This document shows positions 1 through 64,000 of a stretch of 64,000 nucleotides of DNA, in pieces (the stretch's first letter is position 1; every line of letters starts with the position of its first letter). Both the position numbers and the translations under genes were made by a program. The notes under the pieces are model-generated. The model ran no database searches. It saw only the letters and a list, made by a program, of their open reading frames with translations, and was not told the origin of the DNA. Origin of the DNA: a virus. The DNA is taken from positions 11,066-75,065 of IMG/VR virus record IMGVR_UViG_3300033064_003457, one strand, 5' to 3'.

Positions 1-574
1 CAGCCAGGCAACCAAGATTCTCTAGAACATCAACATAATTTTGTGGACCCAACTCTAGCATTGTCTTGTTAACCACAGACATAACACAGACTCTTACTCC
101 TGCCATGCGTAGTTCTTTAACATTCCTAAATAACTTTTTGTTGTATTCTTCTCCGCGCATTAATCCATCATAGCTGACAGCTGACAATTCTTCTCCATTA
201 CTCTTTTCTGACATATATTTTAATAGAGATATCCAACCGTCATTCATTTTTTGCAATGACGTATATATATCAAAGACAGCGTTGCTATAGAATTCTTCTA
301 TGTTTGTTAGCATAGACCTTATGTACTCTGGAGATAATGTTTGTGGCTCAGCTCCATACAGAGTGAACTTAATCCTGTTCCATTTTGACCTATAATCTTT
401 CATTGATTCCAAAAGATTTCTAAGATCAGATATAGACATGTCTGAAGACTTATCCTCCTTAGACATAGCCTTAAGATAACAAGATGGGCAATTATTAAAG
501 CATCTGTATGTTATCCATAGGTGGGGATTAAAGTATCCTGTTTCTATGCTTAGTATCGGTTGAGACGTAGCCAT
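1..574 (-). CDS. Radical SAM enzyme 3 (runs off the left window edge; absent from ORF track)
   Basis: Manual translation from ATG 574: MATSQPILSIETGYFNPHLWITYRCFNNCPSCYLK...FTLYGAEPQ...AVSYDG..., open to position 1. CxxxCxxC motif plus GAEP variant of GGEP. An in-frame GTG at 583 overlaps the upstream stop. Confidence 0.9.
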   Translation of the reverse strand, partial: MATSQPILSIETGYFNPHLWITYRCFNNCPSCYLKAMSKEDKSSDMSISDLRNLLESMKDYRSKWNRIKFTLYGAEPQTLSPEYIRSMLTNIEEFYSNAVFDIYTSLQKMNDGWISLLKYMSEKSNGEELSAVSYDGLMRGEEYNKKLFRNVKELRMAGVRVCVMSVVNKTMLELGPQNYVDVLENLGCLA

Positions 575-579
575 GTCTA

Positions 580-1674
580 TCACGAGCAGTACCCCTCGTC
601 TCGTATATAGTTTTTTATGTAATTAGAAAAACTATCGTTATGTTGAATGTGGTGAGATATAACAGAAAAAAAACTTTTACTCTCATAGCATTCCTTACTC
701 TGACAGCACCCGCCATTGCAAGCTGGGAAGAATTCACACTCCATGCATTCCTTTCTTTGGAATCTTTCTCTTATGGCCATGTCTCTTCTTTTGGTAGAAT
801 TAGCAAAATCACTGAAGTTATCATCAAGTGTGCATATTGGATTATCTTTACTAGTATTGGGGCAGGTGCCAACAGTCCCATCAGAGTTTATTGTCATAAC
901 AGTCAACATACAATCGCGACCAGAACAACCGATATATCTCCCATCAAAAAAAGATTTTGCTTTACGTACAATCTCATTCTTAGGAAACTTTGTATACAAA
1001 TTACTTTCTATCAAGTAGTTAGCAAATTCTGCTTTCCATTCACCGTAGCGCTTGGTGTCTATTGCTATTTTATTCCAGTTTTTATCGGCCAGTCCATTCC
1101 TTGTTACCGGTTCAAAATGAAAACCATATATATTATTATCGACAAGAAAATGTATTAAATCTTTAGGCTCATTCTCTCTGATATAATCGTTCGATAATGT
1201 TATAACTAAATACACATCTAACCCATCTTTCTTACATTTTTTTATATTTTCTAACCAGACCTTTTCATGGCGCTTGTCTTTGTTAACAAATCTAATTCCA
1301 GGAGAGTATGATGTTCCAACTTGACCATTTAATCTTTTCTTTATAAAATTAACCAATGGAGTATTGTACATCAATAGATTAGTCTGTATAGAAAAATCCA
1401 TGTCCAAGAACGGTAGCGATGATTTTATAGTCTTATATATGTTTTCTAGTTTTTTTACTCCTAGCAATGTTGGCTCTCCGCCATGGAACACAACATCTAT
1501 AAACATACCCTGCCTATTCTTATCTATGTATTGTCCCATGGATGCCAAGAATGGACTTAATCTTTCTTCTTCCAATACAGAGCTTGTGTCCCCCGATGCA
1601 TTATAACAATGCAAACACTTAAGATTGCACTGCTCAGTTGGTTTTATGTATAGTGTCATCCTATTTTTTAACAT
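580..1674 (-). CDS. Radical SAM/SPASM-domain peptide/protein maturase
   Basis: CNLKCLHC, FHGGEP, QTN; C-terminal SPASM-like cysteines CSGRDC...GTC...CMECEFFPACNGGC...C. Confidence 0.93.
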   Translation of the reverse strand: MLKNRMTLYIKPTEQCNLKCLHCYNASGDTSSVLEEERLSPFLASMGQYIDKNRQGMFIDVVFHGGEPTLLGVKKLENIYKTIKSSLPFLDMDFSIQTNLLMYNTPLVNFIKKRLNGQVGTSYSPGIRFVNKDKRHEKVWLENIKKCKKDGLDVYLVITLSNDYIRENEPKDLIHFLVDNNIYGFHFEPVTRNGLADKNWNKIAIDTKRYGEWKAEFANYLIESNLYTKFPKNEIVRKAKSFFDGRYIGCSGRDCMLTVMTINSDGTVGTCPNTSKDNPICTLDDNFSDFANSTKRRDMAIRERFQRKECMECEFFPACNGGCCQSKECYESKSFFSVISHHIQHNDSFSNYIKNYIRDEGYCS

Positions 1675-2578
1675 ATGATATCCCCTTTAATTTTGAAAAG
1701 AACCGCTTTGCAGATTCACAATAATTTGTATCATCATAGGATTCAACCATCCAGTTACGTATTGTACATCCCCTACACAGATTAAAGTGATCGCATATAA
1801 AACACTTCTTTGGTATATCATATTTTAAGTCTTTTCTCTCTTTTCTCATGTCACCCATTACTGGACATGGGTACGAAGAAAAGTCTGTCTCTATATTAAC
1901 CATTACATCATCATTGATACATGTTTTTATGTATGGGCAGATATCGTTTCCACCTTTTAGTGAGTTAAGTATATTTGTAAACGGCTGTATTTCATGGAAC
2001 CCACTCTCTATCCATGCATCTATCAATCTAGTATATATATCAAACACATCTGAAACTTTCAATATTCTTTCTTTGTGCCTGGCGGCTAGGCCAGATGGAA
2101 CAATATAGTTTATCTTTAGTGGAAAATCCTTTGCTATAGAGCTACTTACCCATTCTTCTGCTTTAAGCAAAGATACGTTCTTGTTGGTATCTAATACTAT
2201 TAGGACAGGCGGTGAGTACCCAACCACTTCCCTAACCATCTCGTATGCAGTAAAAAAATCAGCCACGATATCAAACTTGTCACCACTGACTGACAGTCCC
2301 TGGAAATTTTTATGTGTTAGCACGCAATCCCACGAAGAGTCATATAGCATGATGTTTGACTGCAAAGAAAACTTAAGCCCCTTATCCAGTAGTTCTGAGT
2401 AATATTCAGGAGGTAGCATCATTGGCTCTCCCCCAATAAGAAGAACATTTTCTGACTTATATGTATCGTACAGTCTTACTATATCTCTCTGCTCTATGTA
2501 TCCGTCTCCACTAGTAGAACAAAACCAACATTTATTATTACAATTTAATACATTTTTAATAACTAAAAATTTATTCAC
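1661..2578 (-). CDS. Radical SAM enzyme with SPASM-like C-terminus
   Basis: CNNKCWFC, IGGEP, QSN; C-terminal CPYIKTC...PC...CFICDHFNLCRGC...C. Confidence 0.9.
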   Translation of the reverse strand: MNKFLVIKNVLNCNNKCWFCSTSGDGYIEQRDIVRLYDTYKSENVLLIGGEPMMLPPEYYSELLDKGLKFSLQSNIMLYDSSWDCVLTHKNFQGLSVSGDKFDIVADFFTAYEMVREVVGYSPPVLIVLDTNKNVSLLKAEEWVSSSIAKDFPLKINYIVPSGLAARHKERILKVSDVFDIYTRLIDAWIESGFHEIQPFTNILNSLKGGNDICPYIKTCINDDVMVNIETDFSSYPCPVMGDMRKERKDLKYDIPKKCFICDHFNLCRGCTIRNWMVESYDDTNYCESAKRFFSKLKGISYVKK

Positions 2579-3533
2579 TTCTTACCTCTATAGGGAAAAG
2601 ATCCCGCTTGCTTTTGCAGTTGCTTGTTATTACATAATTGCCATCCTTTAATACGCTTAATATATCGCTATCCGACATCCCATCGATACTGTCAATGTGC
2701 ACTGGCTGTTTTTCATTGTTATTAATGTATCTTTCTGTAAGTAATGAATAGTCTACTGTAGGAGCCAAAGCATTTATTACCATACCCTTAAATATTGATA
2801 TAGCATAGTCAAATTTCTTGTCTGTAGGATATGCTCTATATGGATTGTACTTCATGTCTCTCATCACAAAAGCTAACGGAACATACAGCCCTGATTTAAT
2901 TCTATATTGGCAATCTTCTATCTTGCTATTATTGTTGCCAGAATGATAGTCGTATGCCACATCAAAAAGATACTTACAGTGGTGCTTAAAATCATCCACG
3001 AATTGCCTATTGGTATCTATCATGTGCAGTAGCATCCACTTGGACCATTCGTTGATAAATTCAAAAGTATACTTATCTTTTATGTAAGTATAATATATGA
3101 ATTTGTTTAGCACAGTACTTACTATTTCATCCCACTTATCAAATATGTCTATATCATAAAAATGTCTCATGTACAAAGCATATAGTGATACTAGAACTAT
3201 TATTTTTGCCGGATAAACTATCTTCTTCATATCTGTATCTATGTAACTTACAAGCAATTCTTCCATTTGACTGTCTGTGACATTCTTTATTAATATATTA
3301 ATATTAATATTATTTGACAGATTTATAATATGTCTTCCTGACAGGTCAAGGCTTTCGAACTCAGCAAACGTTGTATTTAGTGCATTGCTGTTAGTCATCT
3401 CTAGCTCCAAGAGCTTCTCAAATATCTTATAGTCTATTGGATAATCTAGCTTTATTATGTAATCTGTGGCGTCGTTGTAGTGATTCATTAAATACGATAT
3501 CTTGTCTATATATTTTACCTTACTTTTTACCAT
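2571..3533 (-). CDS. Hypothetical protein, radical SAM cluster accessory
   Basis: 320-aa ORF overlapping both neighbours; no recognised motif. Confidence 0.7.
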   Translation of the reverse strand: MVKSKVKYIDKISYLMNHYNDATDYIIKLDYPIDYKIFEKLLELEMTNSNALNTTFAEFESLDLSGRHIINLSNNININILIKNVTDSQMEELLVSYIDTDMKKIVYPAKIIVLVSLYALYMRHFYDIDIFDKWDEIVSTVLNKFIYYTYIKDKYTFEFINEWSKWMLLHMIDTNRQFVDDFKHHCKYLFDVAYDYHSGNNNSKIEDCQYRIKSGLYVPLAFVMRDMKYNPYRAYPTDKKFDYAISIFKGMVINALAPTVDYSLLTERYINNNEKQPVHIDSIDGMSDSDILSVLKDGNYVITSNCKSKRDLFPIEVRSE

Positions 3534-3786
3534 TTATAACTATACCCCCATCAACCATATCAAACCCTAAGCTATCAATTTTTCTAGACAAACTGTCAGG
3601 TATCTCTGAGTTTATTTGTATCTTAATACTATTAGCTATACACTCAACATCAAAACTAATATTATCGCTCTTTAGCAATTGTACTAGAAATGTTATCTTT
3701 ACTATCTGGCTATTAGTAAAGCTATCATAGCTGTTATCAATACAATCAAAAAGCTTATTTTCTAATTCATAAATTTTCAATGACAT
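3520..3786 (-). CDS. Small hypothetical protein (88 aa), radical SAM cluster
   Basis: ATG at 3786; overlaps flanking ORFs. Confidence 0.6.
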   Translation of the reverse strand: MSLKIYELENKLFDCIDNSYDSFTNSQIVKITFLVQLLKSDNISFDVECIANSIKIQINSEIPDSLSRKIDSLGFDMVDGGIVINGKK

Positions 3787-4216
3787 CAATTATCTCCCGT
3801 TGATAGTAAAATAATTCAACAGTCTCATCTGTTGACTTTCTTTCTTTCCTTATAACGTCACCACACTCTATTACGTTTTCACCATATTTTTTAATCTCAG
3901 ATTTATAGTCTTCAAGATTAGATACTATGGTAATATTGTAATCCCTAATACTTATCGGCTTAAGCCTTACAAGACTCCTTAGGGTATATTCATCGCCGTC
4001 TTTGCTATGGATAAAAGGCATTGAGTAAAATAGAGATTCTACTAAAACAAGAAGTAGTCTGGCCCTTGACCCACTGTTTAGATACTGGTGGGTAATGACC
4101 TCTTTTAACTTAGGTATAAATTCATCATCTACGTATGCTGCGTTAGCAGGACAATACTCAGTCCAGGTGTCTATTGTTGGTATCTTATTGTTAGGCCAAA
4201 GTAAAATTAGTCTCAT
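3767..4216 (-). CDS. Hypothetical protein (149 aa, MRLILLWP...)
   Basis: ATG 4216 forms an ATGA overlap with the upstream stop; preferred over the ORF-track start at 4354. Confidence 0.7.
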   Translation of the reverse strand: MRLILLWPNNKIPTIDTWTEYCPANAAYVDDEFIPKLKEVITHQYLNSGSRARLLLVLVESLFYSMPFIHSKDGDEYTLRSLVRLKPISIRDYNITIVSNLEDYKSEIKKYGENVIECGDVIRKERKSTDETVELFYYQREIIDVIENL

Positions 4217-5136
4217 CGTATGGGCCTCGCTTCTTCTGGTGCTTTTCCTAAAGGATAATAGCTTAAAACAAATAACTGCATTTCGTCTACAGGTATATGT
4301 GGTCTTGATGGTACGAACACAAGAAAGTTCCCATCTATCCCTCTGCTTATCCATCTAGAGAAAACATCCTTTTTTAATCTAACTAATATGCTGTCAGTTT
4401 TTTCTGTATAGAATAATCCAGTTAAACTGTCCAAGACCTGTAATATGGCTCTTGGTTTATAATATTTTTTGAAATTATTTTTAATCTTAACGTAATAATC
4501 TCTGCCCATTGGTCTATAGTAAACAGATCCTTCCTTGATCACGAATGAACATATCATGGAATTAAAGTTTACACACATATTTAGTCCATGGTCATTATGC
4601 ATTTTTATCAGTTCTTTTTCTCCATCCTTATCGTGAGCTAGTACTACATGAAGAGCCGTCCTATTTATCTTAAGCTGGTCTATTGGTATTTCTGTCCTCA
4701 TATATGTATGGTCTACTGGTGCGGCATATTTATCTGCCTTTTGTGCGTAGTGAAAAAATCCATGCTGGAGTATCTGCATCGGTAAATTGCAATAAAATAA
4801 TGACAAATTTTCCTTTGTAAACGTAGATAACTTAAATGGCTCTTCCCACGAAGATAAACTTGGACCGCTTATTCCATCATCCCTAACCTCTAGTAGCCTA
4901 TCCCATCCATCTTTATACCATTGCCAACAAACCTGGAACCAGTTGGCGAACATATCAAAGTACTCGAAATTTCTTGGTGTAAAGTCTAGATTAAAGTACT
5001 CTACAGCATCATCGTTTTTATCAACGTCAAAGTGAGACCATACTCCTTCATCTATTTTTTTCATGGGGACTCTATCTTTGTCACCACCGAACAATTGTGT
5101 ATAGTAATCTGCTAGTTTTGTAAATTTTTCACTCAT
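4213..5136 (-). CDS. Hypothetical protein (307 aa, MSEKF...)
   Basis: ATG 5136 lies 2 nt after the stop of the Cys-rich gene; aromatic/His-rich; no family recognised. Confidence 0.7.
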   Translation of the reverse strand: MSEKFTKLADYYTQLFGGDKDRVPMKKIDEGVWSHFDVDKNDDAVEYFNLDFTPRNFEYFDMFANWFQVCWQWYKDGWDRLLEVRDDGISGPSLSSWEEPFKLSTFTKENLSLFYCNLPMQILQHGFFHYAQKADKYAAPVDHTYMRTEIPIDQLKINRTALHVVLAHDKDGEKELIKMHNDHGLNMCVNFNSMICSFVIKEGSVYYRPMGRDYYVKIKNNFKKYYKPRAILQVLDSLTGLFYTEKTDSILVRLKKDVFSRWISRGIDGNFLVFVPSRPHIPVDEMQLFVLSYYPLGKAPEEARPIR

Positions 5137-5138
5137 TG

Positions 5139-5699
5139 TTATCTTTTGCCTCTCTTGCAACTAGAGTAACAGCTAGAATGACAGCTGGAATGACACTCGC
5201 TTATTACTATATATTCAGTCCCTGCACTTGGAAAAAGAGTAGTGTTGTGTATGGCACATCCATCAACTATTATTTCTAATATATCCCTAGATGGACTTAA
5301 TACTATATTTTGTATCTTGCCACCTGCTACTGGTGCTGTTATGTACGCTGGAATGGCAGTGGTAAAGCTTCCATCCCTTCTGCCTTCAACATCACTAGAG
5401 ACTGCTGTCCTTCCATAATTCCATTCTCCGCTGGAGAGTCTCCTTCTACAGCTATCATATTTTCTCATGAAATTATATTTTGTTACAATACCATCGCTAT
5501 CAGAGAAGTGAGCTGCACGTATTGCTATGCCAGAAGTTACTGTTCTGCTAACAGTAGTTTGTGTCGACTGTAATAGAACAGACGGAGTTATAGTGCCAGT
5601 AGTAGAAGATATGTTAACATTATTACAGCTAGTAATAAGGTTATTTAATGTTCCTCTCGCAGAATTCCAATCTGTCGCTGATACTTTTCTTACAGACAT
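5139..5699 (-). CDS. Putative radical SAM target: virion-like protein with C-terminal (C-[H/Y]-S-S)3-C-KRGKR
   Basis: GGAGG SD; Ser/Thr-rich body with GIAIRAAH fibre-like motif; 12-nt repeat at 5157-5195 encoding CHSSCHSSCYSSC; upstream of three radical SAM genes. Target role is inferred. Confidence 0.7.
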   Translation of the reverse strand: MSVRKVSATDWNSARGTLNNLITSCNNVNISSTTGTITPSVLLQSTQTTVSRTVTSGIAIRAAHFSDSDGIVTKYNFMRKYDSCRRRLSSGEWNYGRTAVSSDVEGRRDGSFTTAIPAYITAPVAGGKIQNIVLSPSRDILEIIVDGCAIHNTTLFPSAGTEYIVISECHSSCHSSCYSSCKRGKR

Positions 5700-5714
5700 A
5701 TATTTCCTCCGTTA

Positions 5715-6014
5715 TTAGTATACAGGACCCTGTTCAGCCTCTATATATATTCTTTTCTCAAATCTTTTTTCATAATCGTATAATTGGTTACGTAGATCAA
5801 ACATGCTATCGCTATACCCTGACGGCATTATGTACCCAGAAGACAGCACTTCAAGGCTATCTCCGGTGGACGTTAGCTTATCATATGATGTCCGTAGATC
5901 AACCAATATTTCTGACAGCGTTGAGGCTATTTTGCTAGACTCTGTTTTGCCATAGTAGGCATGGTTTCTCTTTGTCGTTGTCACTATGCTATCAAAGTTA
6001 TCTATAAAAGACAT
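5715..6014 (-). CDS. Hypothetical virion-associated protein
   Basis: 99-aa ORF in fibre region, GAGG SD. Confidence 0.65.
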   Translation of the reverse strand: MSFIDNFDSIVTTTKRNHAYYGKTESSKIASTLSEILVDLRTSYDKLTSTGDSLEVLSSGYIMPSGYSDSMFDLRNQLYDYEKRFEKRIYIEAEQGPVY

Positions 6015-6024
6015 TCTTAACCTC

Positions 6025-6648
6025 TTATTTTGAAGAACACAATACAGTTATCGCTGTGGCCACAGATAGCGTTATGTCTAGCCTATCCATACTCTTGTGT
6101 TCTATTGTTTTCGGATAAAATACTTCTCCAGCAGATGTGTCAAATACTTCTACCAGCGGATATACTCCAAGATTGTGATCAACCTGGAAAAAAGTGTTAG
6201 ATGAGTATTCTTGCGAAAAGTAACCGCTAGAAGCTGGTTGCCATGTTCCTGATCCTACAGCGTCTGCCGTAAGCACATATCCTGGAATGGCTGTGCCTCC
6301 TAGCTGGAACTCATCAGTATATAGATATTCAAATATTCCTGATGGAGCAAATACCCCATAGCTGAATATTCCAGAAACAGATTTTACATACTCTCCAGTA
6401 AAAATACCAGATCCGCCCATATCGTAAACACCAGACGGCGTATATATTCCATGAGTAAATATACCAGACGCACTATATACATCGGTGAATATTCCAGATC
6501 CTATATATGCATAGTCAAAGTATCCAGATGGAGCACTGAACGTATCGCATCCAAGGTGCCAGCATCTTACGGCCCTATCCTTCAGGTCACCATCTCGCTT
6601 TAGCATATGTTTAGAGAAATTATTTAATCTGTCTTGATACTCTGCCAC
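6025..6648 (-). CDS. Tail fibre-like protein with SG[IVY][FY] repeats
   Basis: Seven ~10-12 aa repeats; GYVLTADAVGSGTW fibre motif; C-terminal HNLGxxPxVxVFD domain typical of fibre ends. Confidence 0.65.
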   Translation of the reverse strand: MAEYQDRLNNFSKHMLKRDGDLKDRAVRCWHLGCDTFSAPSGYFDYAYIGSGIFTDVYSASGIFTHGIYTPSGVYDMGGSGIFTGEYVKSVSGIFSYGVFAPSGIFEYLYTDEFQLGGTAIPGYVLTADAVGSGTWQPASSGYFSQEYSSNTFFQVDHNLGVYPLVEVFDTSAGEVFYPKTIEHKSMDRLDITLSVATAITVLCSSK

Positions 6649-6649
6649 C

Positions 6650-8986
6650 TTAATACCCCAATTTTATAGTGTAAGAATTTAGTGTAGGCGTTGTTATCGG
6701 CGATGAATCATCGTTTCTTGATAATACAGCCTTTAAGTATATATCATTTGTCTGTGTAGATATATATTTGTATGACAACACATATGTCTCAGCCCCATCA
6801 GGACAAAGCATGTCATCTGAAGAAGAGGACCATAGTGACGTTTGTGGCTTATAGTTTACCACTATTTCTTTATTGCTATCGCCATCATAATCAATAACAC
6901 AGAACCTAGAGTGATTTGATTTTAATGTGTTGTTTTTCAACTCAAACCAGCTAACCTCTTGTAACTTCTCGGCATATGCAAATTGTCTATACACTTTTTG
7001 ATATAAATATTTGTCATCATTAACACTATAGAATCTATCATTATCTTCACGTGGCTCAGCAGTCGTTACAACTTTATGCCAGCCTGGTGGTATATGAAAA
7101 AATGTTTCTGATGACAGATCTATTATTCCCTCGGTTGTAGTTATAGTTGTAAAGTTTCCAGCATCTTGCTCTGCAACGGTAAATGGAGTTATGTTAATAT
7201 CTAGCCCATCGCTGTTCAATATATATATATATGTAGTATACTCAGTTGGCTCAGACTCTTCATCATCGTACTTATAGTCCACATATACAGTGTTTGATGG
7301 AGACTGTGGATCGTCCGATATATTGCTACCAGTAGTCTTAGTTATTATTTTTGTAGAATAGCTCACTTCATAATCACTAGAATTTACATATACATAGCCT
7401 GGATTTTCTCCAGGTTCGCTCTTAACTACGATAGAGCCCCTTATCAGTCCTTCACCATCTATGGCAGCAGAGGTAGGATATGTCAAAGTTATAGTGCTAC
7501 CGATATCAAACGAATGCTCTTCATTGTAAATAGCAACCCTCTTGACATCATACTTTGGAGTTACTTGCCAATTGTTTTTTCCTCTATAGATCTCAACGCT
7601 ATCTCTAACTGGTTCATACGGAAACTCATACACTTTATAAAAATCCACACCCTTATAAGACTCTAGAGTAGCCCCATAGCTAGACTCGTCCCACTGTATG
7701 TCTGGAACATTAGTAAAGAATGAGACATGTCTAAAATCAACAAGTTGCTGTTCTGTTGGTTCTTGTGAATTTACTGGACTAACTGAAACCCAATTATATT
7801 CTGTAGGATCATCCTCGCCTTCTTCACCAAGGGATAGGTAATAATCTATTTTTGTTTCTGGCTGTATATCCTCTTCTGTTATTAGCACAGCTTTATCTAT
7901 AGTACTTTCTTCTCCGGTAGGATCTTCCATTGTAAAAACATTGGAATATAATGTCGACGTTTTATTATAAGCCATCTCTAGGATTTCAATATTTTTAAAT
8001 CCCACCGTGTATAGGTATGTTGATATATTTTCACTAGCTGCCATCTGGTCTTCTATGTCCTTAGTTACTACAAACTTTAAATATTTTGCCCTTAGTTCCT
8101 CAAAGTTCCATATGGTTTTCTTGTTGTCAGTTACTAGCTTATTTCCTACACCATATCCGATAGGTAATCTCTTAAAGTTTATATTATCTAGCGACCATAG
8201 AGGTTCAACCTTCATGTGATTGGATGATTGCCCCCGCATCTCTATCCTAGAAATATATGTACCCATATCAAGCTTAGGTGTTAGGTCTACAATGAAAGAC
8301 ACCACCAAGGCCCCACCTTTTGTGCTAATTATGCTTTGTGCCCACGAAGTGTTTATGTCACTAAAGGCATAACCAAACTTGCTATCCAACATAAGATGGT
8401 TAGATATTATGTTGTCGGCATATTCTTCGTCTGCTAGTATTGGATAATTCACAACATCAAAGTAGTGTGACATGTCTAATTTTTTTATTCCTTGGCGACT
8501 TTCCCTCAGGGTTACTATCCCCGCGTCTGTATTGACTTCACAAGTAGAATATTCTAAGTTTATATTGCTTCTATCTATAAAACTATCATGAAATGAGTAT
8601 AGATAACCTTCAGTGTCCTCCGCTACCAACAGAAGATCATCAAGGTTTCCTTCCAGTTTTTTAATCTCATGCATAAGTTTTTGTCTTTCAGTGTCGTAAT
8701 AATCAAAATCTTCTAGTATTATAGTGAACTGATCTACTAGTTCCTCATACAGATTGTTTAAGTCATTGCTCAATTCTTTTAAGTTGTCATTGTACTTGTC
8801 AATATCCCATGCCTTCCTATAGTTTTGTGTGCGTAATTTGAACGATGGCATACCAACGCTTATCATTTTATAGAATTTGCTTAGTTGTGATACTATGTGC
8901 TCCATAGTCGGAACATAGCCCTCTTTCATTCTCTCTTCTATGATTCTATTGACTTCTTTTTTTACTTGTCTGGATGCTATACTCAT
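6650..8986 (-). CDS. Large virion structural protein (paralogue C)
   Basis: 778 aa; N-terminal GxPxxxLR...YN...E...DL and C-terminal TPxLxxY shared with the next two genes. Confidence 0.65.
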   Translation of the reverse strand: MSIASRQVKKEVNRIIEERMKEGYVPTMEHIVSQLSKFYKMISVGMPSFKLRTQNYRKAWDIDKYNDNLKELSNDLNNLYEELVDQFTIILEDFDYYDTERQKLMHEIKKLEGNLDDLLLVAEDTEGYLYSFHDSFIDRSNINLEYSTCEVNTDAGIVTLRESRQGIKKLDMSHYFDVVNYPILADEEYADNIISNHLMLDSKFGYAFSDINTSWAQSIISTKGGALVVSFIVDLTPKLDMGTYISRIEMRGQSSNHMKVEPLWSLDNINFKRLPIGYGVGNKLVTDNKKTIWNFEELRAKYLKFVVTKDIEDQMAASENISTYLYTVGFKNIEILEMAYNKTSTLYSNVFTMEDPTGEESTIDKAVLITEEDIQPETKIDYYLSLGEEGEDDPTEYNWVSVSPVNSQEPTEQQLVDFRHVSFFTNVPDIQWDESSYGATLESYKGVDFYKVYEFPYEPVRDSVEIYRGKNNWQVTPKYDVKRVAIYNEEHSFDIGSTITLTYPTSAAIDGEGLIRGSIVVKSEPGENPGYVYVNSSDYEVSYSTKIITKTTGSNISDDPQSPSNTVYVDYKYDDEESEPTEYTTYIYILNSDGLDINITPFTVAEQDAGNFTTITTTEGIIDLSSETFFHIPPGWHKVVTTAEPREDNDRFYSVNDDKYLYQKVYRQFAYAEKLQEVSWFELKNNTLKSNHSRFCVIDYDGDSNKEIVVNYKPQTSLWSSSSDDMLCPDGAETYVLSYKYISTQTNDIYLKAVLSRNDDSSPITTPTLNSYTIKLGY

Positions 8987-8989
8987 TTA

Positions 8990-11224
8990 TTATAGACCTC
9001 CGAAAGGATATATTTGTAATGCATACTTAGATAAAACTGGCGTATAGCTCTCTGCGTCAGCTATGGTTGTCGGTCTGCTAAGCACGGCCCTGAATCTTAC
9101 CTCATAAACAGGGTACCCTATGTCGACATAAGATAACGGGTTATCTCTGGCTTCTGGGCTTATATCAGAGTTTATATTAATTACCTCTGGTATATTGTTT
9201 ATGCCATCGGTGCTAATTGTAGTGCGATGATTTTTTGGTGATATCCTATACCACGTTGTACCATCGTCAGCCGATACATAGTACTTTATCCACTCATTTT
9301 CCGTGCCAGATAAACCAGCAGATGTATAAAATACCCTTGGTATCTGTTCATCTACAGCCAACGTTATCTTAGATATTGGCTTAGGAGAGGTGTACGGCTC
9401 AGAAACAACTTCGCTCGTTTCTGCAAACTTATAAGCATACATGTTAATGTCTCTTATCCCTATTGCGAATCTTGCTTTATCTTCTTTTGCTTTTACCCAT
9501 TGTCTTTTTATTGTCTGTGGACCAACAGTTGTTTCTGTCTTTTTTGACGAACCAAATAGTCCTCCTAACAATAAACCAGCTATCATACCTATTGGTCCAC
9601 CTACTAATCCGCCCAACATAAACCCAGCTATCCCACCAGCTGCCGCTCCAATAGTACTAGCTAACCCAGTGCTATCAGATCCTCCTATATCTATTGCGCC
9701 AGGCTCAAGATCTAGAACATCAAACCCGCAAACAAGACCTATTAGATATGGTATCTCTGCTGTCTTTTTTACTACCTGTGTTGACGTTGATGTTTTAGCT
9801 CCGCCAAAGAACTTCTTCTTTGTTGTAGTTGATGTTATTACTTGTTCTGTTTCTACCATAAGAACATCGTATGGTTTGTTGTATGACCTAGTTTGACGTA
9901 TAATAAATTTTAGACATTTTACTTTTCTTGCCGCAAATACCCATATGCCTTGTCCTGCGAATTTGAATCTGTCAGGTGCCAATGTATCTTTGACCATACT
10001 AGGTGTAAGTTCCTGGTTTGCTTCTTTTGTAAGAACAATATCATATTCATGGTCATCAAAACCTTCTAGTTCTTCAAACACTTCCCCGTCGGCAGAGGTT
10101 TGTATGGATAGTACTTCCATGTAAAGTTCTTTACCAAAGTTGTTAGGCAACAAGCTTATCCAGTTCATCTGCTCAGTTCTTTCTAGATGCACTGTAAAGC
10201 TAACAGAAAGGAACTCTCTGGCACTAGTTTCTGTTACTGGTATATAATCTTCTATAAGGTTACCATACTCTTTGGTTACTACTGTATCGCCAACTATCTC
10301 TATGTTTGGTGAGTTTATCTCATTGTTAACAAGTTCATTAAATTCAGCTGCAGTTATCTGGTCTCCACTGTATCTATTACGATATCCTTGGATTGGGTTG
10401 GTAACCATTTCTACTTCCCAGAATGTATCTGGGGTATCATCAAACATTTGCAACCTTCTTGCCATTAGAGCTTCTTCAGCTGCTCCATTCTCCCAAAGAG
10501 TTTTCCCATCTTCAGCGTATGATATGTGCCAATTTCCACCTTCTGGCCTAGACTCATTCTTGAGCCCGTAATACAATCCTTCATACCCTCCAGTCTGAGA
10601 ATGAGGGTTCCAATCTGGTATTGATTCTTGTATTCCTGTAACCTTTTCCACCAAAGGAGACCTGTTGGTGTTGCTTATTCTTTTTAGCGTTATAACTCCT
10701 TGATGTGAGATTAACTCTGCTTCTTGTGCCCCAGGAGTTATCTTACTGAAATCTATCTTACTATTATCTACAAGAGAATCTACCCCAAATATAGAATTAG
10801 ACTTTGCCCCCTCTGAATAGAATGAATAGTCTATAGATTTAGATGCTAGCTTCCTTACCTTATTAGTAAGCATTTGTTTTTCTATTTCTCCATAATTAAA
10901 GTTCTTTACCATAACAGAAGACAATGAATTTTCTTCAGCGTATCCCACACCTATATCATCATGTAATTCCTGCATAGTATCATTGTAGTCTCTTGATACT
11001 GGTGGAGATTCTTTTTTTTGATATCGTAGCTTTAATGTTGGCTTGCCAAGGTTAGAAAAAAAATCTTTGAATGCCTTATATAGCGCAGTAAATATAGAGT
11101 TTTCACTCTGAGTATCTTTTCTGTCTAGCTTATCTTTACGCTTAGCACTAATTACAGCCAGAAGATTCTCTGCTTTTTTTATATTTAATTTAGTGTCAGT
11201 TAATCTTAGGTATTCATTTCCCAT
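8990..11224 (-). CDS. Large virion structural protein (paralogue B) with internal glycine-zipper segment
   Basis: 744 aa; shared terminal motifs; GAAAGGIAGFMLGGLVGGPIGMIAGLLLGGLFG. Confidence 0.65.
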   Translation of the reverse strand: MGNEYLRLTDTKLNIKKAENLLAVISAKRKDKLDRKDTQSENSIFTALYKAFKDFFSNLGKPTLKLRYQKKESPPVSRDYNDTMQELHDDIGVGYAEENSLSSVMVKNFNYGEIEKQMLTNKVRKLASKSIDYSFYSEGAKSNSIFGVDSLVDNSKIDFSKITPGAQEAELISHQGVITLKRISNTNRSPLVEKVTGIQESIPDWNPHSQTGGYEGLYYGLKNESRPEGGNWHISYAEDGKTLWENGAAEEALMARRLQMFDDTPDTFWEVEMVTNPIQGYRNRYSGDQITAAEFNELVNNEINSPNIEIVGDTVVTKEYGNLIEDYIPVTETSAREFLSVSFTVHLERTEQMNWISLLPNNFGKELYMEVLSIQTSADGEVFEELEGFDDHEYDIVLTKEANQELTPSMVKDTLAPDRFKFAGQGIWVFAARKVKCLKFIIRQTRSYNKPYDVLMVETEQVITSTTTKKKFFGGAKTSTSTQVVKKTAEIPYLIGLVCGFDVLDLEPGAIDIGGSDSTGLASTIGAAAGGIAGFMLGGLVGGPIGMIAGLLLGGLFGSSKKTETTVGPQTIKRQWVKAKEDKARFAIGIRDINMYAYKFAETSEVVSEPYTSPKPISKITLAVDEQIPRVFYTSAGLSGTENEWIKYYVSADDGTTWYRISPKNHRTTISTDGINNIPEVININSDISPEARDNPLSYVDIGYPVYEVRFRAVLSRPTTIADAESYTPVLSKYALQIYPFGGL

Positions 11225-13527
11225 TATATTGTCCTCAATTTTAAAGTATAGTCTTTACAAATGGGTGTCTCCGATATATTTTTCCTTATATTGTTACGTA
11301 ATAGAGCTTTCAGCTGTATATAATCATTAAGGTATTTATATATTATTTTTATTTCCCTTCCGTCCAACGGAGTATTGAAATATACATTGTTCCCACTGTG
11401 AAAATATTCAAAATTTGGGTAGCTTGCGGCATTGTATGACGTAAGTGCTGGCCGTATATCATTATAATAGTCAGTTCTGTTCTCGGCAGCATGCCCATCA
11501 ACAGTTATTGTAAACATATCATAGTAAGATCCATATTCTATATCAAACTTATTAAAGCCACTCACGTTAAGCCATCTACCAGCCTCATACGAAAATCCCG
11601 GGCCAGACTTACCAGCCTGTGCTGTGTCGTTTATTACGTCGTAGTCTATATATGGATAGTGAGATAGCTCTATTTTGTATTGTCTTGTGGAGTTGTCAGT
11701 GAATGTTTCTTCAGTTTCTATTAGTGAATCATTAGCAAAGCTTACGACTACTCCGCTAGGAGTAACATCTGATGTTCCTTTTGGCTGATAAGAGATAGTA
11801 TATGATGCACTAGCGTTGTACCACCCAGAAGCAACAGCCACTGATCCATCAGAGCTAGAATATGTCCAATCAACAGCAGGCATATCCTCATCGTTCCTAT
11901 ACATGCCAACTGGGCTTGATTCTGCTGGGAACCGCAATATTCCTACCCTAGTAAGTGGGTCTATGTCTACTCTTTCTTTTGTTATATAGTGTCCAGATGG
12001 CAATATGTTCTTCCATTCATCTTTTCTTGTGGCTACCTGGTATTCTATTGACGCCCCAGACGGGAGAACTTCCACTGCGTCTAGTCTGGTTTCTAGGATA
12101 GCTCCATTGGCTTTGTATTGAGGACTTACATACTCCCCTCTCTCTAGATACCATATGTGCTTTATGTCTATATTATACGCTCCATATAGGTACTCGTATT
12201 TTCTTACCTCGATAAGTTCTTTGTCTGGATCATCCTTTTCTCGCAAAATATCCATAGACAATTCTTCTGCACCAACCTTAGACGCCTTTGTCATCTCTTG
12301 GGTGGTAGCTTTGAATATTGTCTTTGACATGCTGCTACCAGCACTATCTTCTGTCTTGCCCAACTCTTTAGTCTTTTCTTTATATTTTTCTATCTCATCA
12401 GTGTAAGCCCTGAACCCAGTTATGTAATCTATCATATCCTGTGTGGCTTGGATTGGGGCATTGGTAGATGTAGAAAGGGAATATTCCCTATCTACTATCT
12501 GTTGCCACATCTGAGCATTGTTTACTATATATTTTGGTATATTATATGTATTTATACTAGGATTTTTTTGGTTTATTACTATCCTAATCTCCTTGGCATA
12601 TATTTCTGTGAAATTAAATTCTATTGCCGATACAGATGTTTGTTCTGTTATATCTAGCTCTGACCAAGAGTCAGCGATTGCCTCTCTATATTCTATTTTG
12701 AATATCCTAAGCGGGTAGTTAGTGAATGGCAATATCTTTATATGGTTTATAGGCTCGGTCCTAAACAACCTTATTGTAACTTCGCATATGGTACCAAACT
12801 CTAAATTGCCATTATATATTTGTCGGATTGGTTCATCAGTAAGTATTACTTCGCCCCAGAATGTCTGCATGCTTTCGTCTATAGCTTTTTCCTTGCGGTG
12901 TTCCTCTGTCTCTAGCGTCCCCATTATACCGCCACCATATCTAGAGATGCTGATCTCTGCTGCAGCTAGTCCATTTATACTAAGGGTAGAATTGTCCATA
13001 CCAAATGGCAACTTCAGTGAATTTGTGTCTGTATCAATCCAAGCTTTATATGGTCCATCTTCTGCCTGATTATCATCCTTATAAAAGGTATTAAACTTTG
13101 CATCTGTTATCCCGGTCTTATTTTCTTTGATAACTTTGTATACCATTATGTCGTTTTCTACTTTGCGCAATGCCGACCTTACATCTCTTAACGTAGCGTC
13201 ATTGATGAGCTTATGTGTTTTTATGGTACGGTTTATAGTATTGTTTTGCTTGAACAAAGCCCCCAAATCAACATAGGCCTCTTCCATGGTATTATTATAA
13301 TCCACAGATGATACCTTACTATACTTTTCTGCTTTTCTAAGCTGTATCAACGGATTACCTAGAGGATTTTTAAGCTCAGCGACTAATTCCTCTAGTTTGT
13401 TTTGTAGCGTTTTATCGTCAGGAGACACACCAGCATCATCATACTTCGTTTTTAATATTTGAAGTAACCTGTCCTGTTGTATCTTAGGTATTATACTGTA
13501 ATATGATTCAATGTAAGATTTTCTCAT
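11224..13527 (-). CDS. Large virion structural protein (paralogue A)
   Basis: 767 aa; shared terminal motifs; located in tail/fibre cluster. Confidence 0.65.
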   Translation of the reverse strand: MRKSYIESYYSIIPKIQQDRLLQILKTKYDDAGVSPDDKTLQNKLEELVAELKNPLGNPLIQLRKAEKYSKVSSVDYNNTMEEAYVDLGALFKQNNTINRTIKTHKLINDATLRDVRSALRKVENDIMVYKVIKENKTGITDAKFNTFYKDDNQAEDGPYKAWIDTDTNSLKLPFGMDNSTLSINGLAAAEISISRYGGGIMGTLETEEHRKEKAIDESMQTFWGEVILTDEPIRQIYNGNLEFGTICEVTIRLFRTEPINHIKILPFTNYPLRIFKIEYREAIADSWSELDITEQTSVSAIEFNFTEIYAKEIRIVINQKNPSINTYNIPKYIVNNAQMWQQIVDREYSLSTSTNAPIQATQDMIDYITGFRAYTDEIEKYKEKTKELGKTEDSAGSSMSKTIFKATTQEMTKASKVGAEELSMDILREKDDPDKELIEVRKYEYLYGAYNIDIKHIWYLERGEYVSPQYKANGAILETRLDAVEVLPSGASIEYQVATRKDEWKNILPSGHYITKERVDIDPLTRVGILRFPAESSPVGMYRNDEDMPAVDWTYSSSDGSVAVASGWYNASASYTISYQPKGTSDVTPSGVVVSFANDSLIETEETFTDNSTRQYKIELSHYPYIDYDVINDTAQAGKSGPGFSYEAGRWLNVSGFNKFDIEYGSYYDMFTITVDGHAAENRTDYYNDIRPALTSYNAASYPNFEYFHSGNNVYFNTPLDGREIKIIYKYLNDYIQLKALLRNNIRKNISETPICKDYTLKLRTI

Positions 13528-14110
13528 TTTTCCCCAAACATTTTAATGTATTATCAATACTTAGATCTTTGCAATTAAATACCTCTATGAGTTCATCCGG
13601 CACTTGTCTCCCGTTGTCAATATACCACTTTATTCTTGTAGAAAACTTAGTATCCCAATAATGTCTATCAAGGTCATATCTTTCATTTTCTGTTATATCC
13701 GTAAACTTAGGCTTAAGGTAACTTACCGCTGAAAAAAATTCTTTTGCTTCACTAGATACCTCTCTAAGCGATCTGCTACTAATAGCAATAGACATCATAT
13801 TGTTTTCTAAATCTATCTTCGCCACAGCTATGTCTAAGTCATAATCTTCAGGCCTATACTTTTCCAGCCTAGCTATTTTTCTTTTTGTTCTTTCTATCTC
13901 TATTTTTGATTTATTTATATCATTTATGGCTATCTTCATACCTCTTATTCTCTTATGTAGTTCACGTAAAGCTTGCTTGTATTTCCCCCATTCTGTTATC
14001 CCATTATCACCACCAAGTATAAAGTTGTGTATTTGAAATTTTGAATGGTTAAGCTGAAGATCCTTAAACAATTCATTGTAATTATTATTAAATAAACTTA
14101 AATCTTTCAT
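13508..14110 (-). CDS. Coiled-coil protein, possible fibre/receptor-binding-protein chaperone
   Basis: SxFQ...YKQALRE followed by a coiled coil; ATGA-coupled to the Kelch gene. Confidence 0.45.
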   Translation of the reverse strand: MKDLSLFNNNYNELFKDLQLNHSKFQIHNFILGGDNGITEWGKYKQALRELHKRIRGMKIAINDINKSKIEIERTKRKIARLEKYRPEDYDLDIAVAKIDLENNMMSIAISSRSLREVSSEAKEFFSAVSYLKPKFTDITENERYDLDRHYWDTKFSTRIKWYIDNGRQVPDELIEVFNCKDLSIDNTLKCLGKNEKILH

Positions 14111-15222
14111 TCTAACTTAAATCCTCCTCCGCACGATCCACCACGAGCAGGTTCTGGCAAATCACTCCTAAATACCCATGAGTCAGTATAGGTTGAGTAT
14201 CTACTTACACTTTTAGAGGCACTACTAACTCCGTCATACCCACCATTGCTGAATCCATACATGCCTTTTAATCCAAAGCCGGCAGCACCCTGTTGAGATG
14301 TGGCCATAGCTGTTCTTGATAACCAAGAGTTTAGATTATTGTCATATTCATCGCAATCATCAATAACACCATTCCTGAACCCACCAGTTATATATGCTTT
14401 ACCGTTGGCTGTGAAAGAAGATGGCCTCTTCCTAGCCGGCTCAGGACAATCTGTCATAGTTCCCCAGGTATTGTTGCTTTTGTCATACCTGAAACAGCTC
14501 TTAGTATCCTCACCTCCAGAAGCTTTGCCAGCAATAACAAAGCCATAATTAGTTCCTATATTTGCACAGGCGTGAGCATAGCGCGCATACGTAATATTAG
14601 TCATGACTGACCATGAATCATCATTATTGCTGTACTCATCGCAATCATTAAATGGCCCAGCTGCTATACCACCGACAACATAGCCATTATTATTGTTTAG
14701 ACTAAAAGAATTTACATCTCTAGTCCCATGATCTAAGGCAGCCCTACTATCCCATGAGTTCAATGTGTCGTTATATCTGTCGCAAATAGCAAGATCTAGT
14801 GGGGCAGGGATAACATCTTTGTATCCACCGACCACAACACCTATAGTATAACCCAATGAAAAAGCTGACCCTAACTTTCTTGCGGGAGATGGCATATCGG
14901 TCCTACTTTCCCAGACACCGGAATCTTCATTGAATCTGTCGCAATCCTGAAGAGAGTAATCTGATCCACCACCACCATCCCATCCTCCGCCAGCGATAAA
15001 ACCCCTGTGGGCCACATCTATATATTTGAAACATTTTATTACACCACTTGCGCTTATCCTGTTGGGTAATGACTTGTCTTCGTTTGGCTCAGTCAAGATT
15101 ACCCCATAAACTAAACCATTCTTGCCTACTCTCAGTTGGTATGGGTTAGGATCATCATCAACAGCAACTGCATAGATTCCAGACGCTGTCATTGTTCTCA
15201 GGCCTATATCAACTTCAGACAT
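14107..15222 (-). CDS. Kelch-repeat beta-propeller, candidate receptor-binding protein
   Basis: About six repeats of hydrophobic-GG...CDxY...W...M/L-P-x-AR after a ~68-aa N-terminal adaptor. Confidence 0.8.
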   Translation of the reverse strand: MSEVDIGLRTMTASGIYAVAVDDDPNPYQLRVGKNGLVYGVILTEPNEDKSLPNRISASGVIKCFKYIDVAHRGFIAGGGWDGGGGSDYSLQDCDRFNEDSGVWESRTDMPSPARKLGSAFSLGYTIGVVVGGYKDVIPAPLDLAICDRYNDTLNSWDSRAALDHGTRDVNSFSLNNNNGYVVGGIAAGPFNDCDEYSNNDDSWSVMTNITYARYAHACANIGTNYGFVIAGKASGGEDTKSCFRYDKSNNTWGTMTDCPEPARKRPSSFTANGKAYITGGFRNGVIDDCDEYDNNLNSWLSRTAMATSQQGAAGFGLKGMYGFSNGGYDGVSSASKSVSRYSTYTDSWVFRSDLPEPARGGSCGGGFKLE

Positions 15223-15809
15223 TATACATCAGTCCTTATCCAAAGTAACCCGGTTGATGGCGTAACTGGATCCGAAGTTCTATTGTCTAGACACATGTTC
15301 TTCATTTGCATGTTTTGGATGTCTAGATCATCAGCTGTTATTAATTCTACGTCTCCTCCAGACTCTTGCCACAACAACCTGGAATCTACATATATCTTAG
15401 GCACAACATCTTGATCGTTGCTGGGGCCATCGTATACCCTCAATAGGTCAAAATAACCATTTCCCATTGGAATTGATGACGAACCAAAGCCAGGAACGCC
15501 ACTTGCACTTGATAGCATATCTCCACTTAGTGTTAACTCAACAGAACCATTGTTCCATGTAAGATACGTTACTCCGCCTAAATCTCCACCGTCATTATAC
15601 TGTAGTTGCATATCTGAACCGCCAGGAGTAGCACCAACACCAGTAAGACTACTTCCATCACCGTAATATGTCTTAGCATAGATTTTATTGCCAACTTCTA
15701 GGTTATCAAAAACACCAGATGCGAATGCAGTGCTTAATGTACCAACGTCGTGTAGACCACTAGCACTAGGCACAACTGCTTCATATGTTGTTATGTAGTC
15801 ATATCTCAT
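15222..15809 (-). CDS. Tail fibre segment protein
   Basis: YYGDGSSLTG and PGGSDMQLQYNDGG fibre motifs; C-terminal NRTSDPxxPxxGxxW. Confidence 0.7.
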   Translation of the reverse strand: MRYDYITTYEAVVPSASGLHDVGTLSTAFASGVFDNLEVGNKIYAKTYYGDGSSLTGVGATPGGSDMQLQYNDGGDLGGVTYLTWNNGSVELTLSGDMLSSASGVPGFGSSSIPMGNGYFDLLRVYDGPSNDQDVVPKIYVDSRLLWQESGGDVELITADDLDIQNMQMKNMCLDNRTSDPVTPSTGLLWIRTDV

Positions 15810-15810
15810 A

Positions 15811-17835
15811 TTATATATAGTTTATTATTGGGTATTCTCCAAGAGCCATATGCTTTAATATCTTTTCCCTAATTTCATCTTCCTCGAAGCTACCACCATT
15901 TGATTGCAATAATACTTTTGGCACATTTATAACTAATACTCCATTGGAAGGAAACGCCTTGCCGTCAAAATAACCAACATCCCAATAGAATTGTGCTTCT
16001 GGTTGTATTTCTTCAACATTTGCCAGGTCTTGGATGGCAGACTTGCTTAATCCGCCTCCCCTAGTACGAACATCAGTAACTTCTACATCGGCAACCTTAC
16101 AGTGTGGCCCTACCGAAACGCTACCTAACCTAAAATCATAAGAACCAGATGGTGTTCCAGTAAAATTATGATACAACGATTCGCTACATACAACTTCATT
16201 GGCATCTATGTCAATATATGGTCTTAAAAAAACATGTGCTACTGTACCAGAGGCGTACATTCCATAACTATGTCCCGGAGTAGGATTAAGATCTAGCTCA
16301 AGATATGGTAACGATTCACCTGTAGGAAAAGGATACCCACTACCAACAAAACCGTCATACTCATAGTAGTCTGATTCATATGCATAGTCAACTACTATAT
16401 CATCCCTATGATTTAATATCTGAGCTACCTTTACTGTTCCATTGTAAACATCCCAATCAAGTATGCTGTTCTGTGATAAGGAACTGTCATTTACTTTAAT
16501 ATGCATATAGCTTGATGGAGGAAACCCTGGATCGTCACTATTGTATAATACATCGCTAGGATCTATATATACAGGAGTTCTGTATAGCTGTATTTCCTGC
16601 TGACCTAATAGGTCTGGCCTTTCAGATATTACATCTTTGCGCGGTTTACCATGGGTCATGCTCCATAATTGTGTATTGTACTCTGGAACAGCGTATTCCC
16701 ACATGGTACCTTGTCCTGATGGCACAGCTGACCCATCAGCTAGCATTCTTCTTCTGAACCTTCCATTCTTAACCTGTAAGTACCAGTTATCATCTATGTC
16801 TGCATTGTTAGGCTTTTTTAAATATATAGAGTTATACGCTCTTGGCTTAAGATAATAATACGATCTTATGGCAGTGAATGTGGCCCTATCACCATTTTTT
16901 AAATAATTATCTGAATTAACATCTACACTTACTCCAGGGATGCCTGTTATCGTTGTTCCTATAGTAAAATTTGTTTGGCTACCCCAAGTGTCAGCAGTAG
17001 ACGATGTAAGGTAATCATTGGCTGGAGCACCATCTCTAGTTTTATCTCTCTTAATACTAAATGTAGTTGTACTGGTGGCATCTAGAGTATATGTTACAGT
17101 AACACCAAGCGCATATTCTTTTACTATTGCTAGGTCTGGCTTAATTGTGGTTGGAGCAGCCTCAAAGGAAATACCAATAGAATTGATAAGCTCAGACAGT
17201 GTAGGGACTGGTGGAACAACACAGCTCCATAGTCCATCTCCCAATTCTAACAATGAGTATTGCTCAGTGGCTATCAGGGGGTTACCTAATACAAAAAACT
17301 GCCTAGCGTTAAGTGACTCATGCCAGCTAGGATAGATTGTACTACCGTCTATATTGCATCTATTGTATCTTACTTTATAAATCACATATTCTGTATTTTT
17401 GAAATCTGTTAATACTTCTATCTTGTACACATTCTTCATCTGTCTTTCAGCGCGAACTATGTAGTTTATGCCCTTCAATATATTTTCATTTTGATCTGTA
17501 ATATATACCTGTTTTGTAGGATTCTCTCCATATGTATAATGGTAGAATCTACCTATATGGTTAAAGTATAGAGGTGCAGCATCCTTGTCATTCGTTGATG
17601 GAGTTGTCACATTCGTAACGTCAAAATCAATCACAGTTAACGCTGGCATGTGTCCACCGGAATCAACATAGGACTCCACCAAAGAAGAATCTAGCTGGGC
17701 TACATTCTCTTCCCACTCATAAGAATGGTCTACTAATGATATATTTCTTTCTGGGTCAAGCCCAGGCACGTCTATCATGGCCAAAGCAAACCCTGATGGT
17801 GAAATGTGTCGTCCTACTCTAAAGGTTACAGACAT
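15811..17835 (-). CDS. Baseplate/tail structural protein
   Basis: 674 aa, beta-rich; C-terminal DVRTRGGG...YWDVG; located in baseplate cluster. Confidence 0.6.
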   Translation of the reverse strand: MSVTFRVGRHISPSGFALAMIDVPGLDPERNISLVDHSYEWEENVAQLDSSLVESYVDSGGHMPALTVIDFDVTNVTTPSTNDKDAAPLYFNHIGRFYHYTYGENPTKQVYITDQNENILKGINYIVRAERQMKNVYKIEVLTDFKNTEYVIYKVRYNRCNIDGSTIYPSWHESLNARQFFVLGNPLIATEQYSLLELGDGLWSCVVPPVPTLSELINSIGISFEAAPTTIKPDLAIVKEYALGVTVTYTLDATSTTTFSIKRDKTRDGAPANDYLTSSTADTWGSQTNFTIGTTITGIPGVSVDVNSDNYLKNGDRATFTAIRSYYYLKPRAYNSIYLKKPNNADIDDNWYLQVKNGRFRRRMLADGSAVPSGQGTMWEYAVPEYNTQLWSMTHGKPRKDVISERPDLLGQQEIQLYRTPVYIDPSDVLYNSDDPGFPPSSYMHIKVNDSSLSQNSILDWDVYNGTVKVAQILNHRDDIVVDYAYESDYYEYDGFVGSGYPFPTGESLPYLELDLNPTPGHSYGMYASGTVAHVFLRPYIDIDANEVVCSESLYHNFTGTPSGSYDFRLGSVSVGPHCKVADVEVTDVRTRGGGLSKSAIQDLANVEEIQPEAQFYWDVGYFDGKAFPSNGVLVINVPKVLLQSNGGSFEEDEIREKILKHMALGEYPIINYI

Positions 17836-17844
17836 TAATACTCC

Positions 17845-18147
17845 TTATGGTGCGTATGTACAATATCCATCTGCTGATAAATGTACACTGCTTGTATTTA
17901 CATCATCTATTTGTATAGTACCATTAACTATGTGCGACGTGGTTACGCTACTCGCAGCTAGCATGGTTCCACTTATGACACTCGCTGGTATTTGACTAGC
18001 CGCAATAGTTCCTGCTACGTTGGTAAAATTAACCTGTACACCGTAAGTGCCGTCATGCGTATGAGAGTTAATTGCTGCAACCATAGCATTCATTTTTGCA
18101 GAGGCTAGTTTTTCATATAATGCATATGTACCACTATATACAGCCAT
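17845..18147 (-). CDS. Small tail fibre-like protein
   Basis: HTHDG motif plus IAASQI/ISGTML/VTTSHI repeats; GGAGG SD. Confidence 0.55.
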   Translation of the reverse strand: MAVYSGTYALYEKLASAKMNAMVAAINSHTHDGTYGVQVNFTNVAGTIAASQIPASVISGTMLAASSVTTSHIVNGTIQIDDVNTSSVHLSADGYCTYAP

Positions 18148-18156
18148 TGGTTCCTC

Positions 18157-19026
18157 CTATGTTAGATAATCTAACATGTCTAATAAAGATCTATCTAATA
18201 CAAATGGCTCAGAGGTGCTATAGTACTGTAGTATTTGTACTATATCATATATACCAGATGCATCTTGATAATAAGCTTTTATGTTTTGTACTCCAGTATT
18301 GTATTTTGTAGCTAAGTACTTTATTCTTGCTATGCCACCAGAGTCAGTGTCTTTTATTACCTCGATAGGGTATCCACTGCCATCTGCAGCCTGTACTGTC
18401 CCATCTGCTGATTCAAAGTACCCTAACTCTGTATAGTCCCCAACGTCTTGTATCTCAAAAACTATAGGTGCCTCAGCCACCCTATCATAGTTGGCATCAT
18501 AAAGTGTAGCTGTCAGCTCTGCTCTTCTATAGCCATCTGCCCATAATGAGCTTTGTGATGTAGCTAAGTATAGCGCATCTGGAGAACTTATAGTAGAGTA
18601 ATGGATGAACCCACCCTCCCTTATTTCTCCTCTGGCCGGATGAATGTCTATAGTATCTAATGTGTAATACCCACTAGGTCCTGCTTCATATTCTATAAAA
18701 ACATTTTCAGTTAACGTTTTGTTAAAAACCAGTTTACCACTAGAGTCAGGATGCAATGCAAACTCATCTAAAGAGGTATCGTACACGCCAGCTGGTGTTA
18801 GCGTGAAATCACCAAAACCAACCTTGGTATATTTACCACTGCCACCTATCCTAGCCCAAGGATCTTGAGCTGTAGTTGTTTCATTCCCTGATGATGTGAC
18901 AACTATTGGTGCATTTTGAGTAACAGCATGGTCTAGCGCACAGTAAGACACACCTGTGCTTGCTGACTCATAAGCCTTTTGAGAGTATAGGTAATATTCG
19001 TTATATAGAAATCCGCTAGCTGTCAT
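18157..19026 (-). CDS. Virion protein with invasin/Big_1-like Ig domain
   Basis: LWADG...LTATLYDAN...TDSGGIA pattern. Confidence 0.6.
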   Translation of the reverse strand: MTASGFLYNEYYLYSQKAYESASTGVSYCALDHAVTQNAPIVVTSSGNETTTAQDPWARIGGSGKYTKVGFGDFTLTPAGVYDTSLDEFALHPDSSGKLVFNKTLTENVFIEYEAGPSGYYTLDTIDIHPARGEIREGGFIHYSTISSPDALYLATSQSSLWADGYRRAELTATLYDANYDRVAEAPIVFEIQDVGDYTELGYFESADGTVQAADGSGYPIEVIKDTDSGGIARIKYLATKYNTGVQNIKAYYQDASGIYDIVQILQYYSTSEPFVLDRSLLDMLDYLT

Positions 19027-19034
19027 ATTGTTCC

Positions 19035-20339
19035 TTATAGGTTAAATACCCCTGATGGATAAGAAGAATAAAAATAACCAGAATGTATATCTAGATACCA
19101 AGAAAAACCACTTATTCCAGGGTTCCAAACTTCTCTTGCTTGTTCCTTCACCCATAAATCATCGTTGTCCCCAATTCCAGGACTTTGCCACTTTTCATAT
19201 AGACCACTAGCATCAGGATCCCAAATATGAGGCAAATAAGAGTATCCTATTCCTTCTTCATCTACGCTATCCCAATACCCCTCATCTGCTATTATGTTGC
19301 CCCAGAATATAGGGTTTCTAGAATACACTTCAGATACATATGTCTCTAGTGGTGTATTTATAGCATTGTTATCTTCATTTAATAAATTTCCAGAATAATT
19401 TGGGTTAGCTAAATCATCTAATTTCTCTATAGTTATATCACTGTAGGTTAACCCAAGCTCTCTAGCTATCCCATATTTTAAGCCAGCATATGTTGCACTA
19501 GCCGGATTCTGATATACGTCTGATAGCCTATCTTTGTAATCACTATTGTTTTCTCCATAGTTTCTTTCAAGCCCTAGCAATAGTCCTAGCTCATCAAAAT
19601 AGTTCCATACGTTAAATGCCTCTGTGGTAGCAACTATAAGATTGATTGTAGCGCTTACGATATCGCTCACAATGCCCGACGTAGATCCAACTACGGATGA
19701 TATTGCTTCTATATAGTTATCTCCACTTACTAGTGGCATATTGTACTGCCATATTACCCCAGAAATTCCATTAGGGTAGCTAGCTTCGCTCCAATCTCCG
19801 TCATTATTTCGTATAAAAACATGCAATGATGTCTCTTTAGTGCCAGTTATTAATTGCCAGAAATCATCAGCAGGAGAAGTAACTGTATCTATTGTAGGCG
19901 GGTAAGGACTACTTACAAATAGATTAAACTCATAAACATCAGACCAACTAGAATAGTTTAGTCCGTCATATGATCTTATTCTAGCATAATGAAGTCCCTC
20001 GCGAGAGAGTTGGCTTTCGGTTGGCAATAGATATGTCTGGTCCTCAGCCGAAAATCCATCTAAGTCTATGTCTGGATTAGAAAAATCATTAGCCCCAAAG
20101 TTTATTTGCAGCTGATATGTTATTACATCTGAATCAGAAGCAGATATGTTCCATGTAAATGTAGGGTCAACCCAGCTTATAGTATATGTGCCACTCACTA
20201 ACTCTGCACTTTGTATCGCTAAAGATGTCGGCGTTGGCGCTGGATAATCAATTCCATACTTAGCTCCAGAGCCATAGCCTACATTGTTATATTTGTTTGT
20301 AGATGTGCTGTAATATCCGTAAGAATAAGACCGAGCCAT
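19035..20339 (-). CDS. Baseplate wedge-like protein with FN3/Ig-like N-terminal domains
   Basis: PTFTW...YQLQI...YARIRSYDG...WS (FN3-like); FDELGLLLGLER...DYKDRL (wedge-like). Confidence 0.6.
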   Translation of the reverse strand: MARSYSYGYYSTSTNKYNNVGYGSGAKYGIDYPAPTPTSLAIQSAELVSGTYTISWVDPTFTWNISASDSDVITYQLQINFGANDFSNPDIDLDGFSAEDQTYLLPTESQLSREGLHYARIRSYDGLNYSSWSDVYEFNLFVSSPYPPTIDTVTSPADDFWQLITGTKETSLHVFIRNNDGDWSEASYPNGISGVIWQYNMPLVSGDNYIEAISSVVGSTSGIVSDIVSATINLIVATTEAFNVWNYFDELGLLLGLERNYGENNSDYKDRLSDVYQNPASATYAGLKYGIARELGLTYSDITIEKLDDLANPNYSGNLLNEDNNAINTPLETYVSEVYSRNPIFWGNIIADEGYWDSVDEEGIGYSYLPHIWDPDASGLYEKWQSPGIGDNDDLWVKEQAREVWNPGISGFSWYLDIHSGYFYSSYPSGVFNL

Positions 20340-20350
20340 TATCTAACCCC

Positions 20351-21511
20351 TTATGTTATGCTTACCACGATTCCACTTTCTACTTTAATTGTTTTTCCGT
20401 CTGTAGTTGTAAAGCTACCATTAGCCCCTGTACTGGCCCCAGTAGTATACTGAGCAGCATACATTGTATCAAAACTACCAGTATCAAAAGTAACTGCTTG
20501 GCTACCAACTGTTCTTAATCCGCTAGCCTCAGGCATGATATTGCCACTAGCAGTAGCACTACCTTGTAGGAATATATCATTGCTTAACTCAAACTGATCA
20601 TCAGTATTGTTCCACCTTAGCCATTCACCATCAAACGTGTCATTATAGAAATAATACCATGAGTCAGAGTTAGGACCATCAGAATTTACTCCCATCCAGA
20701 CACCACTACAAGATATTTCTTCTGCCCATACCCTGTTTGTGTCCACCAATTCTCTAACGCTGATACTACCAGGGACATCGAGGTCTCCAACAAGCAGATC
20801 ATTGATATCAACCCCATGAGGATTGGTATCTGACTGGGCTACCCCACCGCGAGAATCTATATGCCCTTGTACGCTGGCAGGGGTACACGAACCAGGTGGA
20901 GTAACAAATATTGAATCTGCAAAATGTGCAGCATTATGATTGTCTTGATGAGTCTTAATGTCTAGTATCGTAGGCGCTCCAGACGCAAGCCAGTTATCAC
21001 CCATTATATCGTTGCTTATTCCATCTGGCACTATTGATCTGGACGATATCCTGTGTCCATCAAATCCACTCGCAGCTATTCTCTGCTCCATGGTGTTTAA
21101 TCTACCACCTACGGTAGGCCAGCCAGCCTTAAGGTTTATCCCTAATTCTGTTTCTACATTTTCTATCTCTGTTTGGAGTTCATTAACGTGTTCAGCCATT
21201 ATGTCATCACCAAGAGTAGTATACCTAGCCTCTATGGCAGAACCTAAATCCGTCGAATAAAAAGTTACTTTACCATCATCGTAATCTACTAAAAATTGTC
21301 CTGCTGCGGTTGGAGTAGAAAGTACCTCTGTCCATTCAGCGCCGCCAGATGCAAAGACATGTGTTGTATCAACATCCTTTGGTACATGGTCAAGATACAT
21401 TGTGTACGGCGATGATAATGGTACGTTAAAATACTCTCCACTTACATACCACCCGCTTGCACTCTTATCTATTTTAGTAGTGTAAGTTGGAATGTCTGCG
21501 GGATAACCCAT
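20351..21511 (-). CDS. Tail fibre/baseplate-attached structural protein
   Basis: IMAEHVNELQ coiled coil, NPHGV motif, C-terminal GSFTTTDGKTIKVESGIVVSI. Confidence 0.65.
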   Translation of the reverse strand: MGYPADIPTYTTKIDKSASGWYVSGEYFNVPLSSPYTMYLDHVPKDVDTTHVFASGGAEWTEVLSTPTAAGQFLVDYDDGKVTFYSTDLGSAIEARYTTLGDDIMAEHVNELQTEIENVETELGINLKAGWPTVGGRLNTMEQRIAASGFDGHRISSRSIVPDGISNDIMGDNWLASGAPTILDIKTHQDNHNAAHFADSIFVTPPGSCTPASVQGHIDSRGGVAQSDTNPHGVDINDLLVGDLDVPGSISVRELVDTNRVWAEEISCSGVWMGVNSDGPNSDSWYYFYNDTFDGEWLRWNNTDDQFELSNDIFLQGSATASGNIMPEASGLRTVGSQAVTFDTGSFDTMYAAQYTTGASTGANGSFTTTDGKTIKVESGIVVSIT

Positions 21512-21528
21512 TGCTTATTACCTCCTAA

Positions 21529-22503
21529 TTATGTGTTAGATATAAAAACACCCGACTGATAATTTTCTCTAAAATACACATATCGATTATCTTTGTCTAG
21601 TATAAAATAATCATGTCTTGGCTCCAAGCCATATATCCTATTTTTACCAGTATCACATAACCATATATTTTTTTCTTCGTCAATTATTATACCAGAAGGT
21701 TCATGCTCAATACCATCGGTTATTTCGAATACAGCTAGCAAATCTAACGTATCATTTCGTGGTATTTGAGTTCTTGTGCTTGTGATATTTATAAAATACT
21801 TATTGTCTAAATGTCCTACCCACCATAGCATGTGGTCAGAATAAAACATGTCTATTGGATACCCAGACCCAGTTGGAGGGTATGACTCATAGTCCCCCAT
21901 TGATTCTCTGTCTTGTTTTCTTATTCCACCATCAGCATAACACCAAGAAATATCATGCTCAACTTTCCATATGTCTATATACTTTTGACCTAAATCTATT
22001 ATACCGCTTGGTTTTGTATGCCATTCTATACTATCTACATTGGAAGCATAGTCGCCAGAACTCATAACTTCTAGCCTGGTAGGCAATACATCATAATAAA
22101 ACTCTTCTAAGTTATTTATTTCTTTCAGCCATATGTTGCTTACACCACTAGGTTCACATCCTGATGGAGCAGTTATGCACCTAAGTCCCGAAGCAGAAGC
22201 GTCAGTTAGGTTTATGTCGGAGCCTAACTTAGATCTATAGATAACATCTATCTCATCAACTGGGGCTATATCTAAGAACTTACCCTTAAACACGTCATCC
22301 ATCTTTTCTTCCAGATTTTCCAGATCTATCGCTGCCGATGAAAAAAACTGTTGGCCCCTAGACCTATTGTTGCTTCTTATATGCATCCATGGAGGAAACA
22401 TATTAGACAGCTTTTGTGTAACATGGCTTCTATAGTAACCACTAGCAGCTATGTTGTCTCCTGGGTTAACATATGTTCTATCACAACTGATTGGATAAGT
22501 CAT
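21529..22503 (-). CDS. Baseplate structural protein
   Basis: Follows baseplate J-like gene; 324 aa. Confidence 0.55.
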   Translation of the reverse strand: MTYPISCDRTYVNPGDNIAASGYYRSHVTQKLSNMFPPWMHIRSNNRSRGQQFFSSAAIDLENLEEKMDDVFKGKFLDIAPVDEIDVIYRSKLGSDINLTDASASGLRCITAPSGCEPSGVSNIWLKEINNLEEFYYDVLPTRLEVMSSGDYASNVDSIEWHTKPSGIIDLGQKYIDIWKVEHDISWCYADGGIRKQDRESMGDYESYPPTGSGYPIDMFYSDHMLWWVGHLDNKYFINITSTRTQIPRNDTLDLLAVFEITDGIEHEPSGIIIDEEKNIWLCDTGKNRIYGLEPRHDYFILDKDNRYVYFRENYQSGVFISNT

Positions 22504-22511
22504 TTGATCTC

Positions 22512-23645
22512 CTATAATATTCTAATGGCTTCTGACGAGTCTGGATTAGGGTAGAACATCTCATCCCAATATATCTCTACATTTCCTAAGAAATGAGGTT
22601 GCTCTCTAAAATAATAACAGCTCACTACATGGTCTTTTATCTTTGTGTCTACATCCATTATCTGTTGTCTAAGTTCATTCAGGATGAATTCTCCACCTAA
22701 AGGTATGTTGACTATATACTTTTCTACAGCTGTTCTTACATTGCCCCTTATGTTTGTTTTTTCAAAATCTGTTGTATTGCTTAAAAACATTAATTTGATA
22801 TCTAGATTCACTGGAACAATTGTAGGAGATATGGCGGTACCCTTTACTCCTAGCGCATGAGCGCTGTCTATAGCGTTCTGTACATTCCCTACTAAGGCGC
22901 TATTAGCAATACCCTCCACAGGTATAACTATAAGATCATATGACCCTATCCCTCTAGCGTAGGGCTTTATAACAACATCAGATACTCCAGGAACTGATAA
23001 CGCTGCCAATCTCACTGCTATCTCGTTAGCTTTCTCTGCTGCCAATGTTGCGTTAGATAATCTATACCTATAGTTTGAATCTGCTTCTGTGTCAGTACCA
23101 CTAGCTATGGCCTTGTTGTTGGTTGTATATACACCATCCACCCCAAGGTCTGTTACTATCAGTGTATTTTTGCCAACATTATATTTAGTACCCTTATCTT
23201 CTGCAATTATAGGAACATAGACTTCAGTGTCACCGACTGAAAATGCAGTATTTTCTGAAACATAAAACGTTATTACACCATCACTCGTTCTGACGTATGT
23301 GTTGGCTGGTATTATGTCCGTTGGTATTCTATCATGGAGTGTACCTGCAGTAACATAGAAACGCTGTGTATTGTCTGCCGCCCCTAGCTCTGCTTTGGCC
23401 GATACCAACCTTTGCATATTAAACATTTGTCCTATAAGATCCAAGAAGTATCCTTCTGCAGTAGAAAGAAAGCTCATGGCCATGTTAATGTCTAATACAT
23501 CATAATATTCTGCTATATTCTTATTTATAATTTCTATCAGAGATCTAGTCACTCCACCTATACTGGTATTAGTTATATCAGTATTAGTTTCTAGAAATGA
23601 TAAAGCATCTTGTACTAATTCTCCATATTCTTTTTTAAATAGCAT
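22512..23645 (-). CDS. Baseplate wedge protein, J/gp47-like
   Basis: TAEGYFLDLIG, GTKYNVG, GTDTEADSNYRYRL, ALSVPGV motifs; start placed at ATG 23645. Confidence 0.9.
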   Translation of the reverse strand: MLFKKEYGELVQDALSFLETNTDITNTSIGGVTRSLIEIINKNIAEYYDVLDINMAMSFLSTAEGYFLDLIGQMFNMQRLVSAKAELGAADNTQRFYVTAGTLHDRIPTDIIPANTYVRTSDGVITFYVSENTAFSVGDTEVYVPIIAEDKGTKYNVGKNTLIVTDLGVDGVYTTNNKAIASGTDTEADSNYRYRLSNATLAAEKANEIAVRLAALSVPGVSDVVIKPYARGIGSYDLIVIPVEGIANSALVGNVQNAIDSAHALGVKGTAISPTIVPVNLDIKLMFLSNTTDFEKTNIRGNVRTAVEKYIVNIPLGGEFILNELRQQIMDVDTKIKDHVVSCYYFREQPHFLGNVEIYWDEMFYPNPDSSEAIRIL

Positions 23646-23646
23646 T

Positions 23647-24066
23647 TTATTCTCCTGGTATATTGGTAACACCCTCTACCATGTCTAACACATAATCAGG
23701 TGTAACATTGAGTTGCTCTATCCCGTCATTAACAAAAATATAAAAAACTATTTTTTCCAGCGCCACCGGAACTCCCCTAACATATAGATCCATATTTCTA
23801 ACCATGCCATCAGCTGTTAACGAATGTACTATCTTGGATTCGCCAACCTTAGCAGTTTCTTTTGTGTTAGGTTCTCCGATTAACTCATCTATGTCTGCAC
23901 CTACATTTGGATGCGGCTCAAACTCACCATAGCTTGTTCTTACCCTAAAGGTTATATCTTGCTTAAGCACTCCTGATGCTGCTATAAGAGATAGATCACT
24001 CCCTGAGGCCAAAGATAGATCTCCGCTTGGTGTAAGACATATATCTATTTTGTCATATAGACCCAT
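23647..24066 (-). CDS. Baseplate wedge gp25/W-like sheath initiator
   Basis: GDL...LKQDIxxRVRT..GE..PHP.VGA..LIG pattern; directly before J-like gene. Confidence 0.75.
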   Translation of the reverse strand: MGLYDKIDICLTPSGDLSLASGSDLSLIAASGVLKQDITFRVRTSYGEFEPHPNVGADIDELIGEPNTKETAKVGESKIVHSLTADGMVRNMDLYVRGVPVALEKIVFYIFVNDGIEQLNVTPDYVLDMVEGVTNIPGE

Positions 24067-24076
24067 AGTTTATCTC

Positions 24077-24595
24077 CTAAGCATTAATAAATTCTGTAAA
24101 TGGTTTCATGAAATCTTTGAACATACCTATATACCCTGGTATCCTATACAAATATTGTGGCTCTACCCTATGAACATGCTTCATGCTAATAGTGTGTATA
24201 TGGCCATCTGGGGCAGGGTCTGTTATAATGGGCATTTTGCCGTCACCTATAACACTACTTATGTCTAGGCCTTGAGATCCTGCCATTTTATAGGCTACTT
24301 CCTTTACCAATGATTCTGCCATTACTGTTTCAGTATGAGTAAATAACTTATATGAGTTAGGATTCTCTGTGTATTCTGCTTTCTTAATAGACTTGCCCTT
24401 GCTGGTCATATACAAATCACCCTGTATGGTTATCCCGTTGTCACCAACCTGTATACCATTAACAAGATTTCTGCTTGTTATTGTTACATTGTCATCGTCT
24501 ATAATAACCGCAGACGCCTTTTCAGCATCTTTACTAGCTATTGCAACTTTTCCCTCGTGGGTATTAAAAAATAATCTTTCAAAATTTATACTCAT
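24077..24595 (-). CDS. Putative baseplate central spike (beta-helix with HxH tip)
   Basis: Short beta-strand repeats; C-terminal GHIH...KHVH. Confidence 0.55.
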   Translation of the reverse strand: MSINFERLFFNTHEGKVAIASKDAEKASAVIIDDDNVTITSRNLVNGIQVGDNGITIQGDLYMTSKGKSIKKAEYTENPNSYKLFTHTETVMAESLVKEVAYKMAGSQGLDISSVIGDGKMPIITDPAPDGHIHTISMKHVHRVEPQYLYRIPGYIGMFKDFMKPFTEFINA

Positions 24596-25029
24596 TATGC
24601 ACCAAGTTTTTCGTCTATCAATTCTATCTGTTGAGCCTTTATATCATCCATGTCATCCCTGTCCCATTCATCAAAAGAATTTATAAATGTCTGTGGTATA
24701 AGAAATCCTATAGAGCTTGGAGAATTGTCTTGAGGTATATTTAGCACTAAAGCATAGAACTTTTCTTTCAAATGCAAATCCCACCATCTCATCGGTCTAT
24801 TACCACATATGACATTAAACTCAACTTTTTCTGTATTGTCATCATCAGACACAAATGGTGCAACTTGCATAACCAAACCCATGCCTTTTATGTCTACTAC
24901 TTTTGTAATCCTACACACAGAAAATGGCTGGTATTTAAATAAATCATTGTCTATCTTTCCTCTTATGGCGTCTATTGGTCTCATTTGCGACTCCACCAAT
25001 CGGACAGCTTTCTTGTGAACAAAGTCCAT
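24595..25029 (-). CDS. Hypothetical baseplate protein
   Basis: 144 aa between hub and spike. Confidence 0.55.
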   Translation of the reverse strand: MDFVHKKAVRLVESQMRPIDAIRGKIDNDLFKYQPFSVCRITKVVDIKGMGLVMQVAPFVSDDDNTEKVEFNVICGNRPMRWWDLHLKEKFYALVLNIPQDNSPSSIGFLIPQTFINSFDEWDRDDMDDIKAQQIELIDEKLGA

Positions 25030-28000
25030 CTAGACTTAATATACTTGACTGTATCTCTATTGCGCAAATCGAATCTCTGCACGAATCCGTCTATAGCCTC
25101 TACTAACGTATCTTTTCTAAATCCTTCTATTCCGGCTATATATGGTCTGCCGGCGTATAGTAGTGGAGTAAAACTTATTGGCTCTCTTCTATCTACTGAT
25201 AAAGCAGATAAAGAAAATATCAATCTTGCCCATAGCTCTGGCACTTTCTGTATAGAACGGAATGGCCACATAGTCCCAGAACTAAATGGTAACATGTGCC
25301 CTAAACGAAATGGCGACATCTTTCCCAATGGTATATTTTCTAGGACTCTTAGGTTATCCATTCTCCTTGATAATGCATCAGAATATGATCCAGCCACTAG
25401 TGTTGCCCCTTTTGATAATATGTTGTTTACATAGCACACCAGATCTGGCACTATTGTAGTAACAAAACCAGTATCTCTACTAAAATGATGTGTTACTTGC
25501 TCTACCTCTACCGGCCCATACATGTCATTAAAAAAATCATTCATAAAAACAAAATCATAAGGCTTGATCGACGGATCGCCAAGTAGCGTAAGCCCACCAA
25601 CATACATCTCTCTCATCCCTAGCCATAGATTGCTTAGGGAATAAAGCCACGCCAATGTTATGTCATGAGCATTTCTTTCTGATATTTTTTGTTCCTTTAT
25701 TTTCTCTGGCCATATATCATCGTCTGCCTGAGCAGATACTGTTTCAGCTGGTCCTAATTGTCCCTTCCTCTTAGAGTTAACCCATTCACTATCGCTACCA
25801 TAACGCACAGTTGCTTTGTTATACATATATTGGTCAGAAGCAACAATATTGTTAGCGATTATATGGTGGACACTGTCCTTATAGTGATAGGTTCTTACTA
25901 ACTTTCTATATTGGTCTCTATTGTATTCTTCAGTCCTTACTGCATTGTAGTCATTCACAAGCTCTGTCTCAGTGTATATCTTTCCATTGCTATCAGAATA
26001 TCTATTTTCATTGCTTTCGTACTGTATAGATATGGTGTTTCCTTTAACGCTCCCTTTAAAGTCAAGATTCTTTCCAGACGCCAACGAATTAGATATAAAC
26101 TTCACAGCATTTATCTTTGTTAGATCGTTTTCATTCTTACTGTTAAGATTGGATAGCGCTGTAGTGTCTAAAAAGTTTATAGCATTTTCGGAAGAAGCCT
26201 GCAAGAAACTAGTTCCACCAGAGATAGAAGATACTACAGATTCTATATTTTTCTTTATTTTTTTATCGCTGGTACTATTATAAATATCTGTAAGATGGCT
26301 ACCCAATATGTTTGCGTTTTTTCTTAAATTCTGTTGTGGCACTATCTCATATTTCCCTCTAACCATAGAAAGCTCATTTATTTTTTCCTCAGGAGTGCTT
26401 GTTCTTGTATCAAAATCAAACTCCTTATATATTCTGTTTTTTCTATTTGTGTAATAGTATGTACCATCTGCTGGACCAAAGTATATTGTGGCTCTATAGT
26501 CAAATGGCAATACAGCGCTGATGTATCCTGGCATTCTTCTAGTCATATCCTGAAATACATCCCATACTGTTTTGCCCTGAGCTATAAACGTACCCTTTGC
26601 TCCACCAAATATATTGTATAAATACGTCTGTTCTGGATGGTATATATTATCATCCTTAGGGTCGTTCCGCAATTCATATAAGTGTCTAAATGCAGGAAGA
26701 TTTCTATGCCAACTTTCCCAATGGAAGTTAGATAGATCTTTATTAAGAAAACCAGCCTCTACCTTCTTGCGCAATCCAGCAACTTTTTGTTGGCTAGTAA
26801 ATTTTCCTAACCATTCCCATCTTCCAAAATGTAATAAGTGTGGGCTCTTTACTGCTTTATCTAATATCTTAAACATTGCTACCCTGAATTCTGTGTAATT
26901 GTCTTTTGATGTAGGAGTAAGTAGCTCTACTCCATATCCCTGTGCTACTATATTCATGGTATCACCAGTGCTTACCTCAGCCACCATACCATTAAATACG
27001 ATATCCAATAAATTTGGATCCGAGCTATATCCCATCTTTATCTGAATGCGTGTTCCTGGTTTTAGTATGAACTGGTCAATCCGTTGTTCTAGCGCTGTCT
27101 CTTGTTTATCTATATCAAAAGATTCTGTAGGTCCTTTCTTACGATTTTTTGTTGCCTCATCATACAAACCATAATCTGAAGAATCGAGAACACCATATGT
27201 GTTTAGCAAACTTATTACGGCAGTGTCTGCTGCTTCTTTTCTTGATTTAATTATATCTATGCTATTAATAGCTCCGTATTCATACGGATCATCATATAAC
27301 CCCCACTCCTCTGAATCCTCTTCAATGAAATATAATTTAAATGTTGGAAATGCCCTAACCATCCTTAGGTCATTATCTTTTTGTTGATCTCTTATTCTTT
27401 TTGCTATTGTACCTAAGTGTTCTTTGCTTAACCTATCATAGCTATATGTTTTTGTTATATTTGTTATTTGGCTATCGTCAATACTCCTGTCATCTCCAGC
27501 CGTAGCAATCTTTGATATTCCAATAACACTTTCAGTCTGGTCTTCTTTTGTCGATACTGGCTGACCCATTACTTCTTGTCTTTTGGCTGTATTTTTTTTT
27601 AGGTTCTCGTTGACAACCTTGGCTATAAGCATACCAAAAACCACCTTACCAACAACATATCTATCAACAACCTTCTTAAGTTTCATTAATGGACCAACAT
27701 ACGCCTCAGCATCGTTTATAAATTTTTCTTTACTATCTATATCTTCAGGTATTAGCTGTATGTCTTTGTTTTCTAGTTTTTTGGCAATATCTTTTTCGCT
27801 AGGTGCCTTTTTCTCTTTATAATTTTTATTACTGTGAAGCATCTTCTCAAAAGTATCCATGCTTCTTTTTATGGCTTTATGTAGATTCGTATCACCATCT
27901 ATCTGTTCCCATAGATATCTTTTATACATAAAAAAATCAGGATCTACATCTGACCAATCGGACTGGAGTGGTTGTCTGTCTTGCTTGCCACCCATCCCAG

Positions 28001-30455
28001 ATTTCTTATATGTATTTTTTAAATATAATCCATTGGTAATGTCTGAATACTTAGGTAACTCTAAATCTGGATAGCAGTAAGATCTTCTTAGTGGGCTATC
28101 AGCATCCCTAGAATTTTCTAGGTGCTGTACTAATAACGGATGCTCAGTTTCGTTTAGTATCATTTTTTTTATATCATCTTCGTGCTCGATAGCTAGAACC
28201 CCAGCTATACTATCTAGGCTATTATTAAATAGCAGACCATCGTCTTTACCATTGAAAGAATCAATAAAATCAAGAGAATAGTCCTTAACAATAGACGATC
28301 TACCGCTAGGACTAAGATTGGTTGTGTTTGCTGGAGACTTGTTTGACAATGCTGATTTTTCTATTCCTTGCTGAGCTTCTGATAGTTTCTTCCAGTCTCT
28401 ATACCCTTGATTCCATTCATTCCAGTGAGAGATAATCAAGTTGTTTTCTTTATTAGAGCCATAAAGCCATCCATCATTCTGGTTAGACAATGTTTTGTAG
28501 TAGTAACCATATTCAGCATATTGCCCAGAAAATCTACCATTTGCTGCATACTTATGAGACTTGTCAAGCATCCATCTGGCAGCTTTTTTAATTTCTTCGT
28601 CACTAGTTATGCCTTGTCTTTTAAGTTTTTGGGCCTCTCTTGTCTCTAGCTTGTATTCCGACAACATTATAGACAACGAATATAACCCAGGATTTTCTGG
28701 TACCGTGTCTATGTTAAAAGAATTGATGGCAAAATATCTCATACCACAAAACTGTAATAGCTCATTTTTTATTAGTATGAAATTATTTCTTGTTATATTA
28801 TTATTTGTTCTTGATGCTCCACCAGTTTTTTCTATCATCTTACTAAACTCATTAACTTTTGATATGTTTGTGGCGAACATGTTTATTGATACATCAGTGT
28901 TATAGCTACCTAAATATTGGCACGTAGGATTCTTGTGTGACAATATCGGCAAGAACTGAATTATGTTTTTGAAGGATATAGATATGCCAGATATTTCTAA
29001 TCCATCTCCTATCTCCATCTCATCAGTAGCAACTGAATCAGTGCTATCTTCATTATCATCAACTGGGCTTATATTCTCTATGTATGCTATCGTTGTTTTG
29101 CTATCGCCAGCAACCTTTTTAAGATTAAGTTTTTTATTGTCTTCTGTTTCACTCAAAAATCTTCTAGCGTACCAATCAATGAATAGGGAACACTCCCACA
29201 CATTCTGTGTCCACCTGTCTTCTCCTCCATCTGCTATAAAAGCAAAGTCCTCAGAGAATGGTTCATAGTTAAATATGTAAAGAGATATTCTACAAGCAAG
29301 CGTCTCCGGAAAGTCTGGTACAGTTGAGATTGAAAGTTGTGACAGTACTCCAACTATTGGCTTGTTAAGCATTCTTTCCTGCAAACATTCTTTTCGCAGG
29401 CGTGAACTTTGTGTTGATAGATCCTCTAAGCTACTTTGTAATCCATCCAGTTTTGATATATCTCTCTCTAGAGCTACAAGGCTTTTCTCATCTGAGTTGT
29501 TAACATTGATCTCTTTCCGCAATAAAGTAGCAAAGCTAACAGTTTTTTCGTTATTAGGTTTTACTCTTATATCTTCGTCAGCTATGGAACTTGGTGGTAT
29601 CTCACTGGGGTTTTTGAAATAAGACTCTACGAGTGTCATCATTGATTCTTGACTAATATACCCTCTGTCTTGCAGTCTTTTTAGTATACCTGTTATATCG
29701 TTTTCAGCTGTCTTGCTTTCGCTGCTAACCTTAACTAGATCCTCAACAATGGTATCTTTGTTGCTACTCTCGGAGTTGTACTGGATATTAAACGGGGTAA
29801 GAATATTTTCTAAATAACTATTCTTAATTGGTAAAAATGGTGTAGTCTTGTATTGTGCCAATAGTGGTCTTAGTTTGTTATTTATATCATCAAGGCCATT
29901 GAAAACAATATCGAGATCCACTCTTGTAGTAGACCTTCCAGAAGACAGTATTGTTTCACCTACGCTTCTTAATGTATCAAACCTAAAATTTTGTCTTTCG
30001 TCAGATACGCTTATCTGGCTAGGAGGTATAGAAAGAAAAACAGTACCTATGGAGAAACTATCTTCACGTGAGAATTCTTTTGACTCAATTTGTTTTTGGA
30101 TACGAAGCTTTTCTTCACTAATAACATTATTATCTTTTGAGTCATTAGCTGTGTCTTTGCTATCTTTCTTTACTTCAGCGTACTTCCTATTAAACTCATC
30201 ATAGTTATACCTTAGATTAAGAAGCTCAGAGTCTGATTTCCCAGTAGATGTTTTTAGATCCCTATAGTGAGATGCTTCTACCAAATCATCAGTAGTATAA
30301 CTCCGAAGGGAAACTTTGCTTTTGTAATTGTTTTTCCATTGATCATAATTATTAGAGTACAGATTATACTCAGCAAGAAAATCGTATATATTTTCTGTGT
30401 CAGAGAGTTTTAATTTAGAAATTTTTGTGTATTCTTCTAGATTATATGTGCCCAT
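24981..30455 (-). CDS. Large baseplate hub / tail-associated protein (1824 aa)
   Basis: After tape measure; hub-like GTRIQIKMGY...VFNG...AQGYG and LLGDPSIKPYD...VEQVTHHFS...GFVT. Confidence 0.7.
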   Translation of the reverse strand: MGTYNLEEYTKISKLKLSDTENIYDFLAEYNLYSNNYDQWKNNYKSKVSLRSYTTDDLVEASHYRDLKTSTGKSDSELLNLRYNYDEFNRKYAEVKKDSKDTANDSKDNNVISEEKLRIQKQIESKEFSREDSFSIGTVFLSIPPSQISVSDERQNFRFDTLRSVGETILSSGRSTTRVDLDIVFNGLDDINNKLRPLLAQYKTTPFLPIKNSYLENILTPFNIQYNSESSNKDTIVEDLVKVSSESKTAENDITGILKRLQDRGYISQESMMTLVESYFKNPSEIPPSSIADEDIRVKPNNEKTVSFATLLRKEINVNNSDEKSLVALERDISKLDGLQSSLEDLSTQSSRLRKECLQERMLNKPIVGVLSQLSISTVPDFPETLACRISLYIFNYEPFSEDFAFIADGGEDRWTQNVWECSLFIDWYARRFLSETEDNKKLNLKKVAGDSKTTIAYIENISPVDDNEDSTDSVATDEMEIGDGLEISGISISFKNIIQFLPILSHKNPTCQYLGSYNTDVSINMFATNISKVNEFSKMIEKTGGASRTNNNITRNNFILIKNELLQFCGMRYFAINSFNIDTVPENPGLYSLSIMLSEYKLETREAQKLKRQGITSDEEIKKAARWMLDKSHKYAANGRFSGQYAEYGYYYKTLSNQNDGWLYGSNKENNLIISHWNEWNQGYRDWKKLSEAQQGIEKSALSNKSPANTTNLSPSGRSSIVKDYSLDFIDSFNGKDDGLLFNNSLDSIAGVLAIEHEDDIKKMILNETEHPLLVQHLENSRDADSPLRRSYCYPDLELPKYSDITNGLYLKNTYKKSGMGGKQDRQPLQSDWSDVDPDFFMYKRYLWEQIDGDTNLHKAIKRSMDTFEKMLHSNKNYKEKKAPSEKDIAKKLENKDIQLIPEDIDSKEKFINDAEAYVGPLMKLKKVVDRYVVGKVVFGMLIAKVVNENLKKNTAKRQEVMGQPVSTKEDQTESVIGISKIATAGDDRSIDDSQITNITKTYSYDRLSKEHLGTIAKRIRDQQKDNDLRMVRAFPTFKLYFIEEDSEEWGLYDDPYEYGAINSIDIIKSRKEAADTAVISLLNTYGVLDSSDYGLYDEATKNRKKGPTESFDIDKQETALEQRIDQFILKPGTRIQIKMGYSSDPNLLDIVFNGMVAEVSTGDTMNIVAQGYGVELLTPTSKDNYTEFRVAMFKILDKAVKSPHLLHFGRWEWLGKFTSQQKVAGLRKKVEAGFLNKDLSNFHWESWHRNLPAFRHLYELRNDPKDDNIYHPEQTYLYNIFGGAKGTFIAQGKTVWDVFQDMTRRMPGYISAVLPFDYRATIYFGPADGTYYYTNRKNRIYKEFDFDTRTSTPEEKINELSMVRGKYEIVPQQNLRKNANILGSHLTDIYNSTSDKKIKKNIESVVSSISGGTSFLQASSENAINFLDTTALSNLNSKNENDLTKINAVKFISNSLASGKNLDFKGSVKGNTISIQYESNENRYSDSNGKIYTETELVNDYNAVRTEEYNRDQYRKLVRTYHYKDSVHHIIANNIVASDQYMYNKATVRYGSDSEWVNSKRKGQLGPAETVSAQADDDIWPEKIKEQKISERNAHDITLAWLYSLSNLWLGMREMYVGGLTLLGDPSIKPYDFVFMNDFFNDMYGPVEVEQVTHHFSRDTGFVTTIVPDLVCYVNNILSKGATLVAGSYSDALSRRMDNLRVLENIPLGKMSPFRLGHMLPFSSGTMWPFRSIQKVPELWARLIFSLSALSVDRREPISFTPLLYAGRPYIAGIEGFRKDTLVEAIDGFVQRFDLRNRDTVKYIKSRWTLFTRKLSDWWSRK

Positions 30456-30457
30456 AA

Positions 30458-32695
30458 TTATCTGTTGAGGTATTCAGCAAACTCCCTTTGTATGCTATGT
30501 GAATTAACTTTTCTGCTATTATCTGTTACGTTCAAATCTATGTTGGCATTGTTTACACCCAACGCATTACGTGACAATGAACTCATAGTATGAGCAAGCC
30601 CATTGTATTCAAGAGTATTATTATTGTCTTCTGTTTCTATGTTTACATTTGTATCATATCCAGGCTGTCTGTTAACTACTCTTACTGGAGAATTATTAGT
30701 CGGAGCGGCCTCTGTGGGGAATCTATCCGATGGCTCTCCATACATACTAGATGGTATGTCTCCTGGATCCATTAATGGTCTCTTACGCGAAGACCTTGTA
30801 GCACTCCAAAGAAACAGTGCTCCTGCTGCTAGGGCTATTCCCATTAGGCCATACTTTAGCTTACTTGCTGCACCTCCGGCTAAACCCTTCTCTATTGTTT
30901 TAGAGTCCTTTATGAAATCTGTCATTGGTTTTCTAGGAAATCTTGAGACCAATGATTCTTTTGCTTTCTGAGTTGCCTTGATATATTTATCCCCTCTTCC
31001 ACGAACTATATCGTCAAGGACCTCTTGAACAGCGGCTTCTTTCCCAGTACCAGCCATTCCTGGCAACGGCCTTGTCCACGCAAGCTTGTATTTATCTGGC
31101 ACTTCTTTCCATCCAAACCTTTCTGTCTTGAATGTACCAGGACTTGTTTCTACTGTTTTATATGCTGCTGCTTCATGAGGAAAAACCTTTACAAAATATT
31201 CACCTTTCTTGGGATATATTCTAGCAAACATTTCTGTCTTTAACAACCCCTGAGTCCCACGATCAATTTCTCTAGCATAGTCATGTTGTAACCAACCAAG
31301 CGATTGGCCTGATTCTGTTACTGCTTCTGTGGCAAATTTATGATAAGTTTCATGGAACCATTCGGGTCTTCTTACCAGCCTAACCTTAAATAGATCAGGG
31401 GCAGACGCTTCTGAGCCAAACTTCTCAGCATAGCTTTTCATCACTGGTCCAAGAAATTGTGCTCTTTTTGTTTGCTGTGATATAATAGTAGCATATTCAG
31501 GCTTTGATAATTCTGCTACCTTTGCGGTTATACCACCAGAAAGCTGTAGTCGTGTACCTACTGATGATTTCTCTACAAGCTCCCTTGCTCCCTCGTATCC
31601 ACGTATGTTGAGTTTTTCTAGTCCTCCGCCAGACAGGTCTTCTATGTTTTTAATTATATTTTTTTGGAATTGGCTCGCGGCTGATGCATCTATTCTTTTC
31701 TTTGGTATCCTAACTGGCTTTATCTGCCCTTTTCTCGGACCTCTAGTGACTAGTTCATTCTTAAGAGCTTCCTCACCACCGATGCCCTCAATGGCCTTGG
31801 ATAGATACTCTTCAGCCCTGTCACTAATACCAGCAGTTTTTCTTATTGAGCCTATGGCTCTTTCATAAAATTCATCGTCACCAAACATTGACTTTACCAT
31901 TTTGGTAGATACTGCTTTACCAGGGAACGCTTCTTCTATCCTTAACCTCATCCACTGCAACTTTCTAAGTAGTGAACTAGGCTTGGCTTTAGCTAACTCC
32001 TCAGCTACTGGCTCTAGTGATCTTTCCAGTACTCTGCCAGTTATTCTTCTACCACCAAGGAGTAATGGCTTGCCAGTTTTTTCACTAGCAAGATATTTGG
32101 TTTGCCCAAACATCTGATGTACTCCAGACAATGCCTGTTCCTGGGTCATGTATATCTTCTTCATTGAAGATAGCGTTGGCCTTCCCATGTAATACGAACC
32201 TTTTGGTACTGGCCCCAATCCATAGGAATATATAGGTAATGAATGCCCTCCAGATGTATACTTGGTAAACAACCCTCTCTCTATACCTACCATTTCTTCT
32301 GCGAAACTAGACTGGGATATGGAGCTCTTACGTATTATTCCTTTTCTCATAGGGTCTAACACTTGTGCCCCACCACCAACAGCAGCATATCCTTGCTGTT
32401 CCATGAACTCAGGTGAGTACGCCCTTGGAGATATACCTCTAAAAAAACTGTCTCTAGTAGCTGCATGGCTCGATAGCCATTTATTAACACCACCACTTCC
32501 AGCAACTTCGTTCTTAGAATAGAACTCACTCCAGCCACGACCACCGGAGCTAGCCGAAATTGCCTCCATCTCTTCATTTATCCTTGGGCCTAGTCCACGT
32601 GTTTGAGTTGATGGCATCCAGTAGTTTTCTTCAAAGTTAAACTCACCAGGCCTGCCTTCAGAGTATGAGTATCCTGTAAATTTCTTTTTAAGCAT
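30458..32695 (-). CDS. Basic tape-measure-associated/ejected protein with C-terminal TM segment
   Basis: 745 aa, K/R-rich; YGLMGIALAAGALFLW. Confidence 0.5.
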   Translation of the reverse strand: MLKKKFTGYSYSEGRPGEFNFEENYWMPSTQTRGLGPRINEEMEAISASSGGRGWSEFYSKNEVAGSGGVNKWLSSHAATRDSFFRGISPRAYSPEFMEQQGYAAVGGGAQVLDPMRKGIIRKSSISQSSFAEEMVGIERGLFTKYTSGGHSLPIYSYGLGPVPKGSYYMGRPTLSSMKKIYMTQEQALSGVHQMFGQTKYLASEKTGKPLLLGGRRITGRVLERSLEPVAEELAKAKPSSLLRKLQWMRLRIEEAFPGKAVSTKMVKSMFGDDEFYERAIGSIRKTAGISDRAEEYLSKAIEGIGGEEALKNELVTRGPRKGQIKPVRIPKKRIDASAASQFQKNIIKNIEDLSGGGLEKLNIRGYEGARELVEKSSVGTRLQLSGGITAKVAELSKPEYATIISQQTKRAQFLGPVMKSYAEKFGSEASAPDLFKVRLVRRPEWFHETYHKFATEAVTESGQSLGWLQHDYAREIDRGTQGLLKTEMFARIYPKKGEYFVKVFPHEAAAYKTVETSPGTFKTERFGWKEVPDKYKLAWTRPLPGMAGTGKEAAVQEVLDDIVRGRGDKYIKATQKAKESLVSRFPRKPMTDFIKDSKTIEKGLAGGAASKLKYGLMGIALAAGALFLWSATRSSRKRPLMDPGDIPSSMYGEPSDRFPTEAAPTNNSPVRVVNRQPGYDTNVNIETEDNNNTLEYNGLAHTMSSLSRNALGVNNANIDLNVTDNSRKVNSHSIQREFAEYLNR

Positions 32696-35600
32696 ATATT
32701 GTTTCCCTCATAGAGGCAGCGTACTCGCTCTTTCTGTTGCGTTTTATGTTAAGCTTTAACTTAATATTATCAGCACTGGATGGTGTTCTAACTATATTTA
32801 TTCTTGTTCCTACAAACCCCTGGTTTACTAACTCATCATGCAATATATTCTGTAGGGAAGATAGGTTATTGTTCTTGTGTATGTCTTCTATTGTTGGAAC
32901 ATACGGTCTTCTCTCTAGTTGTCGTCCTTGAGACTCCCATAAGTTGAAATCATGAATGTCCATGCCTTCGTTCTTTACAACCTTGTATTTAACATCATCT
33001 ATGTCTACGTCTGGATGCCAACCAACCCAATTAGCCGAAGGTAGGTGATGGGTCTTGAAGAAATCAACAGTATCCCTAGCTGCGGTATCTTCAACGTTGT
33101 ATTGCTGTGGCGCACCATCTTTCTTGTCTCTCATGTTCCATTGGGCTTTATACAACTTTTGCATTTGGTCTGGAACCATTGCTAATATTTCATCCCTTTC
33201 CGATCCTTCTGCCTCTACAAATGAATCAAAGAATGCCCTTTCGCGTTTAGGAATAGAAGCTATAGGAAAAGTGCTGTCAAGATTTGTCCCAACCATTGTT
33301 TTATTGGATAGCTTCTTGTACTTATTACGTAGACTCATCTTTCCTTGATCCTTAGCAATCCCAGATAGCTGTAAATATTTAACATATTTCATTTTGTCGA
33401 AGTACTCTTCATACTCTCTTCTTTGGGACTCTTCGTTAGGAACAAACTCTTTTCCAAAAAGATCAGCAAATCTACCCCTTACTTTGTTTGTCCATGGCAT
33501 AACAAAATCTCTTATTGGATGCCCCCAACTAGTAAACTCACTACCGTATAGCCGATAGTCTTTGTACGTTGATGCTGCTGTTCTATATGGAAAGAACTTG
33601 CTTATTGGTGCTAGTGGAGTGGCTTCTGTTAATGCTGCAGCGTTAGTTATTGATGCAGACACATGGCGATATATAGTGCTAACCGGCCTAATAAATCCAG
33701 GGACATCTTCGGACGGTTCCAGCTCAAGAAATTCGTATTCTTTCATCGTTTCGCTACGTTGTGATATCTTTTTTTGCACTTGCCCTGACCAATAGTCATC
33801 ATCCCTTGTCATTGACTTTGCCAGGTACCTATAATGCTTATACTCATTGGAATATGGGGCAACATCGGCTAATATCATAAATCTGTCTACAGCATCATAT
33901 GTTGCAGGAACACCAGAATGTAGTCTATTAAGCGATTCATACCCAGCCCCAGGTAGTCTTGCTTCACCCATAGGTATTTTTACGTAAGGGTCACCGTGCT
34001 TGTAGTCTAGATAATAATCACTGCCTGGCATCCAATCGGGCATTTCATTTTGTATAGGGTTCCACTCATCTATACCCCTTCTTCTATGTGGCAAGAACCT
34101 ACGTAAGAACTCTGTGGCTAATGGGTCGCCAGCCTCTACATCCCAGTAGCTTCTTTCGTATCCAGTAGCCCTTCTAGCGCTCTGGATAATTGGGCCATTT
34201 GGCAATAGATCAGATCTACCTGTTAACCTCGCAACTAACTGCTGAGCCATAAACCCCCTAAAACCCATTTGCTCAGTTAACGTGTACATTGCCTCTGAGG
34301 CCTTCCATTTAGTTTCATCTGGAGATATGGCAGGAAACGTTTCTTCGGAAGATAACTCACCCATGCCAAGCATTGATCCTGCCCCAGCAACAACATCTCT
34401 GTCCTGAACCATGCCCTGAGGAACACCCCAGTAACCAGTATGCATTGGCCTTTGTGGCTTTATGACCTCACCTATAGTTGTATTGCCTAACCATGCAAAT
34501 GGCATTGTTGGCTCAAATAATTCACCTGTTGTAGGGTATGGCCTGTCTTTATAGTGCTTTTTTTCCCAATAATACGGATCCCACAACTTACCAGTAAGTA
34601 TTGGAGCCAGTACTGGAGATAGCGGTGAACCTTGGCCCCAGTATTCTGCTTCGGAATTCCAAAGCTGTCCTTTGTACTGGTACTTGCTTTTCATCAATGG
34701 ATACCAATGAGGTCTCCAGTATTGTATCTTTCCACCACCCCAAGGATTTCTCCCCAATGGCCAATACCTTCCCTTTCTTATTGGTATATCTCTCTCTCCA
34801 GTATATATCTCGTGTAGCTCTTCTGGAGTTTGTGTTATGTCTCCCCAAAGAAGCAACGCAAGGGCTATACCAAAAGCCAAACCAGTTCTTGCCCCTTTTG
34901 TACCACCAAATTTCTTCCCCGCAGCTGCAGCCCATAGTGGTGCTGTGGCTTGAGCTATTTTTGCTGCTGGGCTCATTAACGTTCCAGGAAAGGCTGCTTC
35001 CATCGTTTCAGCAAAACGTCTAATCCCAGTGAGCTCTAGAGCAGTCTGCTGGGTCTCTCTTCCTGAGGTATACATTTTAGCAACAATATCAGTAGGACCC
35101 CATCCTCCGGTTGCTTGGCTGGCAAGAAAGTTAACAAAATTATAGGAAGTATACATTCCTATACCGGCGCCTACAACTCTGCCCCATTTTCCTAAGTATC
35201 TAGCAAAATATTCTCCCCATGATCCCTCAGAGGCTCCGAAAGATTTAGCTATTCCACTAGTAACACGGTTTAAGCGAGAAGATACACCTATGCCAAAAGT
35301 CTCTTCCAGTGGCATACCAAAGGCTGTGCCTTCGGTCCATATCATAGCTATTCTTTTTGCTGCTCCACCAGCTGGAGAAAGATACGCCCCTGCTGGTTTT
35401 TTACCAAGCATACCACCAAGAGCCATACCTGGCTTAGCATATACTCTAGGATCAATAGGGAATGGCATTCCAGATGCTGGATGCTTTTGGCCAAACTCAC
35501 CTAGCTTACGAACTGTTCTTTCTACCTTCTGCAATAATCCAGACCCATGCCTAGAGTACATTTCCCCTATACCAAGCTTTGTTTGGGCTCTATACAGCCT

Positions 35601-36563
35601 ATAAGCTGCGTGAGTAGACTTGCTCCTTAGCTGTTGCTTAGCTAATATTTTGAATGTTTGTTTGTAAGAAGTCTCTATCCCGCTAGCTTGACTTTTGAAA
35701 AACTTTTTTGGGGTTAGTATTTTCGGAGCAGACTTTCTTATTATGCTGGCTTGTTTGGCAAGTTCTTTTATGCTTGATTCTTTGGATGTACCGGCACCAA
35801 ACCCTCTTACGTATCTAGCAAAAGCTAAGCGTCTTTCTTCTTCTAACATAACGCTCTTGCTTGGCATTCTTACTGAGCGCACAAACGCTCTTATATTTTT
35901 ATGCTCCGCAGCAACATCACCAGTTCGTCTAGCGGCTTCCATTCTTGCGCCTGGCAAGCTTCTTAACGCAAGACGCATGTTCTTTACGCTTGCTTTTATT
36001 TCCCCTGACTCTCCTATAGTATGTAGAACACCTCCGGAGAATACTCCACCATACTTACCAACAGTCTCCTTGCCTATACCTAGTGTAGCGTTTGGTCCAA
36101 CCAATCCAGCTGCTGGCCCTCTCATGAACGTATTCCACTTTGTCCACCCTTCCAGGTTTTGTTTCACGCTACTTGGAAGTTTGACAAAATCAAGCTTAAG
36201 CCCCATCTTTGGAGCTGAAGCTATAGCCATATTTAATTGTTCTTGAGCAGTAGGAAATGGCTTAAGTACTGCTTCTGACCAACCACGTACAACCGACGGT
36301 ATTTTTTTAAATCTTGACTGTGATAATTTTGTTTTTAAAACGTACTTATCAAACCTGTCAAAACCCTTACCTAGCCTTTTAGCAGAAGACGAAAAGTAAC
36401 GAGTTAATGCTATCTTTCTTCTAGCTAAGATAAATCCAGCCGCAGTAGCTATTAATGGAAGAGCATTACCTATACCTCCGCCATCCCCCTCAAGTCTCTT
36501 CTGAGAAGCGATTTGGTCGTCAATGTTTAATAAATAATCTTCTCTGTTTGGTGGCATGGGCAT
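32688..36563 (-). CDS. Tape measure-like protein
   Basis: 1291 aa, Gly/Ala-rich with hydrophobic segments; directly after tube and chaperone genes. Confidence 0.7.
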   Translation of the reverse strand: MPMPPNREDYLLNIDDQIASQKRLEGDGGGIGNALPLIATAAGFILARRKIALTRYFSSSAKRLGKGFDRFDKYVLKTKLSQSRFKKIPSVVRGWSEAVLKPFPTAQEQLNMAIASAPKMGLKLDFVKLPSSVKQNLEGWTKWNTFMRGPAAGLVGPNATLGIGKETVGKYGGVFSGGVLHTIGESGEIKASVKNMRLALRSLPGARMEAARRTGDVAAEHKNIRAFVRSVRMPSKSVMLEEERRLAFARYVRGFGAGTSKESSIKELAKQASIIRKSAPKILTPKKFFKSQASGIETSYKQTFKILAKQQLRSKSTHAAYRLYRAQTKLGIGEMYSRHGSGLLQKVERTVRKLGEFGQKHPASGMPFPIDPRVYAKPGMALGGMLGKKPAGAYLSPAGGAAKRIAMIWTEGTAFGMPLEETFGIGVSSRLNRVTSGIAKSFGASEGSWGEYFARYLGKWGRVVGAGIGMYTSYNFVNFLASQATGGWGPTDIVAKMYTSGRETQQTALELTGIRRFAETMEAAFPGTLMSPAAKIAQATAPLWAAAAGKKFGGTKGARTGLAFGIALALLLWGDITQTPEELHEIYTGERDIPIRKGRYWPLGRNPWGGGKIQYWRPHWYPLMKSKYQYKGQLWNSEAEYWGQGSPLSPVLAPILTGKLWDPYYWEKKHYKDRPYPTTGELFEPTMPFAWLGNTTIGEVIKPQRPMHTGYWGVPQGMVQDRDVVAGAGSMLGMGELSSEETFPAISPDETKWKASEAMYTLTEQMGFRGFMAQQLVARLTGRSDLLPNGPIIQSARRATGYERSYWDVEAGDPLATEFLRRFLPHRRRGIDEWNPIQNEMPDWMPGSDYYLDYKHGDPYVKIPMGEARLPGAGYESLNRLHSGVPATYDAVDRFMILADVAPYSNEYKHYRYLAKSMTRDDDYWSGQVQKKISQRSETMKEYEFLELEPSEDVPGFIRPVSTIYRHVSASITNAAALTEATPLAPISKFFPYRTAASTYKDYRLYGSEFTSWGHPIRDFVMPWTNKVRGRFADLFGKEFVPNEESQRREYEEYFDKMKYVKYLQLSGIAKDQGKMSLRNKYKKLSNKTMVGTNLDSTFPIASIPKRERAFFDSFVEAEGSERDEILAMVPDQMQKLYKAQWNMRDKKDGAPQQYNVEDTAARDTVDFFKTHHLPSANWVGWHPDVDIDDVKYKVVKNEGMDIHDFNLWESQGRQLERRPYVPTIEDIHKNNNLSSLQNILHDELVNQGFVGTRINIVRTPSSADNIKLKLNIKRNRKSEYAASMRETIYA

Positions 36564-36608
36564 AAAAAAAGAGGAGTCCAGCTAATGGTTTAGCTAGTGG
36601 CTCCTCTT
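36564..36608 (-). terminator. Intrinsic terminator abutting the tape measure start codon
   Basis: AAGAGGAGCCACTAGCTAA-ACCA-TTAGCTGGACTCCTC followed by T7, then ATG. Confidence 0.7.
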
Positions 36609-37183
36609 GGTGGTTGACGCGTAATAGGAATTTTCTTGTTTCCTATAAGCATCTGATTTTCTTTTTCAAAATCTATGGTTTTAGTTTCTTGCTGTTTTTG
36701 CACGTCTAACTTGACATCTAGTATATTTTCAGCCAATGCCAAATAGTGCAAAAGAGTAGGATAATCTAAATCATCCAAGCCTCTTGGTGTTAGTTGAGGG
36801 AAAGCCTTGCATATCAATAAGGTAATCTGATTATTCAATAAAGAAATATTATTTCTTTCTACAGCTAAGTCCTGTTCAAACTTTTTGTCCTCAGCAAATC
36901 CAGATGCTACTATAATACATTCTAGCAAATACTCGATCTCTCCAGCCAATACGCTGTCTAACGAGTTATCATTGCTCTTATATAATAAGCTGTTATCGAT
37001 GATTATGTTCTCTCCATCTATAACACCATTATCTCTAAGAGACAAGATCCCTATGTACTCCCCCCGGGTAAGTGCTCTAAATATATAAATATTATCTGAT
37101 ATTTTTAAATAGTAAATAGAACAGTATTTTTTCTTCCAGAAGAGTATATCATCTGCTAAATGAGATATACCATTAATTTGCAA
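36590..37183 (-). CDS. Tail assembly chaperone-like protein 2
   Basis: TTG start with AGGAG SD; YIFRALTRGEY resembles the upstream chaperone. Confidence 0.6.
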   Translation of the reverse strand: MQINGISHLADDILFWKKKYCSIYYLKISDNIYIFRALTRGEYIGILSLRDNGVIDGENIIIDNSLLYKSNDNSLDSVLAGEIEYLLECIIVASGFAEDKKFEQDLAVERNNISLLNNQITLLICKAFPQLTPRGLDDLDYPTLLHYLALAENILDVKLDVQKQQETKTIDFEKENQMLIGNKKIPITRQPPRGATS

Positions 37184-37191
37184 AATCTCTC

Positions 37192-37533
37192 CTATAGCTT
37201 TATCGGTTCTTCAGAAATACCAAAATTAGACGCTGCCATTATTAAATCAACCAACGTTGATATAGTCCCAGCCTTTTGTGCTGACAGCTTAGTTGCATCA
37301 ATCTCTGGCCATAAAATACACATTTGAGCTACCTTTTCTTCAGCAAATGTTTTTGATTCTTGTAGATTCCCTAATCCTAAAATTTGCTTGTATTCGACTC
37401 TACGTATAGGTCTATAAACATATTTCTCTGTGTCACTGAAAGGAGCTACGTAAACGTCTCCGTGCTTACTTTTCCATTCATCAATCTTTTCTTGGGTTGG
37501 TCCCCCATTAATACCTAAAGGGCTATCTGCCAT
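37192..37533 (-). CDS. Tail assembly chaperone
   Basis: IDEWKSKHG...YVYRPIRRVEY; between tube genes and tape measure. Confidence 0.7.
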   Translation of the reverse strand: MADSPLGINGGPTQEKIDEWKSKHGDVYVAPFSDTEKYVYRPIRRVEYKQILGLGNLQESKTFAEEKVAQMCILWPEIDATKLSAQKAGTISTLVDLIMAASNFGISEEPIKL

Positions 37534-37549
37534 GATTACTTCTCCTTAC

Positions 37550-38293
37550 TTATCTAGTGGTCCCAATGTACTTATCAGTGTCCTTTGCTATAAAATCGTA
37601 TTGCTCCATAACGGGTTGACCACCAACCCTGATAACTTGTGATTCCCCCACAAGATGGACACCTATTAATGTTTTTGCTGTAGACTGTAACTGGTCTCTT
37701 AGTGTTCTTGCTTCAGTACCGGCAGTGTTACCATATGTTATAAGTATGTTAAATCCATCCGGTATGTTTGCAGATTGTTGAATATCTGGTGCAAGATTTT
37801 CTAATGTGCTGTCATCTTCATCGGCCCCAGCAATGCCTCCTCCCCATATTGTTTCCTCGTAAGCCTTGGCTAGTTCTAAAAAGTCTGGACTACTTCCTAT
37901 GTCCTGTAAGTCAGCAGTAGTGGTTGGTCCGAATGTGCCATTCTTTAAATGCAAACCAACTAATTTTCTAACTTCCGGCCACGACCCGTTATCCTTAGTA
38001 TTGCCATATAGATTCTTAATTGAATCTACTATTGCTGATAGGTATCCTCTCTGTCTAAAGTTTATAACAAAACTTCCGCTAATCATTATCGTACCTTTAG
38101 CTACAGCATCAAAGGTTTGAGAGGCATACCCATATATGGGTCTTTTATTCTGAACTCTTTGGAATTGTATAGAGTTGATATCGTCTAATAAGATATTACC
38201 AAACCAAACTGTTGTTTGAGATCCTGAATAAAAATCAAACTTATTAGTTGAGCCTAGATCATATTGTGTTCCGAATCCAGTAGTTAATGTCAT
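37550..38293 (-). CDS. Tail tube-like paralogue 3
   Basis: FYSGSQ, PIYG, GxxxIxGS, GFNILITYG; diverged copy of tube motifs. Confidence 0.6.
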   Translation of the reverse strand: MTLTTGFGTQYDLGSTNKFDFYSGSQTTVWFGNILLDDINSIQFQRVQNKRPIYGYASQTFDAVAKGTIMISGSFVINFRQRGYLSAIVDSIKNLYGNTKDNGSWPEVRKLVGLHLKNGTFGPTTTADLQDIGSSPDFLELAKAYEETIWGGGIAGADEDDSTLENLAPDIQQSANIPDGFNILITYGNTAGTEARTLRDQLQSTAKTLIGVHLVGESQVIRVGGQPVMEQYDFIAKDTDKYIGTTR

Positions 38294-39069
38294 TGTAACG
38301 CACTCCTATGAGAGCTCATACGTTTTTTAGACTCATTCATAAGAATATCACTACCAGTTTGTAGCCCAGGAACAGTCTTGTTGTTCTTGAACGGAGGCCC
38401 CTTATGTAGCATATCTATGTCAGAAGCAACGTATGTATTGGTTTGCTCAGCTATCATATCATCAACACTAAAAGTGCTTCCTTCATTTATTATCCTTATA
38501 CCGTATATCCCCATAGTTGATACATCGCCATATTCATTATTGCATGTTATTATTATGTTGAATGGTGGTATCTGATCTATCAATAGCGTGGATGGATCAT
38601 ACTCTGTAACATAGGAAGACTTTAATGCTTCCGATAAAACATATTGGTCTAATGTTGTCCATATCATACTACCAGCTATAGTCCTATCTCCGCGAGTATA
38701 GCCAGATACGTATGTATGCCCTAGTGATTTAACCGGCTGTACATCCCTGAACGTGCTATAACTAATTGTTTGTAGCGTCCCTAAAACACCTATGACCGGC
38801 TCTGTGGTAGAATGAGGACCAACAATGTCCTCTCCCCTTATTTCTTGTGGTGGTATATGGATATAAGCTACAATGTCAGCACCAGAGAATGAATTAAAAT
38901 AACCGTTATTGTTACTCCAATAGCTCTGTGTACCTTGTATGGCCCGAGTCCTAGCTACCCTTTCGTTCTCTGTCTGGTTGTTACCATACCCCTTGTCGCC
39001 TAATGGCCACCAGTATGGTGCATGAACCAAACTATTTATATCATTAGACCAGCTACTCAAGAATCCCAT
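38290..39069 (-). CDS. Tail tube-like paralogue 2
   Basis: SFSGADI, LQTISYS, RGDRTIAGS, DQIPPF, NEYG shared with 39118..39729. Confidence 0.7.
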   Translation of the reverse strand: MGFLSSWSNDINSLVHAPYWWPLGDKGYGNNQTENERVARTRAIQGTQSYWSNNNGYFNSFSGADIVAYIHIPPQEIRGEDIVGPHSTTEPVIGVLGTLQTISYSTFRDVQPVKSLGHTYVSGYTRGDRTIAGSMIWTTLDQYVLSEALKSSYVTEYDPSTLLIDQIPPFNIIITCNNEYGDVSTMGIYGIRIINEGSTFSVDDMIAEQTNTYVASDIDMLHKGPPFKNNKTVPGLQTGSDILMNESKKRMSSHRSALQ

Positions 39070-39084
39070 TTGTATCTCCTTGGA

Positions 39085-39106
39085 CCGGGGCCAATTAAGA
39101 CCCCGG
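39085..39106 (-). other. GC-rich intergenic hairpin after the main tube gene
   Basis: CCGGGGTC-TTAATT-GGCCCCGG; no U tract. Confidence 0.5.
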
Positions 39107-39117
39107 AATTGTGTCTA

Positions 39118-39729
39118 TTAAGCAGTACCGCCAGAACCAGCCCATGTCGAATTCGATGAAACATCAGAATAAGATGCAGTCCACGGTAATATTTCCCGCG
39201 CTACAAAGGTCATTTGCTGTTCGGTGACTATATCGTCTATAGATATTCCAGATCCTTCATTGAGTATTTCTACTCCACGCACTGACATTTGTGCTATCTG
39301 CCCATATTCATTAGCAGCAGTAAGCACTACATCAAACGGTGGTATCTGATCTGGATACCATGGGGGTTGCCAAGAATTGTCAGTATTCACATCTTGCCAT
39401 ACCTGGCTTCCCCTTTCTTCGTCAGAATTGTGTTTTTGAATATCTGTATCATGAGCAAAAAACCATCCTGACCTATCTTCCATATTTTTAAAAACTTCAA
39501 GCAAAGCATTTCTATCAAATACCGTAAAGATTAAAGTTCCCGCAATACCTCTCTTCCCTCTAGAAAAGGATCGAGGATCTGCAGAGCCCATTGTATAAAT
39601 CGGAGCCTTCTCTCTCGTTACGGAATATGAAACACCCTGCAATTCGCCGACAACCTTCCCACCGAATGTAGCCTTAATATCTACACCAGAGAAAGAATTA
39701 TAGCTTCTTGTATATTCGCTTACAGGCAT
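39118..39729 (-). CDS. Major tail tube protein
   Basis: Immediately after sheath; strong GGAGG SD; SFSGVDI, LQGVSYS, RGKRGIAGT, DQIPPF, NEYG. Confidence 0.75.
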   Translation of the reverse strand: MPVSEYTRSYNSFSGVDIKATFGGKVVGELQGVSYSVTREKAPIYTMGSADPRSFSRGKRGIAGTLIFTVFDRNALLEVFKNMEDRSGWFFAHDTDIQKHNSDEERGSQVWQDVNTDNSWQPPWYPDQIPPFDVVLTAANEYGQIAQMSVRGVEILNEGSGISIDDIVTEQQMTFVAREILPWTASYSDVSSNSTWAGSGGTA

Positions 39730-39754
39730 GTTATCTTCCCTCCTTTTCTAATTT

Positions 39755-41113
39755 TTATTCAGAAGTCAAAGCTACGATTATTCTAACTTCCTGTAGCTCA
39801 AATGCCGGAACTAATATCAACTCAACAGTAGCTTTACCAAGTACCTGATCTGTTGGTGACGACCATACATTAAAATTAAACCTTCTTAATGCTCCCTGTT
39901 CTTGCATAGTTTTTAGTGCGTTTTCTATCGCTGTAGCCATAGCATTTCTTTGTGGGGCGTTATTAGGCTCACCTATAAACTGGTCAGCCGTCTCCCTAAC
40001 ATAGTTAACCGCATCATGTACAATTCTAACTGTGCTCAAACGAACAAAGTCAGATCTATAATAGGCGCTTATGTTATATGCTCCTGTCATTGCGCTAGCA
40101 ATTACAATCCCTTTTGGTTTTGACATCAGAGTTACAAATCTACTACCAGCCAGTCTATTTGCTTGGCCTTGAGATATTCCTTGTTGTAATGTAACTCCAT
40201 AAACTATCTTGTTTGTTGGTGCGCTCTTAGCTGGTAACGATGATATCAAACCAGCGTATGAAGCAGCTCCATCAGCATTATAGTAACCTATAGTTGGATA
40301 TAAATCAGAAGCAGCATCATTAGCAGCCCTTACATTAGAGGCTACTACAGAAATGTATGCACCGATATCAACCCTATTACCCTTAGAATCAGTAACATCA
40401 CCACCTGCATAATTCGGTGGCTGTGTCTCATCAGTTCTAGCAACAAAACAATAATTACCTGGGGTGCCAGTAGCAGTTTCAGTGGTTCCATCATAGTAAC
40501 CACAATTACTGTAGTCCTCTAGGCTACTTACCCAGTCCTCAACTTCAGTTAATGTCGGTGTTCCAGATGCGCTAGTAGTAGCTCCATCAACTCCGATAAC
40601 ACCTAAGCATGTGTTGTTATTTACAGTCGCTTGATAGCAAAAATTTGCTAACTGATAACCAAAACTCCACTGAGTTCCTGGTCCACCATGATAGTCAGCT
40701 GTTATTGAATCATCTAAGTGGGCTATTAAAGGAACAACCATATCAACAGGATAATTAAGTAAGGTATCATAGGCTTCTCCAAGATATCCATATCTATCAT
40801 TGACTTCAAGCAATGAGCCAGAGCCAACTGGTAATATATTCATTAGTTCTATATCACGTCCGCCAGCTACATAGCACTCATATAATCCCTTACATAGTTC
40901 GCTGACGCTCCCATCGGAATTGAGGAATGTTTTATACGCATCCGTAAGCGAATTTTTAGAGATAGAATACGGGATATAAGGTTTAGCATCTTCATTTGTT
41001 GAGGTAGTCATACCCAACAGGAGGATTTTGGGACCAGAGGGAGGTCTACTAATACGTAGCCCCTGGTCTAGTACTTCTACCGTTGCGCCTGGTAGATTAG
41101 CAAAGGTTGGCAT
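39755..41113 (-). CDS. Contractile tail sheath protein
   Basis: N-terminal LPG; C-terminal LSTVRI...FIGEPN...LVPAFEL sheath signature. Confidence 0.9.
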   Translation of the reverse strand: MPTFANLPGATVEVLDQGLRISRPPSGPKILLLGMTTSTNEDAKPYIPYSISKNSLTDAYKTFLNSDGSVSELCKGLYECYVAGGRDIELMNILPVGSGSLLEVNDRYGYLGEAYDTLLNYPVDMVVPLIAHLDDSITADYHGGPGTQWSFGYQLANFCYQATVNNNTCLGVIGVDGATTSASGTPTLTEVEDWVSSLEDYSNCGYYDGTTETATGTPGNYCFVARTDETQPPNYAGGDVTDSKGNRVDIGAYISVVASNVRAANDAASDLYPTIGYYNADGAASYAGLISSLPAKSAPTNKIVYGVTLQQGISQGQANRLAGSRFVTLMSKPKGIVIASAMTGAYNISAYYRSDFVRLSTVRIVHDAVNYVRETADQFIGEPNNAPQRNAMATAIENALKTMQEQGALRRFNFNVWSSPTDQVLGKATVELILVPAFELQEVRIIVALTSE

Positions 41114-41137
41114 GTTAACTCCTCCTTTTATTTTTGT

Positions 41138-42085
41138 TTATACATAAGCTGTAAGACCATCATCTAATATTTCAGTTTTACCAGAAGGTGGCAACTCTGT
41201 GTACCCGACCCCAAGAAACCCAGAAGGTACAGCATTTGCCAGCTCTAGATATAAATCTATTTGTTTAAGATCGTGTTCTCTGATTATTGTTATCTTTTCA
41301 GTCTTAAAATAATAGATAACACTTCTAACTGCTAAATCATTTCTCCACTTTCTTACAGCCTCGTCTTCTCTTCTCATCCAATAAAGTATTTCATTTACTC
41401 CATTTTTTTTCCAAACCCAGATATATTTGAACATAAAATCTTCGAACCATGCTATAAGATCATCAGCCCTATTATTTGTTCTGGACCAACAATCGAATTG
41501 CAGAAGATTGTCAAACCATTGGCCTAACACCTGTATGTGACAATCTCTATAATCTGGGTCTACTAACTCTTGCCTAACTCTAGGTTTTATTTCTGATGGT
41601 GGATCAAATGGGTGCTTACCAATGGTTCCAGGCTCTCTCCTGTTAACTCTAAAGGTTATAGTGTCAACCCATTCTGAGGTAGGCTTATCTTTATATTCCT
41701 CTGAATAATCTGAAACAAAGTTAACCATTCTATTCTCAGACAACTCTAATCTATTGAGCCTAGATGGTGCAGTTGTTCCAGATATTTTTATTAAATTAGT
41801 ACTTTCGTCTATTATGTCTGTTATGATATAGTATTCACCAGTACTTAGATTTTTGATAGAATCATTAACGCTTAAGTACCTGGCGTTAGGCATAGCTATT
41901 ATCCATTCTGACCTGTCAGATACAATCCATTTTCCCTGAAAATCTATTAAGCTTTGATATATATAGGTTGTAATATCATTCAGGGTCGCTTTTCTATCAG
42001 CCTGGCGGATATCTGCCCTTGTAAGATTAGTCAGAAAATAATAGTCATCGGTGTAAGATTCAAGCCTGCTACCATAATCAGACAC
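41138..42085 (-). CDS. Tail completion/terminator-like protein
   Basis: Directly before sheath; QFDCWS...ADDL pattern. Confidence 0.55.
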   Translation of the reverse strand: MSDYGSRLESYTDDYYFLTNLTRADIRQADRKATLNDITTYIYQSLIDFQGKWIVSDRSEWIIAMPNARYLSVNDSIKNLSTGEYYIITDIIDESTNLIKISGTTAPSRLNRLELSENRMVNFVSDYSEEYKDKPTSEWVDTITFRVNRREPGTIGKHPFDPPSEIKPRVRQELVDPDYRDCHIQVLGQWFDNLLQFDCWSRTNNRADDLIAWFEDFMFKYIWVWKKNGVNEILYWMRREDEAVRKWRNDLAVRSVIYYFKTEKITIIREHDLKQIDLYLELANAVPSGFLGVGYTELPPSGKTEILDDGLTAYV

Positions 42086-42681
42086 TATAATACCTCCATC
42101 TTAACAGCAACTCTCCAGTACTCTATTCTTCCCTTTTTGTCTCTGAGGGGCTCCGCAACTGATACGTTATGCATTTCTTGGTGTTCGTATGGTCTCACTG
42201 GATTGCCGTCAGCATCATTAGTTATTTCTATTATCTTGTCTTCTTTTTTTGGATTAACATAATATTCGAAATAATACACTATGGCTAAAACACTCATAAT
42301 ACCTACTGGAGTTTTTTCTTTCTCTTCAGCCAGCCCTATGGCCGGTGCAACCATCCTTCTTCTTACTAAATATAGTTCATCTTCATACACCCATCCAGAA
42401 CCACCACAGATAGTACAGTTCTCGTCAGGCTCATCGTACTTTCTAAAGTCATCACTATATTTTTTATTTCCAGAACCACGCTTATTCCAACAAGAACACC
42501 TTTGAGCTTTGTCCATTCTCCTTAATAACACCCAGTGACCTCTCTGTGGACTGTTTGCATCTCCAGCTAAAAATGTATTCATTTCAGAGCGTATATCTAC
42601 TTCTGTCTCTCCGGCTATAGTATCGTATAGTGGTACCCCATTAGGTACAATACCACGCTTAGGCCAAATTTTTATGCTCAT
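42085..42681 (-). CDS. Neck/head-closure protein with Cys4 zinc-binding motif
   Basis: CSC...CTICGGSGW; between capsid and sheath. Confidence 0.6.
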   Translation of the reverse strand: MSIKIWPKRGIVPNGVPLYDTIAGETEVDIRSEMNTFLAGDANSPQRGHWVLLRRMDKAQRCSCWNKRGSGNKKYSDDFRKYDEPDENCTICGGSGWVYEDELYLVRRRMVAPAIGLAEEKEKTPVGIMSVLAIVYYFEYYVNPKKEDKIIEITNDADGNPVRPYEHQEMHNVSVAEPLRDKKGRIEYWRVAVKMEVL

Positions 42682-42683
42682 AA

Positions 42684-44060
42684 TTAGCTCCAGTCAGAAT
42701 ATACTCCAGGAGATTTAAGGATTCTTTCTGTCCTTTTATTTGCCCCGAGCCTGCCATCTTCAGGAACACTCCATGTTCTAACGCCTCTCATTGGAGGTGT
42801 TGCTGGATTGGCTACGCCCTTAATAACCATCTTTGCTCTAGCCCTTCTGTATTTGCCTAACAATTGTTTTAGCCAAGCATTGCTACACTCTAAAGCCTTA
42901 GCTATAGAACTCTTTACGCCATCCTGAACCTCAGTCCCTTCCTGGATTGAGAAATCTCCCAATCTTTTCATTTCTCCGGCACCCGATGAGGCCATGTCTA
43001 ATAATCTGGCGTGTAAAAGATCGTATTGAGTTTTGCAAAATACCCACATTTTTGCTGCAAACGTTGGAGAACTTAGCGCCCATTGAGACTGATCATACAT
43101 AACATTTGCTATATTATATGCCTCTAGGGAGTTAAGGTATATCGTCCTATTAATAACATCGTCGTTAACATCACGGATAAATGGTCCTATTGCTGTTCTT
43201 ATTTTTTTTACTGTGCTATACAAAGGATAGTAACAAGTAGTAAACATAAACTCATAGTCATCACTAAGTAAGTTGCCCTGATAATCTTTTACATCCTCAG
43301 AAACAGTTACTGTTACTTCGTTGTTCACTCTCCATGTCGTATGATTGTCTTGATACGTAGATGGAGTCCATGTAATGGTATCACCAGTTACGTTGGCAAC
43401 AGTTCCGCTAGGAGTTGCTGTTGTGGTTGATGGGTCTCCGTCTACAGCCTCAACAGACAATGCTATCCAGTCTTGCTCTACAGCAGTACCACTAGCTAAT
43501 AGTCTATTGAATTTTACACTGACGCTATCGCCCCATGTAACAGTTGTGTGATCGCTGCTCTCTGTACCTAGATTTGTACCATAGTTTCCTGGTGTAGTTT
43601 TTGTAATAGCAAAAGATGTTTGAGATCTTGGCTCTAAAACCTTGGCTACTGGAGAACTGGCCACAGGTGTGTCTGGTTGCGTTTCTGGAATCGTGTCTTC
43701 TGGTGCCTCGTACAACTCTGTACCAGTAGTAAAATACCAAGTAGCAGTTGTAACTAAGCTCTCTGATGATGCGTTCTTTACACATGTACTAGATTGATCT
43801 GCACCTACCACTACAACATTATAGGTAGTGTTTTCATCGAATATACTATCAGGGGTTATAGTAGCAGTATAGGTAGAACTACTGTACCCTATCGTTTTAT
43901 CAATAAGCTCATAGTCTGAAGACCTGTAGACCAATATAGTGTTATCTGTCAGCGTGCTAGAGTCAACGTTTTGATCAAACACTAGATATATAAGCTGATT
44001 TAAGTATATATTAGTAGCGTTTATTGCTGGTATTCTACTACTTAATTGTGGTGCAGCCAT
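42684..44060 (-). CDS. Ig-like (SbsA/Big_5-type) domain protein with probable head-tail connector C-terminus
   Basis: Two P..NA.N...I...F...VD..T-like repeats ending WYFTT/FMFTT; KRLGDFSI connector-like motif. Confidence 0.65.
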   Translation of the reverse strand: MAAPQLSSRIPAINATNIYLNQLIYLVFDQNVDSSTLTDNTILVYRSSDYELIDKTIGYSSSTYTATITPDSIFDENTTYNVVVVGADQSSTCVKNASSESLVTTATWYFTTGTELYEAPEDTIPETQPDTPVASSPVAKVLEPRSQTSFAITKTTPGNYGTNLGTESSDHTTVTWGDSVSVKFNRLLASGTAVEQDWIALSVEAVDGDPSTTTATPSGTVANVTGDTITWTPSTYQDNHTTWRVNNEVTVTVSEDVKDYQGNLLSDDYEFMFTTCYYPLYSTVKKIRTAIGPFIRDVNDDVINRTIYLNSLEAYNIANVMYDQSQWALSSPTFAAKMWVFCKTQYDLLHARLLDMASSGAGEMKRLGDFSIQEGTEVQDGVKSSIAKALECSNAWLKQLLGKYRRARAKMVIKGVANPATPPMRGVRTWSVPEDGRLGANKRTERILKSPGVYSDWS

Positions 44061-44072
44061 GTTTATCCTTTT

Positions 44073-44570
44073 TTATTCTGTTCCCTTAGTCAAACTAATC
44101 TCTATTTTTTCTTGACCTTCTTCTACTACGTTAGAAACACCAGCCAGTTTGTCTAAATATCTTTCGAATAATTTTATTACGCTAGACCTAGGCTCTGATC
44201 CTTTATTCTTTCCTTTCTTTTCTTCCTCTAATAGAGACTCTAGTTTTTTAAGCTTTTCGCTATTCTTAAGCTTCTTGCTATCCATCAAGCTATCTATGTA
44301 GATCATTATATTTTTTCTTCCATTATCTAATACAGAACTATCATCCTTATCTACTGTGGTTACTTCTTTTTTATCTTCAGGCCAACCTACAGATAGGTCA
44401 CCCATGCGAATTGATACGTTGATTCTCGCTAGTATGTCATCGCTTATATCCTCAGGTATTATTGCTGTTTCTTTTCCCGGTTTTAAATTAATTCCCTTGT
44501 CACCTTGGAAGAAGAATAATCTTCTCTTCTTATTTAAACTTACCCTACTGCCTTTCTTAGCAACACTCAT
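44073..44570 (-). CDS. Hypothetical protein after capsid gene
   Basis: ATG 44570 with GGAGG SD; the ORF-track start runs through the post-capsid hairpin. Confidence 0.7.
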   Translation of the reverse strand: MSVAKKGSRVSLNKKRRLFFFQGDKGINLKPGKETAIIPEDISDDILARINVSIRMGDLSVGWPEDKKEVTTVDKDDSSVLDNGRKNIMIYIDSLMDSKKLKNSEKLKKLESLLEEEKKGKNKGSEPRSSVIKLFERYLDKLAGVSNVVEEGQEKIEISLTKGTE

Positions 44571-44598
44571 ATAAAAATCCTCCGATATATTACAAATC

Positions 44599-44637
44599 CA
44601 GTGACTAGGGGAGGAATTACCCTCCCCAAGATCACTG
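44599..44637 (-). terminator. Strong hairpin after capsid stop (terminator/mRNA stabiliser)
   Basis: CAGTGATCTTGGGGAGG-GTAATT-CCTCCCCTAGTCACTG; weak U tract. Confidence 0.6.
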
Positions 44638-44646
44638 AAAAACAAT

Positions 44647-47161
44647 TTATGTAGTAGTTACACCTGTCTGATCTATGGTAGGTAACGCGCCAGAACCAGC
44701 CTGCCAATTAAGCATATCTTCAATAGCGTATGCTTTAGCAATGCTTGTGTTCTTAGCAACGGCAACTGCGTTGCCTTCGTTAAGAATACCTAAACCGTAT
44801 CTTTCTCTAAACTTGATAGATCTAATATCTCTATTCGGGTCATCCCATTCTTCATTAGTTACATCTTCGTCAACAACAAGGATACCAAGTTCATTGGTAT
44901 CGCACATAATTATATCAGTTGTTGCCGCAGTTGCACCAGAACCAGCTGTATAAGAACAGAACGGACTTACTATGATCCGTAATGGTGCTGGGAAAAGATT
45001 AGGTACATTAGAGAAGGTTGAAGACATTGAAGTGGCTTGCGCCGTAGGTCCAACGTTAACTCCACCAGTATACCAGCTTTTCGCCAAACCAGCTTGCCCC
45101 TGTAGAGGGGAGAAGATCGGTCCACCGTTAGCAAAACCAAAAGCTCTTAAAATAGGATCACGTGCAAAAGTTAACCAGCCAAGAGGGCTCATTAAAAGAG
45201 CATTAGGCACAAAACCCTGTCTTACTATATTAGCATACATAACTAACAAATCATCTAAAGTGATTGTAGCATTTCCATTACCTGCAGAATCACGTCCTGA
45301 TGTTTGTAGGTTGTTAACATTATAATCAAAAGTAGTAGCACCTTCATTAGTGATCATGTTAAAAATCTTTGTTTCTTTATGCCGCGCCAGTGCTCTACCC
45401 GCAGCTTTAATATGCCTTAAGTGTTACCCATAATTATGGGGTCTAAACATTTCTGCTAGACTCTTGTGCTCTCACACAAGAACGGACTATATCATCATGC
45501 CCTTTAGCATGCCAGTCGCTGTTTTTATCGATTTTATATTTCATAGAAGGAATTATATATTTAGATATTTGAGGAGATAATTTATCAAATTCTGTTCCGT
45601 TAGTCCTCAATCTGTACTTATCTCTTGTTTTGCTTACTTTAAAATTTACTCCCAAAATATTCTTTAAGTGTTTGGCTAGAATGAGTTGATCTTCTATAGG
45701 ATAGCAATCGGTACACAATGTAGCATCCCATCCAGCGCTTCTATACTTACCTATTCTATCGTGGTTACATCTATCTTTTTTCGTACATTTTTTAAAATGA
45801 TGAAAAAGATTGCCATCATCCATCCACATTATGGCAAAACTTTGAGGGGTTATATAATTTAGTATATCTTTTGTTATTCTTTTATTGTTATTTATATATA
45901 TTCTATTATATATATCCCTATACCAAGGATGCGCTCTACTTGTAGACGTAATCATTATTCTATCATCACAATAAGTTCCGATAGGTGAGTATTTATGCAC
46001 TCTCATTTTTGTTACATCACTTAATAAATTTGTTTTCCAGGTTAGGTATTCTTCCTGTTTTCCGGAGTGGCACATAGAATAGTGCACGCTATTGCCTCTC
46101 TTGCATAAATAACCATCCCCAAGAATCATTCCAACTATGATATCTTTTGTTTCTTTCTTGCTTGTTTTCAACATGGAATTTCTCCCAATAATTAGTTATC
46201 GATAAATTTAGTCTCTACGGGTTCCCTTATTGGGCTTCCCACGGTATTGCCCTCGACTTTACGTTAGGGGTTTCACCGTTTTCAACTGGTTTATTGAGCA
46301 CACAAGAAATTCTCTCTATGCTCATTACATCGTATTGACTATATCGTAACATCTCATCAGTAATTCTTACCTTGACACCAGATTTCCCGATGAATGCTGT
46401 ACAATTTTGTTGCTACACGCGACCTGTTATATCTTCACCACAACAAGGACATATTAATTTGTGACCAGGAAGATGCTTTGAAACTGTTGTAAGTTCCAAT
46501 TTTGTGTGGCTCGATCATTTCTGCCGAGCTCTGCATGTTTCCATGCAGTTCAGACTATCGCTTCGCACATAAGTGCGTCCCATTGCTTAGTCGTTGCAGC
46601 TGCACAGATCTCTGAGATCTTGCTTGCTGTGGATTGCCATAGCTTTCGCCTTAGGGTTCCCCAATTAATCAAACGGGATTTAAACACGGCTACTTTGTTA
46701 ACCGTACCAGCTACTTCGAGTTTTCTTTCCGGATATTCTCCGCCTTCTGGAATATCTTCAGCTGTAAAAGCACCAGCTGCTGGGAAAGTAATCTGTTGCC
46801 CGGCAGAAAATCTGATAGTATGTAACAAACTAGTACCAACTAACAAGGGTTCCATGGCTTCCTTAACTACATTGGAAACAACTCTTCCAATGAGTATTGA
46901 AGCATCTGGGGTAGAAAGAGCATCAACTAAATCTTTATAACCAATTTTCTGATCTCTCTTAGAGGTATCATACTGGTCATTCTGATTTTCGTAACCATTG
47001 TTACGCCAAATTTTCCATGTATTGTCATACTTGTCTTGCAATTTACCATCGGAAAATTCAGAACTCTTACCTTCTACGCCTGCAGATTTCAATTGCTTGG
47101 TCACCTTGGCAGTTATTGTATCTACTAATTCTTCATTCACTACCAACTTGTCGTCTGCCAT
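44647..47161 (-). CDS. Major capsid protein, three exons: 47161-46701, 46401-46318, 45415-44647 (437 aa spliced)
   Basis: Spliced frame is continuous (...EVAGTV|TAFIGKSGVKVRITDEMLRYSQYDVMSM|HIKAAGRALARHKE...). HK97-fold-like IPEGGEYP and KFRERYG; follows protease and decoration genes; GGAGG SD. Confidence 0.9.
45416..46317 (-). mobile_element. Group I intron 2 in capsid gene (902 nt) carrying a LAGLIDADG gene
   Basis: 5' exon ends in U; P1 GAGCAU/GUGCUC; P AAAACGGTGAAA, Q AATACCGTGG, R GTAGAGACTA, S TGATATAGTCC; terminal G at 45416. Confidence 0.9.
45443..46174 (-). CDS. Intron-encoded LAGLIDADG homing endonuclease
   Basis: IVGMILGDGYL and FAIMWMDDG motifs; IPSMKYK C-terminal motif. Confidence 0.9.
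   Translation of the reverse strand: MLKTSKKETKDIIVGMILGDGYLCKRGNSVHYSMCHSGKQEEYLTWKTNLLSDVTKMRVHKYSPIGTYCDDRIMITSTSRAHPWYRDIYNRIYINNNKRITKDILNYITPQSFAIMWMDDGNLFHHFKKCTKKDRCNHDRIGKYRSAGWDATLCTDCYPIEDQLILAKHLKNILGVNFKVSKTRDKYRLRTNGTEFDKLSPQISKYIIPSMKYKIDKNSDWHAKGHDDIVRSCVRAQESSRNV
46402..46700 (-). mobile_element. Group I intron 1 in capsid gene (299 nt, no intact ORF)
   Basis: P1 ACGGU/GCCGU; P TAATTGGGGAAC, Q AATCCACAGC, R GCAACGACTA, S AGCGATAGTCT; P3 TCCCGTT/AATGGGA; terminal G at 46402. Confidence 0.9.
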
Positions 47162-47200
47162 AACTATATTTCCTCCTTTATTTTTATATTTTAACCTCAA

Positions 47201-47983
47201 CTAGGCTACCATTAACTGAATTAACATCTTTTCGCTATAAGCTGTGCTATTATCGTAGTCATATAAATGCTGAGGTATACCACCAGTATCAGAGCCAGAA
47301 AGACCAAGCCCAGGTACTGTTTGAACTTTATCTAAATTATCAACTGCAGCAACTGTAGATCTCTGAATACATCTACCAACAATCTGTGTTACATCGTCAG
47401 TGTTATCTCTCCAGATTATATATCCACCATTGATATCTGCCTGTACTAAATCTCCAGGATTAATAGTACCAGAAGCATCGCATCCAGACTTTATAGGAAC
47501 TTCAATTAGGTAATCACAAAGAACTGCTACCTTATCCTGTACTTGATAGTTGTTATACTTAGTTAACCCAGTTGGGCTTGCGCTATCAAACCCTTGATTA
47601 AGATTCTGATAATAATCATAAGGTGCTACACCTACTGGTTTATTGCCTGGGGCATAAGCCGTGGTTGTTTTTGCCGCAGAAACGTATGTGTCATGTCCAC
47701 CATCATCATAATCGATAGTAAGCCCTACATCACTAGCAACGTAAGTGTACTGGTGAGAAGCTCCACCGTTTGCCCACACAAGATCTCCACTGGCGTCTAT
47801 AGCTACTACAATACCAGCCTTAATAACAACCCAGTCGTTCAAGTATTGATCCTGTACTGATACAGGAAGATACTGAGCTGGTTTTGCTTCAAATGCTGGC
47901 CTTTCTCCTTGAGATATTTCCATGAATTCTCGTACTAAGTTACTATTGCGTTCATATCCTCTTGGGACCCTATTGTCAGCCAT
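47201..47983 (-). CDS. Capsid decoration/cement-like protein
   Basis: Between protease and capsid genes; KPVGVA...PGDLV...QIVG pattern; strong SD. Confidence 0.65.
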   Translation of the reverse strand: MADNRVPRGYERNSNLVREFMEISQGERPAFEAKPAQYLPVSVQDQYLNDWVVIKAGIVVAIDASGDLVWANGGASHQYTYVASDVGLTIDYDDGGHDTYVSAAKTTTAYAPGNKPVGVAPYDYYQNLNQGFDSASPTGLTKYNNYQVQDKVAVLCDYLIEVPIKSGCDASGTINPGDLVQADINGGYIIWRDNTDDVTQIVGRCIQRSTVAAVDNLDKVQTVPGLGLSGSDTGGIPQHLYDYDNSTAYSEKMLIQLMVA

Positions 47984-48011
47984 TATTTACTTCCTCCTTT
48001 TTCCTCGTTTA

Positions 48012-49535
48012 CTACACACCCTTACCGAAGAGCTTATTGAGAGTCTCTTTTTTAGTCGTTGGCTCGCTAGTTGCAATGTCTTCGACCTCGTTGGTCTTAT
48101 CAACATGAACAGCTGCCGGAGAATCTACTAGCTCACTTAAGGGATTTGTAGCAATTAGTTGTTCTTGTTCTAATCGTAAATCATTAATTTGATCTTTGAG
48201 AGACTCTAAACTTCTCTGTGAAAATTCCTCTACCTTACTATCGCGGGCATCTGGGGTCTTAATACCCACAACATCTGGTTTTCTTAGTAATTTCTTAAGA
48301 TCATATAGTCTCTCAGAAACATTTTTTTGTAACTCTGACTTAGACGCTATACTTTCATCTAACAATCTTTTATTGTCTTCATTGTTTTTTGATAAGTCTC
48401 CCTCTAGTTCTTTAATCTTTGCGGTGAGGGCATCTTTTTCACCAGCACATTTGCTTAATTCGTCAGCTCCATCATTACATGATGCTCCTTCTTTGGCTTT
48501 AGTGAGTTCATCAACAACCTTATCATGCTCTTCCTTAGAAACGCTACTATCCTTATATGTATTAAATTCCTTCTGTAGCGTATCCAATTTAAGATCGCAC
48601 CCAGCCTCAGATCCACTGTCTTTTTTTGCAACTTCTTCATCTATTAGTTGCTTAACAACTTCAGACTCTAGTAGTTGGTCTTTGGTTAATTCTTCTAATT
48701 TCACTTCGTCCTCCTTATTGGATTGTGCTATCTTATTGGATTTGTCGAGAAGATGAAGAATAATATCGTCATCCTCGCCTGATTCATCATCCAATAAACT
48801 ATATAGATTCTTATTACCAGAATCAAAACCCACAAATATCTTTTCCTTAGGGTTGTCGGCATATAACGATATCTCTGCGTTACCGTCAGAACGAATACCA
48901 TCAACCATCAGTGCCTCTTTAACTCCAGCAAACTCATCGGCAGGGATATTGACAAAAGATACTTCTTTATAATTAAGATCACCAGTAGTAACGTAGGCTA
49001 ATTCCTTGTCATACTTTGTACCAAGAATATGTTCGCATGGTCCTTCCTTGCTCCAGTCTGAGTTACAGATAGAACAAAAAGCATGGTTAGTTGACATCCG
49101 AACCGATACAGTGTCATACCTACCATCTAATATTTTTCTTATTGCTTCTTTATCTGTTATTCTTACAGTGAGCCTAACAAAGCCATATCCGTCGCTTTCC
49201 TTTAGTATAGGTCTGTACTGACTATCTTGTACTGATCTTTCTGTGTTTATATATTTTGCTTTAATAACTCTACCTATAGGGTCTGAGTTTTCATCATGGT
49301 TAGTCAACACTGGCTTCTTATATGGAGCAGTCCAACTTCTGATGCCCTTCTGCATGGATTCTGGAGGATAAATTCTATTGTTTATCAAAGTTCCTGCGTG
49401 AGAAGCGTCTATCTCACATACCAAGCTATAGTCTTTCTTGACCTCATCAGAGTCAGACAACATAAGTTTTTTGTCCTTATCTTCTATGTTCAGCCCTATG
49501 GTAAATTTGTCGTATAACTCTAACTGTTTTCCCAT
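48012..49535 (-). CDS. Prohead protease with C-terminal scaffold coiled coil
   Basis: PVLTNHD...PIGRV, TVSV, CSIC..CEH, EVSFVNIPAD; start at ATG 49535 with AAGGAG SD. Confidence 0.85.
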   Translation of the reverse strand: MGKQLELYDKFTIGLNIEDKDKKLMLSDSDEVKKDYSLVCEIDASHAGTLINNRIYPPESMQKGIRSWTAPYKKPVLTNHDENSDPIGRVIKAKYINTERSVQDSQYRPILKESDGYGFVRLTVRITDKEAIRKILDGRYDTVSVRMSTNHAFCSICNSDWSKEGPCEHILGTKYDKELAYVTTGDLNYKEVSFVNIPADEFAGVKEALMVDGIRSDGNAEISLYADNPKEKIFVGFDSGNKNLYSLLDDESGEDDDIILHLLDKSNKIAQSNKEDEVKLEELTKDQLLESEVVKQLIDEEVAKKDSGSEAGCDLKLDTLQKEFNTYKDSSVSKEEHDKVVDELTKAKEGASCNDGADELSKCAGEKDALTAKIKELEGDLSKNNEDNKRLLDESIASKSELQKNVSERLYDLKKLLRKPDVVGIKTPDARDSKVEEFSQRSLESLKDQINDLRLEQEQLIATNPLSELVDSPAAVHVDKTNEVEDIATSEPTTKKETLNKLFGKGV

Positions 49536-49576
49536 ATGTTTCTCCTTAACATTACTGTCCAAGCTTTACTACGTAA

Positions 49577-50248
49577 TTATACACCGGTATAGTTTGCCGT
49601 AAGATTCATGGCTGCCGACGCAGCTCCCCCAGAATTATTCTGTAGCCATACATAATAATCTGTGTTATTTTTTAATTTCCATGTAGTCGTAGGAGCGTTA
49701 ATCCCTAAGGTTAAATCACCTATCACTGAATCCCATATCTTATATGATCCACTAGCAGTAACTGTAGGATTGTTAAGAAACTCAGCTGTCATAGAGTGCG
49801 TAGTTGTCCTGTCCATATTGTGTGACGATATTGCCACACCACTTGCTGATACTGTAGGATTCTCCCACAATTCTACCCACCATTCACCTCCACCGGTAAA
49901 TGATAATTGTGTAGTTATGTTGTCTCGCTTAGGACAGATTAAAAGAGATACGGCTTCAGCATCTGCGATGTCATGCCAAACCTTACTCACACTATACATC
50001 TCTCCTTTTTCTGTAAGGTGCCTGTCTAAATCTACCGTAGTTAACCCATCCTTGTGTATGTAAGCCCCAATGTCCACTGGAACACCACTAGGCCAGTTCT
50101 CAGTATTAATCTGTACTTGGCCATTGATAGCTATATCTCCAGAGGCCGGTAAAACCACCTTGAACATATCGAGGTCATTATGGTATCCTAAGTGTCTTGC
50201 TGTTAGATCGCTAATCCTCAATGAATCTATCAATGGATCATATCCCAT
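49577..50248 (-). CDS. Hypothetical head-associated beta-rich protein
   Basis: 223 aa between portal and protease; four [AP]SG motifs. Confidence 0.6.
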   Translation of the reverse strand: MGYDPLIDSLRISDLTARHLGYHNDLDMFKVVLPASGDIAINGQVQINTENWPSGVPVDIGAYIHKDGLTTVDLDRHLTEKGEMYSVSKVWHDIADAEAVSLLICPKRDNITTQLSFTGGGEWWVELWENPTVSASGVAISSHNMDRTTTHSMTAEFLNNPTVTASGSYKIWDSVIGDLTLGINAPTTTWKLKNNTDYYVWLQNNSGGAASAAMNLTANYTGV

Positions 50249-50260
50249 AATCTTCTCCTA

Positions 50261-50419
50261 TTATTTTTCTTTGGCTGGGCTTTTTTTCTTATTAGCCCCA
50301 CTTTTGCTATACCTTTTATTAAGGTCTAATTGTACTTGTTTAAAATATTCTGCATTTTGACCTTTGCTCGGATCGTAAGGACCGACACCAGCCGTTGAAC
50401 CACCTATGCTAGCTCCCAT
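50261..50419 (-). CDS. Small basic hypothetical protein (52 aa; not in ORF track)
   Basis: GGAGG SD then MGASIGGSTAGVGPYDPSKGQNAEYFKQVQLDLNKRYSKSGANKKKSPAKEK; fills the gap after the portal. Confidence 0.65.
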   Translation of the reverse strand: MGASIGGSTAGVGPYDPSKGQNAEYFKQVQLDLNKRYSKSGANKKKSPAKEK

Positions 50420-52247
50420 CTTGAACCTCCATATTAAACTCAGAGTCTATTAAATTAAAAATTCTATAACGTAACGACTCAAATATTCCTGCCACCCTAG
50501 ATGGCATATCGTCACGCATATGTCTCTTTTGTATATCTCTATCTATAGCTTCTGCTAAATCTCCTAGTATGCTTTTTAATTCTTTTTCTATATGTTTTAA
50601 CTTTTTAGAACCAGATAACTTCAATCTTATATCTTCGTAGGTAAGCATCGCTATTGGACGCAATTTTTCTAAATCGAAATTGCTGAAATCTTTGATATCA
50701 TTAAGCATATCTACTACATCTAACCTAGTAAGGTACCAAGAATGGTCCACTAAAGCTTTTAGTTGGTCTTTTTTGCTTTTTGTTTTTGCTTTTTTTGTAC
50801 CATGTTGATTTTGGGGTTGTTCTCTATTGATAGTTGCCTTTTTCTTTTTTTCTTCCTTGGACACCTTTTCGACCAATGCTCCCTTGGCTTCAGAGGTAAA
50901 TGGTTCGTCTACAGCTAGTATAATTGCTTTTGGCTTTGTAACTCTTTCAAAGTACATGTCGCTACGTTGTTTTTCGCTAACTGGATCAAGCCCGATTAGG
51001 TCCCTTAGCTCTGTTTCTGTTATAGCATCATGTTCGTACTTAAAGACAGAATGATTCTCAACTTGCAACATACTGTCTATATCTATTTCATTAAACTTTA
51101 GCTTTACGAAGTTATCTTCCTTTTCGTCCAACTGAAAACCACCTTCGAACAATAGCTCTTTAATCATGAACTCATTAACGAACGTCTCTGCAACATCTTG
51201 AAAATCTTTGCATCTATCTGTAAGCATTTTATCTATTACAGTAGCAGTAGATCTATTAGCAGAGTCGCCTCTTCCGAGAGCTACCTCTGAGATTCCTAAT
51301 CCTGCAAGTACACGAGATTCAAAATAATCTAAATACTTAGATGCATCTAGTGCCTTTCCTTGGGCACCAAGGCTTCTTATTTCATGCCTTTCTGGTGTAA
51401 CTATACTTCCTTCAGTAGGCATGTCTTCTATTTGGTCTTTTACTATGTCTATTTCTGTTGTGCCGTCATCGTACAGTTCTGCAGGATTATCCTCAGTCCC
51501 TACTATATATTGGTGTAGGGGGAATAGATGCTGACTAATTAGCATCTCTATGTTCTCTTCCATTCTTCTCAACGATCTTATGTCGTCTAGCACTGGTATA
51601 ATATATGGAGTACCAAATGCAAAGCCCTCTTTTCTGTCATAATAGACATGAACCACGTCTTCTGCTCTAAATTCCGGGGTCTTAGGATTTCCAGTTACCT
51701 TCTGCTGATATTTTAAAATCTTACCATACTCTGTTCGCTTAATTAACATTGACGTAGGATCCATAGGAAAGTATGCCGCGATTGGATTTAGTGCTGATCT
51801 ATAATTGCCACCTATTGGTGTTCCAGATGAGAATCTCTTGTCCCTTACCTTTACCATAAAAGCGTTAGAGTATGAAACTAAATTCTGCAATACACTTCTA
51901 AGCAACATATCAAACGTCATGCCAGAAACATTAGCCATTTCTCGTAATCTACGTCTGATGTAGTTCGTGGCCTCTTCATCCCTAGAACTTATTTTATAGC
52001 CTTCCTTCAAACATAGCTCTATGTGCTTGCCAAATGCTTGTCTGACATATGACTCTATGTCAATTATTTTTGATATCTCACCTAGGTTATACTCAGCTCT
52101 TTCAAACTGGGCTCTAGATTGGGTAGAACCAGTAGCCGAACCGTAAACAACGCCCCTAGAACTTATCCTGGGAACTATTATCGACTTTCTAGTGTTTTTA
52201 TTTGTAGTTTTGTTTACTATTGACTGGCTAATAGAGAATAGATTCAT
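50409..52247 (-). CDS. Portal protein
   Basis: YSNAF, PMDP, EDVVH...AFGTPYI, LAGLGIS..LG.G.SANRSTA; start at ATG 52247. Confidence 0.88.
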   Translation of the reverse strand: MNLFSISQSIVNKTTNKNTRKSIIVPRISSRGVVYGSATGSTQSRAQFERAEYNLGEISKIIDIESYVRQAFGKHIELCLKEGYKISSRDEEATNYIRRRLREMANVSGMTFDMLLRSVLQNLVSYSNAFMVKVRDKRFSSGTPIGGNYRSALNPIAAYFPMDPTSMLIKRTEYGKILKYQQKVTGNPKTPEFRAEDVVHVYYDRKEGFAFGTPYIIPVLDDIRSLRRMEENIEMLISQHLFPLHQYIVGTEDNPAELYDDGTTEIDIVKDQIEDMPTEGSIVTPERHEIRSLGAQGKALDASKYLDYFESRVLAGLGISEVALGRGDSANRSTATVIDKMLTDRCKDFQDVAETFVNEFMIKELLFEGGFQLDEKEDNFVKLKFNEIDIDSMLQVENHSVFKYEHDAITETELRDLIGLDPVSEKQRSDMYFERVTKPKAIILAVDEPFTSEAKGALVEKVSKEEKKKKATINREQPQNQHGTKKAKTKSKKDQLKALVDHSWYLTRLDVVDMLNDIKDFSNFDLEKLRPIAMLTYEDIRLKLSGSKKLKHIEKELKSILGDLAEAIDRDIQKRHMRDDMPSRVAGIFESLRYRIFNLIDSEFNMEVQDGS

Positions 52248-52249
52248 TG

Positions 52250-53929
52250 TTATTTCCCCTGGTTTTTGGCGTTTATCCATTCCTTAATCAATACTCTGTC
52301 ATCGCTTACTAGTCTCCGTAGACAGGTATCCATCTTTTCGCTTCTTGATGTCCCAACAGACGTGGTGAGTATGCCAGATTCAGATTTCACAGATGTTCCC
52401 TGCTGTGTATCTTCATCTCCACTATCGGTGGTATCCTGTATGAAGCTATTAAAGGAGTTAGGATTTTCTTCCTCAGTGTATTTGTATTGCTCGCTTGGGC
52501 CTAAATCGTAAGCATCCATCAATCTCTTTATTTCCTCACCGGTAGGCGAAGAACCTGTTCCGCATATAGCAGATCTATTAAGCGCTGACGATACTAGATC
52601 TAAAAGGTTTATAAATGTTCCAAGTCCTTTTTGCTCTTTTATGATAGTTAATTTAAGTCCATTTCCTATGTTCTTTAGTTCGTTCTGTTTATACCATTTT
52701 TTTATCAATTTAGCCAGCAGTCTTTCTACATAGTCAATGGTATTAACCACATAATTATTTACAAATTCATCAACTGGTGTACAAACAAATATTTTCTGCC
52801 ACCTAGGATCTGGATTGTTCACCCATTTTTTAACTGGATCTATAAGACTTTGAAATACTTGAGTAACCAATGAAACTAACTGATGTGTTATTATGTTTCT
52901 AAATATATTATTAGTTATGTTTTTTATTGATATGTTAGCATCATTAAAATCTAAAACTAACCCATTCTGCAACAATACCAATAGAGATCTGAGCCCCTTT
53001 AGCGTCTTCGTGTTAAAGCCACCGGCCCAAGAAACAAAACAACATATTAAATCAACACCATAATTCATGTTGAATATCTCATTTATTTCATTCAGGAAGT
53101 CATTAGTATAGGATATGTATCTTTTAGTTATTCCAGTGGTCTGTTCGTCTGGAGTTAAATTGGTTAGCTTTTTAATTCCACCGACAAGCTTCTCTTTATT
53201 GCTACCATAATATTCTGAGAAGTGCTTCCATGCGTCAGAAACGTTGGAGATTTCTCCTATTTCGTAGTACACATCCCTTTTTACTTTCCATTGTATAAAT
53301 TTAGGACTAGTATTTCTATCTAAGCTATCATCTGCATAATCCAATATCTCTCTTATCTTTCTTAAATGTTCGTTCCATGAAAAAATATTGTTTAGATATT
53401 TGTTGACATATCTTTCCAGGGAGTTGTCTTCCGGTAGCACACCGGGTCTCAAACCAGGGTAACCAGCCGCACCGGATGACATCCTATCTTGCACAAGCAT
53501 GGAGTCGGATGATATGTCTCCAGTAGAATAGTTTATTATATCGTCAAGGTTTAGTTCGTCCTCTGCTGCCTTTTTCTGTTCAAGCAATTTGACATACAAC
53601 TCATAGGTTATATACTCTCCATTGCTGGAACTGTCCATATCAGACACAGCTTGGGATACAACCGGCTGTTTATCTTTATCGATCAACAACCGAAGACCTG
53701 CGCTGTCGATGTCAATCCTTTTGTCAAGCTTTCGTGCCTTTTTTTTGATATCATCTAGGATTAACAGCACTTCTTCTGGAGTGACGTCTCCATCTAGAAA
53801 TTCAGACACTACACCGGCCTGGAGTTCAGGCTGTGCATCATCGTCAGATATAGAATAAAGACGCTTTTTATACCAATCTAGTCTAGCTTTATATGAGATT
53901 TTTGTTATATCGTTTTTACTAAGTGCCAT
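52250..53929 (-). CDS. Hypothetical protein between terminase and portal
   Basis: 559-aa helical ORF. Confidence 0.7.
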   Translation of the reverse strand: MALSKNDITKISYKARLDWYKKRLYSISDDDAQPELQAGVVSEFLDGDVTPEEVLLILDDIKKKARKLDKRIDIDSAGLRLLIDKDKQPVVSQAVSDMDSSSNGEYITYELYVKLLEQKKAAEDELNLDDIINYSTGDISSDSMLVQDRMSSGAAGYPGLRPGVLPEDNSLERYVNKYLNNIFSWNEHLRKIREILDYADDSLDRNTSPKFIQWKVKRDVYYEIGEISNVSDAWKHFSEYYGSNKEKLVGGIKKLTNLTPDEQTTGITKRYISYTNDFLNEINEIFNMNYGVDLICCFVSWAGGFNTKTLKGLRSLLVLLQNGLVLDFNDANISIKNITNNIFRNIITHQLVSLVTQVFQSLIDPVKKWVNNPDPRWQKIFVCTPVDEFVNNYVVNTIDYVERLLAKLIKKWYKQNELKNIGNGLKLTIIKEQKGLGTFINLLDLVSSALNRSAICGTGSSPTGEEIKRLMDAYDLGPSEQYKYTEEENPNSFNSFIQDTTDSGDEDTQQGTSVKSESGILTTSVGTSRSEKMDTCLRRLVSDDRVLIKEWINAKNQGK

Positions 53930-54030
53930 AATGTTTTGGAATGACGCGAAGCCAATAATAAACGGGGGGTAAGGTTAATTACCGACGTACTCCACTGAGG
54001 AGACGAGACCGGGCATCTCTTCGCGCCATA

Positions 54031-55866
54031 CTAATAATTTGACCTGCCCCTGTTAATAATTTTTTTAAATCTTTTTACTTTGCTACCGCTTCTTTTCTCC
54101 ATGGATCTTGACCTAGACTTGCTATGATCAAGTGTATTTTTTAATGTTGTATCTCTAAATAATGGTGGATTTGTCCAACGAGGAGTAACTGCAAGTACTT
54201 TTTTCTTCTCCTCATAGATAAGTTTTTTGTTGACTTTAAAATCTTTGTCTTGCTTTTCACCAAAGCTACCAGCTAAACCAATACTAACAACCCTGTTCTG
54301 CTTAACCATGTCGCTAAATTCCATGGTAGCACCAAGAATTGAAAGCATCCACGCTACCAACGTATGGTCGTTATTATCGCTGTACATCGGTTGGCCAAGT
54401 GCAGTTTGACGTACCACACTATAATCTCTCATCTGAGATACTAGACCAGCCTTGTATACATCTTCAGACTGGGGTAGAATAACCTGGCCATCCTCAAGTC
54501 TGCGTGCAGCAAGATTAACCATGAATGGCTTCATGTGCTTCTTGATTTTTTGTTTTGTTATGGGATCTCTTATTTCCATTCTATCGCCGAAATATATTCC
54601 CTTAACCTTATTTGTAAGACCAGTTTTTGGATTTTCCATTCCATACTTGCGTAGCATTTCTATTTGCGTGGCCCCATACCCTCTGTCCACATATATCACA
54701 GCTGGATTCCATATCTTGTTAAGCTCTATTACCTTCTCACAAGCTTTCACCTGCGTAAACTCTTCTTGGGTAATGGCATGTTTGCGCACAACTCGAAAAG
54801 CTCCAGCACCATCATTAAATGTCTTGTTCCATTCTGTAATAACAATTACTGTTCCATTGCTGGCAGTATTCCAATCAACCCCAAACGTGTATAACGATCT
54901 TGGATTGCGACGCAGTCTATCCATCTCATATCTATCTACTGCGGCGTCTATGTACTTATTTAAGAATACACCCTCTGCTTCATCGCCGAATTTAGCATCA
55001 AATTCATGGGCATAACCTTGCTCACTATACTGTGCTCTTTCTAACCTTTCTGTCTGTGCTGTCCACGATGGTGATACACTAGAAGGAAAATGAAACTCCT
55101 TATAACCAAGATCTGCATCTGTGCAGAATCTCCAGAACATATCCCTCTTACCGGTTGGGGTGGATGACGCCCATATCATTACATCAGGACGAGAAGCCTG
55201 TATAGCTAATATTACCTCAAAATCGCTCTCACTAAGATAGTCGGCCTCATCTATCAATATCATGTGTGCATCCTGACCACGAATACCAGTAGACTTACTA
55301 CCAGTTCTTGTGCCAGATGTAAAACCTAATATCTTAGACCCATTGTAAAACTCAACCCGATAAGGGTTTTTAGTGTTTCTTTTGATCGAGGATCTTAAAG
55401 CTTCGCTTTTAGCCAAAAGCATATCCAGCTTATCAAATATTAACCCAACTTGGTTCTTGTAAGGAGCGATGACAAGAACTATAATCTGCTCGTTGGTATA
55501 AGCATGGTGAAGCATCTTGATGGCCATGGCCTCGGACTTTCCAGCTCTCCTGCCTATCCTGCTTACCTTGCGCCTTGCTGTGCAATTAAGCATCTGGTCT
55601 TGGTACCACCTGGCGTTCCATTCCAACTCTACAGTAGACCATCTAACAGGGTTGAATAGATAGTTGGCTAGGCTTAGTTCGTCGGTCGTGAACATTCCCT
55701 TGCCTTCATCGCTCAGGTCCAGATCTTCCTTAATAAGAGAACATATATATAAATCTTCCACACCGGTTGGGTCTCTAGACCAAACACTACCGTCCTTAAG
55801 ATACCAGTGTTTCTTATGGGCTCTTATACAGTCTTGACAAACTTTGTGTATTCCCTTTTTTTTCAT
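54031..55866 (-). CDS. terL: Terminase large subunit
   Basis: Walker A GRRAGKS, Walker B ILIDEAD, SSTPTG coupling motif, nuclease GVDW and NDH. Confidence 0.95.
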   Translation of the reverse strand: MKKKGIHKVCQDCIRAHKKHWYLKDGSVWSRDPTGVEDLYICSLIKEDLDLSDEGKGMFTTDELSLANYLFNPVRWSTVELEWNARWYQDQMLNCTARRKVSRIGRRAGKSEAMAIKMLHHAYTNEQIIVLVIAPYKNQVGLIFDKLDMLLAKSEALRSSIKRNTKNPYRVEFYNGSKILGFTSGTRTGSKSTGIRGQDAHMILIDEADYLSESDFEVILAIQASRPDVMIWASSTPTGKRDMFWRFCTDADLGYKEFHFPSSVSPSWTAQTERLERAQYSEQGYAHEFDAKFGDEAEGVFLNKYIDAAVDRYEMDRLRRNPRSLYTFGVDWNTASNGTVIVITEWNKTFNDGAGAFRVVRKHAITQEEFTQVKACEKVIELNKIWNPAVIYVDRGYGATQIEMLRKYGMENPKTGLTNKVKGIYFGDRMEIRDPITKQKIKKHMKPFMVNLAARRLEDGQVILPQSEDVYKAGLVSQMRDYSVVRQTALGQPMYSDNNDHTLVAWMLSILGATMEFSDMVKQNRVVSIGLAGSFGEKQDKDFKVNKKLIYEEKKKVLAVTPRWTNPPLFRDTTLKNTLDHSKSRSRSMEKRSGSKVKRFKKIINRGRSNY

Positions 55867-55947
55867 AAATATTGGATTGGGTGAGGTAGCCAGTCGATCC
55901 TTATTTTACAATTTTTGTTATTTGATCCGGCAATTCGCCTTACCCAA

Positions 55948-57345
55948 CTAAGTTTCGGACTCTATGTCATCTAGTTTTCTGCTTTTTTCTAGTTCTTGGA
56001 AAGCTTCACTAATATGACTTTTCTTAACAATAGCACTACCATTACTATCAACTGAATCGCCTGCTATTGCTAACATTATTGTAGCTGTAACTAATTCTTT
56101 TATATATGCCCCAGTATATCCATCTATGGATTCTACTATTTTATCTATATCGATATCAGTTATATCTATACCAGAGAAAAATTTATGTAGCATCTCTTTT
56201 CTTATATCTGCATTTGGTAATTCAAATCTAACCCTCACATCGAACCTTCCCGGCCTATTTCTTAGCGCTTTGTCAAGAGCCTTAGGATAGTTAGAGGAAG
56301 CTAATGTTATGATACCCTCATTACTCTCTACCCCATCCATTTGATTAAGCAACTCTCCAGTAACCTTATCAAATGAACCGTCATAGGTTGCTCTAGTCTT
56401 ACCTATGTAATCTATATCTTCAAACAATATAAGCGTTGGTACTAATTCCCTAGCCATGTCATACACATAGGAGACATCTTCTGGGTACTTTATGTCATCT
56501 GCTGTTACCCATATGAATGTACTATCAATGCAATTGCATAAAGCTTTCGCTATTAATGTTTTCCCAGTACCAGGCTCACCTTCCATGAGTATCCCCCGTT
56601 TGATAGGAAGATTGTTCTGTTTATACTTATCTACGTTATTGAACATATCTACAGTACCACTTACTATTCTACTCTTTGTTTCCTTGTCTATGATAACATC
56701 TTCTAGCTTAGTATCATCAGTCTTGATAAACCTACCATTTGAGTCTATCTTCTTTCCTTTTAGGAAGTTATTTGTTTTTGCCCAAGCCAGGATATCCTTC
56801 ATTATCGTTGAGGAAATGTCAGATGTGTCTTCGTTCGAATACATCGCGATGTATCCAGACTGGAATCCATTGACAAAATCAATGCCATATATTAAACTTT
56901 TTCCTGTTTTCTTATGCTTTAGAAAATAATAACCATCTATTAACGCTGGCCTTGTCTTGCCAAGATCTATACATATTTCTTCCAAGCTGGCTGGCCTTAA
57001 CCCATCGTCGTAATTAAAACACATTTTTTGTATAATTTCGAATTCATTATTCAATATTTCTTCTGCGGCTATTGCAATGATTCCTTTTTTATACTTAGGA
57101 AATGTTTTTGTATTAATAACCTGGCTTAATACATTGCATGATAAAAACTCATTAAACAAAGACAGTCTTGGACTTCTTGCTTCAGCTTGTTTTATTATAG
57201 AATTTAACTTTTCGCTTTCTGACAAGTCATTGTCATTAAGCCTGTCAATATCTCTGAGCAAACTACTGTCGGCATAAACATTGTCAGAAAACAATCTCCT
57301 CTTAAGCTCGCCTATCGATTCTACTCTATGGTTATGTGCTGGCAT
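55948..57345 (-). CDS. Classic-clade AAA+ ATPase (FtsH/Cdc48-like module, no protease domain)
   Basis: GEPGTGKT, ILFEDID, LLNQMDG, SRH SSNYP..LDKAL..RPGRFD. Confidence 0.92.
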   Translation of the reverse strand: MPAHNHRVESIGELKRRLFSDNVYADSSLLRDIDRLNDNDLSESEKLNSIIKQAEARSPRLSLFNEFLSCNVLSQVINTKTFPKYKKGIIAIAAEEILNNEFEIIQKMCFNYDDGLRPASLEEICIDLGKTRPALIDGYYFLKHKKTGKSLIYGIDFVNGFQSGYIAMYSNEDTSDISSTIMKDILAWAKTNNFLKGKKIDSNGRFIKTDDTKLEDVIIDKETKSRIVSGTVDMFNNVDKYKQNNLPIKRGILMEGEPGTGKTLIAKALCNCIDSTFIWVTADDIKYPEDVSYVYDMARELVPTLILFEDIDYIGKTRATYDGSFDKVTGELLNQMDGVESNEGIITLASSNYPKALDKALRNRPGRFDVRVRFELPNADIRKEMLHKFFSGIDITDIDIDKIVESIDGYTGAYIKELVTATIMLAIAGDSVDSNGSAIVKKSHISEAFQELEKSRKLDDIESET

Positions 57346-57376
57346 ATTAATGTTTTCCTTATATTCTTTTTATGTG

Positions 57377-57583
57377 CTATTTCTTCTTTTTATTCTTTGA
57401 TATCTTTCTCATATTCTTGGCCATATTATATGCCTTTGATCCGGAAGGGCACGACTTAGAACCAAATTTACTTCCAGTACATTTACCAGAAGTACCTCTT
57501 TTCTTTACAGATCTAAATGCTTTCTGTATCCATTTTTCCTTACGTGCATCTAGAGCTTTCTGCAGTGTTTCAAAAGTCTCCAT
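57377..57583 (-). CDS. Small highly basic phage protein
   Basis: 68 aa, KWIQKA...GKCTG..FG...CP.GS..Y. Confidence 0.65.
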   Translation of the reverse strand: METFETLQKALDARKEKWIQKAFRSVKKRGTSGKCTGSKFGSKSCPSGSKAYNMAKNMRKISKNKKKK

Positions 57584-57858
57584 TTTGACATTCTCCCAAA
57601 TATATTTTTAACTATTACTTTGATGTAGTTTAATTCTTTTCTAAAAGTTTTTATATGGCAAGAACGACATAGTGTGGCTCCGTTGCTTACCGCATAGGTT
57701 AACTTGGGAAATAAGTACCTTGGTAAAATATGGTGAGGATCTAATATACACTTTTGTTTTCCACACAATACACAAGTGTAATTATCTCTCTTGTATACCT
57801 TAGATCTCCATATCTTCCATGACTTAGGTCTTCTAAACCTTTTATGTCTTTTTCTCAT
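57550..57858 (-). CDS. Free-standing HNH endonuclease
   Basis: RDNYTCVLCG...PHHI...NGATLCRSCH. Confidence 0.88.
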   Translation of the reverse strand: MRKRHKRFRRPKSWKIWRSKVYKRDNYTCVLCGKQKCILDPHHILPRYLFPKLTYAVSNGATLCRSCHIKTFRKELNYIKVIVKNIFGRMSKWRLLKHCRKL

Positions 57859-57869
57859 GCATTAATGTC

Positions 57870-58487
57870 TTACCTGTGGAGCATGGTTGCTTCGTTACCT
57901 ATAGAGCTTCTTGCGTGCAATCTACTATCGTTAATGGCTTGTACTGCTCTTTGTCTTGATGTAACTCCCCTCTGTGTTTCTGGAAAATATCCACCCATAT
58001 CTAAGTTCTTGGCTTTTGATGCAGCGCTTGATACAGAACCCCACGCAGATGCTGCTGCTCCTCCAACCATTGAGGCTAGAAAATGTACAGTTATACCCCT
58101 CAATGCTAATCCGGCAGCTCGTGCTATTGTCACCTTGCCCAATTGTCTTGCTAAGTATGGAGAGCCCCTATCTAACGCTTTATGGAATAATTTCCAGGAC
58201 TTCTTTAGCCCTAACTTTGAGTAAGCCGCCCCTTCAGCTGCACTAGCCACTGTTCCTCTCTTGTATAACATTTCTGAGGCTCTAGTGGCATAATACTTAC
58301 CAGTGCTCCACCTAGGAAACATTCCAGCTGCTTCAGCTGCCCTAGCACTAGCCCATCTTGTTCCAGGAACATAAAAACCCTGTGCCGATCCGTGAGAAAG
58401 CATACTCAGTGTAGACCATGAGTACATTGTCTTTGTCAAGTCCCATGCCATATCAGATGCAGAGAAATTTTCGTTTGCTACAGGCAC
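57870..58487 (-). CDS. Ala/Gly-rich basic protein, possible ejected virion protein
   Basis: 205 aa with hydrophobic stretch; role inferred from composition only. Confidence 0.5.
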   Translation of the reverse strand: MPVANENFSASDMAWDLTKTMYSWSTLSMLSHGSAQGFYVPGTRWASARAAEAAGMFPRWSTGKYYATRASEMLYKRGTVASAAEGAAYSKLGLKKSWKLFHKALDRGSPYLARQLGKVTIARAAGLALRGITVHFLASMVGGAAASAWGSVSSAASKAKNLDMGGYFPETQRGVTSRQRAVQAINDSRLHARSSIGNEATMLHR

Positions 58488-58489
58488 AA

Positions 58490-58807
58490 TTACCGCCTCC
58501 TTAGCATACCCGGTCTTCCTCGAAGGCCACCCAGCCTACTAACTCCAGCTTGCACACCAACTCCTATACCGGCCCACATGGCACCCTTCATAATTCCACC
58601 AACCACACTAACCCTATCACCATATAGGTTATCTAGCGTTCCATACATCCCACCGCCAATCGCTCCGGTAAGCATTGCTCTACCAGCTCTTGACCTGGAA
58701 AACCTAGATGCACCCTTACCAGCCCAAAGCATTGTTTTGGATAAGTTCCTGTTTTTCCAAAGATAATTAGCTGTCTTTGCAAATCTTCCAAATGAGTAAG
58801 GAGCCAT
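58490..58807 (-). CDS. Glycine-zipper basic protein
   Basis: AMLTGAIGGGMYG and GAMWAGIGVGV. Confidence 0.55.
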   Translation of the reverse strand: MAPYSFGRFAKTANYLWKNRNLSKTMLWAGKGASRFSRSRAGRAMLTGAIGGGMYGTLDNLYGDRVSVVGGIMKGAMWAGIGVGVQAGVSRLGGLRGRPGMLRRR

Positions 58808-58815
58808 AATTTACC

Positions 58816-59604
58816 TCATACCTTAAATAGGTGTAATGTTTTTTTGACTAAATTCTTTATAGCGTGGTTAGTTTTTTTTTGATGTAAAACTCTGTTTACT
58901 ATTCCTGCAGTCTTTCCTTCTCTTAGCGTATTGCCCTTCATTGCATTTTGGATTTGGGCAGTAAACTGTTTATTGTTAGTTATGAACCTTTGTATCTTTT
59001 TAGGACTATTAGATGTCTGATAGTGCCTACCCCAATAATTTGCCTGGGCAACTAACCCTTCCGGTATGGCGTGTGGGGTCATCATGTACTTAAATCTAGC
59101 TACTGTTGTGGCAAAGAGACTATTTGTTTCTAACAGGCCTACAAGCTCTTTCCTGTTAAGTCCCAATAATTGTTTTCTAGTCATCCCTGTCACTTCCTCT
59201 AGTGCGCCCATGGCTTGAGATTTATTCTTAGCCCATCTCTGTACTATGTCTGTTGCCGTTGTAGGTTCTATTTGAAACACGCTTCTTGCTGGTCCGCCAC
59301 CCAATTGTTTTGAGTATTTTAACCCTCCAGATTCATGCATAGCGGTTCTATACAGCAGATCAGCTGCTTTTTTTCTAGTTAAGGGGTTTTTGTCTGTAAC
59401 AGCAGTGGCTGTATCAACCAAGTCCCTTAGGTTGTTACTATTGACTGACATACCCTGACTAGCGTGTATTTGTATCTTTCTTCCAGCAGAAATACCCACA
59501 TCTTTAGCTAGTGCTGTTGAACCGAACAATAGAGTAGATGATACCGCGGTAACGGCCATCACTCTTCTGAACCCAGCATTGGGCGTTAGCCACCTATTCA
59601 TCAC
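58816..59604 (-). CDS. Lysozyme/lytic transglycosylase-like protein with N-terminal signal/TM
   Basis: TAMHESGG putative catalytic Glu, GPARSVFQIEP, QANYW..HY. Confidence 0.7.
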   Translation of the reverse strand: MMNRWLTPNAGFRRVMAVTAVSSTLLFGSTALAKDVGISAGRKIQIHASQGMSVNSNNLRDLVDTATAVTDKNPLTRKKAADLLYRTAMHESGGLKYSKQLGGGPARSVFQIEPTTATDIVQRWAKNKSQAMGALEEVTGMTRKQLLGLNRKELVGLLETNSLFATTVARFKYMMTPHAIPEGLVAQANYWGRHYQTSNSPKKIQRFITNNKQFTAQIQNAMKGNTLREGKTAGIVNRVLHQKKTNHAIKNLVKKTLHLFKV

Positions 59605-60320
59605 CCCACCACCTCAGCGTCTATTGGACGTACTAGTTCTGCCTTGTTTTGTAGCTCATTTGCTCTCTTGAGCAACTCTGCTGCATATGTACTAGGGTCA
59701 TGAGGTATTCTTGTTTGATCTTTAGCTTTAGCTTCCCTAGTAGCTATCAGTGCATTCATCAATTTTATTTTTTGTTTCTGGGCCTTTTCTAGAAAATTAA
59801 CTATCTGGTTCATTTCTTCTCTATAGATAGGCTTAGTGCCATCGTTAGTATCTTGAAATCCAGCCACGTTCCTACGTATTATCTCTGGCTTTTTAGCTAA
59901 TTCCTCAGTGGCTCTCTTTTCTAGTATTTCCCAAAAAACAATATCTCTGACTAAAGATGAATCAACTTTATTGTCAGGATCTACTTCTAGATCTTTAGCG
60001 TACTGGCCAAACCAAATGTCCGTCAGCACATGCTCTATCGGGCACCCTTTTCCCAAGGGGTAGGTCTTGTTCTCTCCCAAAGGACATTTTTCTTTATAGG
60101 GACATTGCTCTCCAGTACATATCAGAGGAACAGAAGCAGAAAAACCATGCTTTAGGCTATTCAAATACACTATTAATCTTTTGGCTTCCTTGGGGGTTAG
60201 AGTTATTTCGTAACCATCATCCAACTTTGATGCCACCATACTTAATAATGAATTTTCCTTTAGTCCAACACAGTCATTCCTTAGAATAACCTGCTTACCG
60301 TCACTTTCACTTGATGACAT
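59601..60320 (-). CDS. Possible terminase small subunit (Cys-rich plus helical)
   Basis: C....CPY...CPL...CPIE followed by helical region ending LIATRE; upstream of terL. Confidence 0.45.
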   Translation of the reverse strand: MSSSESDGKQVILRNDCVGLKENSLLSMVASKLDDGYEITLTPKEAKRLIVYLNSLKHGFSASVPLICTGEQCPYKEKCPLGENKTYPLGKGCPIEHVLTDIWFGQYAKDLEVDPDNKVDSSLVRDIVFWEILEKRATEELAKKPEIIRRNVAGFQDTNDGTKPIYREEMNQIVNFLEKAQKQKIKLMNALIATREAKAKDQTRIPHDPSTYAAELLKRANELQNKAELVRPIDAEVVG

Positions 60321-60323
60321 ATA

Positions 60324-60506
60324 TTACCCGGCCTTGTTTTGAGATTGTTCTTTTTTAAGACCAGACTTATATTCTGACGTTGTCATATGCTTGTTGGGTG
60401 ATTTTACCTTTATACCCCTTAGCCCCTTTACCAAGTCTTCCTTACCTAGCGGTACTTTGGCTGGGGAATATTGACCACTGTATGGATTTCCTCTCATTCT
60501 TGCCAT
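60324..60506 (-). CDS. Small basic hypothetical protein
   Basis: ATG 60506 with AAGGAG SD. Confidence 0.6.
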   Translation of the reverse strand: MARMRGNPYSGQYSPAKVPLGKEDLVKGLRGIKVKSPNKHMTTSEYKSGLKKEQSQNKAG

Positions 60507-60510
60507 AAAA

Positions 60511-60822
60511 TCATCTCCTTGTAGCTCCAATTTTGATAAGCGTTTTATTGATATCTTTCATGCTTTGGCTTACATCTCTCAACTTTTCTTCATTAATGCG
60601 TTGGAACATGGAGTACTCTGCACTAGATACCAGTTGTTCCCTTGGGATATGTATGTCATGATTAGTAAGATGGGTAAATATTTTATTATTCATATCTACC
60701 ACATCTGTCCTAATAGTCATGAGTATTATTGTATTGATAGAAAGAAATGCCCCGGCAATTATCATAGCAATTCTGCGCCATAACATGGCACCATTCTTAC
60801 CATTAGGGTAGTTGTCAGGCAT
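60511..60822 (-). CDS. Single-TM protein, possibly holin-like
   Basis: IAMIIAGAFLSINTIILMTI then coiled coil. Confidence 0.5.
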   Translation of the reverse strand: MPDNYPNGKNGAMLWRRIAMIIAGAFLSINTIILMTIRTDVVDMNNKIFTHLTNHDIHIPREQLVSSAEYSMFQRINEEKLRDVSQSMKDINKTLIKIGATRR

Positions 60823-60841
60823 ATCTGTTTCTCCTACATTC

Positions 60842-62355
60842 TTATTCTGCAGCGCTCTCTTCTACAGCTTCTCCCGCCTCTAACAGCACAACATTAGCTG
60901 CTTGGGGACCCTTATCTCCGTTAGTAACTTCGAAACTAACTTTGTCATTTGTTTTTAATGTTTTATATCCGTCCATCGTAATAGCACTAAAATGAACGAA
61001 GATATCCTTACTATCTGAATCTTTCTGAATAAATCCATACATGTTGTTATCACGGGGCTCTTTATCCCCGCATCTGTATATCACTATACAGTTCGGACTA
61101 TATCTTCAGCGTGTTAAGCTGTCCGGTGCTCGTGGAAAGTTTAAATTTGTATTCCATACTTGGAATACTGTAATGAATAATCTGTGGCAATAAAATTCTT
61201 AGTTTTGTGGTATTAAACTCAAGTCTATAACTACCCTTATCGTGTCGCAATAATGGCCTAACACCAAATAAACTATCTATCCTATCTGCTATAAGCATGT
61301 TTTCGTCCCATGAACTATATGTGTTTAAATATCCACACCAAGCATGTATATTACCGTTTCTTCGTTTCGGGTATACACCTCCGTCGTCCATCCACCATAT
61401 AGCAAAACATTCTGGTGTCAATCTGTTTAACAGTGTATTTGTACAGGTTTTTTTACCATTTTTATACATTAGCTTATATAGGACCCTAAAGTACTTATGA
61501 GCTTTTTGGTATTTACAACCTGGATATCCATTGTTAAGAAAATTGTACACTTTATTCTGTTTGCCTCCACAAAAAGAATTTATAAGTGATGCCTTATATT
61601 TAATATATTCTTTTTGTTTAGCAGAATGCTTAATTCTAATGCTTACAGATTTTGACGCAACATCTTTACAAAGATAGCCATCTCCAATTGCCATTGCTAA
61701 TAGCATGACTTTTTGTTCTTTGTTCATTATTTACCTCACTTTTGCGGGTATTTAAATTTTAAACTCTCTAGTCTCTGAACCTTTCGCATCTATCGCTTTA
61801 TGTTTTCTTAACCATTTTTTGCTACTTATGCGACTCGGCTGCTGATTGACAGTTGCCTGTTTTCCCAGCAATTCTCCGGATTTTGAAAGAGCTATGATGT
61901 TAAGCAACCCAGCGTGGCTTTCTGCATGATGGTTGGGACATAGTAAAACTCCGTTATCGATGCTCGTGTCTCCACCTTCATTCCTTGGTATAATGTGATG
62001 AGCCTCTACGATTGCTTCGTATCCGCATACCATACATTTGTGATCAAATCTTTCAACCAAGGCTCTTTTCCATGCATTAACGCATTTGAAATTTTTTCTC
62101 TTGCGTCTCACAACCCACCTAGTCACTTTACATTTGTGGTTATTAAAGTATATTTTGTATCCATCCTGATGAAAATATCTATTAAGAGTAGTTCTTGGTA
62201 TACCATACTTTTTAGATAGTTCAGGTAATGACCAGCCATCTTCATTCAACTTCCTGGCTTCCTCCATATCTATACTATACTTTCTTTGCCACTTCACTAA
62301 GTTAACCCTTTTTGTTGTTAAACCATCTTATTAAACCTGTTTCGTTCTCTGCCAT
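60842..62355 (-). CDS. csp: Cold-shock domain protein, two exons: 62355-62305 and 61039-60842 (82 aa spliced)
   Basis: Spliced MAENETGLIRWFNNKKG|YGFIQKDSDSKDIFVHFSAI...GDKGPQAANVV restores RNP1 (KGYGFI) and RNP2 (IFVHF); AAGGAG SD before ATG 62355. Confidence 0.93.
61098..61727 (-). CDS. Intron-encoded LAGLIDADG homing endonuclease
   Basis: LAMAIGDGYL and FAIWWMDDG; IPSMEYK. Confidence 0.9.
   Translation of the reverse strand: MNKEQKVMLLAMAIGDGYLCKDVASKSVSIRIKHSAKQKEYIKYKASLINSFCGGKQNKVYNFLNNGYPGCKYQKAHKYFRVLYKLMYKNGKKTCTNTLLNRLTPECFAIWWMDDGGVYPKRRNGNIHAWCGYLNTYSSWDENMLIADRIDSLFGVRPLLRHDKGSYRLEFNTTKLRILLPQIIHYSIPSMEYKFKLSTSTGQLNTLKI
61752..62297 (-). CDS. Intron-encoded HNH endonuclease with N-terminal HTH
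   Basis: SLPELSKKYGIPRTTL (HTH); CMVCG...EAHHI...NGVLLCPNHH. Confidence 0.88.
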   Translation of the reverse strand: MKWQRKYSIDMEEARKLNEDGWSLPELSKKYGIPRTTLNRYFHQDGYKIYFNNHKCKVTRWVVRRKRKNFKCVNAWKRALVERFDHKCMVCGYEAIVEAHHIIPRNEGGDTSIDNGVLLCPNHHAESHAGLLNIIALSKSGELLGKQATVNQQPSRISSKKWLRKHKAIDAKGSETREFKI

Positions 62356-62789
62356 AACTAAATAATCTCCTTCTTCAAAATCTTCGTATTAACTGCCTGT
62401 ATGGTTAAAACATGTCTTTCTACCATATGGGCCTAACTTCTGGAGCTGTAATCAGCCCCTACACATACTTACCTAAGTGCCCTATTCTCCCGTAAGGAGC
62501 CACAGCTTAGGTAATCTCTACTTCTATATTAAGACCCCGGAAACACCGGGGATCGTTGTATTCTTCAATCTCTAGATGCACTCCGCCCCTTTTGCCACAA
62601 TGCCCTTAGAACTCTTCCATCTCTTCCTATAAGAGCTCTTGTTCTTACCAATAAGACGGTCTTAAGTCCAATTTTTTACTCAAAATCTAGATCTTTTGTG
62701 CATTACCTAGACGGGTTTACGCCCTTTCTCGATACCCCCCTCCTCACCTAAATAAGGAGAGGTCCGCGGGCGATTTTGGATAAAAATAT

Positions 62790-62818
62790 ATTATATAAAT
62801 ACTTATATACCAATACAA
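62790..62818 (-). promoter_or_regulatory. Sigma70-type promoter pointing into csp and the virion cluster
   Basis: TTGTAT-N17-TATAAT on the minus strand; the AT-rich context raises the chance-match risk. Confidence 0.55.
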
Positions 62819-63246
62819 TATGAATTAAATACTAATTATGTCTATATAGGGTGTTTTTTTGCAGAAAAATTACCGGCAGTTTAAAGGATTTAGTGTTTTT
62901 GGTTAAAATTTACATGAGAAACCATCACCATACATGAATGTATGCTGGCAAATGTAAAAATTATTTCCCCGGGCTTTGAAGTTAAGTGAGTTTCTAGTGG
63001 TTAAAAAGTATTATATGGTAAAAAATAGGTAAAAATATCTGAGGATTAACTATAGAGAGGGAAATATTGAGGAAAATTTATGTAGAGTCTGAGAATATAT
63101 ATATGAAGTAGATGTATTCGTTTCGTGCCCGACGGTAGCTATATAGGCATCACCATCTCAATGATGTGTTGATTATGTGGCTTACTGTAGGTGGTGTGTA
63201 TGTTTATTATTAACGATAGTTATTAATATAAACGAAGGAGGTATCC

Positions 63247-63366
63247 ATGTATAAGCTATTAAGAAAGCGCTTGGTATATGCATATCGTCACAGTTTTGTG
63301 TGTAAGAGAGGTGTAGTATCATTCATATTAGCTTGGCAGGCTAGTAAGTACTTACCATGGTGTTAA
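63247..63366 (+). CDS. Micro-protein (39 aa), not in ORF track
   Basis: AAGGAGGT SD; MYKLLRKRLVYAYRHSFVCKRGVVSFILAWQASKYLPWC. Confidence 0.7.
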   Translation: MYKLLRKRLVYAYRHSFVCKRGVVSFILAWQASKYLPWC

Positions 63367-63406
63367 TATTAACAATGTACTAAACTAATGAGAGGAGGTG
63401 ATTGCA

Positions 63407-63538
63407 ATGAAAGAGCTAATGTATGCACTTAAGACTCTGCGTAGTAGGGTTTACTTCACGTATAGACATACTGTGCGTAGTGGTAATGTTAGTGGTGTAT
63501 CTTATTATTGGCGGCTGAGTAAGGAGATAGGAGTTTGA
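63407..63538 (+). CDS. Micro-protein (43 aa), not in ORF track
   Basis: AGGAGGTG SD; MKELMYALKTLRSRVYFTYRHTVRSGNVSGVSYYWRLSKEIGV. Confidence 0.7.
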   Translation: MKELMYALKTLRSRVYFTYRHTVRSGNVSGVSYYWRLSKEIGV

Positions 63539-63589
63539 ATTACCCGGCCTGTGTAAGTAAAGTATCTATTAACAATAGAAAGGAGTGAA

Positions 63590-64000
63590 ATGAAACTAAC
63601 TAAAGAATGGTTACAAAACAAAAACGCCGATAGGGATGTCATAGAATGGTTCGTTAACCAAATAGAAACTGACGGTTTAAAAGTAACCAAGAAATTGATA
63701 AAAGAAAAGAAGTTGGATTGGGCTAAGTGGTTAATAGTTAGAATAATGGAATATAAGCAGTGCGTTAGTTATGCGGTATATGCTGCAGAACAAGTGATTA
63801 GGGTGTTCTCTAATCAACACCCTAATGACGATAGACCAAGAAAAGCTATTGAGGCAGCAAAAAGATGTATAAATAATCCTTCACAAAAGAACAAACAAGC
63901 TGCTGCTCATGCTGCTGCTGATGCTGCTGCTCATGCTGCTGCTTATGTTGATGATGCTTATGCTGCTTATTCTGCTACTGCTTCTGCTGCTGCTTCTGCT
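63590..64000 (+). CDS. Imm5-like / Ala-rich repeat phage protein (partial)
   Basis: AAGGAG SD; MKLTKEWL...HPNDDRPRKAIEAAK...AAAHAAADAAAHAAAY; runs off the right edge. Confidence 0.7.
   Translation, partial: MKLTKEWLQNKNADRDVIEWFVNQIETDGLKVTKKLIKEKKLDWAKWLIVRIMEYKQCVSYAVYAAEQVIRVFSNQHPNDDRPRKAIEAAKRCINNPSQKNKQAAAHAAADAAAHAAAYVDDAYAAYSATASAAASA
63899..64000 (+). repeat. Degenerate (GCT)n coding repeat
   Basis: GCT runs interrupted by CAT/GAT/TAT/TCT codons. Confidence 0.8.

Follow-up and report, generated by a model that had tools for sequence, protein, structure and literature searches.

A nine-gene cassette within a late structural operon

We analysed a 64,000-nucleotide stretch (the window) of IMG/VR record IMGVR_UViG_3300033064_003457, which extends another 11,065 bases past the window start and belongs to a myovirus of ~200 kb that is distantly related to Bacillus phage 0305phi8-36 and has turned up in viral-fraction and freshwater metagenomes. 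Embedded in its late structural operon is a cassette of nine co-directional, tightly packed genes, encoding a protein with a C-terminal Cys/His tail, four accessory proteins and four tandem radical SAM enzymes, and ORF calls in the window place the cassette and the neighbouring virion genes all on the minus strand (Table 1). An earlier note on this DNA had counted three radical SAM genes; the full record raises their number to four, and the class assignment stands for each of them (Pfam, NCBIfam, PHROGs).

Virion genes border the cassette on both sides. The stop codon of the 99-aa gene (5715-6014) lies 15 nt before the start of the tail-protein gene, and the upstream genes match phrog_19683, 21108 and 20243, annotated as "virion structural protein" in PHROGs, with the 767-aa product matching ORF171 of 0305phi8-36, a virion protein by mass spectrometry. 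Beyond enzyme 4 lie further virion genes, encoding a 400-aa phrog_19670 protein and a 788-aa fibre-like protein, and the cassette is flanked by counterparts of the 0305phi8-36 virion proteins ORF171 and ORF175. In 0305phi8-36 itself, the ORF171-ORF175 span is without such a cassette and holds the virion structural genes ORF172-174 only.

All nine cassette genes are syntenic in one IMG/VR relative (L005) at 45-59% identity (36% for accessory protein 3), with enzymes 3 and 4 being 54% and 58% identical to their counterparts. Accessory proteins 1 and 4 (59% and 49% identical in L005) matched no family in Pfam, PHROGs or NCBIfam, the former being confined to the source-phage lineage. Accessory protein 2 is also lineage-specific and 52% identical to a 150-aa L005 protein, judged from which its 195-aa listed ORF begins too early. 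Accessory protein 3 is 36% identical to a 107-aa L005 protein, has only a weak phrog_30658 match in PHROGs and, by size alone, may be a candidate stand-alone peptide-recognition (RRE-like) protein.

Table 1 Genes of the cassette and its upstream neighbours, in window positions unless prefixed
Feature	Coordinates	Strand	Remarks
Cys/His-tail protein, 186 aa	5139..5699	-	candidate substrate and virion protein; ORF call
Accessory protein 1, 307 aa from ATG 5136 or 315 aa from TTG 5160	4213..5136 or 4213-5160	-	
Accessory protein 2, 149 aa	3767..4216	-	start overlaps upstream stop codon
Accessory protein 3, 89 aa	3520..3789	-	
Accessory protein 4, 320 aa	2571..3533	-	
Radical SAM enzyme 1, 305 aa, CNNKCWFC	1661..2578	-	Cys-rich C-terminal SPASM-like region
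Radical SAM/SPASM enzyme 2, 364 aa, CNLKCLHC	580..1674	-	Pfam and NCBIfam
Radical SAM enzyme 3, N-terminal 194 aa, CFNNCPSC	1..583 (codons from 2)	-	truncated at window edge
Radical SAM enzyme 3, complete, 366 aa	G000:C1:10548-11648		four C-terminal Cys
Radical SAM enzyme 4, 305 aa, CTGGCKFC	G000:C1:9647-10564		entirely beyond window
Upstream virion structural genes, 99, 207, 778, 744 and 767 aa	5715..13527	-	same operon

A conserved Cys/His tail on divergent N-terminal domains

The 186-aa protein ends in ECHSSCHSSCYSSCKRGKR, its tail CHSSCHSSCYSSCKRGKR being encoded by codons 5142-5195. The ORF to which the earlier note had drawn attention is real, and within its family of 6-8 proteins the tail Cys and His residues are invariant in all homologues. 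A specific DNA pattern search of IMG/VR matched at least 120 contigs, and in 118 of 120 independent matches the tail was ORF-terminal. Given the invariant Cys and His in homologues and a motif that ends a real ORF in nearly every match, the window tail is beyond chance; with its four Cys it represents a rare form of a motif that is very common in phages, [VIL]-CH[SA]S-CH[ST]S-CH[GS]S-RGRR-COOH.

The N-domains that precede the common tail are diverse (about 100-360 aa) and fall into 13 clusters without BLAST links between them, yet these clusters share one 16-residue tail with ~100% conserved Cys, His and Arg, so that selection must act on the tail itself. The window protein appears to belong with the main tail class, judging from its tail and from a remote profile match between the two families (hhalign, 98% probability over 114 columns, to which the tail itself contributes part of the score). 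AF2 modelling of the main family (pLDDT 85) gave a confidently folded alpha/beta N-domain and a disordered tail, and the model of the window protein is poor (pLDDT 47). In a Foldseek search, the main-family model matched a 296-aa protein of Agrobacterium phage Atu_ph07 (E 1.8e-6), which, judging by its length, may be gp170 of that phage.

Enzymes closest to peptide- and protein-modifying families

All four enzyme genes encode the CxxxCxxC motif. Against the PF04055 cut-off of 29.5 bits, enzyme 2 scored 35.1 bits and enzymes 1 and 3 fell slightly below with 26.8 and 27.6 bits; enzyme 1 matched PF04055 at 6.9e-6 and phrog_1802 at 2e-13, the latter being the sole match of enzyme 4. As the hallmark of SPASM we took a C-terminal region whose seven Cys serve two auxiliary 4Fe-4S clusters. 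Enzyme 2 scored 33.4 bits for the SPASM domain TIGR04085 (cut-off 27), and its seven auxiliary Cys are invariant in a 35-sequence alignment (A4). The Cys sets of enzymes 1 and 4 are comparable to SPASM by eye, and enzyme 3 has four such residues.

Enzyme 2 aligns full-length with the protein- or peptide-modifying SPASM families DynA, anSME, YhhB and PapB; in NCBIfam, DynA is its best family (1.7e-34, residues 9-326), anSME its third-best (1.1e-20), and YhhB matches at 3.4e-18. Its scores lie below the family cut-offs for DynA (NF041298, 119.3 bits versus an equivalog cut-off of 450), anSME (TIGR03942, 74 versus 349) and the ranthipeptide/SCIFF enzyme PapB (NF047865, 52.8 versus 340). In addition, the window tail contains no C/S-x-P/A-x-R sulfatase target motif and, in relation to the ranthipeptide C-x3-D/E acceptor, no Asp or Glu at i+4. 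A His-Xaa-Ser system would comprise paired maturases above their cut-offs together with HxsA and HxsD; membership was rejected, as the best scores were 43.5 bits for HxsB (TIGR03978, cut-off 370) and 14.6 bits for HxsC (TIGR03977, cut-off 268; E-values 0.012-0.064). The enzymes nevertheless group, as the earlier note had expected, with peptide- or protein-modifying SPASM enzymes (DynA, TIGR04083, anSME, YhhB, PapB) and not with nucleotide or cofactor families.

Recurrent pairing of tail and enzyme in phages and predatory bacteria

Tail proteins and radical SAM genes proved to pair massively from either side, the association that had been anticipated from the window. Seven of eight IMG/VR loci with an enzyme 2 relative hold a tail protein within the radical SAM array, and most of the 120 pattern matches are accompanied, at a distance of 0-45 nt, by a co-directional gene with the CxxxCxxC motif. 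Enzyme 2 relatives occur in 99-100 of 131 tail-bearing loci, directly adjacent in 76, and enzyme 1 relatives occur in 49 other tail-bearing loci. Enzyme 2 (580-1674) is the conserved core partner of the tail proteins, and the remaining three enzymes, like the four small accessory proteins, would be lineage-specific additions. The pair is present in the cultured phages RSF1 and RSL2 of Ralstonia, FLC6 and SURPRISE13 of Burkholderia and Atu_ph07 of Agrobacterium, as well as in about 25 Bdellovibrionota genomes; the RSF1-type cassette runs cupin, SPASM enzyme and tail protein ending CHSSCHSSCHGSRGRR. Since the known hosts of these cultured carriers are aerobes, the anaerobic host proposed initially had to be abandoned.

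The tail could instead be an enzyme-independent structural Zn/Fe clasp or docking signal, with the radical SAM genes devoted to unrelated chemistry, for instance on nucleotides, cofactors or host metabolism, along the lines suggested for CP220, a phage of Campylobacter. His-metal sites are frequent in phage fibres, and there are phages with multiple radical SAM genes that lack such tails, namely RP31 and CP220, the latter with a single motif match between annotated genes and no ORF-terminal tail. We nonetheless regard this explanation as quite unlikely in view of the 76 directly adjacent loci, the co-occurrence across 13 N-domain clusters and on Bdellovibrionota chromosomes, and nearest enzyme families that all modify peptides or proteins.

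Virion association of Atu_ph07 gp170

Virion association, likewise predicted by the earlier note, is borne out for a member of the class in published proteomics. Atu_ph07 gp170, which ends in CHSSCHASCHNSRSRR and weighs 31.89 kDa by calculation, appears in the published list at 31,89 kDa, with 35% of its sequence covered by 8 unique peptides (Table S5, PMC6102473). It was found in gel fragments 1-9 with a peak in fragment 1, the top slice, in which proteins of 87-127 kDa also peak; gp165-169, gp171 and gp172, including the neighbouring enzymes, are missing from the list (Table S5, PMC6102473). As a caveat, the virions were PEG-purified, and the list also includes a few non-structural proteins, mostly as single peptides (Table S5, PMC6102473). 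Given that the loading buffer is described without a reductant (PMC6102473), disulfide bonds might account for the high apparent mass of gp170. Virion association is thus shown for one member of the tail-protein class.

These data bear on whether the tail protein is a helper, in which the Cys/His tail forms a metal or Fe-S site and serves the radical SAM enzymes as cluster donor, reductant or scaffold while other virion proteins or a small molecule are the true substrate. Three Cys-His pairs at i/i+4 spacing resemble a metal site, each SPASM enzyme requires up to three clusters, and the tail is invariant with an enzyme number independent of repeat number. Such a role seems unlikely, since the presence of gp170 but not of the enzymes in the virion list would be odd for an enzyme helper, the diverse N-domains are unlike known cluster carriers, and no Isc, Suf or Nfu similarity was found in Pfam or NCBIfam.

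A Cys-rich C-terminal core adjoining SPASM maturases also recalls a classical secreted RiPP, with the 168-aa N-part as a long leader, as occurs in other RiPP classes, and the tail as a core released as toxin or signal. This is very improbable: the main-family N-domain is folded, whole gp170 is found in virions, and the cassettes of the window phage, L005, RSF1 and Atu_ph07 contain no peptidase or exporter. For the window cassette, the lack of transporter and peptidase had been noted beforehand and held in Pfam, PHROGs and NCBIfam, which gave no PqqD-like match either. A recognition element (RRE) may still lie among the accessory proteins, given that these could be placed in no family.

A candidate route to a modified virion protein

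Taking the recurrence of the pairing in phages and predatory bacteria together with a tail protein in the virus particle of one cultured phage, the pairing probably serves to finish a virion part chemically, in a way not yet described. We favour, with a probability of roughly 55%, a reading in which the 186-aa protein is late-expressed and virion-associated and the adjacent radical SAM/SPASM enzymes act post-translationally on its invariant C-terminal Cys/His repeat. Co-occurrence and the gp170 proteomics provide indirect support for a modified virion protein; the tail as substrate, the chemistry and the virion role of the protein are inferred. The protein may belong to a tail or fibre, as the earlier note suggested. 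During virion assembly, the SPASM enzyme would bind the exposed, disordered tail, and 5'-deoxyadenosyl radicals would abstract hydrogen atoms from it to install covalent links inside each C-H-x-S unit. These may centre on His and span i to i+2, as made by DynA and triceptide enzymes, or be thioethers of Cys, or include both types. The tail might thereby become a rigid knob that resists proteases and heat, could also bind metal or form cross-links, and would fix the protein in the particle. Counting against modification, the number of radical SAM genes per phage, from 1 to about 15, stands in no proportion to the three Cys-His units; moreover, an invariant core behind variable N-domains is the opposite of typical RiPP precursors and is also compatible with a motif for metal binding or docking.

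More tentatively, and with doubtful prospects, we speculate that jumbo phages and Bdellovibrionota predators share an undescribed virion-building chemistry in which a SPASM enzyme turns the invariant (C-H-x-S)3-RGRR tail into a covalently cross-linked knob stapling the small protein to larger particle components, and the extra four to fifteen enzymes of some phages add radical cross-links to more virion proteins. Such stapling would explain the peak of the 32-kDa gp170 in the top slice.

Should modification of the tail hold true, no earlier case of RiPP-type radical chemistry maturing a phage particle protein would precede it; it would give unexplained jumbo-phage radical SAM genes a function and point to a novel type of device for covalent stabilisation or adhesion of virions. 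The pairing would be no rarity, being present in well over 100 phage genomes as well as in several cultured plant-pathogen phages and predatory bacteria, and a short, invariant, enzyme-addressable tag could find use in protein engineering. Direct testing is possible now with RSF1, RSL2, FLC6, SURPRISE13 and Atu_ph07, all of them cultured, and with the virion mass-spectrometry data already available.

Comparison with known systems

Large arrays of radical SAM genes are known from Campylobacter phages CP220 and CPt10, which have 11-12 (PMC2853527), and the large phiKZ-like phages RSF1, RSL2, FLC6 and SURPRISE13 have several, the RSF1-type phages sharing the cassette. The papers on CP220 (PMC2853527) and RSF1-type phages assign the enzymes accessory or metabolic roles and leave the tail protein annotated as hypothetical, and none connects them; we found no description of the system in the searchable literature.

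Among known enzymes, the dynobactin/darobactin (DynA/DarE) and triceptide enzymes (YhhB, AmcB, FxsB, GrrM) include the best-scoring NCBIfam families of enzyme 2. DynA connects a His with the beta-carbon of the second residue after it, and H-S-S in the tail offers the same spacing; however, enzyme 2 scores far below the cut-offs, leader-peptide and export genes are lacking, and the candidate substrate is a whole protein. The SPASM enzymes anSME and QhpD, the latter acting on the QhpC subunit, do act on Cys or Ser within an actual protein and not on a leader-core peptide, but the window tail lacks the sulfatase motif, scores are under the cut-offs and the candidate target is a phage particle protein. 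One enzyme of G001 matches the QhpD family weakly.

The CXXX-repeat system, defined bioinformatically in bacteria by a target (TIGR04114, "tSAM_targ_Cxxx"), a maturase (TIGR04115) and an associated protein (TIGR04116), is not known to have been studied by experiment. It resembles the present pairing in placing a C-terminal Cys at every fourth residue beside a radical SAM/SPASM gene, with the enzyme target inferred by a curator. It differs in that the carrier of the present pairing is a folded protein of about 100-360 aa, in which every Cys is followed by His and the sequence closes with RGRR, and which is encoded in phage structural regions, with one member in virions. The 18-position repeat model (TIGR04114/PF27846) gave 11 bits (E 0.099) for the window tail against a cut-off of 20 and no match in G001, G003, RSF1 or Atu_ph07; TIGR04115 reached 18.6 bits in the source genome and at most 36 in four other carriers (cut-off 350), and TIGR04116 had no match. 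In the ESM Atlas, 25% of the members of a cluster near the window protein carry PF27846, the Pfam copy of TIGR04114, which we record as a lead only.

A nine-gene cassette in the late structural operon

All genes of window positions 1-13,527 are carried by the minus strand. The window covers G000:C1:11066-75065 of its source record, a 75-kb IMG/VR entry with a CheckV completeness estimate of 36%. That record extends 11 kb beyond the window, and there the gene of enzyme 3 reaches its full length of 366 aa and is followed by a further radical SAM gene, that of enzyme 4 (305 aa, CTGGCKFC). The earlier note had paired a Cys/His-tail protein with three tandem radical SAM genes; the pairing is confirmed and extended, both by the fourth enzyme and by a wider class of such loci, and the radical SAM assignment holds for all four enzymes (Pfam, PHROGs), whereas the count of three gives way to four. 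Past enzyme 4 come structural genes again, encoding a phrog_19670 virion protein (400 aa) and a fibre-like protein of 788 aa; genes for terminase, portal, sheath and baseplate wedge lie in the rest of the window.

Coordinates of the cassette, its surroundings and related features (positions in the window unless a locus is named)
Feature	Position	Strand	Remarks
Virion structural genes	high-coordinate end	-	767, 744 and 778 aa; phrog_20243, 21108, 19683
207-aa gene	6025-6648, between structural genes and tail protein	-	just upstream of the cassette
99-aa gene	after the 207-aa gene, before the tail protein	-
Tail protein	5139-5699	-	186 aa; C-terminus ECHSSCHSSCYSSCKRGKR
Four unknown genes (accessory proteins)	downstream of tail protein	-	closely packed; 307/315, 149, 89 and 320 aa
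Enzyme 1, radical SAM	1661-2578	-
Enzyme 2, radical SAM	580-1674	-	364 aa
Enzyme 3, radical SAM	2-583	-	runs off the window edge
Enzyme 4, radical SAM	G000:C1:9647-10564 (outside the window)
Primase-helicase	G000:C1:152-3883 (L004, outside the window)		1243 aa
RSF1 ORF069, cupin	L260:7293-7829
Atu_ph07 gp172, cupin	L262:11063-11647
Protein with Cys-flanked poly-Ser run	L129:12583-13191		202 aa
Phage protein matching an N-domain segment	L006:8780-10870		696 aa

Bacillus phage 0305phi8-36 has counterparts of the 767-aa and 400-aa proteins in ORF171 and ORF175, which mass spectrometry identified as virion proteins. There, only the virion structural genes ORF172-174 lie between the two, ORF174 abuts ORF175 directly and the cassette is absent, indicating that the nine genes (tail protein, four accessory proteins and four enzymes) are an insertion in a late structural operon. 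The phage is a myovirus of ~200 kb. One IMG/VR contig is syntenic across the nine genes, with 45-59% identity, and its fibre genes flanking the cassette have no match to those flanking it in the window. The four accessory proteins are restricted to the window's lineage, and a scan for consensus promoters and terminators gave nothing informative. Among the sequencing runs listed for the phage, none was of RNA.

Two other proteins have features of their own. The 207-aa protein contains six [AGPV]-S-G-[IV]-[FY] repeats and its C-terminus matches small PHROGs of virion proteins, and the primase-helicase, judged by eye, seemingly carries an intein-like insertion whose middle part resembles a homing endonuclease.

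Enzyme 2 resembles peptide and protein modifiers

Enzyme 2 passed the SPASM domain model (33.4 bits, cut-off 27) and aligned end to end with DynA (1.7e-34), TIGR04083, anSME, YhhB and PapB, all of which are peptide or protein modifiers. It fell below the cut-off of each of these families and is thus a member of none. Among solved structures, the nearest sequence match covered the radical SAM core only, and a predicted complex of enzyme 2 with the 52-aa tail, three 4Fe-4S clusters and SAM had an ipSAE of 0.00, which gives no verdict either way. Among the tail-bearing loci listed, 49 contained enzyme 1 relatives, and enzymes 3 and 4 were nearly private to the window's lineage.

A class of Cys/His-tail proteins beside radical SAM genes

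The window's tail protein has 6-8 homologues in ~5.8 billion clustered proteins, with the tail Cys and His invariant in all of them. A DNA pattern for C[HY]xxCHxxC[HY]xxRxRR-stop, searched in IMG/VR, returned at least 120 matches. In 118 of 120 loci among the matches listed, a genuine ORF (102-364 aa) terminated with the tail. Most often a CxxxCxxC gene of the same direction lay 0-45 nt from it, and nearly all tail loci without such a gene were short fragments. An enzyme 2 relative was found by HMM in 100 of the 131 tail-bearing loci among the matches listed, immediately adjacent in 76, which bears out the proposed co-occurrence of tail and radical SAM genes. The 154 tail ORFs among these matches fell into 13 N-domain clusters by BLAST, and their 121 distinct tails gave the consensus [VIL]-C-H-[SAT]-S-C-H-[ST]-[SN]-C-H-[GST]-S-R-G-R-R, with Cys, His and Arg virtually invariant. 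In the window's family, a rare variant of this tail, a fourth Cys is inserted ahead of the basic end.

From the enzyme side, an IMG/VR search with the enzyme 2 alignment yielded eight distinct jumbo-phage loci, with 10-15 radical SAM matches per whole record. Seven of these loci encode, within the tandem radical SAM array, a 186-277-aa protein whose C-terminus consists of (C[HY]xx)2-4 and a short terminal tail, either RxRR-type or, in three loci, CARW.

A first, looser DNA pattern matched mostly off-frame simple repeats. An iterated HMM of the window's N-domain seemingly reached all tail proteins, an artefact of the tail in the profile; with tails trimmed it reached its own lineage only. Among GenBank phages, neither megablast with the region nor tblastn with four tail-protein lineages gave a match: the N-domains are divergent, and the tail is masked by BLAST. 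The cultured carriers were found solely via the DNA pattern.

In 65 of the 131 loci among the matches listed, the SPASM enzyme has directly upstream of it a small cupin with an H-x-D...H metal motif, as in the cultured phages RSF1 and Atu_ph07; the window's cassette lacks it. This cupin may carry out a further, oxygen-dependent modification in aerobic hosts. Short tail proteins (~127 aa) forming a family of 43 members occur in tandem pairs in L139, L165, L173, L192 and ~20 other loci; they are partnered by radical SAM enzymes of a clade that gave no match to the enzyme 2 HMM. Locus L129 (IMGVR_UViG_3300012979_000030) has at least 15 radical SAM genes within ~24 kb, and its protein with a C-terminal Cys-flanked poly-Ser run, adjoined by a paralogue, is a possible second substrate. 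Segments of the N-domain of the window's tail protein match repeated stretches in two giant proteins, P0009 (3622 aa, 16 stretches) and P0010 (1368 aa, 8), and one stretch of the L006 protein, which could point to a structural module in common or to an effect of composition.

Fold of the tail protein

AF2 modelling of the main family of tail proteins, from 60 sequences, gave an alpha/beta domain predicted with confidence (pLDDT 85), followed by a tail in disorder. Comparison with the PDB (Foldseek, VIA-align) found no convincing relative (best Z 3.8). In BFVD the model matched an Atu_ph07 protein (E 1.8e-6) of 296 aa, which by its length may be gp170. By hhalign, the window's family and the main family align with a probability of 98%, over 114 columns that reach from the second helix into the tail. 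The AF2 monomer of the window's tail protein was unusable (pLDDT 47); its first two helices are positioned as in the main-family model.

A tail protein in the virion of a cultured phage

Two cultured phages are represented among the tail-side matches, namely Ralstonia phage RSF1 and Agrobacterium phage Atu_ph07. RSF1 encodes, in order, cupin ORF069, SPASM enzyme ORF070, tail protein ORF071 (186 aa, C-terminus CHSSCHSSCHGSRGRR), two unknown genes and two further radical SAM genes, with homologues in RSL2, RsoM3USA, FLC6, FLC8 and SURPRISE13. In Atu_ph07 the order is gp172, SPASM enzyme gp171, tail protein gp170 (296 aa, C-terminus CHSSCHASCHNSRSRR, C-terminal tryptic peptide ending ...CHSSCHASCHNSR), gp169, radical SAM gp168, gp167, gp166 and radical SAM gp165. 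In the papers on the cultured carriers, the enzymes count as accessory genes, and the tail proteins are given as hypothetical. RSF1, Atu_ph07 and their relatives infect aerobes, which leaves the anaerobic host that the Fe-S enzymes had seemed to hint at unsupported.

Table S5 of Attai et al. 2018 (PMC6102473), on PEG-purified Atu_ph07 virions, lists Gp170 at 31,89 kDa, exactly the computed mass of the tail protein, with 8 unique peptides and 35% coverage. Gp170 spread across gel fragments 1-9 with peak abundance in fragment 1, where proteins of 87-127 kDa peak; fragment 2 holds the maximum of the 117- and 137-kDa proteins, and fragments 7-8 that of ~30-kDa proteins (PMC6102473, Table S5). From these masses, we infer that fragment 1 lies uppermost in the gel. 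Two reservations attach to these data: PEG was used to purify the virions, and the loading buffer is described without a reductant (PMC6102473), so gp170 may have run as disulfide-linked multimers. The enzymes and accessory proteins neighbouring gp170 are absent from the Table S5 virion list, and gp170 opens a major structural gene cluster, CDS 170-215 (PMC6102473). Taking the gene association together with this one proteomic data set from a member of the class, a virion protein modified by radical SAM enzymes is the best-supported reading.

A literature search found no virion proteomics for RSF1, RSL2 or FLC6. The virion table of Ralstonia phage RP31 was set aside as evidence, its ORF70-76 (L261) forming a different four-radical-SAM cluster without any Cys/His tail. 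RP31 ORF70 (125 aa), two genes upstream of the cluster, ends in ...SHTHYSPDGSY and may be another type of target.

Comparison with known systems

Of the systems already catalogued, the bacterial CXXX-repeat system comes nearest; its target model TIGR04114 is named 'tSAM_targ_Cxxx'. In an Atlas cluster close to the window's protein, 25% of the members carry the Pfam copy of this model, PF27846, and a second Atlas query returned no match. The phage tails and enzymes missed all three cut-offs of that system. DynA-type and triceptide enzymes offer the best functional analogy for the His-x-Ser unit, and anSME and QhpD set a precedent for SPASM enzymes acting on whole proteins. Our literature search found no description of a phage tail-protein/radical SAM system.

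Bacteria with the same tail

Across 185,579 species genomes, the tail pattern gave 47 matches, 39 of them genuine tail ORFs, with enzyme 2 relatives in 29 of the loci. Bdellovibrionota account for about 25, their contigs measuring up to 2.8 Mb. Examples of (CHxS)3-RGRR proteins with enzyme 2 relatives nearby, among the genome contigs L263-L309, are in L285, L306 and L283. The Bdellovibrionota carriers comprise Bdellovibrio, Bacteriovoracaceae and Halobacteriovoraceae, some on contigs of 1.3-2.8 Mb, and their tail loci may belong to prophages or else to the attachment machinery of the predator itself.

What the first reader, a model, noticed from the sequence alone, without database searches (positions are those of the whole stretch)
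5715..24066. Pervasive [A/P]-S-G motif across outer virion proteins: a possible modification sequon
Seen (manual count, approximate): about 50 ASG/PSG tripeptides in baseplate, fibre, neck, sheath and head-accessory proteins. Examples: 6 in 20351..21511, 6 in 21529..22503, 4 in 6025..6648, 3 in the first 35 aa of 23647..24066, and 4 in 49577..50248. They are usually followed by a hydrophobic or aromatic residue (ASGIY, PSGII, ASGWY, PSGVF). I found none in terminase, portal, protease or AAA ATPase (~2200 aa combined). The motif recurs in unrelated folds, so it is not one repeat domain. Inference: a recognition site for surface-wide Ser modification of the particle, such as O-glycosylation or another adduct. 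The enzyme could be encoded elsewhere in the genome or, more speculatively, by the adjacent radical SAM cluster.
Basis: partly seen in the sequence, partly recalled or inferred. Interest (0 to 1): 0.78.

Follow-up and report, generated by a model that had tools for sequence, protein, structure and literature searches.

The report
Ala/Pro-Ser-Gly tag on phage baseplate proteins
The outer tail proteins of this uncultured large phage and its whole clade carry the tripeptide Ala/Pro-Ser-Gly about ten times too often, at conserved surface-type turns, and the excess goes with a phage-encoded sugar-building gene island, so it is probably a sugar-attachment signal, though no chemistry shows this.

Summary
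[A/P]SG occurs 40 times in 5715-24066, against 4.1 expected from per-protein shuffles (z about 18). ASG and PSG are the two most enriched tripeptides. The signal is at protein level, Ser-specific and directional.

The motif is conserved: 85% of sites keep it in a 57%-identical relative, against 23-48% for control tripeptides. It is clade-wide: 419 observed against 45 expected over 31 metagenomic loci. The sites lie at beta-turns just before strands.

The adjacent radical SAM enzymes are an unlikely writer. Throughout the clade they travel with their own Cys-rich-tail protein, and unrelated motif-bearing phages share no radical SAM family.

The syntenic relative has a 16.5-kb glycan island with at least 9 glycosyltransferases, including an adjacent GT4 pair that appears conserved across the clade. 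The window's contig breaks off just before that position. Three of four unrelated large phages with the same GT4 pair have PSG/ASG as their top proteome-wide tripeptides. Three complete outgroup genomes without these GT families have no excess (two) or a mild one (one).

Best reading (about 0.5): an acceptor sequon for phage-encoded virion O-glycosylation. Main rival (about 0.3): an unmodified turn motif. This scan noted the same tag earlier on other phage DNA. There is no chemical evidence.

The parts
5715..6014 (-). 99-aa virion-module protein, 1 motif (PSG at residue 64), conserved in G001
6025..6648 (-). 207-aa protein with a tandem ~10-aa xSG[IV][FY] repeat; 4 [AP]SG
11224..13527 (-). 767-aa virion structural protein (phrog_20243); 4 motifs, all in residues 489-590; 3 conserved in G001
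14107..15222 (-). 371-aa protein, 3 motifs including an N-terminal ASG at residue 13; no orthologue in G001
15222..15809 (-). 195-aa protein, 3 ASG (residues 16, 30, 102)
15811..17835 (-). 674-aa protein, 4 motifs, all 4 conserved in G001
18157..19026 (-). 289-aa protein, 3 motifs (6 in the G001 orthologue)
19035..20339 (-). 434-aa virion structural protein (phrog_21059), 2 motifs, both conserved; one is 5 residues from the C-terminus
20351..21511 (-). 386-aa fibre-like protein, 6 ASG; 5 kept in 11-12 of 13 homologues; variable-copy C-terminal repeat in which each unit carries an ASG
21529..22503 (-). 324-aa baseplate protein with an NHL-like beta-propeller fragment; 6 motifs, whose columns are invariant or at least 90% conserved in 47 homologues (the Gly of the sixth is 83%)
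22512..23672 (-). Baseplate J-like wedge protein; 1 ASG, not conserved (VSG in most homologues)
23647..24066 (-). gp25-like baseplate wedge protein; 3 motifs in the N-terminal hairpins. The first aligns with P-D-G or D-D-G in distant relatives
39755..41113 (-). Tail sheath; 2 motifs (residues 25, 182), both conserved in G001
41138..42085 (-). 315-aa virion structural protein; 2 C-terminal motifs, conserved, with a P/A swap at one site
42684..44060 (-). 458-aa Ig-like (Big_5) domain protein; 2 conserved motifs
47201..47983 (-). 260-aa head-region protein; 2 conserved ASG
49577..50248 (-). 223-aa protein with 4 motifs; no orthologue in G001

Best explanation
[A/P]-S-G-(hydrophobic) is a short acceptor signal (sequon). 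It sits at exposed beta-turns of the peripheral baseplate, fibre, sheath and accessory proteins. A phage-encoded glycosylation system attaches a sugar to its serine hydroxyl in the cytoplasm during virion assembly. Shown: the motif excess, its Ser specificity, its directionality, its strong purifying selection and recurrent gain, its position at turns, the glycan island in the syntenic relative, and the recurrence of the same motif in unrelated phages that share an adjacent GT4 pair. Inferred: that the window's own phage carries the island beyond the contig end, that the GT4 pair or another island enzyme acts on protein and not on DNA or lipid, and that the serine is modified at all.
For: 1. 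Excess: 40 vs 4.1 (z about 18) in the flagged span, and the top two tripeptides. It is position-specific and Ser-only; the reversed tripeptide is not enriched.
2. Selection: 34 of 40 sites are retained in G001 at 57% identity. Controls are 23% for all tripeptides, 28% for xxG, 30% for [AP]xG, 48% for x[DN]G and 40% for SG at other xSG sites. In 47 homologues of 21529..22503 the motif columns are invariant or near-invariant, Thr is the commonest replacement for Ser at two of the sites, A and P swap freely, and about 43 extra occurrences arise at new columns against about 7.5 expected.
3. Clade-wide: 419 vs 45.1 over 31 metagenomic loci.
4. Accessibility: sites lie at strand starts or hairpin turns in the confident parts of two AF2 models.
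5. Enzymes: G001 has a 16.5-kb island at 23.8-40.1 kb. It holds 7 GT2 (one fused to a methyltransferase and a GT17-like domain), a 4,6-dehydratase/epimerase, 2 DegT aminotransferases, an acyltransferase, 2 further methyltransferase-domain proteins (one CmcI-like) and an adjacent GT4 pair. It lies next to a 2360-aa (G-Y-S)n collagen-like fibre. The G000 contig ends 151 nt after the primase-helicase gene, which precedes the island in G001.
6. The GT4 is 55-82% identical across about 65 clusters and shares contigs with the baseplate family. Its best solved relative is the chlorovirus GT B736L, E 2e-18.
7. Independent lineage: G002, G003 and G005 share no structural proteins with this phage but share the GT4 pair. 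PSG and/or ASG are their top proteome-wide tripeptides, with the same flanking signature.
8. Outgroups: KLEB27-3 and 0305phi8-36 have no GT2, GT1 or GT4 and have 0-1 motifs.
Against: There is no chemical evidence. No GT is present in the window's own 75-kb contig (36% complete), so its island is only inferred. G004 carries the GT4 pair but shows no excess (49 vs 40.7). MTATph1 shows a 3x ASG excess without any GT2, GT1 or GT4. The motif is a canonical type-I turn sequence, and at two sites an NHL-blade start. It is mildly favoured in phage proteins generally (O/E 1.7). The capsid, the tube and the two large fibre-like proteins lack it. Phage GT islands can instead glycosylate DNA (Pyle et al. 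2024, cited in PMC12619734). The comparison contigs all carry remote GT4 relatives, so they are not clean negatives. I did not firmly establish that the motif-rich ORFs of G002, G003 and G005 are virion proteins.
Confidence: 0.5

Rival explanations
1. Purely structural. [A/P]-S-G is this lineage's preferred sequence for a type-I beta-turn or G1 bulge that starts a beta-strand. It is conserved for folding or assembly of beta-rich baseplate proteins, and the serine is not modified.
For: Sites sit at strand starts and hairpin turns. Two sites match the NHL blade P-x-G-hydrophobic-hydrophobic-hydrophobic-D. The first gp25-like site aligns with P-D-G or D-D-G in distant relatives. [AP]DG is also mildly enriched, 10 vs 3.5. 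General phage baseline O/E is 1.7. G004 and MTATph1 break the GT correlation.
Against: The sites are retained far better than other turn sequences in the same alignments: 85% against 30% for [AP]xG and 48% for x[DN]G. Ser is replaced mainly by Thr, and never by Asp or Asn at the well-conserved sites. The density is about 6x the phage baseline, and the motif is absent from related Bacillus phages with homologous folds. The same excess appears in unrelated phages that share a GT4 pair. A neutral 'dialect' cannot arise across dozens of non-homologous proteins.
Confidence: 0.3
2. A docking or recognition motif for a trans-acting factor other than a glycosyltransferase. Candidates are an assembly chaperone, a decoration protein, or a different Ser modification (phosphorylation, acylation, phosphoglycerol) made by a host or unrecognised phage enzyme.
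For: Hydroxyl-specific conservation and A/P equivalence suggest recognition by one common reader. Several conserved structural-module proteins have no recognisable domain.
Against: No kinase, acyltransferase or chaperone candidate was found. The only enzyme set that recurs with the motif across unrelated phages is the GT4 pair.
Confidence: 0.12
3. The adjacent radical SAM/SPASM enzymes modify the [A/P]SG sites, for example by cross-linking or by Ser/Gly C-H chemistry.
For: Four rSAM/SPASM paralogues lie inside the fibre module. Related cassettes lie between motif-rich genes in G001 and in L019, L027-L029, L034 and L042. G004 lacks both rSAM genes and the motif.
Against: Where the flanks are complete, a cassette is paired with a 160-185-aa protein ending in a Cys-rich tail (CXXX or CxC repeats), the standard substrate type for PapB/CXXX-repeat-family enzymes. 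rSAM types differ between the window and G001. The complete genome G003 has the motif excess but only an NrdG-like rSAM. The rSAMs of G002 and G005 are not homologous to the clade's. L021 and L022 keep the excess with no cassette at that position.
Confidence: 0.03

Closest known systems
Mycobacteriophage virion glycosylation by phage-encoded glycosyltransferases (Freeman et al. 2023, Cell Host Microbe; known here through its citation in PMC12619734)
   Same: A tailed phage encodes its own glycosyltransferases near its structural genes and is proposed to O-glycosylate its own virion proteins in the cytoplasm.
   Different: There the glycans sit at the C-termini of the capsid and tail-tube subunits. 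Here the capsid and tube carry no motif, and the candidate sites are internal turns in a dozen baseplate, fibre and sheath proteins defined by a strict tripeptide. Modification is demonstrated there and not here.
Autonomous glycosylation of chloroviruses (PBCV-1 / NY-2A; B736L, A064R; PMC4691112, PMC5408694)
   Same: The best solved relative of the clade's GT4 is the chlorovirus enzyme B736L (E 2e-18). G001 also has a multidomain GT-methyltransferase-GT protein, reminiscent of the GT + O-methyltransferase architecture of A064R. It also has a virus-encoded sugar-nucleotide pathway.
   Different: Chloroviruses N-glycosylate the major capsid protein at atypical sites. They are eukaryotic viruses, and no [A/P]SG sequon is known there.
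GtfA/GtfB O-GlcNAcylation of serine-rich-repeat adhesins in Gram-positive cocci
   Same: A cytoplasmic pair of adjacent GT-B/GT4-type proteins that O-glycosylates serines in Ala/Ser-rich short motifs (from general knowledge).
   Different: Sequence similarity is only at generic GT4 level (GtfA 4pqg E 1.6e-6; 5e9t 8.5e-4). The acceptors there are long disordered Ser-rich repeats, not isolated turns in folded proteins.
Canonical type-I beta-turn P-[D/N/S]-G and the NHL-repeat blade start P-x-G-hydrophobic-hydrophobic-hydrophobic-D
   Same: The position in the structure and the A/P and G preferences match. Distant homologues have P-D-G at one equivalent site.
   Different: Ordinary turns tolerate D/N/S/G interchange and are retained at 30-48% in these alignments. 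These sites are retained at 85%, with Ser replaced mainly by Thr where the motif is kept.

Membership tests
Phage-encoded virion O-glycosylation (mycobacteriophage type) | The phage genome encodes glycosyltransferases associated with the structural genes | tested here: inconclusive
   Met in the syntenic relative G001: 9 GT genes at 23.8-40.1 kb, next to the fibre genes. The GT4 is co-encoded with the baseplate family on at least 3 clade contigs. No GT is present in the window's own contig, which ends just before the expected position.
Phage-encoded virion O-glycosylation (mycobacteriophage type) | Glycans demonstrated on virion proteins | not testable with these tools
   Needs mass spectrometry or glycan staining of virions. 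No isolate exists.
Phage-encoded virion O-glycosylation (mycobacteriophage type) | Acceptor sites at the C-termini of capsid and tail-tube subunits | tested here: not met
   The capsid fragments (44647..45357, 46550..47200) and the tube-like paralogues (38290..39729) have no motif. The sites are internal turns of baseplate, fibre and sheath proteins.
GtfA/GtfB serine-rich-repeat glycosylation system | Specific homology of the GT pair to GtfA and GtfB | tested here: not met
   The profile of the GT4 hits GtfA structures only at E 1.6e-6 and 8.5e-4, well below B736L, MshA-like and PimB-like enzymes. The partner GT4 does not hit them at all.
GtfA/GtfB serine-rich-repeat glycosylation system | The acceptor is a long Ser-rich repeat region | tested here: not met
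   The acceptor candidates are isolated tripeptides in folded domains. The (G-Y-S)n fibre of G001 is the only repeat-type candidate.
Radical SAM/SPASM (RiPP-like) modification of the motif | The same maturase family co-occurs with the motif across lineages | tested here: not met
   The rSAMs of G002, G003 and G005 are not homologous to the clade's. G003 has only an NrdG-like rSAM. MTATph1 has no SPASM homologue.
Radical SAM/SPASM (RiPP-like) modification of the motif | The motif is the substrate element next to the maturase | tested here: not met
   Cassettes are paired with a Cys-rich-tail protein (window 5139..5699; G001 g66284; L027, L029, L034). The rSAM proteins resemble PapB/CXXX-repeat/DynA-type enzymes.
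Ordinary type-I beta-turn / NHL blade-start motif | Located at a turn immediately preceding a beta-strand | tested here: met
   AF2: motifs 104, 165 and 269 of 21529..22503 precede strands, and motifs 18 and 54 of 20351..21511 sit at a strand start and a hairpin turn. The fold is NHL-like.
Ordinary type-I beta-turn / NHL blade-start motif | Evolves like other turn sequences (D/N/S/G interchange, moderate conservation) | tested here: not met
   85% retention against 30-48% for [AP]xG and x[DN]G. Thr is the commonest replacement for Ser at the two sites where it varies while the motif is kept.

The most novel reading that the evidence does not exclude
[A/P]-S-G-(hydrophobic) is a portable protein O-glycosylation sequon read by a conserved, horizontally mobile pair of phage GT4 enzymes. 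Unrelated large phages that acquire the pair then evolve the tag convergently at exposed turns of their outer tail proteins. This would be a defined 'glyco-code' for coating phage tails. It could be used to predict which virion proteins are exposed, and to engineer glycan shields.
Probability: 0.35. Interest if true: 0.85.

Novelty: new variant of a known kind. Interest (0 to 1): 0.66.

Why it matters
Virion glycosylation by phage-encoded enzymes has been demonstrated only for a few mycobacteriophages, and no short sequon is known for it. A strict, conserved tripeptide that marks the outer baseplate proteins of a whole clade, and that recurs in unrelated phages sharing one GT4 pair, would make the question directly testable: co-express one small tagged protein with the enzymes. 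It would give a sequence-only predictor of glycosylated, exposed virion proteins. It would also bear on phage stability, host recognition and immune or defence evasion. If the serines prove unmodified, the case is still an unusually clean example of lineage-wide selection on a three-residue turn motif.

Tried and rejected
- **DNA-level motif:** rejected. The Ser codons are mixed.
- **Composition artefact:** rejected by shuffles, by per-position tests and by the reversed-tripeptide control.
- **One hidden repeat domain:** rejected. There is no BLAST paralogy among the motif-bearing proteins. Local repeats do exist in 6025..6648 and at the C-terminus of 20351..21511.
- **Avoidance of deamidation-prone N-G/D-G:** rejected. 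DG O/E is 1.26 and [AP][DN]G is also dense.
- **Radical SAM writer:** rejected.
- **Recalled resemblances** (MIO cofactor tripeptide Ala-Ser-Gly of ammonia-lyases, glycyl-radical motif [S/A/C]-G-Y, prepilin-type cleavage after Gly, prohead-protease sites): considered from memory and set aside. Reasons: P replaces A freely, there is no upstream Arg, no hydrophobic helix follows, and most sites are internal strand starts. None of these was tested further.
- **GtfA/GtfB membership:** not supported.
- **Modifying enzymes among conserved unknown proteins of the window and inside the cassettes:** none found.
- **Prophage copies in bacterial genomes to identify a host:** none found.
- **Neighbourhoods (+/-10 kb) of GT4 homologues:** uninformative for the hypothesis because they hold sugar genes, not virion genes. 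They were used only as a baseline.
- **Baseplate_J in G002-G005:** none found, so their motif-rich ORFs could not be placed that way.
- **Tools and models:** The second AF2 model was poor (pLDDT 56).
Full report
**What the window is.** The window is almost entirely one minus-strand run of phage genes. It belongs to a single 75,065-bp viral contig that CheckV rates 36% complete. PHROG and Pfam searches identify tail sheath, portal, large terminase, a protease-like protein, an AAA ATPase, a Baseplate-J wedge protein, a gp25-like wedge protein and many 'virion structural proteins'. The nearest cultured relatives are distant. They are the Bacillus jumbo phages 0305phi8-36 and KLEB27-3 and Moorella phage MTATph1, at 30-38% identity in Baseplate J.

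**The observation.** The flagged span holds 40 [A/P]SG in 6093 aa. Within-protein shuffles give 4.15 +/- 2.0, with a maximum of 12 in 2000 shuffles, so z is about 18. ASG (23 vs 2.5) and PSG (17 vs 1.65) are the two most enriched tripeptides by many orders of magnitude.

- The serine codons are mixed, so the signal is in the protein and not the DNA.
- Each position is specific. Among [AP]xG only Ser is enriched (Thr 3 vs 3.4), among [AP]Sx only Gly, and among xSG only Ala and Pro.
- The reversed tripeptide GS[AP] has identical composition and is not enriched in any genome examined.
- After Gly comes a hydrophobic residue (58% vs 33% background), then a hydrophobic, often aromatic, one.
- Sites are over-represented in the first 35 residues: 21% of sites against 9% of sequence.
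- A baseline from 70 unrelated viral loci gives O/E 1.7 (maximum 3.9). The tripeptide is therefore mildly favoured in phage proteins generally, and the true excess here is about six-fold.
- The motif-bearing proteins are not BLAST-detectable paralogues of one another.
- The distribution is selective, not 'surface-wide'. Peripheral baseplate and fibre-like proteins, the sheath, an Ig-like protein and two head-region proteins carry the motif. The capsid fragments, the tube-like proteins, the tape-measure/hub proteins (baseline level, not conserved) and two 750-aa fibre-like proteins do not.

**Selection.** A 113.8-kb IMG/VR contig, G001, is syntenic with the window at about 57% amino-acid identity. 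In 16 orthologue alignments, 34 of the window's 40 motifs stand in the same column in G001. That is 85% retention. In the same alignments the controls are 23% for all tripeptides, 28% for G-ending tripeptides, 30% for [AP]xG with x not Ser, 48% for [DN]G dipeptides and 40% for SG at other xSG sites.

The family of 21529..22503 has 47 members down to 39% identity. In it the motif columns are invariant or at least 90% conserved, apart from the Gly of the last motif (39 of 47). At the two sites where Ser varies while the motif is kept, Thr is the commonest replacement. Each member carries 4-9 motifs against 0.1-0.3 expected. About 43 further occurrences arise at non-core columns against roughly 7.5 expected, which indicates recurrent gain. 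Other families behave the same way, with A and P interchanging at one site.

Over 31 independent metagenomic loci of the clade there are 419 motifs against 45 expected. The two Bacillus relatives have 0 and 1 motifs against 6.4 and 4.5 expected. In KLEB27-3 none of 82 SG dipeptides follows A or P. MTATph1 has a mild 3x excess.

**Structure.** An AlphaFold model of 21529..22503 (pLDDT 76, with a confident C-terminal domain) is an NHL/Pizza-like beta-propeller fragment. Three motifs lie exactly at strand starts, and two of these match the NHL blade start. The other three are in low-confidence loops. In the one confident domain of the 20351..21511 model, one motif precedes the first strand and one forms a hairpin turn. 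In the gp25-like protein the first motif aligns with P-D-G or D-D-G in distant relatives. The motif therefore occupies canonical type-I-turn positions. N-G and D-G are not avoided, so chemical stability of the turns is not the explanation.

**The radical SAM idea.** Four rSAM/SPASM paralogues lie to the left of the flagged span. The best-scoring one resembles DynA, YhhB, anSME and PapB-type peptide maturases. In G001 and in several metagenomic loci, rSAM/SPASM plus B12-rSAM cassettes sit at a different place, between the orthologues of 19035..20339 and 20351..21511. Where the flanks are complete, each cassette is accompanied by a 160-185-aa protein ending in a Cys-rich tail. That tail is a CXXX repeat in window ORF 5139..5699 and CxC repeats in G001 and others. 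This is the expected substrate type. Motif-bearing phages outside the clade share no rSAM family with it, and the complete genome G003 has only an NrdG-like rSAM. I therefore reject the rSAM link. The cassette is an interesting but separate feature, already flagged by other notes of this scan.

**Glycosyltransferases.** Notes of this scan reported the same [A/P]SG excess in other uncultured phages, tied to a pair of sugar-transferase genes. I treated that as a lead and tested it.

- G001 carries a 16.5-kb glycan island. It holds seven GT2 proteins (one fused to a methyltransferase and a GT17-like domain), an NDP-sugar 4,6-dehydratase/epimerase, two DegT aminotransferases, a hexapeptide acyltransferase, two further methyltransferase-domain proteins (one CmcI-like) and an adjacent pair of GT4 proteins.
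- The island lies between a 2360-aa proline-free collagen-like fibre built of G-Y-S and G-I-S triplets and the nuclease, primase-helicase and fibre genes.
- The window's contig ends 151 nt beyond its primase-helicase gene, which is where the island side begins in G001. Its lack of GT genes is therefore uninformative.
- The GT4 is 55-82% identical over about 65 clusters. It shares contig counts, sources and longest-contig lengths with members of the baseplate family (171,340 bp; 52,349 bp; 113,821 bp), so it is co-encoded in at least three clade genomes.
- Its best solved relative is the chlorovirus glycosyltransferase B736L (E 2e-18). GtfA matches only at generic GT4 level.
- The three complete outgroup genomes have no GT2, GT1 or GT4 of this family.

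**An independent lineage.** Four large IMG/VR phages (G002-G005, 156-185 kb, three of them complete) carry the same adjacent GT4 pair at 33-40% identity. They share essentially no structural proteins with the window. In a blind proteome-wide ranking of all tripeptides:

- G002 has PSG (60 vs 12.1) and ASG (48 vs 20.8) on top.
- G005 has ASG (103 vs 34.5) and PSG (55 vs 20.3) on top.
- G003 has PSG on top (32 vs 8.7).
- G004 shows nothing (49 vs 40.7), even with GC3-aware gene calls.

The excess copies in G002, G003 and G005 have the same hydrophobic flanks as here, and G004's copies do not. They are concentrated in runs of very large ORFs. One of these carries a ConA-like lectin domain, but I could not firmly show that the ORFs are virion proteins. 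Six contigs with only remote GT4 relatives give ratios of 1.2-2.8. One of them, G009, instead has VSG at 71 vs 17.5.

**Verdict.** The motif is under much stronger and more hydroxyl-specific constraint than ordinary turns. It is gained recurrently. It co-occurs with a conserved phage GT4 pair and glycan island, both within the clade and in an unrelated lineage.

The best-supported reading is an acceptor sequon for phage-encoded virion O-glycosylation (confidence about 0.5). This works like mycobacteriophage and chlorovirus self-glycosylation but differs in site type and target proteins. The main rival is an unmodified structural turn motif (about 0.3). G004 and MTATph1 are genuine exceptions, the window's own island is only inferred, and nothing is shown chemically.

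Published work knows phage virion glycosylation (Freeman et al. 2023, via PMC12619734) but, to my knowledge, no such sequon. This scan has noted the same tag before on other phage DNA.

Noticed in passing
window 1-5699 and contig upstream (L001:9647-11648); G001 64935-68187; L019, L027, L028, L029, L034, L042: Cassettes of rSAM/SPASM enzymes, often with a B12-rSAM, occur across the clade. They are paired with a 160-185-aa protein ending in a Cys-rich tail (a CXXX repeat here, CxC repeats elsewhere). They sit at different places in the baseplate/fibre module in different phages. G001's tail protein also has three 'ELR...HxH' repeats.
   Followed up: partly
G001 16264-23346 (L012/L013): A 2360-aa proline-free collagen-like fibre with about 300 G-Y-S and 100 G-I-S triplets and a fibre-type C-terminal domain. 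It lies directly beside the glycan island, and its repeat presents Ser-Gly-hydrophobic throughout.
   Followed up: partly
L001:152-3883 (contig upstream of the window): The primase-helicase (1243 aa) contains an intein with a LAGLIDADG domain. The G001 orthologue (818 aa) lacks it. One GT4 homologue (P0096, 788 aa) also carries an intein with LAGLIDADG.
   Followed up: no
L002 (KLEB27-3) and L004 (0305phi8-36): The structural modules of the two Bacillus jumbo phages are depleted in [A/P]SG: 0 vs 6.4 and 1 vs 4.5 expected. None of the 82 SG dipeptides of KLEB27-3 follows A or P.
   Followed up: no
G009 (L192-L197): A 116-kb viral contig with a remote GT4 relative has VSG (71 vs 17.5) and SGL as its top tripeptides. 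This may be a different Ser-Gly 'dialect'.
   Followed up: no
G002 154226-155341 and 171463-172575 (L145, L146): Two paralogous 370-aa radical SAM proteins with an N-terminal Cys-rich domain. One lies between motif-rich large ORFs. They are not homologous to this clade's SPASM enzymes.
   Followed up: no
window 20351-21511 and alignment A2: The C-terminal fibre repeat (I-T-A-S-G-N-x-x-P-x-A-S-G-x-R-x-V-G-S/T...) varies in copy number between homologues. Each inserted unit brings its own ASG.
   Followed up: partly
window 6025-6648 vs G001 47801-53002: The 207-aa xSGIF-repeat protein is replaced in G001 by a 1733-aa protein that shares only about 47 residues with it. This suggests a swapped distal fibre or receptor-binding module.
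   Followed up: no
G004 (L157-L166): A complete 185-kb, 65% GC phage has the GT4 pair but no [A/P]SG excess and no radical SAM gene. SSS is its top tripeptide (62 vs 34).
   Followed up: partly
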